A stretch of 44,362 bases of DNA, taken from assembly GCA_963718515.1 (NCBI GenBank), contig OY970354.1, positions 1 through 44,362 of the forward strand, written 5' to 3'. The DNA comes from an uncultured bacterium (GTDB lineage: Bacteria; Patescibacteriota; Minisyncoccia; UBA6257; 2-01-FULL-56-20). Shown one piece after another: positions 1 to 44,362 of this stretch (positions are counted from its first letter, which is position 1; every line of letters begins with the position of its first letter). The notes beneath the pieces were generated by a model. It did not search any database. It was given only the letters and a program-made list of their open reading frames with translations, and was not told the DNA's origin. A program made the position numbers and the translations under genes.

Positions 1-462
1 GCCTAGGGGGCTATCACCCGCTCTGGCGCCGCTTTCCAGACGGCTTTGGCTAACAAAAGATTTTTTTACTCCTCCACCTCCGTATGAATAACGAAGAGTA
101 CGCCACCACCCAAGAGGTGGTTTTATAGCGCGCCCTGCGTTATTCACTGGAGAGCGTTTTCTACTAAACCCCAAGGCTGTGATAAATCACAACCTTAGTT
201 TGGGCTGTTCCCTGTTCTCTCGCCGATACTTGGGGAATAACTGATTTGTTCTTTTTTCCTCCACTTACTGGAATGTTTTACTTCAGTGGGTACGCGAATC
301 GATTGCTCGAAACAATTGAGGGTTACTCAACTAGGTTTCCCCATTCGGAGATCCCCGGATCATAGGTTGCTACGCACCTCCCCGAGGCATATCGTTGCTA
401 CGCCGCGTCCTTCATCGCCTTTTCTAGTCTAGGCATCCACCGTTCGCCCTTATTTGCCAACC
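1..462 (-). rRNA. rrl: 23S rRNA, 5' end (domain I), partial; continues beyond the window start
   Basis: The reverse complement reads GGTTGGCAAATAAGGGCGAACGGTGGATGCCTAGAC...GGCGATGAAGGACGCGGCG...GATCTCCGAATGGGGAAACC...TCTGGAAAGCGGCGCCAGAGCGGGTGATAGCCCC. These are the conserved 5' motifs of bacterial 23S rRNA. ORFs 398..589 and 450..641 are therefore spurious. Confidence 0.9.
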
Positions 463-482
463 ATCCCAATGCTGACTTGCTT

Positions 483-589
483 GTGATGTACACCCCTTTG
501 CAGGGACGGCGTTCTGGTCTGCTGACCAGCCGCCTTGGCGCTCGGCACCTTCGTGCCTCCGCGACACCCTTCAAAGGGGTGTACATCAC
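483..589 (-). other. Long hairpin in the pre-23S leader, ending 20 nt upstream of the mature 23S 5' end; candidate processing (RNase III-type) element
   Basis: fwd 483-500 GTGATGTACACCCCTTTG is the exact reverse complement of fwd 572-589 CAAAGGGGTGTACATCAC, giving 18 perfect bp. About 4 more pairs lie inside, and 71 nt with sub-hairpins separate the arms. Confidence 0.5.
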
Positions 590-880
590 TCGCCGTTAGT
601 GATAAAGAAATTATCACCAACGTCTTGACCCTGTCCGTCACGAGAAATTGACTACATATGCGTATGCAGCGATCGGGCTTACGCCCGACCTAATAGTGAC
701 ACAGGGTCTCCATATTATGTCCTCCGACTCTACAATTCGGAGTTCCGCCAAAAACTGGTGGATGATATTAAGTAACTTCTCCACGGTCGCGAGACCGCGT
801 AAGCTACCAAATAGTCAGAAAAAAAATCAGCCGCCTGGCGGCCGTTCCATCGCGCAAAATACGCGGGGTCAGCCGTCTTG

Positions 881-893
881 CTGTGAAAGATTT
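881..893 (-). promoter_or_regulatory. boxA-like antitermination element in the rRNA leader
   Basis: The minus strand reads AAATCTTTCACAGC about 30 nt downstream of the predicted start. It resembles the rrn boxA core (U)GCUCUUUAACAA. Confidence 0.3.
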
Positions 894-923
894 AGTGTCT
901 TTACCATTCGTATCTTAGGGATA

Positions 924-951
924 AGTATACTCGGCCCGCGGACGGTGTCAA
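924..951 (-). promoter_or_regulatory. sigma70-type promoter for the 23S rRNA
   Basis: The minus strand reads TTGACA (fwd 946-951), a 16-nt spacer, then TATACT (fwd 924-929). It sits directly after the tRNA-Pro terminator and a C7 run. Confidence 0.55.
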
Positions 952-958
952 GGGGGGG

Positions 959-1033
959 TAAAAAAATCAGAGAAAACAAACACCCCTTTGCCGAATTATT
1001 CTTATCACGAGGCAAAGGGGTGTTTGTTTTCTC
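959..1033 (-). terminator. Intrinsic terminator abutting the tRNA-Pro 3' end
   Basis: fwd 970-992 GAGAAAACAAACACCCCTTTGCC and fwd 1011-1033 GGCAAAGGGGTGTTTGTTTTCTC form a perfect 23-bp stem with an 18-nt loop. On the minus strand it is followed by TGA and T7. Confidence 0.65.
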
Positions 1034-1107
1034 TGGTCGGGCCGCCGGGAATCGAACCCGGTCTTTACGCACCCGAATCGCACGTACTACCGGTATACTA
1101 CGGCCCG
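1034..1107 (-). tRNA. tRNA-Pro (anticodon CGG), CCA encoded
   Basis: 74-nt cloverleaf: CGGGCCG-TA-GTAT-ACCGGTA-GTAC-G-TGCGA-TTCGGGT-GCGTA-AAGA-CCGGG-TTCGATT-CCCGG-CGGCCCG-A-CCA. It has a 7-bp acceptor stem, GG in the D loop, a canonical T loop, U33, G37, and the C1:G72/A73 pattern typical of Pro. Position 31:39 is an A/G mismatch, so the isotype is slightly uncertain. Confidence 0.8.
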
Positions 1108-1120
1108 TAGATACCAAGGT

Positions 1121-1149
1121 ATTTAAGCGCGTTTTGGAAAAGAATTCAA
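1121..1149 (-). promoter_or_regulatory. Possible promoter for tRNA-Pro
   Basis: The minus strand reads TTGAAT (fwd 1144-1149), a 17-nt spacer, then TTAAAT (fwd 1121-1126), 13 nt before the tRNA 5' end. Confidence 0.3.
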
Positions 1150-1237
1150 CCAATCCTCCCAGGTTAGAACATTACCTTTAACAAGTGAAGAAGCCGGTCC
1201 GACTCCGGTCAGGTCAGGTCCACAGCGCGGAAAGTAT

Positions 1238-1669
1238 TTATTTACTCCCCGTTGTTCCAAATCCGCCGCGTGTCTTGTTCGGCATCTCGTCCACTTCGCT
1301 CCATTCGGGATGGGAGATATTTACGAACGTACCCTGCGCGATGCGTTCCCCTTTTTCGATCACGACCGGCGCGGGGGAAAAATTATAGTATGCCGCTTTG
1401 ATCTCGTCCTCGTTGCCGGAAAAATCCGGATCGATGATGCCGATGCCGTTCGCCATCATCAAACCTTTTTTATGCGTGCCGCTCCGGGCCGCAACCAACA
1501 AAAAATGGTCGGCGGGCGCTTCGATCGCTACATTCAGCGGAACATAGCCGATCTTCCCCGGCTCGATTGTCACCGCCTCACGCGCGGTCAGGTCGAATGC
1601 CGCCGCGCCCTCGGTCTGGCGCTTGGGCAATGGCAGGTCTTTGTCGAATCGTTTTATTTTTATGTTCAT
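1238..1669 (-). CDS. dut: dUTP diphosphatase (dUTPase)
   Basis: 143-aa ORF with dUTPase motifs: AAAFDL, ARSG, GIIDPDFSG, and the C-terminal RGGFGTTG. Confidence 0.9.
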   Translation of the reverse strand: MNIKIKRFDKDLPLPKRQTEGAAAFDLTAREAVTIEPGKIGYVPLNVAIEAPADHFLLVAARSGTHKKGLMMANGIGIIDPDFSGNEDEIKAAYYNFSPAPVVIEKGERIAQGTFVNISHPEWSEVDEMPNKTRGGFGTTGSK

Positions 1670-1686
1670 GATGGTGTTTGTGGTAA

Positions 1687-3144
1687 TTACTTCACGTGAT
1701 GCTTCTCTTTTATATCATTATCCATTTCCATTTCCGCCTCACGCTTTTTTTTCTGCGCTTGCGCAAAGAGTCCGCGCAATTCCGCATCATCCAACTTATT
1801 GAACTCCTTCGCCCGCTTTTGCAAATATTTTTTCTCGTTTTTCGCCGGATCATCGATCACTTCTTCCATAAGTGCGTTCAGGATCCAACCGACGCGCATG
1901 GACTGGGGCAGGCCGAGGAGCGGCATCAGCTCATCGCCGCCGAGCGCGAGCATCTTCGGCGAAAGCGGATCACGCTTTACCTTCTCTATCATAAAGAGCA
2001 AATGGCGCAGACGGTACGGCATCGCTTTTTTGACGCCGGAGCCGATCCGGTCCGCTTCACGAACTTTTAATAGATCGTCGATGTTCTCCGGACCGACGCG
2101 AACCACGAACCGCCGCACGCCGGCAGGCGAGATGACGCCCGTGTCGTAATAAAACATGTGCGAGCGGATGAGATGTCCGACAGCCTCCACAAAATCTTTT
2201 GGGAAGCGCAGTCGGTCAAGCGCTTTGACCGCCATGCGCGCACCGACGTACTCATGCTGGTAGAACGTCGAATCGGGTCCGTCACCACCTTTCACCTTCG
2301 GCTTCCCCACGTCGTGGAGCAACGCCGCCATACGCACCACGAGCGAGTAATTCTCGCGCGCGGTGTACTCGAGCGCGCGGACGTTGTGCTCGAACACGGT
2401 GTAAATGTGATGCTTGTTCTGCCCGACGCCGAGCCCCTCGCGCAGTTCCGGCAAAACGTAGCGAAGCAGGTCGAGCTCTTCCAATAAGATGATGCCTTTC
2501 CCCGCGTTCGGCGTCATCAAAATCTTCACGAGTTCATCGCGCACACGCTCTTTTGCAATCGACTCCAATCCGCCCGCGAGTTTGACGATCGCGCGGCGCG
2601 TGTTCATCTCGATCTCAAAATCCAGTTCCACAGAAAATCGCACCGCACGCATCAAGCGCAATGCATCTTCCGAAAACCGTTCTTCCGGGGCGCCCACGGT
2701 GCGGATCACGCGGTCTTTGATGTCGCGCTCGCCGCCGAACGGGTCGATCACGTCGCCCTTCAAATTCATCGCAAGCGCGTTCACGGTGAAGTCGCGGCGC
2801 GAAAGATCGTCCTCTATATTAGAGGCAAACTTCACTTCGTCCGGATGCCGCTTGTCCGTGTATTTCCCTTCAATGCGATAGGTCGTGACCTGAATGATGG
2901 CGAGCGCGGGATCTGCGGATTCGGTTTTGATACCCACGGTGCCAAAATCATTCTCGTACACGCTGTCGGGAAATAATCTCTGGATCTCCGCCGGCTTCGC
3001 GTCCGTCGCCACATCCCAATCTTTCGGCGCGCGGCCAATCAGCATATCGCGTACACACCCTCCCACCAGGTACGCCTCAAATCCCGCTTCCGCAAGCGTC
3101 TTTGAAATCGCTATGACCTCCACCGGAACCTCGCTCTTCTTCAT
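1687..3144 (-). CDS. cca: CCA-adding tRNA nucleotidyltransferase with HD domain
   Basis: 485-aa ORF. It has the N-terminal GGCVRDMLIGRAPKDWDVAT polymerase-beta nucleotidyltransferase signature, RRDFTVNA, and an HD region (LLHDVGK). Confidence 0.9.
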   Translation of the reverse strand: MKKSEVPVEVIAISKTLAEAGFEAYLVGGCVRDMLIGRAPKDWDVATDAKPAEIQRLFPDSVYENDFGTVGIKTESADPALAIIQVTTYRIEGKYTDKRHPDEVKFASNIEDDLSRRDFTVNALAMNLKGDVIDPFGGERDIKDRVIRTVGAPEERFSEDALRLMRAVRFSVELDFEIEMNTRRAIVKLAGGLESIAKERVRDELVKILMTPNAGKGIILLEELDLLRYVLPELREGLGVGQNKHHIYTVFEHNVRALEYTARENYSLVVRMAALLHDVGKPKVKGGDGPDSTFYQHEYVGARMAVKALDRLRFPKDFVEAVGHLIRSHMFYYDTGVISPAGVRRFVVRVGPENIDDLLKVREADRIGSGVKKAMPYRLRHLLFMIEKVKRDPLSPKMLALGGDELMPLLGLPQSMRVGWILNALMEEVIDDPAKNEKKYLQKRAKEFNKLDDAELRGLFAQAQKKKREAEMEMDNDIKEKHHVK

Positions 3145-3166
3145 TCTTTCATTGTACCCTAACGAG

Positions 3167-4297
3167 CTACCGCACGGTCGCGCCGAATTCCTCCGCGGTC
3201 TTTTTCTCCAATGTGTGATGCAATACGTCCACCTCCTCGTTCGTAAGCGTCCGGTCGTTCGCGCGGTACGTCACGCGGTAGGCGTAGCTCTTTTTATCCA
3301 CGCCGAACTTTTCGTCGTTCGCATACTCGTCAATAAGCGCCACCTGCTCCACAAGATCGCCCGCGATGTCGCGCACAAGGTCAAAGTAATCGTTCGGCGC
3401 GAATGTTTTGGGCACGATAAAAGAAATATCGCGGACGACCGGCGGATATTTGCTGACCTCGACGAACTTCACGCCCATATGCAATTGCTTCTTGACACGT
3501 TCGTCCGCAGACCATAGTAATCGGATATCAGGCAACTCCATGCTGATGATGGCAAGGCGCTCGAGGCCAAAGCCGAAGGCCCAGCCATTATATCCCTCCA
3601 AACCAAAGTTCTTCATCACGCTCTTCTTTGGCATGCCGCCGCCGAGAATCTCGATCCACTGTCCGTTCACGTCAACCTCCACCTGGAGCGACGGGTCGGT
3701 GTACGGAAATGTGTCGTCGAGAAAACGGTATTTCGTATCCGCCCCGAACAAACTTTTTACGATCTGGCTCAACGCATTGCGAAGGTCGTCGAGCGTCAAT
3801 GTTTTTTCCGAATCCGGCACCATGTACAATCCCCCGAACTGATGGAAGATGTTCATGTGGCGCCGGTCGATCTCGTCCTTGCGAAATACTTTTCCATAGC
3901 AGGTGACGCCGAACGATTCGCCGCGCGCGATGCGCTCTTTCACTTCCGGCAACTGCAAATAGTAGTACCACATGACAGTGTCATGCGTGCGTAAAATATT
4001 TTTCTCGTCTAAATAATATGTGTCCGACTTGCTCCGCGCCGGATGGTCGGCGGCAAAGTTAAAAAGGTCGAAGCTGATCGCGGCCGGCACCACTTGCGGT
4101 ATCACAACATTATCGAATCCCGCGAGCGCCGGTACGGCACACGCGCGTTCGACGATCTCATAGAGCGGACTGCCCGGCGTGCGCGAAAGATCCGGCATCC
4201 CGAGATAGCGCCGGATCCGCTCCGCCTCCGCATCGGTGCGCACCTTGAGCGATTCCAAGATCCTCATCTGCTCCTCAACCGGGATCGTATATTCCAT
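3167..4297 (-). CDS. pheS: Phenylalanine-tRNA ligase, single-chain type: alpha-like catalytic core fused to a C-terminal FDX-ACB domain
   Basis: Class II motifs FRKDEIDRRHMNIFHQFGG and GWAFGFGLERLAII are present. The C-terminal ~110 aa, KYPPVVRDISFIV...DLVEQVALIDEY...SYAYRVTYRANDRTLT, forms the FDX-ACB domain. I place the start at MEYTIPVEEQ (fwd 4297); the ORF is open to 4333. Confidence 0.9.
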   Translation of the reverse strand: MEYTIPVEEQMRILESLKVRTDAEAERIRRYLGMPDLSRTPGSPLYEIVERACAVPALAGFDNVVIPQVVPAAISFDLFNFAADHPARSKSDTYYLDEKNILRTHDTVMWYYYLQLPEVKERIARGESFGVTCYGKVFRKDEIDRRHMNIFHQFGGLYMVPDSEKTLTLDDLRNALSQIVKSLFGADTKYRFLDDTFPYTDPSLQVEVDVNGQWIEILGGGMPKKSVMKNFGLEGYNGWAFGFGLERLAIISMELPDIRLLWSADERVKKQLHMGVKFVEVSKYPPVVRDISFIVPKTFAPNDYFDLVRDIAGDLVEQVALIDEYANDEKFGVDKKSYAYRVTYRANDRTLTNEEVDVLHHTLEKKTAEEFGATVR

Positions 4298-4373
4298 AAT
4301 GCTGATGGTATCAAAAAGGATGCCGAAGGGCAATTATTCCTATCACGAGGCGAGGAGCGGTTATTGGATTGAG

Positions 4374-4448
4374 TGGTGCCGACGGCAGGGATCGAACCTG
4401 CGACCTTGGCCTTATGAAAGCCCTGCTCTACCACTGAGCTACGTCGGC
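4374..4448 (-). tRNA. tRNA with anticodon CAT (elongator Met, or Ile2 if lysidine-modified), CCA encoded
   Basis: 75-nt cloverleaf: GCCGACG-TA-GCTC-AGTGGTA-GAGC-A-GGGCT-TTCATAA-GGCCA-AGGTC-GCAGG-TTCGATC-CCTGC-CGTCGGC-A-CCA. The G1:C72 pair argues against an initiator. Confidence 0.85.
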
Positions 4449-4460
4449 AATTGCACACTT

Positions 4461-4488
4461 ACTATACAAAAAAAAGATTCGAACGCAA
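4461..4488 (-). promoter_or_regulatory. Possible promoter for tRNA-CAT
   Basis: The minus strand reads TTGCGT (fwd 4483-4488), a 16-nt spacer, then TATAGT (fwd 4461-4466), 12 nt before the tRNA 5' end. Confidence 0.3.
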
Positions 4489-4516
4489 ATATGGTACGAA
4501 TTTTTTTCTTTCTCCC

Positions 4517-6811
4517 CTAATACTTCTTCTCCATCACCCCTCGGGTCAGTGCTCCAAAGAATCCAGTCGCGGGCGATATCCCATTGGCTTTCTGCCACTT
4601 GGCTAAGGCAGCGGCGGTCTTTGCGCCGAAATAGATGGCTTCATTGCCGGGAGATCCTGCACCGGTTGCTGCCACGGTATACCCGTTGTCATTCAGGAAC
4701 ATCTGCAGATTCTTTACGTCTTGCCCCGAGGATCCGATCGTGAGGTTTCGGGTGAAGGTTGCGACAAGCTGGGTGTTCAACTGCGTGATGAGGGACTCAA
4801 GCTCGGCAAGCAGGGTCTGTAAGAGGGCTTCAAGATCGGTTGATCCTGGAGGAACTGACTGGGTTGAGGATGAGGTTGAAGACGATGAAGAGCCAGAGCC
4901 ACCAGAGCCAGAGCCTGATCCACCGCCCCCCCCGCCACCACCACCGCCACCACCTTGTGCCTGGTTCTCCACGTTCACAGTAATAGCGGTTGAGTTGGTA
5001 TTGTCCGAAGTGTCCGTGGAAAGGGCAGTGATCGTATGATTCCCATTCGCAAGTGCCGTTGTATCAAGCGACTCAGTCCATGAACTTGTGCCATTCGCTG
5101 ATGCATAGCTTCCTCCGTCAATTGAGATGCCAACACTCGCGACAGCCACATTGTCTGAGGCAGCACCGGAGATCGTGATCACACCCGAGACGGTTGCGTT
5201 GTTTGTGGGACTTGTGATCGCAATGGAGGGAGGAATGGTATCGCCTCCTGCTTGGGTCGTACCTGATACGGGAGATGACGATGAGCTGTTGTTGCCAGCG
5301 GCATCATAGGCGGAGACGGTGTACGTGTAGGTGGTTGAGGGGGTGAGGCCGGTGTCCGTGAAGTTCGTGGTAGGAGTCGTCCCTGCTTGGGTGCCATTGC
5401 GGATCACCTTGTATCCTGTGACGCCCACGTTGTCTGAGCTTGGACTCCAGGTAAGGGAGATGGTTGAGGTGGTGACGCCGATCACTTGGAGATTGGTTGG
5501 GGTCGTGGGGGGTTGGGTGTCAGAGGATGAAGCATTCTGCACGGTCACATTCACGGCTGAGGAGATCGTCTGATTGTTTGAGGTGTCTTTCGCCAGTGCC
5601 GTGATTGCGTGAGATCCATTCGCGACGCTGTTCGAGTTCCAAGCATACGTATATGGCGGGGTGGTGATGGGAGAGCCAATCAAGGTTCCGTCAATCCTGA
5701 ACTGTACGGATGCGACGGCCACATTGTCTGATGCGGTTGCGGCGAGGGCGACGGTTCCCGAGACGGTCGCGCCATTCACGGGTGCGGTCATGCTGACCGT
5801 GGGCGGTTGCGTGTCCACAAACTTGGTTGATCCTTGGACCGGGGAAGATGCGGCAGAGTTGTTGCCCGCGGCATCGTAGGCGGAGACGGCATACGAATAC
5901 GTGCTTGATGGGGTGAGCCCTGTGTCATTGAAACTCGTATTCGCGGTTGTGCCGATCTGGACGCTCGGGGTACAGACGCCAGCACAGCGGTAGATCTTGT
6001 AGCCCGTGACACCGACGTTGTCGACGGATGCGGTCCAGCTGAGCGAGATGGTTGAGGTCGTGGTTCCCGTGACCGCAAGATTGGTGGGGACGGTTGGCGG
6101 TTGGGTGTCAGGATTCGTGACGGTGACCGTGACGCTTGCGGAGGTGCCCACATTTCCTGCCGCATCGTAGGCCTTCGCCGATAGCACATGCGTTCCATTC
6201 GATGCCGTCGTTGTGTTCCAACTCCAGGTGAAGGGCGATGATGAGTCGGTGGCAACAAGGACATTGTCGAGATAGAACTGGACGGAGGTGACGCCGACAT
6301 TGTCAGAGGCGGTGGCTGCGACCGTGATAGTGGATGAGACGGTGGCTCCTGAGAGCGGCGAGGTGATGGAGACGGTGGGAGGCTGGGTATCTTGATTTCC
6401 TGAAGTGATCGCGCTCACGGCTGATGACTCTGACGACGTATTGCCGTTCGTGTCATATGCGGCAACCGCATATGAATATGTAGTGGATGCAGTGAGTCCC
6501 GTATCCGTGTATGCGGTATTCCCCGTTGTTCCAACCTGGACGCTCGGAGTGCAAACGCCTGTGCAAGATTGGGTAATAACTTGAGTCCCCTTACTCGTGT
6601 TTTTATATGCGAATGTGAAGCGCGGCAATCGATTGAAGTCAGCCCGGCCAGCCTGAAAAATCCTGAATTGGCCAATTGTTCCCTGCTCCTCGGAGATACC
6701 ATTGAAGTGAGGGCGACGGGCAGGCAGGATTCGGTGCTCATCAGATTCATCAGCACCAAGATGAAGGATGATGCCCGCGATGAACATTCCGGCTGTGAGC
6801 TCGGAAAACAA
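4517..6811 (-). CDS. Wall-associated surface protein A (764 aa): FN3 and Ig-like repeats, poly-Gly/Ser linker, C-terminal peptidoglycan-binding domain; N-terminus atypical with no signal peptide
   Basis: - FN3 units are present (PPTVPTNLAVTGTTTSTISLSWTASVDNVGVTGYKIYR...YSYAVSAYDAAGN).
- Ig-like units are present (TQPPTVSITSPLSGATVSSTITVAATASDNVGV).
- A G11-(SG)n run is followed by FTRNLTIGSSGQDVKNLQMFLNDNGY...YFGAKTAAALAKWQKANGI.
- The first ~85 aa are unrelated, and the ORF starts inside half an FN3 unit. Confidence 0.75.
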   Translation of the reverse strand: MFSELTAGMFIAGIILHLGADESDEHRILPARRPHFNGISEEQGTIGQFRIFQAGRADFNRLPRFTFAYKNTSKGTQVITQSCTGVCTPSVQVGTTGNTAYTDTGLTASTTYSYAVAAYDTNGNTSSESSAVSAITSGNQDTQPPTVSITSPLSGATVSSTITVAATASDNVGVTSVQFYLDNVLVATDSSSPFTWSWNTTTASNGTHVLSAKAYDAAGNVGTSASVTVTVTNPDTQPPTVPTNLAVTGTTTSTISLSWTASVDNVGVTGYKIYRCAGVCTPSVQIGTTANTSFNDTGLTPSSTYSYAVSAYDAAGNNSAASSPVQGSTKFVDTQPPTVSMTAPVNGATVSGTVALAATASDNVAVASVQFRIDGTLIGSPITTPPYTYAWNSNSVANGSHAITALAKDTSNNQTISSAVNVTVQNASSSDTQPPTTPTNLQVIGVTTSTISLTWSPSSDNVGVTGYKVIRNGTQAGTTPTTNFTDTGLTPSTTYTYTVSAYDAAGNNSSSSSPVSGTTQAGGDTIPPSIAITSPTNNATVSGVITISGAASDNVAVASVGISIDGGSYASANGTSSWTESLDTTALANGNHTITALSTDTSDNTNSTAITVNVENQAQGGGGGGGGGGGGSGSGSGGSGSSSSSTSSSTQSVPPGSTDLEALLQTLLAELESLITQLNTQLVATFTRNLTIGSSGQDVKNLQMFLNDNGYTVAATGAGSPGNEAIYFGAKTAAALAKWQKANGISPATGFFGALTRGVMEKKY

Positions 6812-6876
6812 TTCTTCTTGGAACGAAAGCGATATCTGGAACTTCGCGAGAAATATAACGAACTAAGAAATTCGGA

Positions 6877-6897
6877 GGGTCGCTATTATAGCGGCCC
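6877..6897 (-). terminator. Possible terminator after giant gene B
   Basis: fwd GGGTCGCTATTATAGCGGCCC forms a 7/8-bp GC-rich stem with a 5-nt loop. It lies 12 nt after the stop and is followed on the minus strand by a moderately T-rich tract. Confidence 0.35.
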
Positions 6898-6908
6898 TTT
6901 CTCTTCCT

Positions 6909-16800: not shown

Positions 16801-19196
16801 GTAACTGTGTAGCTTATGATCGGTGATCCGCCAGTAGATGACGCAGTGAATGTTATCGTCGCTTCCCCATTTCCACCTGTTGCAACGACGCTCGTTGGAG
16901 CGCTTGGTGTTGTCGCCGGTGTCACCGAGTTGCTGGTGCCAGACGGAATGCTCGTGCCGACCGCATTGGTCGCCGTCACGGTAAATGTGTATGCCGTGCC
17001 GTTATTCAAGCCTGTTACGGTGATCGGACTGCCCGTCGAGGTGGCAAACGCTCCGGTGTTTGCAGTGACGGTGTAGCTTGTGATAGTAGAACTGCCAGTG
17101 TTCACCGGTGGCGCGAAGGTGATCGTGGCTTGCGTGCTACTCGCTGTTGCCGTGACGCTGGTTGGCGCATCGGGCACGCCCGCCGGCGTGACGGAATTGG
17201 ATGCCGTGGATGTTGCGCTGATTCCAAACGCGTTCGTCGCCGTCACGGTGAAGGTGTATGTCGTGCCGTTATTCAATCCCGTCACCGTGATCGGACTGCC
17301 AGTGGAACTTGCAGCAAATCCGCCGACATTCGAAGTGGCGGTGTAGTAAAGAATTGCACTGCCACCATTCGTGTCAGGAACGGTAAAGGAAACCGCGGCT
17401 GCCGAATTGCCGCGAATGGCACTTACCGAAGTCGGCGCATCCGGCACCGTTGCCGGCGTCACGGAATTCGATGCAGTGGACGCGGTGCTCGTGCCAACTG
17501 AGTTCGTTGCCGTGACGGTAAAGGTGTACGCGGTGCCGTTGCTCAAGCCGGTGATCGTGATCGGTGACGATGTGCTTGTGGCAGTGAATCCGCCCACGTT
17601 CGAGGTGACAGTGTAGCTAATAATAGAGGAGCCGCCTGTGCTCGTCGGCGCACTAAAGGTGATCGTTGCCTGCGTGCTCGTAGTAACGGCTGTCACAGAA
17701 GTTGGCGCGCCGGGCACCGTCGCAGGCGTCACCGAATTCGATGCGCTCGAAGGCGTGCTTGTGCCGATTGCATTCGTCGCGATCACCGTAAACGAATAAC
17801 TCGTGCCGTTGCTCAGTCCTGTCACCGTGATCGAGTTCCCGGTCGAGCTCGCGGAAAATCCTCCCGCGCTCGACGATGCAGTGTAGTAGAGGATCGGCGA
17901 TCCGCCGGTGGACGACGCAGTGAACGTGATGGTTGCCTGACCATTGCCGCCGGTCGCGACGACATTCGTCGGCGCCGCAGGTACGGTCGCTGGCGTCACC
18001 GAATTACTAACGCCGGAGACCGAACCCGTTCCGATCGCATTCGTTGCCGTAACGGTAAATGTGTATGCCGTGCCGTTATTCAAACCCGTCACGGTAATGG
18101 GACTGCCTGTTGAAGTTGCAGAGATATTATTCGGATTCGAAGTGACGGTGTAGCTAATAATAGAGGAGCCGCCGGTGCTCGATGGTGCGCTAAAGGTGAT
18201 CGTCGCCTGACCATTGCCAGCGGTCGCGCTCACGCTCGTCGGTGCACCAGGAACGCCGATCGGGGTGACTGAATTTGATGCGGTGGAGGACGAACTCGTT
18301 CCCGCCGCATTCGTTGCGGTGACCGTGAACGTGTATGTGGTGCCGTTGCTCAAGCCGGTGATCGTGATCGGTGATGCGCCGCCAGTTGCAATGAAGTTAC
18401 CGATGTTTGACGTAACCGTGTAACTTGTGATCGGCGAACCGCCGGTGCTCGATGGTGCGCTAAAGGTGATCGTCGCTTGCGTGCTTGTGGCAACGGCTGT
18501 CACGGCAGTCGGCGCGCCAGGCACTGTCGCAGGCGTCACTGAATTGCTCGTGGCAGATGGCGTGCTCGTTCCCACTGCATTTGCTGCTGTGACCGTGAAG
18601 GTATATGTCGTTCCATTAGCTAAACCGGTCACGGTAATCGGACTTCCGGTCGAGGTGGCGCTGAACGTATTCGTGTTATCGATCGCAGGGGTAACGGAGT
18701 TTGATACAGTGGACGGCGAACTTGTTCCGGCTGCGTTCGTTGCTGTGATGGTGAACGTATACGCGGTGCCGTTGCTCAAACCGGTGATCGTGATCGGTGA
18801 TGAGCCGCCGTTCGCAGTGAAATTACCGATGTTCGATGTGACAGTGTAATTTGTGATCGGCGAACCGCCGGTTGACGATGCCGTGAAGGTGATCGTTGCC
18901 TGACCATTACCACCAACTGCCGCGACATTTATCGGTGCGCTTGGTACAGTCGCCGGAGTCACTGCATTGCTCGTGCCGGAAGGCGTGCTTGTTCCGGCCG
19001 CATTCGTTGCAGTAACGCTGAACGTGTATGTGGTGCCGTTGCTCAAACCGGTGATCGTGATCGGTGACGATGTGCTTGTGGCGCTAAATCCCCCAATATT
19101 TGAGCTGACTGTGTAGCTAATAATAGAGGAACCACCCGTGCTCGATGGTGCACTAAAGCTTATCGTTGCTTGCGTGCTCGTAGCAACAGCCGTCAC
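13887..19196 (-). CDS. C-terminal fragment (1,769 codons) of the split giant surface-protein gene: ~17 tandem FN3 domains, a unique beta-rich domain, poly-Gly, and a PG-binding domain
   Basis: - Repeats of ~90 aa (PGAPTSVTAVATSTQATITFSAPSSTGGS.I.SYTVTSN...SPITITGLSNGTTYTFTVTATNAAGTS).
- The C-terminus reads G8SSG8...LLNLLITELQALLKEAQ...RDLTIGSTGADVTSLQEFL...YFGLITQAALAEYQ.
- The annotated M is a GTG inside a repeat, with no signal peptide. Confidence 0.85.
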   Translation of the reverse strand: MTAVATSTQATISFSAPSSTGGSSIISYTVSSNIGGFSATSTSSPITITGLSNGTTYTFSVTATNAAGTSTPSGTSNAVTPATVPSAPINVAAVGGNGQATITFTASSTGGSPITNYTVTSNIGNFTANGGSSPITITGLSNGTAYTFTITATNAAGTSSPSTVSNSVTPAIDNTNTFSATSTGSPITVTGLANGTTYTFTVTAANAVGTSTPSATSNSVTPATVPGAPTAVTAVATSTQATITFSAPSSTGGSPITSYTVTSNIGNFIATGGASPITITGLSNGTTYTFTVTATNAAGTSSSSTASNSVTPIGVPGAPTSVSATAGNGQATITFSAPSSTGGSSIISYTVTSNPNNISATSTGSPITVTGLNNGTAYTFTVTATNAIGTGSVSGVSNSVTPATVPAAPTNVVATGGNGQATITFTASSTGGSPILYYTASSSAGGFSASSTGNSITVTGLSNGTSYSFTVIATNAIGTSTPSSASNSVTPATVPGAPTSVTAVTTSTQATITFSAPTSTGGSSIISYTVTSNVGGFTATSTSSPITITGLSNGTAYTFTVTATNSVGTSTASTASNSVTPATVPDAPTSVSAIRGNSAAAVSFTVPDTNGGSAILYYTATSNVGGFAASSTGSPITVTGLNNGTTYTFTVTATNAFGISATSTASNSVTPAGVPDAPTSVTATASSTQATITFAPPVNTGSSTITSYTVTANTGAFATSTGSPITVTGLNNGTAYTFTVTATNAVGTSIPSGTSNSVTPATTPSAPTSVVATGGNGEATITFTASSTGGSPIISYTVTSNSGGFTATGGASPITITGLSNGTAYTFTVTATNAVGTSTASTASNSVTPATTPGAPTSVTAVATSTQATISFSAPSSTGGSAILYYTASSNVGGFTASSTGSPITVTGLTNGTTYTFTVTATNAIGTGLISGTSNSVTPATTPSAPTNVSATGGNGQATVSFTASSTGGSPITNYTVTSNSGGFTATGGNSPITITGLSNGTTYTFTVTATNAVGTSTISGTSNSVTPSTMPDAPTSISATGGNGQATITFTAPANNGGSAITSYTVTSNIGGFTATGGASPITVTGLTNGTTYSFTVTATNGAGTSTSSGSSNSIIPATVPSAPISVSATAGVAQATITFTASSTGGSPILYYTATSNVGGFTASSTGSPITVTGLNNGTTYTFTVTATNAVGTSTLSGTSNSVVPAAAPNAPTGVSATGGNGEATITFSAPTSTGGSSIISYTVTSNVGNFTASGGASPITITGLSNGTPYTFTVTATNSVGTSTASAASNSVTPATVPDAPTNVAASVGNQSAGVAWSAPADNGGSPIISYTVTSNNNISVVSTGTTAVVTGLNNGTAYTFTVTATNAVGTSTVSGTSNSVTPAGVPGVPTNLAATVEDSAVALSWSAPSSTGSSAITNYVVEYELSTGGTWAPFSDGTSTTPDITVTGLANGNSYDFRVSAVNAVGQGIATSPVSATPGPPAQVLIQSFSGLTTPTISTAVRITNEGATAYEYTYTWCVTNNETDQCGGSGSIFSSTDEKLIQPGQNFDTVLNSTVPSAGNYWFHLAVQFGSSVSEADQSFTATAPASGGGGGGGGGSSGGGGGGGGTGVIASYIPPTSATGSATSTVISSNSTSGSSTLAQEELLNLLITELQALLKEAQAQGITIPLSTDAYLNGESGTYQLSAIPRDLTIGSTGADVTSLQEFLVTKDVGPDATALANVGATGYFGLITQAALAEYQATVGITPAQGYFGPITRAYLRSIGD
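14750..19196. repeat. Tandem coding repeat array, period ~265-270 bp (FN3 units)
   Basis: The protein periodicity is ~90 aa. Long exact DNA recurrences exist, for example 68 nt at 15454-15521 equal to 17602-17669. Confidence 0.85.
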
Positions 19197-20760
19197 GCCG
19201 GTCGGCCGATCCGTTCACCGCAACCGCGCCTTCAGAATATGCGTTATAAATTGTTCCAAGATTTTCTCCCACAAAATCTCCGCCGTAAGCGATACCTCCA
19301 ACAACACCAGCCGAAGTAGCGCCAGCAATTCCGCCGGTGCCTCCGGTGCCCGCAGATTGTCCGGCTCCGCCTTTTCCACCATTACCGCCTGTGCCGCCGG
19401 TTCCACCTGGCCCCCCGGCATGATTTCCAACACCAAGCGATCCATTACCACCAGTGCCGCCCACACCTCCTGCTCCGCCATTTGCTGCCAACGATGTTAC
19501 CGTTCCCCCCGCGTATGAATTTAAAATGACACCGGTCGCGGAGTTGTTTGCGGTAAGTCCGCCGGCATACGATGCGCCGCCCGTTCCACCAGCGCCACCG
19601 GTGCCGCCGCTCGCCGCAGTGGATCCGGAAATATTTCCGCTCGCGCCCCCCGCGCCGCCGACACCCGTGGTGCCAACTCCCCCGCTCACCGAATCAACAT
19701 TTCCTAACGCGTATGACGTTCCTTGAATGACTCCTGTGTTCACGCCGAGGAGTCCACCCGCGTACGATGCGCCGCCGTTTGCGGTAGCGCCTCCGGCACC
19801 GCCAACGCCGCCGAGCGCGCCTGAACCACCCGTGCCGCCAATGACTCCCGTCGCTCCGTTACCGCTCGCGCCCCCCTGGGCCGTCACGTTGTCCGTGGAA
19901 TAACTTGTTGTGACGGCGAGATCGGTGATCGCGCTCGCGCTCGTTTGCGCGATGAGTCCACCAGCGTATGCGGCACCACCAACACCGCTTGAACCGCCGG
20001 CGCCCGTTGCGCCTCCAGCCTTAGTAGATCCTCCGGAGCCAGATGTGCCGGCGCTGCCACCGTTTCCTCCGGTACCGCCAGTTGAGGTGGCATTATTTCC
20101 AATCGAGAATGAAGAAAGATAATTGATCGCACCGGTTGTGACGCTCACGTATCCCATCAAGCCACCGGCGTCCGCTTCGCCTCCGGCACCACCGGCACCA
20201 CCGGCACCACCGGCACCACCGATGGAACTTGCCGCGCCGTTCGAACCGATACCACCGGTGTTGCCCGTACTCCCCGTTCCTCCATTCGCGCTCACACTCC
20301 CACTCGCGTAAGAAGTTTCTACATCGATCTGTCCTGTCGTGATTCTATTATTACCAACGAGACCTCCTGCGTACGATGCGCCGCCAACCGCTGCGGTCAC
20401 TGCGCCGCCGCCGGCGCCGCCGGTGACGGTGGTTCGCGACGGACCGCCGTTTCCTGATGTGCCCGCTGTTCCCGCGCCGCCTCCGAATGAAGAAACATTT
20501 CCTGTTGCGAAATCGTTGAGGAAGTTGCTCGTACCGGAACTGAAGCTATTGTATCCAACCAAACCGCCGGCATCAGCTTCGCCGCCGACACCCGCAGAGC
20601 CGCCGAGTGCGCCGGGCGATCCGGCGGCAGTCGACGTTGCAAGCGATCCATCGCCGCCGTTTCCGCCGACACCTCCATTGCCACCAAGGCCGCCGGTCGA
20701 GGTAACATTTCCCGTTGCGCTCGAATTAAGTATTTGTAAAATTTGCGTGGTGCCCGTCAT
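19153..20760 (-). CDS. Middle fragment (535 codons) of the split giant gene: Gly/Ala-rich GLUG-like repeats
   Basis: The repeats have the form (Y/A)AGGL(V/I)G.N...I..SYA.G.V...GG.GG.G. The same frame stays open and in repeat register upstream of its first Met, back to a TGA at fwd 20896-20898. Confidence 0.8.
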   Translation of the reverse strand: MTGTTQILQILNSSATGNVTSTGGLGGNGGVGGNGGDGSLATSTAAGSPGALGGSAGVGGEADAGGLVGYNSFSSGTSNFLNDFATGNVSSFGGGAGTAGTSGNGGPSRTTVTGGAGGGAVTAAVGGASYAGGLVGNNRITTGQIDVETSYASGSVSANGGTGSTGNTGGIGSNGAASSIGGAGGAGGAGGAGGEADAGGLMGYVSVTTGAINYLSSFSIGNNATSTGGTGGNGGSAGTSGSGGSTKAGGATGAGGSSGVGGAAYAGGLIAQTSASAITDLAVTTSYSTDNVTAQGGASGNGATGVIGGTGGSGALGGVGGAGGATANGGASYAGGLLGVNTGVIQGTSYALGNVDSVSGGVGTTGVGGAGGASGNISGSTAASGGTGGAGGTGGASYAGGLTANNSATGVILNSYAGGTVTSLAANGGAGGVGGTGGNGSLGVGNHAGGPGGTGGTGGNGGKGGAGQSAGTGGTGGIAGATSAGVVGGIAYGGDFVGENLGTIYNAYSEGAVAVNGSADRRDGCCYEHASNDKL

Positions 20761-23700
20761 GCGTCCGATAAGTCCTCCGCCGTATGTTGCGGCACCTGCG
20801 CCGCCCGCACCTCCAGCGCCGCCGGCCGCGGCGGTGCCGGTCGTGAGAGTGCTTCCTGATGTTCCGCCGGTTCCGCCGTTACCGCCAAGTCCGCCTCAGA
20901 ATATGAGTTTGATTGGATCACTCCCGTGCTATAACCGACAAGTCCTCCGGCATACACACCACCGCCAGCGCCTCCGGCACCGCCAACGCCGCCAACTCCG
21001 CTCAGCGCCGTACCGGTTCCTGCGCCGCCCGCACCGCCTTGAGCAGACGCACCACCGGCGCCACCGTTTGCGGTGACAGTTCCAGTTCGAGCATAAGAAT
21101 TTGTGATCGTCCCTAAAATATTTTGACCGACGAGGCCGCCTGCTTGTACCGCGGAACCGATGACTCCTCCGCTTGCACCTCCGGCGCCGCCAACACCGCC
21201 GCCGCCGCCAGCATGGTTTGTTCCCGCTGATCCATTTCCTCCAGCACCGCCGGTTCCGCCAGCACCGCCGGTTCCGCCGGTGGTCGTAACACTTACTGTT
21301 GCGTAAGAATTATTGATAATTGCTTTCGCTGAAGTATTGTATCCCACTAATCCACCGACATTGGTAGCGCCGCCGACTCCGCCCGCAGCGCCGTTGCCGC
21401 CGACCGCAGCAGTACCGCCCGATATATTTCCGCTTGCGCCCGCGCCACCGCCACCGCCACCGCTTCCCGCGTTGCCTCCGTAATCGGTAATAGAACCGGT
21501 TTGATAATACGAATTTTGAATGGTGTCGCCCGCATTTTCTCCAATGAGACCGCCAGTATATGTTGCGCCGCCGGCGCCGCCAATGACTCCCGCGCCGCCG
21601 ATACCTCCGATCGCGCCCGATCCACCGGCGCCGCCCGTGCCTCCGGAGCCGCTATTTCCTCCCGCACCTGCGGCAGTATTTATGACACCGGTTGCATAAG
21701 AATTACTGATCACGCCCGACACTAAATATCCGGCGAGGCCACCGGTGTATGCTGCAGCACCGGCGCCGCCCGATGCGCCGGCGCCGCCGGCGCCGCCGGC
21801 AGCCGCATTTCCGGTTCCACCCGCGCCGCCCGATCCGGCAATTCCACCGGCGCCCGCGATGACCCCTACATTGCCGTTGGCATAAGAGCTATCAATATTG
21901 ACTGTCGTGTTTGTGTATCCCACCAGCCCTCCCGTATACGTAAGTCCACCAGCACCACCTGCGCCACCGGTTCCACCCGCACCACCGACGGTAGATGTCG
22001 CAGCGTTACCGCCAGCGCCACCGGTTGCTCCAGCGCCGCCAATATCTCCGGCCACGGTAACATTTCCAGTCGCGGAAGAATTATCGACCGATGATCCTGC
22101 GCCGCTAAGATCTCCGATCAATCCTCCGGCGTTTGTTGCAGTGGCTTGAGTAGTACCGCCGGCGCCTCCCGCGCCGCCAGTACCGCCGAGCGCTCCGTTC
22201 GTACCCGCAGCAGGAGTTCCTCCAAGACCTCCCGTGTCGGAAGCGACGGTTACGTTATCGGTAGAAAAAAGATATGAAAAAATCACGTCAGCCAATGAGT
22301 TGTGGCCTACCGCGCCACCGATAAAGATTGCGCCCGTTGTAGCTCCAAGACCTCCCGTTCCCCCTTGACCATTTTTACCTCCACCGCTTCCCGGATTTCC
22401 TCCGGTTCCACCTGCGCCACCGGCGCCGGCAACACCGCCAGCGATAACCGCGATCGTTCCTCCGGTGCTCGTGGAGTTTGAAATATTTCCGTTGCCTTGC
22501 CCGGCCAATCCTCCTAAATATACGTTGCCGCTTGAACCTCCTGTTCCGCCAGTACCCGCAACACCGCCGTTGTGTCCACCGGTTCCAAGCGTTCCATCAC
22601 CACCTGTACCGCCCGTGCCTCCCGCACCGCCCGATGCGTTGCTGGTACTCAAACTACCCGTGACGACAGAATTGCTGATCACTCCCGGATTGTCACCAGT
22701 AATTCCACCCATATATGTTGCACCACCCGCGGCACCATTTCCTCCGTTGCCGCCGCTCGCCGCAGTGCCTCCCGATATATTTCCGCTCGCACCGCCATTG
22801 CCGCCATTTCCCGCGAGTCCCGCGATGCCGCCTTCAACACTAATGGTCGTGACCGTGTAGTTGATACCGGTGATGATGCCCGTGTTCGAACCGGTGACCC
22901 CGCCGCCGTACGCAGCGCCGCCTGCACCGCTCGCTCCGCCCGTGCCACCAGCACCGCCGATCGCTCCAGCGGTGTTTCCTCCGGCGCCGCCAGCACCACC
23001 GGTTCCACCAGCGCCGCCCGTGCCACCGGTTGAAGTGATGGTTCCTGTCGCGTTCGCAATGCTGATCGTAGTACCAAGAACTCCGTTCCATGCAATAACT
23101 CCTCCGGCGTACGCGGCGCCACCAGCACCTCCGGCGCCGCCAGTAACTCCTGCGACTCCCGCAACTCCTGCACCGCTCGATCCGCCGGCGCCCGCAATGT
23201 TTCCTGAACCACCACTACCACCCGATGAAGATGCATTGCCCATTGCGTAACTACTCGAGCTTACAATCGCAACATTGTATCCGACCAATCCTCCCCCGTA
23301 CGCCGCGCCTCCGGCACCGCCACCGCCGCCCGCAATGCCCGCAGCGCCCGCGACCGCGTTGCTCGAGTTGCCGCCACTCGGCGATGCGCCGGGCGTAGCT
23401 CCGGTGCCGCCGATCGCTGTCGCATTTCCTGTTGCGTAAGAATTACCTTCAACGATGCCGTTCGTATTATTGTAACCAAGCAATCCTCCGACGTATGCCG
23501 CACCACCAGCTTCCGAAATTCCGCCGGTTGCACTAAATGCGCCGCCGGTTGCACCGGTGGATCCATTTCCTCCAGCGCCGCCCGCGCCCGCAGATCCTCC
23601 CGCACCGCCGGTGGCGATCGCATTTCCTGTTGCGTAAGAATTTTCGATAACGCCGTTACTCAAACCAACCAAGCCTCCCGAGTACGCAACGGCTCCTACA

Positions 23701-26700
23701 AAGTATGCACCGCCAACTCCTCCGACTGCGCCAGTACCACCTGCGCCGCCTGCACCACCGCTTCCCGAACTGCCGCCATTTGCGGTGACAGCAACCGACG
23801 CATAAGAATTTGATTGAATGACACCGGCAGAATTATTTCCGATGGCACCGCCGGCATACGCGATCGCGCCCGCGCCTCCCGCGCCGCCGACACCGCCGGC
23901 GCCGCCAAGCGCGCCTGATCCACCGACACCGCCAGTACCACCGGTTGCGCCACTACCACCCGCACTTGCAGTCGCGGTCACTGAACCGGATTGAATATAT
24001 GAATTAGTGATTGTGGCCGTGTTGATTCCTGTGATACCTCCAGCGTATGCCGCAGCTCCAGCGCCGCCAGCACCACCGGTTGCGCCAATCGCACCGACAT
24101 GACTCGCTCCGCCGGCGGCGCCACTGCCCGCAGTTCCCGCTGCACCACCGGCGCCGCCCGCTGATGCGATGGCAGTCACGATGGTCCCACTTGCATAGGC
24201 ATTAGTAATCTCGTTGCTATTATTACCAACGATGCCTCCGGCATAAGCGATTGCTCCGGCGCCACCGGCTCCTCCGGCGCCACCGGCTGCGGCTGTTCCT
24301 GAATTAAAGGTGGCAGTCGTGGCGCCGCCCGTGCCGCCCGTGCCGCCAGCTGCGGCAATTCCGGCAGTCGACGTTACATTTCCTGTGGCGTAAGAATACG
24401 TTGACGTCCCGGCCGTGATGACTCCTGAACTTTGCCCGGCAAGACCTCCAGCAGAAGCAACTCCGCCAGCTCCGCCGTTGCCCGCGGTTCCTCCAGCACC
24501 GCCAATCGCACCCGCACCGCCATTACCACCAAGGCCGCCGTTGCCCGCGGTTCCTCCCGCACCACCCGTAACCGCGACACCCCCAGTCTCGTACACCGTA
24601 TTTATTGGTCCTAAAATATAATCGCCGATCAGACCTCCGCCAAACGCAGCGCCTCCGGCACCACCTGCTGCTCCAGTGCCTCCCGATCCACCCGTCGTGC
24701 TGGTAGCTCCAGTGCCTCCCGATCCACCCGCGCCACCAGTACCACCGGCACCAGCAATAGAAGAAATATTTCCAGTCGCATATGAATAGAGTATTTCTCC
24801 ATTGGTCTGATAACCAACTAATCCTCCGACATAAGAGATGCCTCCCACGGCTCCGCCGCTCCCTGCTACACCGGCGATACTCGAAGTTCCATTCGTACCG
24901 GTTGCTCCCGCACCACCCGCTCCTGCGATTCCGGTGACATTTCCGGTTGAATAATCATTTAAAAATGTGGAGCCGGTATTATTACCGACAAGGCCTCCGG
25001 CGTAAATGTTTGCCCCAGTCGTTGCCGTTCCGCCTGCGCCGCCAAGGGCGCCGCTCCCTCCTACGCCTCCAACTCCAGCGGCACCTCCGGCTCCCGCCGT
25101 TCCCATCACTGAACCTGTAGTATAAGAGCTTCCCGTTATGGTAAGCGTATTATTTCCTGCGAGTCCTCCAATGTAGAGGATGCCGCCTGCGCCGCCCGTG
25201 CCGCCACCCATACCAGCGATGTTTGCCAAACCCGCCGCTCCGGTTCCACCCGCACCACCCGCACCTCCGATGCCCGTCACAGAATTTTGCGCGGTGGAAG
25301 TTTGAATTGCGCCGGTATTATTTCCCACCAACCCGCCACCATAGATCGATGTAACATTTGCCGATCCGCCGTTGCCCGTCGTACCGTCGGTGCCGTTCGT
25401 CCCAGTCGATCCTTTGGCACCGCCGGCGCCGCCCGATGCGCCAGTGCCGCCTGCACCGCCCGTGACCGTAACCAATCCCGTCAAAGAATTCGCGCTCGTG
25501 ATACTTCCTGAGTTGAGCCCAACGAGTCCTCCTGCGTATGCGCCACCCCCCGCACCGCCAGCGCCACCATTACCGCCCGTGCCTCCGGTGACCGCAGTAC
25601 CCGACGCAGCGCTTCCTCCGACACCACCAACTTGTCCATTGAGGCCAGCCGATCCGATTGCCGTAGAGGAGCCGATTGCATACACGGGATTCGCGGCGCC
25701 GGTGATCACTCCGCCAATATTGTTTTGCGCGACAAGGCCTCCGGCATATGCAGTGGCTCCCGCGCCGCCCGCGCCTCCGACTCCGCCGGATGCAGCGGTG
25801 CCCGTTGTGGCCGCAGCACTTGCTCCGGCATTACCTCCCGCAGATCCACTTCCTGGAGTGCCGCCGGTTGCTTGCACATTGCCACTTGCATATGAAGCGT
25901 TCTGGATCGTCCCTAAATTTTCTGCAACGAGACCTCCGGCGTATGCGACGCCTCCGGCCGCACCCGCACTTCCGGCACCACCGGCGCCGCCGAAAGATGT
26001 TCCGCCGCCCGCGCCGCCGATTCCCGTACTGCTCGCACTTCCGCCGGTACCTCCGATCGCAAACACCGCTCCCGTGGAATCAGAATTTATGATGACGCCT
26101 GAGTTGACCCAGCCGATCAGTCCACCGGCGTATGCGACAGCACCCGCGGCCGGCGCTCCTGTTCCGCCGCCTGCGCCGCCGGTTCCCGTTCCCAAGTTAA
26201 CGCCGCCCGCACCGCCCGCGCCTGCAGCGCCGCCAGCGCCGCCCGTCGCTTGCACTGTTACTGACGAAGTTGCGGCGGTGATGTTACCTTGCGCTGAATA
26301 TCCGACAAGACCTGCGGCATACACGACGCCTCCTGCGCCGCCGCCGAGCGAAGTTCCACCTGCAGCGGCAGTTGTTGCACCGCTTGTTGTTGATCCACCT
26401 GCGCCACCGTTTCCGGATGCGCCGCCAGTCCCACCGGTGCCGGTCACGCTTCCGGAAACAGTCGAGTTCGTGATGCTGCCAGTGTTATATCCTACCAAGC
26501 CGCCGATGTAGAGCGTGCTCGCCGCACTGCCTGCGGCGCCGCTGCCGCCCGCGGTCGGCGTCGTGCTCGATGCGCCTGCGGCGCCGTTCGTTCCACTTGT
26601 GCCGTTCGTGCTCGTTGCAGTGATCGATTCATTTGTGAGCACGACGTTCTGAATGCTGTTAGCGGAATATCCAAAGAGACCGACATAGTTCAAAAGATTT
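19200..26700. repeat. ~7.5 kb of degenerate coding repeats (GLUG-like motif plus GGxGGxG tracts); the coding strand is very G-rich
   Basis: There are dozens of recurrences of YAGGL(V/I/T)G...NSYA(T/S)GNV...GGAGG in the translated minus strand. Pro-rich mirror ORFs appear on the plus strand. Confidence 0.8.
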
Positions 26701-28928
26701 GCTGCCCCGGAGTTGATGTACAGATTACTGATCGCATATCCATTGCCGTTGAATGTTCCGGTAAAGTTAGTGGTGTTGTTTCCCACCGGCACGAATCCCG
26801 CGCCGCCGTTCCACGCAGAAGTTCCACTCGCATTGATGGCATTATTCAGTGCGTAAGAATTCGAAAGGCCGGTCTCCATTCCCTGGAGGCCATAGACGTC
26901 ATAGATGATGTATGGATCACTCGTGGTTCCGGCCCCGGTGTAGCGCCGAAATATGCCGGACGTAACGGAAAAATTACCAGTGGCCGAAAAAGTATTCGTT
27001 GCGGGAGTGGTAGTAATGAAGGTTGCCGCCGATGTTTGGGTATAGCTCCCGGAATTTCCTGCGGCGCTCGTGATTGTAAGCGGCGCCTCCTGCGTGATGG
27101 TTCCCGTATATCCGTTGATGGTAAGCGAGCCGATGGTGAACGGTATATCAATAATGGAAGATGTAGAGTTGAGATTGAAAAATACATCTGTCGATGAAGC
27201 GGGAACGGAAGCGCCGGGCGATCCTCCGGAAGTAGCAGACCAGTTTGCGGTATTGCTCCAATCTCCATTCGCGCCATCGCCCACCCAATACCGCGTCACT
27301 GGATCGACGATATAATCAATGTCAACATTTCCCTCAATCTGTAAATCGAACATCGCGGTTGATGTCTGAAGATTGCTTAATGGAATCACATATTCGCCAT
27401 CGCCATATTGATTGACTTCGAAAGTCGCCAGAATCGGACTGCCATCCGTCAGATTTCCCTGACTATCGGCATACACCGGATATGCCAACACCGATGAATC
27501 GCCACTGTCATCACCCGGCGTAGCATACACGGTGATATCCCTTGTATTGTCGAGTACATCCTGGAACGTAATCCGGGCAAATTGCCCGTTCGTCAGGTCA
27601 GCATAATTTTGATCTTGTGCGTTAACCAGATCGAAAATATCTGCGATGGTATTTTGATTAGCATCCAACTGAAGGGCATCGGAAAGACTTATGACGCCAA
27701 GATCATCCGTTGAAGATACTACGGCCGGACTCGTGCTTTGTGCTGCCTGAACCGAAATGGCCACCGATGATGACGAAAGAACGGTCGTTGGATCGAGAGA
27801 GGTATAGACGAACGCCGTGCTCGAAACATTTGTCTGACCATCCAAACTTGGATCCACGACCACCGAAAGTTCGAGTGTCGCCGTGGCGTTCGGTGCAAGA
27901 TCGCCGACATTCCAACTGAGCGTTCCCCCGTTCGTCACACTTCCTTGCGATACCGTCGCGGATGAAAAATCTAATCCAAGCGGCAAAGTATCTTGCGCCA
28001 TGACGAACGATGAAGTGGCCGAATCGAGATTGGTGACGGTGATCGTGTATGTTATCGTGTCACCACTGCTTGGATCATTGTTGTCTACGCTTTTCGTGAT
28101 GGAAAGATCTGCATACTGACTTGTTGTTGTGGAAGCAATGGACGATGTTGGCGTAATCGCAGGTATCGTGGAAGAAGTGGTGGTATCGAGCAGATTCAAA
28201 TCGGTGGAAGATGCATTGTCATTGTCACTGCCATCGTCAGTCAGCGTTGAAGATGAGGTTGAAATCCCGGGATTGGAATCATCTATCGTCGACGTTGCTG
28301 TCGGAGTTGATGTTGCGACCGGCGTTGTCGAAGTGCTGTCGCTCGCGATGATATCCGTCGAGGTCGGCGTTGAAGTTACTGCGGCAAGATCGGGAGTCGA
28401 TGTCGCCGGAGTGGATGATGGCACATCAAGATCCGTGTCGGACGCTACGGTCGTGCTTGATGTTGAGGAAGAGATCTGCGTGACGCTGTCATCTGCTGTG
28501 GAACTCGTTGCCGAAGAAGTCGATACTGCCGTCGATGAAGTGACGCCGCCGAGCAAACCAAGATTAGTGGAAGATGCATCGTCGCTTCCGTCGCCATCAG
28601 TTGATGTGGAGGTTGCGATTGAGGATGTCGATACCGAAGAGTCGGTGTCCAATGTTGCGACCGGCGTTGTCGAAGTGTTGTCGCTCGCGATGATATCCGT
28701 CGAGGTCGGCGTTGAAGTTACTGCGGCAAGATCGGGAGTCGATGTCGCCGGAGTGGATGATGGCACATCAAGATCCGTGTCGGACGCTACGGTCGTGCTT
28801 GATGTTGAGGAAGAGTTCTGTGAAATACTGTCGTCTGCCGATGCTCGCAGGAGCGGTCCGCTAAAAAGCGACAGAAAGAAAATTACTGAAACGATAATTG
28901 CCAGACGAAGAGCTCTCGAGGACGTCAT
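20757..28928 (-). CDS. N-terminal fragment (2,723 codons) of the split giant gene: signal peptide, duplicated acidic Ser/Thr-rich region, DUF11-like domain, beta-rich region, then GLUG-like Gly/Ala-rich repeats
   Basis: - Signal peptide MTSSRALRLAIIVSVIFFLSLFSGPLLRASA.
- A DUF11-like unit (ADLSITKSVDNNDPSSGDTITYTITVTNLDSATSSFVMAQDTLPLGLDFSSATVSQGSV...WNVGDLAPNATATLELSVVVD).
- The last ~45 codons leave the repeat register. Confidence 0.85.
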   Translation of the reverse strand: MTSSRALRLAIIVSVIFFLSLFSGPLLRASADDSISQNSSSTSSTTVASDTDLDVPSSTPATSTPDLAAVTSTPTSTDIIASDNTSTTPVATLDTDSSVSTSSIATSTSTDGDGSDDASSTNLGLLGGVTSSTAVSTSSATSSTADDSVTQISSSTSSTTVASDTDLDVPSSTPATSTPDLAAVTSTPTSTDIIASDSTSTTPVATSTPTATSTIDDSNPGISTSSSTLTDDGSDNDNASSTDLNLLDTTTSSTIPAITPTSSIASTTTSQYADLSITKSVDNNDPSSGDTITYTITVTNLDSATSSFVMAQDTLPLGLDFSSATVSQGSVTNGGTLSWNVGDLAPNATATLELSVVVDPSLDGQTNVSSTAFVYTSLDPTTVLSSSSVAISVQAAQSTSPAVVSSTDDLGVISLSDALQLDANQNTIADIFDLVNAQDQNYADLTNGQFARITFQDVLDNTRDITVYATPGDDSGDSSVLAYPVYADSQGNLTDGSPILATFEVNQYGDGEYVIPLSNLQTSTAMFDLQIEGNVDIDYIVDPVTRYWVGDGANGDWSNTANWSATSGGSPGASVPASSTDVFFNLNSTSSIIDIPFTIGSLTINGYTGTITQEAPLTITSAAGNSGSYTQTSAATFITTTPATNTFSATGNFSVTSGIFRRYTGAGTTSDPYIIYDVYGLQGMETGLSNSYALNNAINASGTSAWNGGAGFVPVGNNTTNFTGTFNGNGYAISNLYINSGAANLLNYVGLFGYSANSIQNVVLTNESITATSTNGTSGTNGAAGASSTTPTAGGSGAAGSAASTLYIGGLVGYNTGSITNSTVSGSVTGTGGTGGASGNGGAGGSTTSGATTAAAGGTSLGGGAGGVVYAAGLVGYSAQGNITAATSSVTVQATGGAGGAAGAGGAGGVNLGTGTGGAGGGTGAPAAGAVAYAGGLIGWVNSGVIINSDSTGAVFAIGGTGGSASSTGIGGAGGGTSFGGAGGAGSAGAAGGVAYAGGLVAENLGTIQNASYASGNVQATGGTPGSGSAGGNAGASAAATTGTAASGGVGGAGGAGATAYAGGLVAQNNIGGVITGAANPVYAIGSSTAIGSAGLNGQVGGVGGSAASGTAVTGGTGGNGGAGGAGGGAYAGGLVGLNSGSITSANSLTGLVTVTGGAGGTGASGGAGGAKGSTGTNGTDGTTGNGGSANVTSIYGGGLVGNNTGAIQTSTAQNSVTGIGGAGGAGGTGAAGLANIAGMGGGTGGAGGILYIGGLAGNNTLTITGSSYTTGSVMGTAGAGGAAGVGGVGGSGALGGAGGTATTGANIYAGGLVGNNTGSTFLNDYSTGNVTGIAGAGGAGATGTNGTSSIAGVAGSGGAVGGISYVGGLVGYQTNGEILYSYATGNISSIAGAGGTGGAGGSGGTGATSTTGGSGGTGAAGGAGGAAFGGGLIGDYILGPINTVYETGGVAVTGGAGGTAGNGGLGGNGGAGAIGGAGGTAGNGGAGGVASAGGLAGQSSGVITAGTSTYSYATGNVTSTAGIAAAGGTGGTGGATTATFNSGTAAAGGAGGAGGAGAIAYAGGIVGNNSNEITNAYASGTIVTAIASAGGAGGAAGTAGSGAAGGASHVGAIGATGGAGGAGAAAYAGGITGINTATITNSYIQSGSVTATASAGGSGATGGTGGVGGSGALGGAGGVGGAGGAGAIAYAGGAIGNNSAGVIQSNSYASVAVTANGGSSGSGGAGGAGGTGAVGGVGGAYFVGAVAYSGGLVGLSNGVIENSYATGNAIATGGAGGSAGAGGAGGNGSTGATGGAFSATGGISEAGGAAYVGGLLGYNNTNGIVEGNSYATGNATAIGGTGATPGASPSGGNSSNAVAGAAGIAGGGGGAGGAAYGGGLVGYNVAIVSSSSYAMGNASSSGGSGGSGNIAGAGGSSGAGVAGVAGVTGGAGGAGGAAYAGGVIAWNGVLGTTISIANATGTITSTGGTGGAGGTGGAGGAGGNTAGAIGGAGGTGGASGAGGAAYGGGVTGSNTGIITGINYTVTTISVEGGIAGLAGNGGNGGASGNISGGTAASGGNGGNGAAGGATYMGGITGDNPGVISNSVVTGSLSTSNASGGAGGTGGTGGDGTLGTGGHNGGVAGTGGTGGSSGNVYLGGLAGQGNGNISNSTSTGGTIAVIAGGVAGAGGAGGTGGNPGSGGGKNGQGGTGGLGATTGAIFIGGAVGHNSLADVIFSYLFSTDNVTVASDTGGLGGTPAAGTNGALGGTGGAGGAGGTTQATATNAGGLIGDLSGAGSSVDNSSATGNVTVAGDIGGAGATGGAGGNAATSTVGGAGGTGGAGGAGGLTYTGGLVGYTNTTVNIDSSYANGNVGVIAGAGGIAGSGGAGGTGNAAAGGAGGAGASGGAGAAAYTGGLAGYLVSGVISNSYATGVINTAAGAGGNSGSGGTGGAGGSGAIGGIGGAGVIGGAGGATYTGGLIGENAGDTIQNSYYQTGSITDYGGNAGSGGGGGGAGASGNISGGTAAVGGNGAAGGVGGATNVGGLVGYNTSAKAIINNSYATVSVTTTGGTGGAGGTGGAGGNGSAGTNHAGGGGGVGGAGGASGGVIGSAVQAGGLVGQNILGTITNSYARTGTVTANGGAGGASAQGGAGGAGTGTALSGVGGVGGAGGAGGGVYAGGLVGYSTGVIQSNSYSEADLAVTAEPAEHQEALSRPAPPRPAALEVRAAQVPQHTAEDLSDA
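28310..28473. repeat. 164-bp direct repeat, copy 1 (163/164 identical to 28652..28815; period 342 bp)
   Basis: The two stretches were compared directly, and the single C/T difference is at 28336 / 28678. Each encodes ...SSSTSSTTVASDTDLDVPSSTPATSTPDLAAVTSTPTSTDIIASD. Confidence 0.9.
28652..28815. repeat. 164-bp direct repeat, copy 2
   Basis: See copy 1. Confidence 0.9.
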
Positions 28929-29177
28929 ATTTCCTTAATTTTACCACATATTTCCAGCATAAAACCGAAATTAATTCATTAAAATTCATCCTGTCGACCA
29001 ATTATTTTCTACCGCGGTATTTTGGAAAAATCAGTAAAATCTGACGCACATAAAACTACTGGCCGAAGCCCAATTCAAAGGTGAGGCTATGACAAAAGCG
29101 ACCCTTGCTTCGCTAAAAAAATATGGCACGAATGCCAGCCGATAATCTCTTTATTTGATACTTGTGATAAATAAATG

Positions 29178-29220
29178 TATTCAAGTTAATTCTGTAGACC
29201 ATATTGAATTAACTTGAATA
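29178..29220. repeat. Perfect 15-bp inverted repeat with a 13-bp spacer (43-bp palindromic site) at the left edge of the low-GC island
   Basis: TATTCAAGTTAATTC (29178-29192) and GAATTAACTTGAATA (29206-29220) are exact reverse complements. The site lies 8 nt beyond the stop of the HTH gene. Confidence 0.7.
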
Positions 29221-29227
29221 TATCCAA

Positions 29228-29527
29228 TCAGATATTTTTAGGCGGGATAGGGACTGGAATCGGTATGGGAATATCCTTGTTTTTTATGATATTTTTATTT
29301 CCCTTTTTTGGGCCTGGCCTTCCTAGACTATTCAAGCTATTTATACCGCCCTTTTTATATTGTTCTACCCAGTTACTCACCGCTTCATAACTAACACCCA
29401 TATGTTTTGCGACCTGATACTGTGACCAACCATGGTTATATAACTCGATCGCCTCTTTCCGACGCTCCACAAGAAGTGCTCGATCAACCCGTCTGTGGGT
29501 ATTTGAAGATATGTCTTTTCCGTCCAT
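29228..29527 (-). CDS. Small helix-turn-helix protein (99 aa) resembling the N-terminal HTH of IS630/Tc1-type transposases
   Basis: From the MDGKD start it reads ...RRKEAIELYNHGWSQYQVAKHMGVSYEAVSNWVEQYKKGGINSLNSLGRPGPKK, then an IPIPIPVPIPP tail. The longer ORF to 29755 overlaps the recombinase 5' end and has an implausible N-terminus. Confidence 0.65.
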   Translation of the reverse strand: MDGKDISSNTHRRVDRALLVERRKEAIELYNHGWSQYQVAKHMGVSYEAVSNWVEQYKKGGINSLNSLGRPGPKKGNKNIIKNKDIPIPIPVPIPPKNI

Positions 29528-29641
29528 TGATTCATGATAGCAAACCTCGGAGCGGTGACCAATCCTGTGGATAACCGAGAGCAAAAATGAATGCCTCGGT
29601 CGCTCTGGACTCCTAGAGGGGGTTGCGTCATCAATGTTGGT

Positions 29642-31036
29642 ATGAGTAACCAAATTATGGCCCCAGAAGGGACAGCGGCGCGGACGAAGGAGCAAGGCCC
29701 AGTAAAGGTCGTTTACTGCCTGTACGCAAGGAAATCGACCGAATCTGAGGAGCAACAGGTGCTGTCCATAGAGAGCCAGGTAAAGGAGATGTTGAAGATC
29801 GCCGAACGTGACGGACTGGAGATCATGGACATTCGGCGCGAATCACACTCGGCAAAGGACTCCGGCCAACGACCGGTATTTGTGGAACTTCTGAAGGACA
29901 TCCGCGAAGGCAAATTCAACGGAGTCCTCACGTGGGCACCGGATCGATTATCGAGAAACGCGGGCGACCTCGGATCGCTCGTCGATCTGATGGATCAAAA
30001 GTTATTGGTTAATATACGAACCTTCAGTCAAACATTTTCAAACTCCCCCAGTGAGAAGTTCATGCTCATGATAATGTGCTCGCAGGCGAAACTCGAGAAC
30101 GACAACAAATCAGAAAACGTGAAGCGCGGACTGCGAACGCGATGCGAGATGGGTCTGCGCCCGGGAGTCGCCCCAACAGGATATTTTAACGAGAAGCGAG
30201 TCGACAAAAAATGCCAAGTGATCGTTGATCCGGAGCGTGCGCCAATCATAAAGCAGATTTTTGAAAAGGTTGCATACGAACAATGGACTGGGCGACACAT
30301 CTATCACTGGCTGCGTCATGACCTCGATTTCAAAACAAAAACCGGAAAATATGTATCCCTTGGAAATATTTACCTTATCCTCAGGGCAACTTTCTATTAT
30401 GGGGTCTTTGAATATCCCGAAGGCAGCGGCAATTGGTACACGGGCGTCCATACTCCCCTCATCTCAAAAGATCTCTACGACAAAGTGCAAACTCAACTTA
30501 TCCGCAGCGAGATAAAGAAAAAGAACAAGGAGTTCGCCTTCGCTCGACTCATCACGTGCGGCCTCTGCGGGTCAAGCATGTGCGCTTCGGAAAAGTTCAA
30601 ACAACAGAAGAATGGAAATGTTCATCGGTACATTTACTACGGGTGCTCAAGGGGGCTCGATAAGACCTGTAAGGCCGGATATATCAAAGAAGAAGAAATC
30701 CTCCAGCAGCTAATTGAGATCGTGGACACTCTTGATATGAATGAGCTCGGCATCCGCCATAAATTCAAGGACGAGGTTGCGCGGTACGGCAAGTTCAGAA
30801 AAATGGTGCTCGGGAAAGATAAAGAAACTACAAATGGCCTGAACGACGATGCCGATCTTCGAACGTACGTGAAGTATCTCTTATCTGAAGGAACCATCCT
30901 CGAAAAACGCGACGTCCTCGCAAATCTGAAAAGCAGACTGATATTCAGGGACGAAAAAAATCACTGCAGAAATAGATCAGTGACTTGCCTATGCGTAAAT
31001 TTGAGCCACCCTGCCCTGAAGATAAGGTGGGGGTAG
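29642..31036 (+). CDS. Large serine recombinase (464 aa from MSNQIM; ORF open from 29591)
   Basis: - The resolvase catalytic region is present (VVYCLYARKSTESEEQQVLSIESQ, WAPDRLSRNAGD).
- A recombinase domain is present.
- A Cys-rich zinc ribbon is present (CGLCGSSMCASEKF...YYGCSRGLDKTCK).
- A C-terminal coiled region is present. Confidence 0.85.
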   Translation: MSNQIMAPEGTAARTKEQGPVKVVYCLYARKSTESEEQQVLSIESQVKEMLKIAERDGLEIMDIRRESHSAKDSGQRPVFVELLKDIREGKFNGVLTWAPDRLSRNAGDLGSLVDLMDQKLLVNIRTFSQTFSNSPSEKFMLMIMCSQAKLENDNKSENVKRGLRTRCEMGLRPGVAPTGYFNEKRVDKKCQVIVDPERAPIIKQIFEKVAYEQWTGRHIYHWLRHDLDFKTKTGKYVSLGNIYLILRATFYYGVFEYPEGSGNWYTGVHTPLISKDLYDKVQTQLIRSEIKKKNKEFAFARLITCGLCGSSMCASEKFKQQKNGNVHRYIYYGCSRGLDKTCKAGYIKEEEILQQLIEIVDTLDMNELGIRHKFKDEVARYGKFRKMVLGKDKETTNGLNDDADLRTYVKYLLSEGTILEKRDVLANLKSRLIFRDEKNHCRNRSVTCLCVNLSHPALKIRWG

Positions 31037-31082
31037 CTTCAAAGCGATTATTTTATATGAATTTTTAATGTGATAGTCCTTC

Positions 31083-31868
31083 TCAACATTTTTCAGGAGA
31101 TGGCTTTTTTCCTTCTTTTTTACCAATACTAAGCAAATCAATATATTCTTTGCTTACTTTCTCAAATTCTTTTTCTAGACCAAACGCAAAAACCTTGTCT
31201 GCGGTCTCGAATATGGAGAAAAAGAAGTCAAAGCTCTTTACCAGCGATTCTTCTATTAAATTGGTCTTTGCGCCTATATCAATCACGAGGGATCCGTCGC
31301 TATCTTCTTTGAAATACTCGTTAATGCTGCGCGATTCAGAGTGCGACAGCATACACTGAATTTTATATGCTGTCTTATAATCCTCCTCCCTGCCGACTTC
31401 CTTTGCCATTTCGGCAATCGACTTATCGGACCATCTAAACGGCTTCTCATAATTATCCTTAACGCCATCGTAGGCATTTTGTATCTCCTGAAAAACCTCA
31501 GGCGTAGCACGCTCGTCGTTCAGCAACTCCGGCCGAGTAGCAATATGATCATAGAGTTTTTTTCGAGTGACGTGATCATATTCCATATATCTGGTTAACC
31601 TTTTGTCCGTGGCGTCGGCTAAAATGTAAAGAAAAATTACCAACAGCTCAAATAGTGTTCTGCTGAGCATAAAGGCATCTTCTCCGAAACCGTTCTTACA
31701 AAGCAGGGTAATCGCCGCATGGGTTCTGCGACTTTTTGCGAGAGCGAAAGTCGTAAACAATTGCTTAGGGGTCGTATTAGATAAGCCTTTTTCCAACTGG
31801 GCATCCAAAAGAGAATCCAACCCCTCATTCATCCTTTCAAGTTCCTTAAAAATCTCCTCGGTTCTCAT
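31083..31868 (-). CDS. Hypothetical all-helical protein (261 aa). It has a weak resemblance, from memory, to AbiV/DUF5677-type proteins
   Basis: The ORF is clean and has a coding-like composition. The segment AAITLLCKNGFGEDAFMLSRTLFELLVIFLYI is reminiscent of AbiV/DUF5677 N-terminal helices. The function is not established. Confidence 0.7.
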   Translation of the reverse strand: MRTEEIFKELERMNEGLDSLLDAQLEKGLSNTTPKQLFTTFALAKSRRTHAAITLLCKNGFGEDAFMLSRTLFELLVIFLYILADATDKRLTRYMEYDHVTRKKLYDHIATRPELLNDERATPEVFQEIQNAYDGVKDNYEKPFRWSDKSIAEMAKEVGREEDYKTAYKIQCMLSHSESRSINEYFKEDSDGSLVIDIGAKTNLIEESLVKSFDFFFSIFETADKVFAFGLEKEFEKVSKEYIDLLSIGKKEGKKPSPEKC

Positions 31869-31874
31869 GTGGAT

Positions 31875-31903
31875 ATTATAAACCCCACATAGTCCATATC
31901 CAA
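31875..31903 (-). promoter_or_regulatory. Promoter giving a leaderless transcript of the 261-aa gene
   Basis: The minus strand reads TTGGAT (fwd 31898-31903), a 17-nt spacer, then TATAAT (fwd 31875-31880). Only 6 nt separate the -10 box from the ATG at 31868. Confidence 0.4.
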
Positions 31904-32004
31904 TTACCCTCGCGTAGTGACGAGTTGAATGGATTCATATCCTGGGACCTGACTTTTGGAAACATAGGGTAAGTCGGTCTTAAATCGACTTAGCCTTGAG
32001 TGTT

Positions 32005-32075
32005 GCGGGGGCAAGACTCGGACTTGCTTCGGAAGCTTATGGGGCTTCCCGGAAAACCTTTCCCAACCCTCCCGC
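32005..32075 (-). ncRNA. 71-nt tRNA-like cloverleaf (degenerate tRNA, pseudo-tRNA or novel small RNA) with a CAU anticodon-like loop
   Basis: The minus strand reads GCGGGAG-GGUUG-GGAA-AGGUU-UUCC-G-GGAAGC-CCCAUAA-GCUUCC-GAA-GCAAG-UCCGAGU-CUUGC-CCCCGC. This is a four-way junction of tRNA size, with GG in the D-like loop, a G53:C61-type closing pair, and a near-canonical T loop. Several features are non-canonical: the 8-12 linker, C33, C55, and an A/C mismatch in the acceptor stem. Confidence 0.35.
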
Positions 32076-32110
32076 GCTATGAGATCGCATGTGACCTCTC
32101 TAACCTGTGC

Positions 32111-32140
32111 ATTATATAGATTGTATGCCGCGGTTGTCAA
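32111..32140 (-). promoter_or_regulatory. Near-consensus sigma70 promoter driving the tRNA-like element
   Basis: The minus strand reads TTGACA (fwd 32135-32140), an 18-nt spacer, then TATAAT (fwd 32111-32116), about 30 nt before the cloverleaf. The same palindromic TTGTCAA could serve as the -35 box of a weak divergent murD promoter (AATCAT at 32157-32162). Confidence 0.55.
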
Positions 32141-32168
32141 AGAAAACGATTAATGCAATCATCAAAAG

Positions 32169-33506
32169 ATGATGACGATATCGGAATCGATCGCCGCGAA
32201 TTTCAAAGGTAAAAAAATAACATTGATGGGACTCGGGCTTTTGGGCCGTGGCGTGGGCGACGCCGAGTTCCTGGCGGCGTGCGGCGCGGAGCTTATCGTG
32301 ACCGATCTTAAGACCGAAGCCGAGCTCGCCCCATCGATCGCGCGGCTAAAGGGATTTCCAAACATCACATACCATTTGGGCGGACATCGGCTTGAGGATT
32401 TTGAAGGCCGCGACATGATTCTGCGTGCGCCGAACACGCCGCTCGACTCGCCCTTCATCGCGCATGCGCGCGAACACGGCGTTCCCGTGGAAATGGACGC
32501 GTCGCTTTTTGCCAAACTCTCCCCCGCCACGATCGTGGGCATCACGGGAACGCGCGGGAAGTCGACGGTCACCCACCTTATCTATGAGATGGCGAAATCT
32601 GCGGGAAAACATCCCGTGCTCGGCGGCAATGAGCGCGGCATTGCAACGCTTCCCCTTCTTCAAACAACCAACAAAGACAGTCTCGTCCTTCTCGAGCTCG
32701 ACTCATGGCAGTTGCAGGGTTTCGAGGACGCCGGGATCAGCCCGCATATTTCCGTGTGGACGAATTTTATGCCGGATCATATGAACTATTATAAGGGCGA
32801 CATGGATCGCTATTTCCAAGATAAAGCGGCTATCGCGCGATTCCAAAAAAGCGGCGACTATTTTGTTACCACGACGGATATCAAAGAAAAAATAGCGGCG
32901 CAGTTCGGCGCGCTTCAAAGCACGGTGACCACCGATCCGACACTGCCGGAAGACTGGCAAATCGCACTACCCGGCGAACATAACCGCAGGAACGCCGCCT
33001 TCGCCTGCGCGGTCGCGCACGCGCTCGGCATCCCCGACGACGTTATTAAAGAAATATTAAAAACATTTGCCGGACTTCCGGGGCGACTGGAGTTTTTGGG
33101 AGAAAAGAACAGCATCGCGTTCTACGACGATGGAAATTCCACCACACCCGAGGCGACGATCGCCGCACTCGACGCGCTCGCCGCAAAAAACCGCCCGATC
33201 ATCTTGATCGCCGGCGGAAGCGATAAAGAGCTCGACTTCAGAGACCTGATTCCTAAAATAAAAGCTTCGGTAAAAAAACTTGTGCTCTTTGAAGGAAAGG
33301 CGACGGATAAAATAAAAACGCTCCTTGCAGGCACATTCCCCTTTACGACTGCGGGCTCCATGGAGGAGGCACTCTCCGCCGCGCTCGGCGTCGCAGAACC
33401 GCACGACATCATTCTCCTCTCCCCCGGCGCGACCAGTTTTGGGATCTTCAGGAATGAATATGATCGCGGCGACCAGTTCAAAGCGGCCGTTGAAAAAATC
33501 AGCTAA
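32169..33506 (+). CDS. murD: UDP-N-acetylmuramoylalanine-D-glutamate ligase
   Basis: It has an N-terminal Rossmann-like segment (GKKITLMGLGLLGRGVGDAEFL), the Mur ligase P-loop GITGTRGKSTV, and the motifs ELDSWQL, GEHNRRNA and PGRLEF. Confidence 0.85.
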   Translation: MMTISESIAANFKGKKITLMGLGLLGRGVGDAEFLAACGAELIVTDLKTEAELAPSIARLKGFPNITYHLGGHRLEDFEGRDMILRAPNTPLDSPFIAHAREHGVPVEMDASLFAKLSPATIVGITGTRGKSTVTHLIYEMAKSAGKHPVLGGNERGIATLPLLQTTNKDSLVLLELDSWQLQGFEDAGISPHISVWTNFMPDHMNYYKGDMDRYFQDKAAIARFQKSGDYFVTTTDIKEKIAAQFGALQSTVTTDPTLPEDWQIALPGEHNRRNAAFACAVAHALGIPDDVIKEILKTFAGLPGRLEFLGEKNSIAFYDDGNSTTPEATIAALDALAAKNRPIILIAGGSDKELDFRDLIPKIKASVKKLVLFEGKATDKIKTLLAGTFPFTTAGSMEEALSAALGVAEPHDIILLSPGATSFGIFRNEYDRGDQFKAAVEKIS

Positions 33507-33525
33507 AGCCGCTAGAATTGGGGTA

Positions 33526-33819
33526 ATGTCCTCATCTATTAATAAGAAGGAATTAGAGCATCTCGCCGAGCTTGCGCGCATCAAACTCGACCCAAAGGAA
33601 GAGGAAAAGCTGATAGCAGACCTTGGCGCGATACTTGATCACTTTAAAGAACTGGAGGAGCTCGACACGAAGAATGTCCCGCCAATGACCGGCGGCACCG
33701 ACCTTATGAGCGTGTTCCGTGAGGACGCCGAACGGGAAAATACGAACCGCGGCGCGGGCGTTGACGCGTTCCCCGAATCACAAGACGGCTTCCTAAAGGT
33801 GCCGCCCGTCTTCGAATAG
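33526..33819 (+). CDS. gatC: Asp/Glu-tRNA amidotransferase subunit C
   Basis: 97 aa from MSSSINKKELEHLAELARIKLDPKEEEKLIADLGAILDHFKELEELD, which is typical of GatC. It lies directly upstream of gatA. Confidence 0.85.
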   Translation: MSSSINKKELEHLAELARIKLDPKEEEKLIADLGAILDHFKELEELDTKNVPPMTGGTDLMSVFREDAERENTNRGAGVDAFPESQDGFLKVPPVFE

Positions 33820-33843
33820 CGCAAAAATATTTGCGACAATACT

Positions 33844-34884
33844 ATGGAACCGCTCCACGATCTCACCATAAAAAAATTTCACGACGGATTGCTCAATAAA
33901 GAGTTTTCCGCGCTTGAGGTCACGCAGGCATATTTTGACCGGATCAAAGCGCACGACAAAGAGATTGGCGCATACTTGAGCCTCGCGGAAGAATCCGCCA
34001 CGCGCGCGGCGAGCGAAGTGGATGTCGCCGTCGCAAGCGATGAGACGATCGGCGATCTCGCGGGCGTCCCGCTCGCCATCAAGGACTGTATTTTAATAAA
34101 AGACCTTCCCGCCACGGCGGCCTCCAAGATTTTGGAACATTATACTGCCGCCTACGACGCGGGCGTCATCCAAAAACTCCGCGCCGGGCGCGCGGTCTTT
34201 CTCGGCAAGACCAATATGGATGAGTTCGCGATGGGATCGTCCACGGAAAATTCTGCATTCGGCGCGACGCACAACCCTCACGACCACTCGCGCGTGCCCG
34301 GCGGCTCATCCGGCGGCTCCGCGGCGGCAGTCGCGGCGCATTTTGCGGTTGCCGCGCTCGGCTCCGACACCGGCGGCTCGATCCGCCAGCCGGCGGCGCT
34401 TTCGGGCGTCGTCGGATTCAAACCGACGTACGGCGCGGTCTCCCGCTCCGGCCTCATCGCGATGGCGTCGAGTCTCGACCAGATCGGCCCGCTCACAAAA
34501 ACCGTGGAGGACGCGGCGGTGCTCTTCAAAGCGATCGCCGGCCGTGATCCGCTCGATGCAACGAGCGTCGACGTTCCGGGAGACTATGAAAGCATCGCTG
34601 GCTTCGATGATCTGGCACCGCTTGATCGCGTAAAACAGCTCACGATCGGCCTCCCTGAGGAATATTTTATCGACGGACTCGACAAGGCGGTTTCGGATGG
34701 CGTGCAGAGCGCGATCGACAGACTAAAAAGTCTCGGCTTTAACTTTAAAAAAATATCTTTGCCGCATACAAAGTATGCGCTCTCGTGTTATTACATCGTG
34801 ATGCCTGCCGAGGTCAGCTCCAACCTCGCACGCTTTGACGGCATCCGCTATGCGCGGCTCGAAAGATGTCGGGGATGCAGCTAG
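33844..34884 (+). CDS. gatA: Asp/Glu-tRNA amidotransferase subunit A, N-terminal 2/3 (frame broken near 34850-34862)
   Basis: It carries the amidase signature [33 protein letters not shown]. The ORF ends ...[20 protein letters not shown], losing homology after DGIRYA. Confidence 0.85.
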
Positions 34885-35308
34885 CGAAAAGCTTAGCGAT
34901 ATCTATTTCAAACAACGTGGCGAGGGATTCGGCGCGGAAGCAAAACGCCGCATCATCCTCGGCACCTTCGTGCTTTCTTCCGGCTACTACGACGCCTATT
35001 ATGAAAAAGCCCAACGCGTCCGCACGCTCATCCGGCGCGATTTCGACGAGGCATTCAAAAACGTTGACGTGATCCTTGCCCCGACAACGCCCACCCCTGC
35101 GTTCAAGATCGGCGAAAAGACGAACGATCCCCTCGCGATGTATCTCGAAGATGTCTTCACGATCCCCGTAAACCTCGCTGGCTTGCCCGGCATCTCGATC
35201 CCGGTGGACGGCGCAACGCCCCTCCCCGTCGGCTTCCAGCTGATCGGAAAAAAGTGGCACGAGGCAGACATTCTGAATATCGGCCGCTATTATGAAAAAT
35301 TAAGGTAA
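34835..35308 (+). CDS. gatA: Asp/Glu-tRNA amidotransferase subunit A, C-terminal 1/3 (+1 frame relative to the N-terminal part)
   Basis: It reads ...[56 protein letters not shown]...[11 protein letters not shown], which is the canonical GatA C-terminal region. Confidence 0.85.
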
Positions 35309-35331
35309 GATTAAATAGATCACCCACCACG

Positions 35332-35895
35332 ATGACCGCCACCACATCAGCAACCCAGGAGCTCCAAAATCTGCAATCACAAACGCAGGCCGCGAGCCAA
35401 AACTTCATCACCGCGTACTTCTCCCACCTCGGCTTCCTTGATTTTATCGGACTCGTCGTCTTCCTCGCATTCCTCGCCGCGATCATCTATATCTCCATCG
35501 AGACCGGATGGGCCGCCGTGCGCATCGACCGGTTCCGTCACATCATATTGCAATCCGATATGTCCAAGAAGCGTGCGCAGGAATCGTGGGCACGCATCCA
35601 GGAACATTTTTATCGCGGCGGCGAGAGCGACCTCAAAGTTGCGATCCTCGAGGCGGATAAATTATTGAATGACGCCCTGCGCGAAGCAGGCGTGATGGGC
35701 ATCCAGCTCGGCGACCGGCTCAAGAAAGCGAACACCGGGCAGATCCCAAACCTCAATGAACTATGGCAGGCGCACAAACTAAGAAATCAGATCGCGCACG
35801 AACCGAACTTTAAGTTAAAACGAGATCTCGCCGAGCGCTCGCTCGCCATCTACGAAGAAGCATTAAAGAACTTGGGAGTGTTTAATAGCTATTGA
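35332..35895 (+). CDS. Membrane-anchored hypothetical protein (187 aa) with an Rx4H (HEPN / DUF4145-like) motif
   Basis: It has one TM helix (FLDFIGLVVFLAFLAAIIYISI). The C-terminal helical domain reads AILEADKLLNDALRE...WQAHKLRNQIAHEP, with the motif R151-N-Q-I-A-H156 at fwd 35782-35799. Confidence 0.6.
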   Translation: MTATTSATQELQNLQSQTQAASQNFITAYFSHLGFLDFIGLVVFLAFLAAIIYISIETGWAAVRIDRFRHIILQSDMSKKRAQESWARIQEHFYRGGESDLKVAILEADKLLNDALREAGVMGIQLGDRLKKANTGQIPNLNELWQAHKLRNQIAHEPNFKLKRDLAERSLAIYEEALKNLGVFNSY

Positions 35896-36893
35896 ACGGA
35901 GGTGCCGTTAATAGTAGTGAGCATGATGCTATCCGATCCCGGCACGTATGTTCCAGAAAGCTGTTGGGCTGTCGTCACTCCCACGAGCGGCGTAAGCGCG
36001 CTGATCACGCTCGCACTCTTGGAGTTACCGACATATATCTTTGCACCATAGGTTGCGGTGATGACATAGGGAGTCTTTCCACCGCCAGAAATAACACCGC
36101 CTATTGTTGCCGTACTCGTTGCCTCCACGACGGCGCCCGCCGGAGCCACATAGAAGGAAAGCTCACTCTGTAATTCCTGGTTTTCTGCACCGATCGATGC
36201 CACTTGTGCGGCGAGCGCCGTCGTGGAGGCAACGAGCTGCGCTTGTAACGTAGATACCTGCGATGCCACGCCCGAACTCTCACTCCCTAATGATTTTACC
36301 TGAGCCGCCAAGCTATTATTTTGAACATATAAAGATCCGGCGAACCCACCGACGAGGATGACCACCACCACAAGCACGATTCCCACAAAGAGTGTGGTCC
36401 GGGATGCGTGTTGTTTTGGAGGATATTCTCCCATGGACATAGATTTCCCCGAAGCATTCATGGTGACAGGCGAAGACGCAGGTTTCGCCGCGGCAGGAGA
36501 TCCCGTAAGCGGACTCTTAGGAGAAGTGTCTCGCGCTGGCATAGTGGTTGCAGGCGTCGTGGCCTGCGTTGTAGACATAGGCGACATTGCGGGCTTAACC
36601 TGCGCCGTCGGCGACGCCGCCGCGGGCTTTACGGACATCCCAGGGCCCGACGCCGAGACGAGATCGCTTACTTTCAATACCTGCGGGCCGGAACTCGTGC
36701 CCATCGTCGCGGCACTAGTAGGCTGAGCCGGTGCCGTCGTGGCGGGCTTTGTAGTTGATTCAACTTTCTTGAGCGTGTCTTCCACATCCGCCGCCTGCCA
36801 TCCGGCGCCCACAAGCGTGGATTTAATAGCGTCGCGTGCGACACCGAGCTTCATCTGTGCATTGATGTAATCAACGAGCTGGTCTTGTATCAT
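35889..36893 (-). CDS. Hypothetical membrane-anchored protein (334 aa)
   Basis: It has a small N-terminal helical domain (DQLVDYINAQMKLGVARDAIKSTLVGAGWQAADVEDTLKKV), a Pro/Ala/Thr/Ser-rich linker, a TM helix (LFVGIVLVVVVILVGGFAG), a coiled segment and a C-terminal beta-rich part. Confidence 0.6.
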   Translation of the reverse strand: MIQDQLVDYINAQMKLGVARDAIKSTLVGAGWQAADVEDTLKKVESTTKPATTAPAQPTSAATMGTSSGPQVLKVSDLVSASGPGMSVKPAAASPTAQVKPAMSPMSTTQATTPATTMPARDTSPKSPLTGSPAAAKPASSPVTMNASGKSMSMGEYPPKQHASRTTLFVGIVLVVVVILVGGFAGSLYVQNNSLAAQVKSLGSESSGVASQVSTLQAQLVASTTALAAQVASIGAENQELQSELSFYVAPAGAVVEATSTATIGGVISGGGKTPYVITATYGAKIYVGNSKSASVISALTPLVGVTTAQQLSGTYVPGSDSIMLTTINGTSVQ

Positions 36894-36958
36894 GTGCTAG
36901 TAACTTCATTTTACCTTATTGTCCTTCTTTGCAACAGCCGAGAAATCCACAGGGTGCA

Positions 36959-37828
36959 TCAGTAACCATTTTGAGTATCATGGTAACCACCTGCATGATA
37001 ATTCACGTTATAACTTCCGTGATTGAATACCTCGAAAAATCCGAATCCCGCCGCGATTATCACCAATAAGAATATCAGCACCGGCGCGACTATACCCACG
37101 ATCGCGCTTGCCTTGATAAAGCCGCTCCCCTCTTTTGTCCGCACCTCTGCCAATTCCGGCTTCAACTCCCGAAGATTGTTATAAATAGTGTAATTATAGA
37201 TGGCAGAAAAAGGAGTGATGAGCAATGTAAGCGCCATGGAGACGATGCTCCCTGCAATCCTTCCCAATACCAGAAGGATCGGCAACTGGATGACGAGGAG
37301 GATCACATAGTAGACGCCGAGAAGAAGGAGCGTCCTCCAAAAGAACGCCCACCAGTATCCCTTTATGTAATCCTTGCTCTGCCGCAAGGCATCGATGCCC
37401 CGCCGGCGCTCGATCACGAACACGTAACTCATGAGTGATAGCGAGAAGCACAACCATATGCCCGGAACGATGAGCATGACGAACCCTCCCATGACCGCGA
37501 GCATCTCAAGGATGACGAGCCACACGAGTGGCCAGAACAATCCTATCGTCGCCCTGTATGAGGCATCGACGCCAGCCGTATTATGGATAGAAAAAATCAG
37601 TGGAAGGATGCTGAAGACAAAGGCGATGAAGCCAATAAAGACGACCAGTATTCCCAAGAGAGCGAATGCAGAGCCCAATCCCAAAAGGATATATCCCAAC
37701 ACGAGCACAAGAACCGGCAATAATAATATCTCAAAGAGCACGGCGAACCGCTCTTTATACATGCGCCACGTATCGCCAAACAGCGATCGAATCGAATGAA
37801 GACTCAGTCTCGCGCCTTTATCTTCCAT
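36959..37828 (-). CDS. Polytopic membrane protein of unknown function (289 aa)
   Basis: Five to six hydrophobic segments are present. It starts 43 nt downstream of giant gene F, so co-transcription is likely. Confidence 0.65.
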   Translation of the reverse strand: MEDKGARLSLHSIRSLFGDTWRMYKERFAVLFEILLLPVLVLVLGYILLGLGSAFALLGILVVFIGFIAFVFSILPLIFSIHNTAGVDASYRATIGLFWPLVWLVILEMLAVMGGFVMLIVPGIWLCFSLSLMSYVFVIERRRGIDALRQSKDYIKGYWWAFFWRTLLLLGVYYVILLVIQLPILLVLGRIAGSIVSMALTLLITPFSAIYNYTIYNNLRELKPELAEVRTKEGSGFIKASAIVGIVAPVLIFLLVIIAAGFGFFEVFNHGSYNVNYHAGGYHDTQNGY

Positions 37829-37871
37829 ACTTTAAGTATACCAAAATCGCTGACCGCTTGATGGATTTCTC

Positions 37872-40800
37872 CTATTCCCCCTCTTCGTCATTCAACGCCT
37901 CCCTGGTGCGCGGCCCCACAGCGCCATAGCCCGTGAAGTAAGGGGTGCCGTAGTTCACGATGCCATTCTTTGCTTGAAATAATTCCACCGCCCTCTCGGT
38001 GAGCGATCCATAATATCCGGTGATGATAGCTTGCGGATAATCACCATCTTTTATAAGGAGTTCTTGGAGGAGGGCGACATCGGCGCCCTGCGAGCCGGGG
38101 CCAAGATATCGGGTGAAAGTGAGGCCCGAGGAAGATGATGGTGCACTAACAGCGGGGGTGGTAGTTGCGACTCTTGTGATACTTGAAGTAGTAATTGCCA
38201 TTGCATTGGCAACCTTATTCATAAGAGCCTGGGATTGCGGGCCGAGAGATCCCGTCTCTGCAAGCTCATGCACATTCTGGAAAACCAACAAGGCGTGCTG
38301 AGTGTAAGCACCAAAGTAAGAAGTGGGGGCAATATCGGTGGGGAAAAATCCCAGGGTTTGGAGCAATCTCTGGAGAAGGTTCACGTCGGCGCCGGTGTCC
38401 CCGAGGGTAAGAGGCCGCGGAAAATAAACAATGGAGGGAGGAGGGGCGCTTCCGCTATTGCCGCCGATCGGGATCGAGGAGGAAGAAGATGATGATGAGG
38501 TTGCAGTGATGGGAGACGTGACTGGCGGAATGTAACCGCCTCCGCCACCACCTCCGCTGGTGGGAGCCGTTGGAGCGGTCGCTGGAGCCGCAGTCGTAAA
38601 CATAGAGTTCCCCGATGAAACGGTGCTGGTTGATCCTTCCGCAGTCGCAAGAATAAGGAAGTTATAAACGGTGTTCGGAGTAAGGCTTACGAGGTTCTCA
38701 TAGATCGTGGTCAGTTCCGGTGAGGCAGGGGTGGTATTCCCGTAGGAGGTGGTGGATCCATATTGCACTCTAATGCTGGAAGATTCATTGGTTGTGATGG
38801 TGAGTTCCGCACCGGTGTCGGTGACGTTCGAAACGGTGGCTCCCGTGATCGCAAAGGTGGAGGAAGGAGTTGACGATGGAGTTGTTCCGGATGAGGATAC
38901 GGTGATGACCTCCTGCGCCTCTGCTGGTGGCGCGCTGCCCCGCTCCACGATGACCTTCGCGGCATAGGTGCCCTGGGTCTCATAGGTGCAGAGGGCTGAG
39001 GCGAGATAGGTGGTCGCGGTCGCGGCATTCACCGTAAGGTCCGCAGGGCTCGTGATGTTCGTGCCCGTGTCCGAGCGGTTGCAGTAGAAGATGTAATTCA
39101 CGGTGCCTTGTGCGGTGCCAGCTACGCTTGCCGTGAGCGAGGTTGTGACGGGGGCGGTGCCGGAGACGGGTGATGCGGCAAGTGTTGCAGTGAGTGTCTG
39201 GGGCGCATTTGATACGATGACCGTGACATTGCCCGAAGTGCCGACGTTGCCTGCGGCATCATATGCCTTGGTGGTAAGCGTGTAAGTCCCATTCGACACG
39301 GAGTTGGTATTCCACGAGAAGGTGTATGGGCTTACCGTGTCCGTGCCTTGGAGTAATCCGTCCATATAGAATTGCACCTTTACGACGCCCACGTTGTCTG
39401 AGGCGGTGGCAGTGATGGTGCTTGTGCCAGAAACAGTGGCGTTGTTCAGAGGACTCGTGATGGAAGTCACGGGAGGGGTCACGTCGGGGGCATTCGATAC
39501 GGTGAGGGTGAGGGTTGAGCTTCCCGTGCCTCCTGCATTCGTGGCACTGATCGTGACGCTTGTCGTTCCTGCGGTCGTAGGAGTTCCTGAAATCATGCCT
39601 GAGGAGGTATTCACGGAGAGACCTGAAGGAAGACTTGATGCATTGTATGACGTGGGGCTGTTCGATCCCGTGATCTGGTAGGAGAAGGCGGAACCGACGG
39701 TGCCGGAAGAAGAGAGGGAGCTTGTGATCGCGGGGGCGGAAGGGAGAACGACGTTGTTCACCGTCACCGTGATATTTCCCGAAACGGCGGTGTTCCCTGC
39801 GGCATCGTAAGCTTTGGTAAACATGACATGACTGCCGTTCGCGAAGCTTGTGGTGTTGAGCGAGAAGGTATAGGGACTCGTCGTATCCGTCCCTGTGAGC
39901 GTGCCATCCACGTAGAGTTCCACCTTCACGACACCGACATTGTCCGAGGCGGTGGCGGAGACGGTGATCGTGCTTGATACCGTGGCGTTGTTCAGAGGGG
40001 AGGTGATGCTTGTCGTAGGAGGGGTCGTATCTGCGGGGTTTCCTGTGGTGGCATTGATGCCTGATGACTGGGCAGAGGCATTCCCTGCGTTGTCATATGC
40101 AGAAATAGTGTATGAGTAGGTGGTGCTGGGGGTGAGGCCGGTGTTCGTGAAGGAATTTGTGGTGCTTGTCCCCACCTGCACGCCCCCTCTATATATCCTG
40201 TATCCTGCGAGGCCTGAGGTCGTCTGGCCATTCACGGTGGGATCGGTGCTTTGGGTCCATGCAAGAGAGATCGTGGAGGTCGTGATGTTTGATGCGGCAA
40301 GGCCGGTGGGGACAGAGGGAGGGGTCACGTCGGGGGCATTACTTGGTGTCGCCACATTCAAACCAATTGATTGGGAGGAAATATTGCCGGAGGGATCGTA
40401 TGCGGCGACCGTATACGTGTAACTGGCCGAAAGAGAAACCGTTGCATCCGAATATGACGTCGCAGTCGTGATAGCGATCTTCGTTCCGTTGCGATAGATG
40501 TCATACCCCGCAACTCCCACGTTATCCGTCGCCGGACTCCAGGAAAATGCCACCGTAGAGGAAGTGACCGTGGAGGTTACGAGTCCAATGGGAGTGGTCG
40601 GCGGGGTCGTGTCATCCGGCGGCAATGCGGTACTGCAATTTACCGATGGCTGGTTACTGGTCGAGTCGGTATCCTGGCCGGTATATGATTGCCACTGCGG
40701 AAGCGTGTCGGTAATGGTCGTAGGGGCAGTATTCAAAACGGGGCCATCCGGAATAATAAAAGGTTCGTTCCCGGCGCTATACCATGTATTATCATCCGAG

Positions 40801-42626
40801 GTGAGGGTGCTCGTGGATAGACGCCATGGATCTATGGGGTTGTAAGGACTTGGAATGTCCACGTCCGCATCAGTCCCCACGGCGACCACCAAATTATTTT
40901 TCATCGTGACGTTGCTCGTCACCGGCAAGTTATACACCACTCCGGTCTGATAATTCGTTGCGGTGCGGCCGGTGTTGCTTCCCCCGAAGAGAAGTCCCGC
41001 GATTACATTACGATCGAACGTATTTGATTCCACCGTAAGGTATGAAGTGTTTCGGGAATAAAGCCCGCCCGCCCCTTCTAAGGCAGGGGTGTCTATGCCA
41101 TTCGACTGGTTTTGGCAAAAGAAATCATTTTGGAATACGAGAGGGCCCTCGTTATCCTCCGTGTCCGCCCCATTCGCCAAATTTTCAGAAAAAGTGGTAT
41201 TGGAAACCAGAATGTCCTGATTATCGGTGTCGAACCATAGGCCGCCGGTTTGATTATCGCTAAACGTGGAACTGGTGATGGTCGCGCCATGGATGTAGAG
41301 CGTTTTCATGCCTGCGGCGGCCCATCCCGTGAAACCCGCTTCATAACCGCGCCAATTGTTAAATGAGGTATTGTCGTTTTGCATAAAAACGTTCGGTACG
41401 CGATCGAGCACTATTCCATCATCGCCATTATGGTTCGCGGCACTATTCTGGATGGTGACGTCCGCCGCATTGTACATAAACAATCCCTCCCATGTGTTCC
41501 AAAGGAATTGATCGTTATCAAAAAGAAAATTTTTTCCGTTGATAACGGAAACCGTACCGCCACCGTCGATCCCGCTTGCGCTATGCGCAAAAACCAATCC
41601 CCTCAGGACGAGATTTTGAACATTGTCTGCGGTGACGAGGGACTGTCGGGTCGCAACTTCTATTTCCGCGCTCGCCATCTGCGTCCCTGCCGGCGGATCG
41701 ATCGTTATCGAACTTCCATCCGTAACAAAAAAAGTGCCCGGGGCGGTAAGCGGGCCGGAAAGTTCTTGTGCAAGCGGAAGGCCATTCACATATACCATCT
41801 CTGCGCGAAGGGCGAGACATCCCGCGCCGGAGCCGGGGCACGTGCTTGCGGCGGGAATAGGTTGCTGTCCCAACCAACCATTGGGAAGGGCTGCATATCC
41901 CCAACTATTCGGCCAAGGATGGGAGTAGGTGCCATCACCATTGCTTGTCCAACCAGCGTAGACATCCGATCCGGAAATAATTGCCTGACCAGGCACGGCT
42001 GCCTGTATGATAAGGGGCGCGCTGTTTGTTTGAGACGACCACGCACTAAGATTGAGCGTTTCACGATATATGCCGGGATTTACCATGATCTTGGTGCCTC
42101 CCAGAATATTCTTCGCCGCGATCGTGAGCGCCTTTCCTATTGTGGCATACGGCGCGGCGGAGGTTCCGGCATTGTTATCGTTTCCATATTGCGCATTTAC
42201 ATAGAGCGTTTCGGTGATGTTGCTCTCATTGATCGACGCACCGGTGCCGCCGACGGCGATGGTGGCCGCCGAAGCGCTTGCGCTCATCGGGGAACTATTT
42301 CCCATGGCATCAAAGGCCGATACGGTATAGGTATAGCTGGTCAAGGCCGTGAGTCCCAGATCAACGTAACTCGTCGCCGTCGCGCTTGCGACGAGCGTGC
42401 CATTGCGATAGATGTCGTATCCCGCGATCGCGGCGGTGGCATCGGTGGACGTCGCCCACGAAAGATCGATCTCGTCGGCCGCGGTGCCGGTCGCCGCGAG
42501 CGACGCGGGAGCGGATGGGCCGGCGGCGGCGCGGGTTGCCGGCGGCGTCACCGCCAGGAACGCACCGACCGTCACGATCGCCAATATGAATGCGAGCGAA
42601 AACAAAATCAACCTCGAGTGCCTCAT
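37872..42626 (-). CDS. Giant secreted wall-associated protein F (1,584 aa from the MRHSRL start), a mosaic paralogue of B
   Basis: - Signal peptide MRHSRLILFSLAFILAIVTVGAFLAV.
- An FN3 unit.
- A ~600-aa beta-helix-like region.
- Two FN3 units.
- Three Ig-like units.
- A putative He_PIG/cadherin-like Ig unit (PAITSS...FSYQITGSNSPTSYNASSLPSGLSVNTSSGMISGTP).
- A PKD-like unit.
- G6-YIPP.
- Two PG-binding domains (RPLTLGDTGADVNLLQRLL..., GSQGADVALLQELL...).
- The ORF is open to 42737. Confidence 0.9.
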   Translation of the reverse strand: MRHSRLILFSLAFILAIVTVGAFLAVTPPATRAAAGPSAPASLAATGTAADEIDLSWATSTDATAAIAGYDIYRNGTLVASATATSYVDLGLTALTSYTYTVSAFDAMGNSSPMSASASAATIAVGGTGASINESNITETLYVNAQYGNDNNAGTSAAPYATIGKALTIAAKNILGGTKIMVNPGIYRETLNLSAWSSQTNSAPLIIQAAVPGQAIISGSDVYAGWTSNGDGTYSHPWPNSWGYAALPNGWLGQQPIPAASTCPGSGAGCLALRAEMVYVNGLPLAQELSGPLTAPGTFFVTDGSSITIDPPAGTQMASAEIEVATRQSLVTADNVQNLVLRGLVFAHSASGIDGGGTVSVINGKNFLFDNDQFLWNTWEGLFMYNAADVTIQNSAANHNGDDGIVLDRVPNVFMQNDNTSFNNWRGYEAGFTGWAAAGMKTLYIHGATITSSTFSDNQTGGLWFDTDNQDILVSNTTFSENLANGADTEDNEGPLVFQNDFFCQNQSNGIDTPALEGAGGLYSRNTSYLTVESNTFDRNVIAGLLFGGSNTGRTATNYQTGVVYNLPVTSNVTMKNNLVVAVGTDADVDIPSPYNPIDPWRLSTSTLTSDDNTWYSAGNEPFIIPDGPVLNTAPTTITDTLPQWQSYTGQDTDSTSNQPSVNCSTALPPDDTTPPTTPIGLVTSTVTSSTVAFSWSPATDNVGVAGYDIYRNGTKIAITTATSYSDATVSLSASYTYTVAAYDPSGNISSQSIGLNVATPSNAPDVTPPSVPTGLAASNITTSTISLAWTQSTDPTVNGQTTSGLAGYRIYRGGVQVGTSTTNSFTNTGLTPSTTYSYTISAYDNAGNASAQSSGINATTGNPADTTPPTTSITSPLNNATVSSTITVSATASDNVGVVKVELYVDGTLTGTDTTSPYTFSLNTTSFANGSHVMFTKAYDAAGNTAVSGNITVTVNNVVLPSAPAITSSLSSSGTVGSAFSYQITGSNSPTSYNASSLPSGLSVNTSSGMISGTPTTAGTTSVTISATNAGGTGSSTLTLTVSNAPDVTPPVTSITSPLNNATVSGTSTITATASDNVGVVKVQFYMDGLLQGTDTVSPYTFSWNTNSVSNGTYTLTTKAYDAAGNVGTSGNVTVIVSNAPQTLTATLAASPVSGTAPVTTSLTASVAGTAQGTVNYIFYCNRSDTGTNITSPADLTVNAATATTYLASALCTYETQGTYAAKVIVERGSAPPAEAQEVITVSSSGTTPSSTPSSTFAITGATVSNVTDTGAELTITTNESSSIRVQYGSTTSYGNTTPASPELTTIYENLVSLTPNTVYNFLILATAEGSTSTVSSGNSMFTTAAPATAPTAPTSGGGGGGGYIPPVTSPITATSSSSSSSSIPIGGNSGSAPPPSIVYFPRPLTLGDTGADVNLLQRLLQTLGFFPTDIAPTSYFGAYTQHALLVFQNVHELAETGSLGPQSQALMNKVANAMAITTSSITRVATTTPAVSAPSSSSGLTFTRYLGPGSQGADVALLQELLIKDGDYPQAIITGYYGSLTERAVELFQAKNGIVNYGTPYFTGYGAVGPRTREALNDEEGE
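39961..40336. repeat. 376-bp segment identical to 8686..9061 (direct repeat, copy 2, inside gene F)
   Basis: See copy 1. The overlapping track ORFs 8717..8956 and 39992..40231 translate identically. Confidence 0.9.
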
Positions 42627-42950
42627 TAAAATAATTAAAACATACTCAGAGGGAATGAGCCACTCCTTTGAAGATTGCCATAAACGATTGACAATGAGTT
42701 CAGTGAAATCTATCCTATAGCCAGTAGGAGGCATCATGATGCGTCGCCTGCCACGCGAAAATCGTGGAAGTGAAACCCCTAAGGCTCAAACCAATACATG
42801 CGCCAGGGACCATCGGTCCAGGGGGTAAAAGCCAATTTCAGGAAAAAAGTAGTTTTCATTGCGTAGGGTGCGGCATTGCCTATGCCTTCCCCCCACAGCA
42901 AACATCCAACCCGAAACAATTCTGATCTTTACCAAGGAGGAACAATGGCA

Positions 42951-42981
42951 AAAGACCGGCGGGCTCTCACAACGAGTCCGG
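42951..42981 (-). terminator. Possible (bidirectional) terminator hairpin after tRNA-Asp
   Basis: CGGGCTC-TCACAAC-GAGTCCG forms a 6/7-bp stem. It is flanked by T-rich tracts on both strands (GTCTTTT on the minus strand, GCATTTTTT on the plus strand). Confidence 0.3.
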
Positions 42982-43034
42982 CATTTTTTATAAATAAAGA
43001 TAGCGAGGCAAAGGGGCTGTTATTTTAGGTGTTG

Positions 43035-43109
43035 CGCGGCCGACCGGACTTGAACCGGCAACCCCCGCCGTGACAGGGCGGTGCTCTAACCAAATTGAGC
43101 TACGACCGC
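43035..43109 (-). tRNA. tRNA-Asp (anticodon GTC), 3' CCA not encoded
   Basis: 75-nt cloverleaf: GCGGTCG-TA-GCTC-AATTTGGTTA-GAGC-A-CCGCC-CTGTCAC-GGCGG-GGGTT-GCCGG-TTCAAGT-CCGGT-CGGCCGC-G. The discriminator is G, and the next bases are CAA. Confidence 0.85.
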
Positions 43110-43127
43110 AAACTTACCTTGAAAATT

Positions 43128-43361
43128 CTATATTTTTTGCGCGGATAAATCAACCTTCCTTTCAAGCGCCGATACCCGAAGCTCGATCGCAATGACCGCC
43201 GTCCACGTATCGGCGTCCTTGAAATCTTTTCGGAGTTGGACTATTTCAGCCTTTATTTCATTCGACCCCGCCTCAAGAATGTCCAATCTTTTTTCGATCT
43301 TTCGAAACACTCCCTCAAGCATCACCGCAAGATCCTCTATGGTGGTTATTTTTTTATTCAT
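43128..43361 (-). CDS. Small coiled-coil hypothetical protein (77 aa from MNKKITT)
   Basis: A heptad-like sequence is present (IEDLAVMLEGVFRKIEKRLDILEAGSNEIKAEIVQLRKDF). It lies between ligA and tRNA-Asp on the same strand, and I recognise no homology. Confidence 0.45.
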   Translation of the reverse strand: MNKKITTIEDLAVMLEGVFRKIEKRLDILEAGSNEIKAEIVQLRKDFKDADTWTAVIAIELRVSALERKVDLSAQKI

Positions 43362-43414
43362 ACACAGAAGCATATGCCTTCACCTTGCGAAGTCAAAAAC
43401 TTTTTAATGTAGTT

Positions 43415-44362
<948 letters not shown>

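What the first reader, a model, noticed from the sequence alone, without database searches (positions are those of the whole stretch)
3167..4297. Mitochondrial-type single-chain PheRS (catalytic core fused to an FDX-ACB domain) with no adjacent pheT
What the sequence shows:
- The 376-aa product has the class II PheRS alpha core, with motif 2 region FRKDEIDRRHMNIFHQFGG and motif 3 GWAFGFGLERLAII.
- Its N-terminus is short.
- It continues ~110 aa past motif 3: PDIRLLWSADERVKKQL...VSKYPPVVRDISFIVPKTFAPNDYFDLVRDIAGDLVEQVALIDEYANDEKFGVDKKSYAYRVTYRANDRTLTNEEVDVLHHTL.

Established knowledge: the KYP.V.RDISF ... DLVE.V.LID ... Y(R)(I/V)TYR pattern is the ferredoxin-fold anticodon-binding (FDX-ACB) domain. 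In canonical bacterial (alpha-beta)2 PheRS this domain ends the beta subunit PheT. In mitochondrial PheRS (yeast MSF1, human FARS2) it is fused to the alpha-like core, giving a monomeric enzyme. From memory, the tail here is strikingly like the FARS2 C-terminus.

pheS and pheT are normally adjacent. Here the next gene, 23 nt downstream, is cca.

Inference: a bacterium using a monomeric mito-like PheRS would be an unusual minimisation, and it bears on the origin of the organellar enzyme.
Basis: partly seen in the sequence, partly recalled or inferred. Interest (0 to 1): 0.65.

Follow-up and report, generated by a model that had tools for sequence, protein, structure and literature searches.

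The report
Single-chain mitochondrial-type PheRS in a CPR bacterium
This ultra-small (Patescibacteria/CPR) bacterium encodes a one-piece phenylalanyl-tRNA synthetase built like the mitochondrial enzyme FARS2, and hundreds of related bacterial species share it, although the papers I could search describe this design only for organelles and giant viruses.

Summary
Window 3167..4297 (-) encodes a 376-aa protein with a class II PheRS catalytic core (Pfam tRNA-synt_2d, E 1e-49) fused to a C-terminal FDX-ACB anticodon-binding domain (E 1.5e-25). It has no PheS N-terminal coiled coil. No pheT lies in the 44-kb window. Its best solved relative is human mitochondrial PheRS (E 2.5e-62, against 4.5e-34 for bacterial PheS). 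An AlphaFold model (pLDDT 96) superposes on 3CMQ with TM 0.80.

The gene is not an oddity. Relatives occur in at least 568 species genomes of Paceibacteria/Parcubacteria, in UGA=Gly CPR lineages and in an Oligoflexia MAG. Together they form a bacterial clade beside the mitochondrial and viral clade.

The most likely reading is that this is the cell's housekeeping, editing-free, monomer-type PheRS. I could not scan the rest of the 829-kb genome for pheT. The indirect support is that about 14% of 176 CPR draft genomes have FDX-ACB but neither the PheT B5 domain nor the PheS N-domain.

The protein falls below every NCBIfam cut-off (pheS_mito, SrmL, pheS), and NCBI calls its relatives "hypothetical". 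Its Phe pocket is altered (Glu→Gly155, Phe→Tyr199). Some relatives carry a stand-alone PheT-B2-like gene just upstream. I found no paper describing a bacterial monomeric PheRS.

The parts
3167..4297 (-). Gene for the single-chain PheRS (376 aa plus TAG stop at 3167-3169)
   Evidence: ORF list; Pfam two-domain architecture; identical protein P0001 and 376-aa relatives with the same start
4169..4297 (-). N-terminal 43 residues: a short helical hairpin (helices 8-18 and 23-33) carrying the clade-specific motif R..R.L..P.L. It is not the PheS coiled-coil domain.
   Evidence: No PF02912 hit; AF2 secondary structure with pLDDT 92-96; conserved R27, R30, L32, P35, L37 in the bacterial fused clade; not alignable with the human enzyme
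3485..4168 (-). Class II PheRS catalytic module (residues 44-271)
   Evidence: PF01409 E 9.9e-50; 29% identity to E. coli PheS over the core
3830..3892 (-). Motif 2 region K136-G156 (KVFRKDEIDRRHMNIFHQFGG). R139 is invariant. G155 sits where canonical and mitochondrial enzymes have Glu (human Glu159).
   Evidence: Alignments; residue census over 205 CPR relatives
3689..3709 (-). Phe-pocket strand F197-P-Y199-T200-D-P-S203 (E. coli F248-P-F250-T251-E-P-S)
   Evidence: Pairwise alignment with E. coli PheS; FPYTDPS in 198 of 205 relatives
3545..3586 (-). Motif 3 G238-I251 (GWAFGFGLERLAII). A240 corresponds to E. coli Ala294, the specificity residue. R247 is invariant.
   Evidence: the role of Ala294 is taken from PMC3275996
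3455..3484 (-). Residues 272-281, the end of the inter-domain linker. The conserved hinge segment PDIRLLWSADERVKKQ (P256-Q271) lies just before it, inside the Pfam core envelope.
   Evidence: Invariant P256, D257, I258, R259, W262, S263, D265, R267, Q271; the same segment is conserved in the human enzyme
3170..3454 (-). FDX-ACB (B8-type) anticodon-binding domain, residues 282-376
   Evidence: PF03147 E 1.5e-25; matches to PheT C-termini in PDB and to E. coli PheT
1687..3144 (-). Context only: CCA-adding enzyme/poly(A) polymerase-family gene 22 nt downstream. The adjacency is kept only in the closest relatives.
   Evidence: Pfam; synteny in L001/L002; cca lies directly downstream in only 5 of 69 loci
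4374..4448 (-). Context only: tRNA-Met (CAT) 76 nt upstream, on the same strand
   Evidence: ARAGORN and Rfam

Best explanation
The gene encodes this Paceibacteria-type CPR bacterium's working phenylalanyl-tRNA synthetase, built on the mitochondrial (PheRS-M) plan. One chain carries the class II catalytic module, which makes Phe-AMP and transfers Phe to A76 of tRNAPhe. A conserved hinge joins it to a B8/FDX-ACB domain that reads the GAA anticodon. By analogy with human mtPheRS, the enzyme rests in a closed state and the anticodon domain must swing open to bind tRNA. It has no B3/B4 editing domain, so fidelity depends on the synthetic site, which is remodelled here (Gly155 for Glu, Tyr199 for Phe, probably Trp110 for Gln). 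Shown: the architecture, the fold, conservation of the catalytic and pocket residues, and the wide distribution in CPR. Inferred: the monomeric state, tRNAPhe charging, and the absence of canonical PheS/PheT elsewhere in the genome.
For: Architecture and profile scores. The best solved relative is human mtPheRS. The AF2 model has pLDDT 96.2 and pTM 0.91. It matches closed-state 3CMQ at TM 0.80/0.75 and rmsd 3.0 A, against 0.60 for the open tRNA-bound 3TUP and about 0.54 (core only) for bacterial PheS. Class II motif arginines R139 and R247, H147, Q153, F197, T200, A240 and G242 are invariant or nearly so across 75 bacterial, viral and mitochondrial sequences. D323-x-Y325 and S337 in the FDX-ACB domain match the PheT 'D-x-Y' and 'KS' positions (the residue roles are from memory of the T. 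thermophilus complex). The family is under strong constraint: the 120 best relatives are 72-86% identical and full length, and at least 568 species genomes carry it. There is one PheS-like gene and no B3/B4-B5 PheT in 86 relatives' loci plus the window, 1.3 Mb in all. In the anvi'o CPR marker matrix, 24 of 176 draft genomes have FDX-ACB without B5 and without Phe_tRNA-synt_N, and only 1 has FDX-ACB and the PheS N-domain without B5. These 24 are as complete as the B5-positive genomes; Fisher p = 8e-8. A further 7 of 53 genomes in part 9 show the same pattern, counted by eye. In several relatives the only PheT-like gene nearby is a 130-aa stand-alone B2 domain in an operon with the fused gene. 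Human mtPheRS is active as a monomer (PMC3275996).
Against: Only 44 kb of the 829-kb contig could be read, so a canonical pheST elsewhere is not excluded. The marker matrix is anonymised, made of draft genomes, was transcribed by hand, and cannot be tied to this lineage. The protein scores below the curated cut-offs of pheS_mito (224.5 against 258.35). It scores almost as well on NCBI's 'PheS-related mystery ligase SrmL' model (222.4 against 300). The acidic residue conserved in canonical, mitochondrial and 'type B' CPR enzymes is Gly here, so altered substrate handling is possible. An Oligoflexia MAG with a normal-sized gene repertoire also carries a relative, which there may be an extra paralogue.
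Confidence: 0.75

Rival explanations
1. Accessory paralogue. The genome also has a normal pheS-pheT operon outside the window, and this protein is a PheS-related ligase with some other role, as NCBI's 'mystery ligase SrmL' label implies for a related family.
For: The SrmL model scores 222.4 bits, nearly equal to pheS_mito. The bacterial fused clade scores relatively better on SrmL than the viral and mitochondrial sequences do. Some Paceibacteria do have canonical pheST (Minisyncoccus; a Nealsonbacteria PheT in UniRef). The Oligoflexia MAG relative sits among ordinary metabolic genes. Gly155 replaces a conserved acidic pocket residue.
Against: A 0.8-Mb CPR genome rarely keeps redundant synthetases. 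The marker matrix shows a class of CPR genomes with FDX-ACB but no B5 and no PheS N-domain. The score is below the SrmL cut-off of 300, and no protein in any search reached that cut-off or carried the SrmL name. The Phe-specific pocket residues F197, T200 and A240 are kept.
Confidence: 0.12
2. Two-piece enzyme. The fused chain works together with a separately encoded PheT-B2-like tRNA-binding protein (about 130 aa, PF01588), here encoded somewhere outside the window, which restores a tRNA-body contact lost with PheT.
For: In L015, L062, L073, L089 and the P0292 locus the B2-like gene ends 2-45 nt upstream of the fused PheRS gene. The B2-like family has 653 members, and the 120 best listed are all stand-alone proteins of 119-172 aa with only that domain. 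It occurs beside both type A (window-like GG/FPY) and type B enzymes. It can also lie elsewhere in the genome (L098).
Against: It is absent from the window and from 83 of 86 relatives' loci. It is absent next to the Nealsonbacteria and Wolfebacteria genes. Mitochondrial PheRS needs no such partner.
Confidence: 0.1
3. Same fold, changed amino-acid selectivity. The Glu-to-Gly155, Phe-to-Tyr199 and Gln-to-Trp110 changes alter what the pocket accepts. One possibility is tighter rejection of Tyr and meta-Tyr, compensating for the missing editing domain. A less likely one is a different substrate.
For: In human mtPheRS, Gln124 and Glu159 hydrogen-bond the meta-OH of m-Tyr (PMC3275996). By the phmmer alignment these positions are Trp110 and Gly155 here. 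The GG/FPY combination is fixed in 188 and 198 of 205 window-type relatives, whereas type B keeps D and FPF.
Against: The Gln124-Trp110 equivalence depends on the alignment, because an 8-residue insertion lies next to it. No coordinates or docking were available. The remaining pocket residues are canonical for Phe.
Confidence: 0.3

Closest known systems
Mitochondrial monomeric PheRS (PheRS-M of AARS Online; human FARS2, yeast MSF1; NCBIfam TIGR00469 pheS_mito; PDB 3CMQ and 3TUP)
   Same: It has the same two-domain chain (catalytic module plus B8/FDX-ACB) and the same hinge sequence PDIR(L/F)(L/F)W..DER. There is no editing domain and no beta subunit. The fold matches at TM 0.80 with 33% identity. 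A 65%-identical CPR relative (P0121) passes the TIGR00469 cut-off.
   Different: It is bacterial, chromosomal and has no presequence. It lacks the 30-80-residue insertion between motifs 2 and 3 that mitochondrial enzymes carry. Its N-terminal 54 residues are unrelated and form a helical hairpin. The pocket changes are Gly155, Tyr199 and probably Trp110. The window protein scores below the TIGR00469 cut-off (224.5 against 258.35). It belongs to a separate bacterial clade (81% bootstrap).
Canonical bacterial (alpha-beta)2 PheRS: PheS (TIGR00468) and PheT (TIGR00472)
   Same: The catalytic core is homologous to PheS (29% identity to E. coli PheS). The tail is homologous to the PheT C-terminal B8 domain (27% identity).
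   Different: It has no PheS N-terminal coiled coil. It has none of PheT domains B1-B7, including the B3/B4 editing site. The two parts are fused in one chain. Scores are far below both cut-offs (155.7 against 237; 70.8 against 403). There is no adjacent pheT.
NCBIfam NF051887 'PheS-related mystery ligase SrmL'
   Same: The profile (349 positions) covers both the core and the FDX-ACB part of the window protein (residues 63-365) at 222.4 bits. SrmL therefore appears to have the same single-chain architecture.
   Different: The score is below the 300-bit cut-off. No true SrmL member was recovered in any search, and I found no paper on it. Its hosts and function therefore could not be compared.
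Virus-encoded PheRS-M-like enzymes (nucleocytoviruses, PMC11304981; huge phages)
   Same: They are compact single-chain enzymes of 338-360 aa with the same two domains, and they pass the TIGR00469 cut-off. They sit on phage-like and giant-virus-like contigs.
   Different: They group with the mitochondrial sequences or are unresolved, not with the CPR clade. They share 32-38% identity with the window protein.

Membership tests
PheRS-M / TIGR00469 (mitochondrial-type monomeric PheRS) | Single chain: class II PheRS catalytic module followed by a C-terminal FDX-ACB (B8) domain | tested here: met
   PF01409 over residues 44-271 and PF03147 over 282-376
PheRS-M / TIGR00469 (mitochondrial-type monomeric PheRS) | Three-dimensional fold and domain arrangement of human mtPheRS | tested here: met
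   AF2 pLDDT 96.2; 3CMQ TMq 0.80, TMt 0.75, rmsd 3.0 A over 386 columns
PheRS-M / TIGR00469 (mitochondrial-type monomeric PheRS) | Whole-protein score at or above the curated cut-off (258.35 bits) | tested here: not met
   224.5 bits. The relative P0121 reaches 264.3, so the CPR clade straddles the cut-off.
PheRS-M / TIGR00469 (mitochondrial-type monomeric PheRS) | Active as a monomer and charges tRNAPhe without a beta subunit | not testable with these tools
   Needs size-exclusion analysis and an aminoacylation assay
PheRS-M / TIGR00469 (mitochondrial-type monomeric PheRS) | No canonical PheS/PheT serving the same compartment or genome | tested here: inconclusive
   None in the 44-kb window or in 86 relatives' loci. 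A class of CPR drafts has FDX-ACB without B5 or the PheS N-domain.
PheRS-M / TIGR00469 (mitochondrial-type monomeric PheRS) | Groups with mitochondrial sequences in a phylogeny of the core | tested here: inconclusive
   All single-chain enzymes form one clade at 100% bootstrap. The CPR and other bacterial sequences form their own clade (81%) beside an unresolved mitochondrial-plus-viral group (NJ, 197 columns).
Canonical bacterial PheS (TIGR00468) | N-terminal coiled-coil tRNA-binding domain (PF02912) | tested here: not met
   No hit. Only 43 residues precede the core, against 107 in E. coli.
Canonical bacterial PheS (TIGR00468) | Score at or above 237.45 bits, and a partner pheT, normally adjacent | tested here: not met
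   155.7 bits; no pheT in the window
SrmL (NF051887) | Score at or above 300 bits | tested here: not met
   222.4 bits
SrmL (NF051887) | Whatever genomic or functional trait led the curators to separate it from PheRS (presumably co-occurrence with normal PheST) | not testable with these tools
   No description, paper or member sequence was found

The most novel reading that the evidence does not exclude
The catalytic-module/B8 fusion did not arise in eukaryotes. It arose in bacteria, either in the CPR/Patescibacteria or in their phages, by reduction of pheST. The 'stand-alone B2 + fused chain' operon would be a surviving intermediate. The mitochondrial enzyme (FARS2/MSF1) and the giant-virus enzymes would then descend from such a bacterial or phage single-chain PheRS that replaced the alphaproteobacterial heterotetramer before LECA.
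Probability: 0.3. Interest if true: 0.8.

Novelty: new member of a known kind. Interest (0 to 1): 0.6.

Why it matters
Reviews describe the mitochondrial enzyme as the only monomeric synthetase with a class II core and as the newest PheRS branch, confined to organelles (PMC3275996). AARS Online files it as 'PheRS-M' with FARS2 as the type (PMC11580382).

A large, conserved bacterial clade with the same architecture has three consequences.

- **A free-living-type genome can do without the beta subunit and its editing site.** This matters for ideas about minimal translation systems and mistranslation tolerance in CPR bacteria.
- **It affects genome quality scoring and annotation.** pheS (TIGR00468) and pheT (TIGR00472) are, from memory, among the bac120 markers used to place and score genomes. 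They would be systematically 'missing' in these lineages.
- **It supplies a bacterial outgroup and possible donor for the origin of FARS2.** It also offers a compact bacterial enzyme for biochemical and engineering work.

Tried and rejected
- **Finding pheT in the same genome was not possible.** The window protein is 'not on record' in the contig index. Only 20-kb flanks of relatives can be fetched.
- **Literature searches.** Nothing was found on SrmL or 'mystery ligase'. Nothing links PheRS or pheT with CPR/Patescibacteria. Nothing was found on a bacterial monomeric PheRS.
- **Supplement searches for KO or gene tables.** PMC11188291 and PMC12239599 gave nothing. PMC10936435 showed only that Minisyncoccus has canonical pheST.
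- **Looking for SrmL.** I searched with the Oligoflexia relative P0124. The search found a second CPR subfamily instead, and no SrmL-named protein.
- **BFVD fold search.** Only generic class II synthetases came back.
- **INPHARED phage search.** Hits were mostly host pheS in unverified 'phage' records, plus two distant fused-type hits.
- **Sequencing-run search.** Only weak soil and freshwater DNA hits, no RNA, so there is no expression evidence.
- **Metagenome scan with the B2-like protein.** Only 4 loci were returned, and 2 were too short to judge.
- **Rejected: cca adjacency as a conserved operon.** It holds in only 5 of 69 loci.
- **Rejected: the TTG at 4333 as the start codon.** The extension it adds does not resemble the N-terminal extensions of relatives.
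Full report
**Observation.**
The minus-strand ORF 3167..4333 contains an ATG at 4297 that gives a 376-aa protein. This protein is identical to database entry P0001 and colinear with many 376-aa relatives. Pfam finds the PheRS class II core (PF01409, residues 44-271, E 9.9e-50) and a complete FDX-ACB domain (PF03147, residues 282-376, E 1.5e-25). It finds no PheS N-terminal domain. The tail aligns end to end with the last 100 residues of E. coli PheT (27% identity), and the core is 29% identical to E. coli PheS. The downstream gene, 22 nt away, belongs to the CCA-adding/poly(A) polymerase family. A tRNA-Met lies 76 nt upstream. tblastn with E. coli PheT finds nothing PheT-like in the window.

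**What the protein is.**
- Against solved structures, the best sequence matches are all human mitochondrial PheRS (E 2.5e-62). The best bacterial PheS alpha subunit scores E 4.5e-34, and PheT chains match only the last 100 residues.
- NCBIfam ranks pheS_mito (TIGR00469, 224.5 bits) first. It is followed by 'PheS-related mystery ligase SrmL' (NF051887, 222.4 bits), bacterial pheS (155.7) and pheT (70.8, tail only). Every score is below its curated cut-off. This explains why NCBI labels many relatives 'hypothetical protein' while JGI calls them 'PheRS alpha chain'.
- An AlphaFold2 model built on a 75-sequence alignment is very confident (pLDDT 96.2, pTM 0.91). Foldseek places it on human mtPheRS in the closed state (3CMQ: TM 0.80/0.75, rmsd 3.0 A, 33% identity). 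The open tRNA-bound form 3TUP gives TM 0.60, and bacterial PheS chains match only through the core (about 0.54).

**Organism and distribution.**
- The window comes from an 829,201-bp contig. It carries CPR hallmarks: the start of a 23S rRNA gene, small housekeeping genes and giant surface proteins.
- The 120 best database relatives are 72-86% identical, full length and, where named, from Patescibacteria/Paceibacterota/Minisyncoccia MAGs.
It confirmed 568 loci, and the best 80 (59-80% identity) are from MAGs labelled Paceibacterota, Kaiser-, Zambryski-, Giovannoni-, Nomura-, Colwell-, Harrison-, Staskawicz- and Doudnabacteria. Several sit on contigs of 0.44-0.81 Mb.
- A second CPR subfamily ('type B', 40-50% identical to the window protein) occurs in Wolfe-, Staskawicz-, Nealson- and Portnoybacteria.
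- More distant bacterial relatives:
  - P0125 and P0129 show Trp at invariant Gly positions. This is the signature of UGA=Gly (code 25) CPR lineages translated with the wrong table.
  - P0124 comes from an Oligoflexia MAG, where it sits among ordinary metabolic genes.
- The form is not universal in Paceibacteria. The cultured Minisyncoccus archaeiphilus has adjacent canonical pheT (2046 nt) and pheS (1062 nt).

**Is it the only PheRS?**
This is the point I could not test directly, because only the window and 20-kb pieces of relatives are readable. Four lines of indirect evidence bear on it.
1. In 86 relatives' loci plus the window (1.3 Mb), each locus has exactly one PheS-like gene, the fused one. 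None has the B3/B4, B5 or catalytic-like parts of PheT. This shows only that pheT is not adjacent.
2. The anvi'o CPR training matrix (supplement 1 of PMC8672522) records Pfam markers for 797 anonymised CPR draft genomes.
   - I transcribed 176 rows by hand.
   - 24 genomes have FDX-ACB but neither B5 (PheT) nor Phe_tRNA-synt_N (PheS). Only 1 has FDX-ACB and the PheS N-domain without B5.
   - Among B5-positive genomes that also have FDX-ACB, 53 of 84 have the PheS N-domain (Fisher p = 8e-8).
   - The 24 genomes are as complete as the B5-positive ones (median 27 other markers in both groups). They share other traits (few have enolase, more have PNPase and RbfA), which suggests a coherent lineage.
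   - In rows 745-797, 7 of 53 show the same pattern, counted by eye.
   - This is what genomes with only the fused enzyme would look like. The rows cannot, however, be tied to this lineage.
3. The family is under strong constraint and is present across hundreds of species with 0.8-Mb genomes.
4. In several relatives the only PheT-like gene near the locus is a 130-aa fragment-like gene, described under 'A PheT remnant in relatives' below.

I put 0.75 on the housekeeping reading.

**Active site and anticodon domain.**
- Class II motif 2 Arg (R139) and motif 3 Arg (R247), together with H147, F151, Q153, E216, G219, G221, G242 and G244, are invariant across 75 bacterial, viral and mitochondrial sequences.
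- The Phe-pocket strand is F197-P-Y199-T200, where E. coli has F248-P-F250-T251. A240 corresponds to E. coli Ala294, the residue whose Gly mutant relaxes specificity (PMC3275996).
- Two changes stand out.
  - The acidic residue after FHQ (human Glu159, E. coli FHQMEG) is Gly155 here. It is Gly in 188 of 205 window-type relatives. Type B keeps Asp together with FPF.
  - By the phmmer alignment with the human enzyme, Gln124 corresponds to Trp110. An adjacent 8-residue insertion makes this equivalence less certain.
- In human mtPheRS, Gln124 and Glu159 hydrogen-bond the meta-hydroxyl of m-Tyr (PMC3275996). Losing both could tighten rejection of hydroxylated analogues in an enzyme that has no editing domain. 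This is inference only.
- In the FDX-ACB domain, D323-E-Y325 and K-S337 match positions I recall as contacting G34 in the T. thermophilus complex (beta Asp729, Tyr731, Ser742). That assignment is from memory and was not tested here.

**Phylogeny.**
I built a neighbour-joining tree of the core. It used 197 columns, 55 sequences and 200 bootstraps, with six canonical PheS outgroups from E. coli, Acinetobacter, Pseudomonas, Listeria, Staphylococcus and a Ruminococcus phage.
- All single-chain enzymes form one clade at 100% bootstrap.
- The Oligoflexia-type, code-25 CPR and Paceibacteria-type sequences together form a bacterial clade (81%).
- The Paceibacteria-type sequences form a clade at 97%.
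- Named eukaryotic sequences (Salpingoeca, Schizosaccharomyces Msf1, Branchiostoma) fall with short 338-360-aa sequences in a poorly resolved group (28%).
- Several of those short sequences lie on phage-like contigs (PcfJ, dNMP kinase, dense ORFans). One lies on a giant-virus-like contig. Giant-virus PheRS of organellar type is already published (PMC11304981).

The fusion therefore looks like a single invention shared by bacteria, viruses and mitochondria. The bacterial clade is not nested inside eukaryotes at this resolution, and the direction of transfer is open. The method is crude, and the outgroups include no alphaproteobacterial or CPR canonical PheS.

**A PheT remnant in relatives.**
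- tblastn with E. coli PheT detected its B2 (tRNA_bind, PF01588) domain immediately upstream of the fused gene in L015, L062 and L073. These are stand-alone ORFs of 136-163 aa with the PheT-type KHPNADRL...CGA.NF...RG.ESQGM signature.
- The family has 653 members. The 120 best listed are all stand-alone proteins of 119-172 aa.
- In two further long contigs (730 kb and 852 kb), the B2-like gene ends 2-15 nt before a 378-379-aa fused PheRS gene.
- It occurs with both type A and type B enzymes. It can also lie elsewhere in the genome.
- It is absent from the window, from 83 of the 86 relatives' loci surveyed, and from the Nealsonbacteria and Wolfebacteria loci.
- It may be a trans-acting tRNA-binding helper, and it is a plausible relic of stepwise PheT reduction.

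**Mechanism.**
The protein most likely works like mtPheRS. The catalytic module makes Phe-AMP. The B8 domain binds the GAA anticodon. The conserved PDIRLLWS.DER hinge lets the anticodon domain swing from the closed form (as modelled) to the open tRNA-bound form. There is no post-transfer editing.
- Shown: the architecture, the fold, residue conservation and the distribution.
- Inferred: the monomeric state, the substrate, the conformational cycle and sole-enzyme status.

**Known or new.**
The kind is known: PheRS-M, TIGR00469. Curators evidently know a related bacterial family, SrmL. I found no paper describing a bacterial or CPR single-chain PheRS. Reviews call the mitochondrial enzyme unique (PMC3275996). 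AARS Online lists PheRS-M with FARS2 as its type structure and gene, and the paper mentions no bacterial members (PMC11580382). I therefore file it as a new (bacterial, CPR) member of a known kind, with subfamily-level peculiarities.

**Limits.**
- Genome-wide absence of pheT is not shown.
- The marker matrix is anonymised and was transcribed by hand.
- The tree is neighbour-joining only.
- SrmL could not be characterised.
- There is no expression evidence.

Noticed in passing
window 33844..35308 (+): gatA (the amidase subunit of the Asp/Glu-tRNA amidotransferase) is split into a 346-aa ORF and an overlapping 157-aa ORF. The second ORF matches residues 340-487 of the intact 487-aa GatA of a relative at 76% identity. 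This is either a real frameshift or an assembly error in the long contig.
   Followed up: partly
window 4517..31868: About 27 kb lies between the PheRS gene and the murD-like gene that is absent from the syntenic relative L001. It holds five giant repeat-rich surface-type proteins (764, 1955, 1769, 535 and 2723 aa), a large serine recombinase (29591..31036) and a DUF5677 gene. GC content swings from 0.44 to 0.62. It looks like a variable or mobile insertion.
   Followed up: no
L015 9560..9970; L062 9484..9975; L073 4763..5173; L089 6001..6399: A stand-alone PheT-B2-like tRNA-binding protein (PF01588, about 130-160 aa) is encoded directly upstream of the fused PheRS gene in some Parcubacteria. 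The family has 653 members. It is not present in the window.
   Followed up: yes
P0125, P0129 (loci L005, L006): These distant fused-PheRS relatives have Trp at invariant Gly positions (for example GWAFGFG read as WRAFGIW), and the locus 'does not translate to the query'. They probably come from UGA=Gly (code 25) Gracilibacteria/Absconditabacteria-type genomes.
   Followed up: partly
L087 (160-kb contig), P0138 contig, L088 (252-kb contig), L090 (LR745206, 635-kb uncultured phage): Compact mitochondrial-type PheRS genes (338-360 aa; those scanned pass the TIGR00469 cut-off, L090 was not scanned) sit on contigs that look like huge phages (PcfJ, dNMP kinase, dense ORFans) and on one that looks like a giant virus (MC1, thymidine kinase, ankyrin repeats).
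   Followed up: partly
window 1..463 (-) and 1034..1107 (-): The 5' end of a 23S rRNA gene lies at the window edge, with tRNA-Pro(CGG) and dut between it and cca. The relative L001 has a LAGLIDADG ORF in the stretch after dut that holds no other called genes, where the window has its 23S rRNA gene. An rRNA intron or insertion, as is common in CPR, is one possible reading.
   Followed up: no
L004 (Oligoflexia MAG GCA_019694465.1, contig JAIBBV010000034.1): A 414-aa fused PheRS relative (42% identity) sits among ordinary metabolic genes of a non-CPR bacterium. This is a good place to test whether bacterial single-chain enzymes coexist with canonical PheST, and a possible SrmL-like case.
   Followed up: no

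Follow-up and report, generated by a model that had tools for sequence, protein, structure and literature searches.

The window, by which we mean the whole 44,362-nt stretch of DNA analysed here (from contig OY970354.1), carries four giant genes, A, B, D-E-C and F. We consider it rather probable that their products are Sec-exported surface proteins, most likely held noncovalently on the cell's own peptidoglycan by PG_binding_1 domains, and that these proteins combine a hinge, a stalk and a glycan-directed or fibre-like head and diversify by domain shuffling, repeat-number change and horizontal transfer. The six large open reading frames (ORFs) concerned are all on the minus strand, and together the four genes occupy 28,071 nt (63% of the window), as follows.

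4517-6811, minus strand: gene A (764 aa as ORF; three Big_7 and three FN3 domains, then the tail)
6909-12776, minus strand: ORF of gene B (probable real start, ATG at 12755; 1948 aa from this ATG)
13887-28928, minus strand: giant gene D-E-C, in the order D, E, C (from the ORFs and Pfam matches)
20757-28928, minus strand: ORF D
19153-20760, minus strand: ORF E
13887-19196, minus strand: ORF C
37872-42737, minus strand: ORF of gene F (probable real start, M38 at 42626; 1584 aa from M38)

The original prediction, made from the sequence alone, of four giant same-strand genes ending in a Gly run, a spacer and PG_binding_1 was confirmed from the ORFs, and its modular picture of variable N-terminal heads over a common PG_binding_1-type C-terminal tail was also borne out. 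The source is a tiny soil bacterium of the Paceibacteria (Patescibacteria); the proposed small-genome patescibacterium agrees with the 829-kb contig and with a MurD 79% identical to that of Candidatus Paceibacterota. Since murD is inside the window, the organism makes peptidoglycan.

FN3, Big_7, beta-helix, He_PIG, DUF11 and Glug units of the heads and stalks were all recovered with Pfam profiles. As to the PKD units that had been named, the segment of B tested for them (about aa 1412-1523) matched no Pfam family at E ≤ 1; PKD is present in some homologues. Signal-peptide-like n-h-c regions, judged by eye, were found at the N-termini of B (MKKYLIILLLGIGIFSYAPASHA), D (MTSSRALRLAIIVSVIFFLSLFSGPLLRASA) and F (MRHSRLILFSLAFILAIVTVGAF, a signal or anchor peptide), and would direct Sec export of these multi-domain proteins. 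No signal peptide can be recognised in gene A, the first FN3 of which is truncated; thus, it may be a 5'-truncated copy. Sparse exact matches were obtained in four peat and permafrost metatranscriptomes; they are few and could be contaminating DNA.

From the N-terminus, B consists of the signal peptide, an N-terminal domain, Flg_new_2, FN3, a beta-helix head, a Big_7/FN3 stalk, a Pur_ac_phosph_N-like FN3, the Gly tract, another Pur_ac_phosph_N-like FN3 and two PG_binding_1 domains. F consists of the signal/anchor peptide, FN3, a beta-helix head, an FN3/Big_7/He_PIG stalk (He_PIG matched with Pfam), an FN3-like domain, Gly7-YIPP, a Ser/Thr/Pro spacer and two PG_binding_1 domains. In D-E-C, the signal peptide is followed by a Ser/Thr-rich region, DUF11 (a Pfam match in D), GLUG-type Gly/Ala-rich repeats, at least 17 FN3 domains (17 copies in C with Pfam), a beta-sandwich and the tail. 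Glug was matched in a sub-segment of D (26.7 bits; gathering score, 20.5) and gave no match in the whole-protein scan of D or in a later 669-aa segment; thus, most of the GLUG repeats of D seem too diverged for the profile, and a pattern count gave approximately 24 YAGGLVG-like cores in D. The FN3/Big_7 arrays would form a stalk with the working part at its far end, which in D-E-C would be a GLUG/Gly-rich fibre of great length with DUF11.

The elements of the tails were assigned as follows (the Pfam gathering score of PG_binding_1, PF01471, is 23 bits).

4919-4954, minus strand: Gly12 run of A (mixed GGN codons)
4766-4843, minus strand: amphipathic helix of A, STDLEALLQTLLAELESLITQLNTQL, immediately preceding the PG domain
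4532-4756, minus strand: PG_binding_1 of A, one copy (36.9 bits)
7764-7856, minus strand: Gly/Ser tract of B (27 residues, G6-TS-G4-S-G4-SS-G8, then YTAP; mixed GGN codons)
7218-7442 and 6921-7136, minus strand: two PG_binding_1 of B (74.1 bits)
14334-14420, minus strand: Gly stretch of C (G9-SS-G8, TGVIAS, YIPP; mixed GGN codons)
14196-14270, minus strand: long single helix of C, TLAQEELLNLLITELQALLKEAQAQ (model residues 39-63, pLDDT 85-88)
13905-14126, minus strand: PG_binding_1 fold of C (18.7 bits, E = 0.002)
38523-38555, minus strand: Gly7 run and YIPP box of F (mixed GGN codons)
38220-38423 and 37893-38117, minus strand: two PG_binding_1 of F (70 bits)

The predicted PG-binding C-termini of A, B and F thus score above the gathering score, and that of C scores below it; the AlphaFold model of the C tail domain (pLDDT above 90) matched the N-terminal PG-binding domain of SleB (6tci) with Foldseek (target-normalised TM, 0.78; rmsd, 2.4). 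Further matches with the same probability as 6tci (1.0) were 5tv7, SleC, CtpB and phiKZ gp144, and AP3 endolysin and YcbB were also among the structure matches. The common order of Gly run, spacer and PG domain holds for the four proteins. The amphipathic helix that had been included in it is limited to A and C, where a single long helix stands ahead of the PG domain (a helix unit of the A type is also present in homologues), and B has an additional FN3-like domain of approximately 85 aa between the Gly run and the anchor, beginning at the YTAP box. For F, the reported YIPP box is present, but the preceding run is G7 and not G6. The spacers consist of 73-92% S/T/P/G/A (25 aa and 92% after the Gly12 of A), and the Gly/YIPP stretch of C is predicted to be disordered (AlphaFold pLDDT about 50). 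The Gly run and the subsequent Ser/Thr/Pro-rich stretch would therefore be read as a disordered hinge and spacer.

None of the four tails contains an LPxT[GASN] motif, and the last 200 residues of each protein are free of hydrophobic stretches that reach 14 residues; hence the PG domain has no rival in the form of a covalent or membrane anchor. Each protein would be held noncovalently on the cell's own peptidoglycan by its one or two PG_binding_1 domains at the C-terminus. A sortase substrate with an LPXTG signal was also considered and rejected; the four proteins end in the PG domain.

The tail of F matched 11,484 representative proteins at E ≤ 1e-3, so that the tail does occur on other proteins, as had been anticipated, and its design is widespread in Patescibacteria. 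The architecture is no peculiarity of this genome. In Paceibacteria, extracellular proteins bearing PG-binding, Ig and PKD domains have been reported to be highly expressed (PMC10936435), and FN3-bearing surface proteins of very large size have been described from Patescibacteria (PMC13059738). A set of 209 homologues was collected, 150 of them with a PG domain, which was C-terminal in 94 of the 150 and N-terminal in 54. Gly runs of at least five residues lay upstream of the PG-binding domain in 38 of 41 cases in this set, mostly 30-130 aa away from it. The proposal of an interchangeable tail cassette did not hold: the PG domains of the window are mutually only 30-62% identical and the lone recent exchange found is in a stalk (see below). 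The tails are better described as diverged paralogues than as a swapped cassette.

PG_binding_1 in characterised proteins usually directs hydrolases to their substrate. It is thus conceivable, but in our judgement unlikely, that the tail is the working end, gripping the peptidoglycan of a host or prey, with the proteins released or bridging cells and the head clearing capsule or exopolysaccharide. The solved structures, which place the fold on wall hydrolases and endolysins (SleB, SleC, phiKZ gp144, AP3 endolysin and YcbB), speak for such a role, as do four homologues (P0017, P0020, P0043 and P0048) that pair PG_binding_1 with NlpC/P60 or CHAP; no other anchor to the producer cell was found in the window proteins, and PG-binding domain proteins have been proposed for host attachment (PMC10936435). 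However, an unanchored binder of foreign walls would be lost, and a genome of 0.83 Mb invests 3% of its coding capacity in these proteins; the long stalk followed by a hinge puts the tail at the base-like end, and many homologues carry the tail unit directly after the signal peptide. Moreover, Paceibacteria with such proteins parasitise archaea, which have no murein (PMC10936435). We therefore retain attachment to the producer's own wall as the preferred reading.

For the heads of B and F and for the stalk segment shared by them, the following features were assigned.

9369-11504, minus strand: right-handed beta-helix head of B (aa 425-1136; structure model pLDDT 82, pTM 0.89)
41094-41681, minus strand: core of the F head, Beta_helix (53.7 bits; gathering score, 25.9) and NosD (38.7 bits)
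8634-9062 (B) and 39909-40337 (F), minus strand: FN3 and start of Big_7, 430 nt, 96.5% identical

The B head belongs to a family of stand-alone proteins of approximately 740 aa, 50-58% identical to it, which has no Pfam model, occurs also in Terriglobales and has invariant Asp, Glu, His and Arg columns; the head would be a stand-alone family fused into B. Searched with its model, the PDB gave 41 matches (E ≤ 1e-3), almost all of them beta-helix polysaccharide-active enzymes or phage tailspikes (including K1 capsule lyase 7w1c, GH110 and tailspike depolymerases), with the beta-helix adhesin PfbA in addition; the TM-scores are low (0.2-0.35), so that only the fold class is established. The F head gave a weak structural match to the GH120 xylosidase 3vst. 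The predicted beta-helix regions were verified; in the heads of B and F, they have the fold type of polysaccharide depolymerases and are not evident adhesins. Because they resemble capsule depolymerases, an enzymatic function is as likely as adhesion, and these tailspike-like heads would probably bind or cut a glycan of the partner cell or matrix. Note that pure adhesins also have beta-helix folds (PfbA among the matches of the B head), which weighs against the preferred reading of these heads.

The sequences of B and F on both sides of the 430-nt patch are at most 72% identical, and the patch is probably a recent gene conversion, the only recent exchange found among the genes. From this patch, the lack of a signal peptide and the truncated first FN3 of A, and the arrangement of the genes on one strand, a variation system might be imagined, in which gene conversion from silent or truncated copies (A, for example) supplies the expressed genes with stalk or head modules and alters the surface specificity. 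We regard this as highly improbable: the single conversion tract is in the stalk and not in the head; A shares just one stretch of 127 nt (79% identity) with B and no nucleotide stretch with F or C in the comparison; and A, B and F have no invertase or recombination sites on either side.

The Gly run with an aromatic-Pro box had been noted as a possible processing or cross-linking site, and its conservation in F-like orthologues was found as expected (P0187, G8-YVPP; P0001, G10-YYIPP; P0002, G8-FVPP; P0005, GGG-YVPP; also P0231 and P0065). At least 119 in-frame occurrences of G6-[YF][IVM]PP were counted in many phyla, often in long secreted-looking ORFs. One motif match (L023) comes from Ca. 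Microsyncoccus archaeolyticus PMX.50, a Paceibacteria MAG analysed in PMC10936435. The box as a part of the PG anchor was not sustained: unrelated secreted proteins from many phyla, lacking PG-binding domains, have Gly-[YF][IV]PP too, its location may be N-terminal, middle or C-terminal, and other domains follow it (FN3-like in B, a beta-sandwich in Saccharibacteria and NlpC/P60 in Actinomycetota). In the window proteins, it is 120-300 aa from the C-terminus and is followed by spacers and folded domains, with no sorting-signal-like transmembrane segment and charged tail after it. GlyGly-CTERM, PEP-CTERM and PGF-CTERM signals were rejected, as the box is far from the C-terminus and no transmembrane helix is present. 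Nothing in these sequences marks the box as a sorting signal.

It seems quite improbable that the Gly run and [YF][IV]PP form a dedicated processing, sorting or cross-linking site. The box is indeed kept in the diverged F-like orthologues and recurs in the island-borne tail of C, and its in-frame matches are, by a rough estimate, well above those expected for random residues after Gly6; nevertheless, its position varies with folded domains behind it, most Gly runs upstream of PG domains have no box, none of the 28 other Gly6+ runs of the fetched loci has one, and no partner enzyme is encoded nearby within the window. Variants of this reading are a cut by a Gly-Gly endopeptidase and a transpeptidase that releases or covalently attaches the head. 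We give equally little credence to a broader proposal, in which Gly-[YF][IV]PP would be a cross-phylum signal of monoderm bacteria and archaea, carried by their wall-associated secreted proteins and serving as a recognition or cleavage site for a novel peptidase or transpeptidase that controls release or maturation (here, of the giant surface proteins), and episymbiont Paceibacteria would trade host-interaction genes between species on islands whose serine recombinases are directed at a conserved, tRNA-like element of 77 nt.

The frame of D-E-C is broken at two places, as follows.

About 20891-20896, minus strand: D/E frame break, where independent assemblies hold about 604 nt extra
19203-19206, minus strand: E/C frame break, from comparison with peat contigs

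The extra sequence of about 604 nt at the D/E break is 3n+1 in length and restores the reading frame; the junction with it is present in an 8779-nt contig in two of the sequencing data sets (X3 and X7) and in shorter contigs in two others (X1 and X2). At the E/C break, the peat contigs go on, on one side, with Gly-rich repeat for at least another 1442 nt and, on the other, with a further FN3, and relative to them an in-frame 531 nt is also absent at 19385-19398. The copy in contig L121 was called as a single uninterrupted gene of 4315 codons, reaching the contig end. Thus, the split that had been noted in C/E/D is attributed to this assembly: both breaks coincide with repeat sequence absent from it. 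As to the main explanation, the lack of a signal peptide in A and the two breaks of D-E-C in this assembly stand against it. Partial decay, with A as a 5'-truncated remnant, real frame-breaking deletions in D-E-C and only B and F functional here, is possible but rather doubtful. The N-terminus of A (no signal peptide, truncated FN3) and the two breaks would suit it, and it is precisely at these two points that the window departs from four or more other assemblies. On the other side, the housekeeping gene gatA is frameshifted in the same assembly and the recombinase gene described below has two compensating indels relative to all other copies, which together point to assembly or consensus errors, and the giant gene of L121 is uninterrupted over its 4315 codons. 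We thus continue to regard D-E-C as one gene for a surface protein.

D-E-C is located on a mobile island, which the original prediction had overlooked.

13273-32000: integrative island of 18,728 bp with D-E-C as cargo
29591-31036, plus strand: large serine recombinase (Resolvase, Recombinase and Zn_ribbon_recom; 80.7, 42 and 37.6 bits, all above the gathering scores)
29228-29755, minus strand: small helix-turn-helix protein of the island (99 aa as called in L121)
31083-31868, minus strand: DUF5677 protein of the island (identical protein on 10 other contigs)
32001-32077: attachment site, an invariant 77-nt element upstream of murD

The recombinase has 439 aa in L121 and L122. TGTTGC is found at both island ends (13273-13278 and 32001-32006), and a degenerate copy of the 77-nt element is at the left end (13273-13293). 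Near-identical contigs were obtained from peat, permafrost and freshwater runs, and their coverage of the window is confined to 13273-32025; in the peat runs with the island, A, B, F and the housekeeping parts have no match of ≥90% likeness. The L121 island is 99.909% identical over 10,944 nt, and the adjacent murD is 77.6% identical. A contig in X7 shows the empty site, joining the left-flank homologue straight to the 77-nt element, and other elements are in tandem at the same site in L121. No circular junction was found in the contigs examined; note that contigs drop rare forms. The recombinase would insert the island into the conserved 77-nt element, and the island has spread horizontally, being shared with distantly related peat bacteria and far more similar between genomes than the backbone.

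A large part of bacterial diversity belongs to Patescibacteria, and their members in culture to date live attached to other cells. The general design of the proteins is common and already known from the literature; taken alone, the proteins are therefore no surprise. The locus provides a testable parts list: the PG_binding_1 anchor (with the helix in A and C), the Gly hinge, the FN3/Big_7 stalk and the depolymerase-like or fibre head. A surface gene of about 15-18 kb moves between species that share only 78% identity in the adjacent murD; such exchange of surface determinants could explain fast shifts of host range, and the recombinase with its 77-nt target might become a genetic tool for a group with almost none.

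The island resembles known large-serine-recombinase islands: phiC31/Bxb1-type integrases, TndX/TnpX and the Ccr proteins of SCCmec islands have the same Resolvase, Recombinase and Zn-ribbon architecture, and site-specific insertion, a short shared core, an empty site and tandem elements (L121) are in common. Unlike these, it has no phage or conjugation genes, its cargo is essentially one gene of about 15-18 kb, and its target is an unannotated 77-nt element beside murD in Paceibacteria. LysM, GW, SLH, CWB2 and choline-binding repeats follow the same logic of a variable head and a conserved noncovalent wall module, often with a low-complexity linker, but PG_binding_1 (PF01471) is an unrelated fold; we know of no demonstration that it anchors proteins of adhesin size. 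SleB/SleC, phiKZ gp144, AP3 and the L,D-transpeptidase YcbB share the fold and Pfam family of the window tails; in these, the domain directs a peptidoglycan-modifying catalytic domain, which A, B, C and F do not have. The right-handed parallel beta-helix of the B and F heads is that of tailspike and capsule depolymerases and beta-helix lyases and hydrolases (7w1c, 4ru4, 8bke, GH110 and GH28); for the B head, the likeness (8-12% sequence identity, with TM-scores in the range given above) is one of fold class, and, unlike in tailspikes, FN3/Big_7 stalks and a wall anchor take the place of the virion as fusion partners of the helix. RTX adhesins (LapA/MpIBP), Ebh, SiiE and Absconditicoccaceae proteins (PMC13059738) are also very long, with Ig-like/FN3 extenders and distal binding regions. 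Giant adhesins are anchored by a T1SS retention module, a membrane anchor or LPXTG, whereas the window proteins would use a C-terminal wall-binding domain and, in contrast to T1SS adhesins, have in B, D and F signal-peptide-like N-termini that would imply Sec export. Closest in source are the extracellular proteins of Ca. Yanofskyibacterium and Ca. Minisyncoccus/Microsyncoccus (Kuroda et al. 2024, PMC10936435), organisms of the same bacterial class; these proteins are likewise secreted, combine PG_binding_1 with Ig-like arrays (also PKD) and have a proposed role in host interaction; compared with these, the window proteins are much larger (1.6k to about 6k aa), and the set has beta-helix and GLUG heads, a Gly-run hinge and one member on a mobile island.

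All six open reading frames of at least 500 aa in the window lie on the minus strand and together occupy 28,071 nt (63% of the window). They are listed with the Gly run of each C-terminal tail, D, E and C being parts of one gene (D-E-C, see below).

4517-6811, minus strand, ORF A; Gly run G12
6909-12776, minus strand, ORF B; Gly run G6-TS-G4-S-G4-SS-G8, then YTAP
13887-19196, minus strand, ORF C; Gly run G9-SS-G8, then TGVIAS-YIPP
19153-20760, minus strand, ORF E
20757-28928, minus strand, ORF D
37872-42737, minus strand, ORF F; Gly run G7, then YIPP

The housekeeping flanks carry the 5' end of the 23S rRNA gene and the genes for tRNA-Pro, dUTPase, the CCA-adding enzyme, PheS, tRNA-Met, MurD, GatC, GatA, tRNA-Asp and DNA ligase (C-terminal part). 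The nearest named relatives of the MurD were from Candidatus Paceibacterota (79% identity) and Minisyncoccia (71%), and its gene sits on a contig of 829,201 bp; from this we infer a small-genome Patescibacterium that makes peptidoglycan (PG). The gatA gene appears as two overlapping ORFs (33844-34884 and 34835-35308, overlap 34835-34884) with a frameshift near 34850, whereas GatA is intact (495 aa) in the related JGI contig L121; the frameshift is probably a consensus error of the assembly. Upstream of B, 12790-12945 holds a short, very basic reading frame broken by a stop or frame change, which may be a damaged rpmH-like gene; the frames being broken, it was left unnamed.

The spacers following the Gly runs consist of S/T/P/G/A to 73-92%, an amphipathic helix lies between spacer and PG domain in A and C, and the proteins end in PG_binding_1 (one domain in A and C, two in B and F). 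The Pfam scores for this domain were 36.9 (A), 74.1 (B), 70 (F) and 18.7 bits (C), the last of these under the gathering score of 23. The structure of the C tail was predicted from an alignment of the window tails with their homologues. In this model, the Gly/YIPP part was disordered (pLDDT about 50), residues 39-63 formed a single long helix (pLDDT 85-88), and the final 70 residues formed a confident helical bundle (pLDDT above 90), which was matched by Foldseek to the N-terminal PG-binding domain of SleB (6tci; TMt 0.78, rmsd 2.4) and also to the PG-binding domains of SleC, CtpB, phage endolysins and YcbB. Thus, as the original prediction had it, the tails are of the PG-binding type: A, B and F score above the Pfam gathering score, and the C model fits the SleB domain. 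The tail described for B held as to its Gly run and PG anchors, but an FN3-like domain of ~85 aa intervenes, and YTAP is the start of that domain. An LPXTG motif and a C-terminal hydrophobic segment were absent from all four tails. Slippage-prone Gly runs were dismissed, as all four runs are encoded by mixed GGN codons and no difference in the C tail was seen between four samples.

The six PG domains were 30-62% identical in pairwise comparison (the closest pairs being A with B1, 62%, and B2 with F2, 57%), and no DNA-level similarity was found among the tails. The idea of a locally interchangeable cassette was therefore abandoned in favour of a family-wide trait. When 1.84 billion representative proteins were searched exhaustively by HMMER with the F tail, 11,484 matched at E<=1e-3 and 149 did so at E<=1e-30; the homologues, in Kaiserbacteria, Nomurabacteria and other Patescibacteria, go by the name 'peptidoglycan-binding proteins', and many of the matches have a length of 1,000-4,000 aa and contain 6-22 FN3-like stretches. 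Among 150 fetched homologues with a match to the local PG-domain profile, the PG domain was C-terminal in 94 and N-terminal in 54; Gly runs of at least five residues occurred in 31 proteins, and 38 of the 41 such runs lay upstream of the PG domain, mostly at a distance of 30-130 aa. A helix of the type ELLQQIQALQQQIQILQ immediately before the PG domain is common in the homologues, often just after the signal peptide. In nine Patescibacteria cases (P0019, P0021, P0023, P0024, P0035, P0038, P0044, P0051 and P0058), the order is signal peptide, Gln/Leu-rich amphipathic helix, PG_binding_1 and then variable domains. Since many Patescibacteria proteins carry the helix with PG_binding_1 at the N-terminus, the C-terminal unit of A and C is also used N-terminally. 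From the counts, positions and spread of the homologues, the tail design is an established building plan in the phylum. In Paceibacteria, extracellular proteins that bear PG-binding, Ig-like and PKD domains have been described as highly expressed (PMC10936435), and very large surface proteins bearing FN3 are known from other Patescibacteria (PMC13059738). The shared tail originally observed was thus confirmed, and its interpretation was supported in part.

The [YF][IV]PP box following the Gly run, predicted to be conserved in orthologues, was indeed kept in diverged F-like orthologues (P0187, G8-YVPP; P0001, G10-YYIPP; P0002, G8-FVPP; P0005, GGG-YVPP and GGGG-YVPIP; and P0231 and P0065). In most other proteins with a Gly run and a PG domain, Ser/Thr alone follows the run. 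A scan of 185,579 species genomes for DNA coding for G6-[YF]-[IVM]-P-P gave at least 119 matches; among those listed, many lie, translated in frame, in long ORFs of very different lineages, including a box before a beta-sandwich ('KVVLQGKAYP..ITILKDG') in Saccharibacteria, Paceibacteria and Ca. Microsyncoccus, a box in Actinomycetota NlpC/P60 proteins ('GGGGGGFVPPPNASAAQIAIAAA'), and matches in Bacillota, Planctomycetota, Thermoplasmatota and DPANN archaea. Because of this spread across lineages and proteins, the box is considered real and recurrent, untied to PG anchors and variable in its position in the protein. Elsewhere in the fetched loci, 28 further Gly6+ runs were all without the box, so a Gly run does not automatically entail it. 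We read the box as a hinge boundary, at which the flexible Gly run passes into the next segment, whose Pro-containing beginning is stiff; that the box truly serves for processing or cross-linking is improbable.

As for the heads, that of F, at aa 170-700, gave Pfam Beta_helix and NosD matches and showed weak sequence similarity to a GH120 xylosidase and to AlgG. The central 712 aa of B (9369-11504, aa 425-1136) had no match in Pfam or among PDB sequences; with the PDB sequence comparison empty, its fold was assigned by structure prediction alone. Along its whole length, this head shares 50-58% identity with hundreds of stand-alone hypothetical proteins of ~740 aa, one of them named Terriglobales and some on multi-megabase contigs, which belong to no Pfam family; invariant acidic residues occur in this set. 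Judged from sequence, the head is a candidate case of inter-phylum transfer and later fusion. Modelled with 40 of the stand-alone relatives, it took the form of a right-handed beta-helix (pLDDT 82, pTM 0.89). Its best structural neighbours were the Klebsiella K1 capsule lyase, GH110 galactosidases, phage tailspike depolymerases, GH28 enzymes and alginate epimerases, and the adhesin PfbA was also matched, the TM-scores of 0.2-0.35 establishing the fold class alone. Of the adhesin or beta-helix heads first proposed, the beta-helix is retained for B and F, and, judging from the fold class, a glycan-cutting or glycan-binding role for them would be at least as likely as plain adhesion. For B, a PKD-like unit was rejected by the Pfam scan of aa ~1412-1523.

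D comprises a signal peptide, a Ser/Thr-rich region, DUF11 and then repeats rich in Gly and Ala around a YAGGLVG core; of these repeats, the first pass the Pfam Glug threshold. In whole-protein Pfam and NCBIfam scans, D matched DUF11 alone and E matched nothing; the 669-aa repeat segment of D gave no family even at E<=1, the Glug match being confined to the first repeats. C has 17 FN3 domains. The Ser/Thr-rich N-terminal region of D contains a 187-nt direct repeat (28310-28496 and 28652-28838, 96% identical, 342 nt apart). A 430-nt stretch comprising FN3 and the start of Big_7 is common to B (aa 1239-1381) and F (aa 801-943) at 96.5% identity, with surroundings at most 72% identical; on this comparison it is a recent, gene-conversion-like patch in the stalk, and no such exchange patch was seen in tails or heads.

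C, E and D had been described as a split gene. The frame changes lie at ~20891-20896 (D/E) and ~19203-19230 (E/C), and independent contigs from peat and permafrost metagenomes, more than 99.9% identical to the window, differ from it exactly at these sites. An insert of about 604 nt (3n+1) relative to the window restores their frame at 20891-20896; at 19385-19398 they have 531 extra nt, in frame; and at 19203-19206 they run on with at least 1,442 nt of Gly-rich repeat on one side and another FN3 on the other. In L121 the gene is called uninterrupted for 4,315 residues, off the contig end, and from this call and the extra sequence in other contigs we infer a full gene of ~5,900 aa or more. D-E-C is accordingly a single gene, which in this assembly is without repeat sequence at the breaks. 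Real deletions are a possible cause, but assembly or consensus errors are favoured over decay because of the frameshift in gatA and two compensating indels in the recombinase gene of the window (relative to all peat copies, one base missing after 30953 and one extra at 31029, altering the frame of the last ~25 codons). Across samples, the giant gene differs mainly in repeat number, and the tail region 13611-15333 showed no difference in the four runs compared. Four metatranscriptomes contained a few exact fragments of the gene, part of the tail included, which is weak evidence for its expression.

The gene lies on an island of 18,728 bp (13273-32000), together with genes for a small helix-turn-helix protein, a DUF5677 protein and a large serine recombinase with Resolvase, Recombinase and Zn ribbon domains. 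Outside 13273 to about 32025, the peat, permafrost and freshwater runs with 19-21 kb of the window contained little of it at >=90% likeness except brief conserved segments, rRNA and tRNA genes among them; at this likeness they had neither A, B and F nor the housekeeping genes that code for protein. A chimeric contig was considered as the reason and rejected: exact pieces from X25, a soil run of low depth, are scattered along the whole window, one contig of this run crossing the right junction at 32048-32414, and an empty site as well as another genomic context were found. In L121, the island segment is 99.909% identical to the window over 10,944 nt and the adjacent murD region 77.6%. The sequence TGTTGC stands at the left end (13273-13278) and again at 32001-32006, and in a contig of the metagenome run X7 the homologue of the left flank is joined directly to TGTTGC-GGGGGCAAGACTCG..., that is, an empty site. 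The outer sequence of the island reads '...CTTAGCCTTGAG' at the right end and 'TGTTGCCGTACTCGG' at the left end. A phage was rejected, as no recombinase relatives were found in IMG/VR and structural genes were lacking. In an X7 peat contig the left end of the island abuts the 5' end of a tRNA-Met gene, which in the window (4374-4448) is parted from the island by 8.8 kb with genes A and B; compared with the X7 peat genome, these two genes may have been inserted.

The island has as its target an element of 77 nt (32001-32077). Window and L121 agree in it at 100%, with the adjacent murD region at 78%, and it has a depth of 100-250x in peat metagenomes; the left end of the island carries a degenerate copy of its first ~20 nt. 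Neither Rfam (gathering thresholds for the whole window; E<=1 for 31800-32200) nor ARAGORN gave a match at the element. Folding gave a cloverleaf-like shape, in which an acceptor-like stem of 7 bp can be drawn perfectly paired, at z-scores (-0.5 and -1.3) that are not significant; the element was left unnamed. In L121, a block of 7.3 kb (2522-9843) between the intact element and a partial copy encodes Fic, Tmk (thymidylate kinase), glycosyltransferases, a methyltransferase and two NUDIX proteins, and looks like tandem accretion at the same site. Another contig, L122, has the recombinase-DUF5677 pair (99.3% identical), then three glycosyltransferase genes (2540-6486) and no giant gene. Such cases point to an island family whose cargo varies and is envelope-related.

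As to mechanism, B, D-E-C and F would, from their N-termini, be exported by Sec and stay attached to the murein of the producer itself through the C-terminal PG_binding_1, in view of the domain family, the lack of another anchor and the presence of murD. By model confidence and composition, the Gly/Ser/Thr/Pro stretch would be a disordered hinge. The FN3/Big_7 arrays would be a spacer, and the distal heads would act on glycans (B, F) or build a long fibre (D-E-C). We regard such anchoring of the tails as rather probable; the main rival, that the tail instead grips the wall of a bacterial host, is unlikely. What was not expected is the movement of a very large surface-protein gene from one Paceibacteria species to another, carried by a serine-recombinase island with an invariant 77-nt element as its target. 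A non-covalent wall anchor with a variable head is a known design, as are large surface proteins of Patescibacteria; the variants in this locus are the PG_binding_1 tail with a Gly hinge and the depolymerase-like heads.
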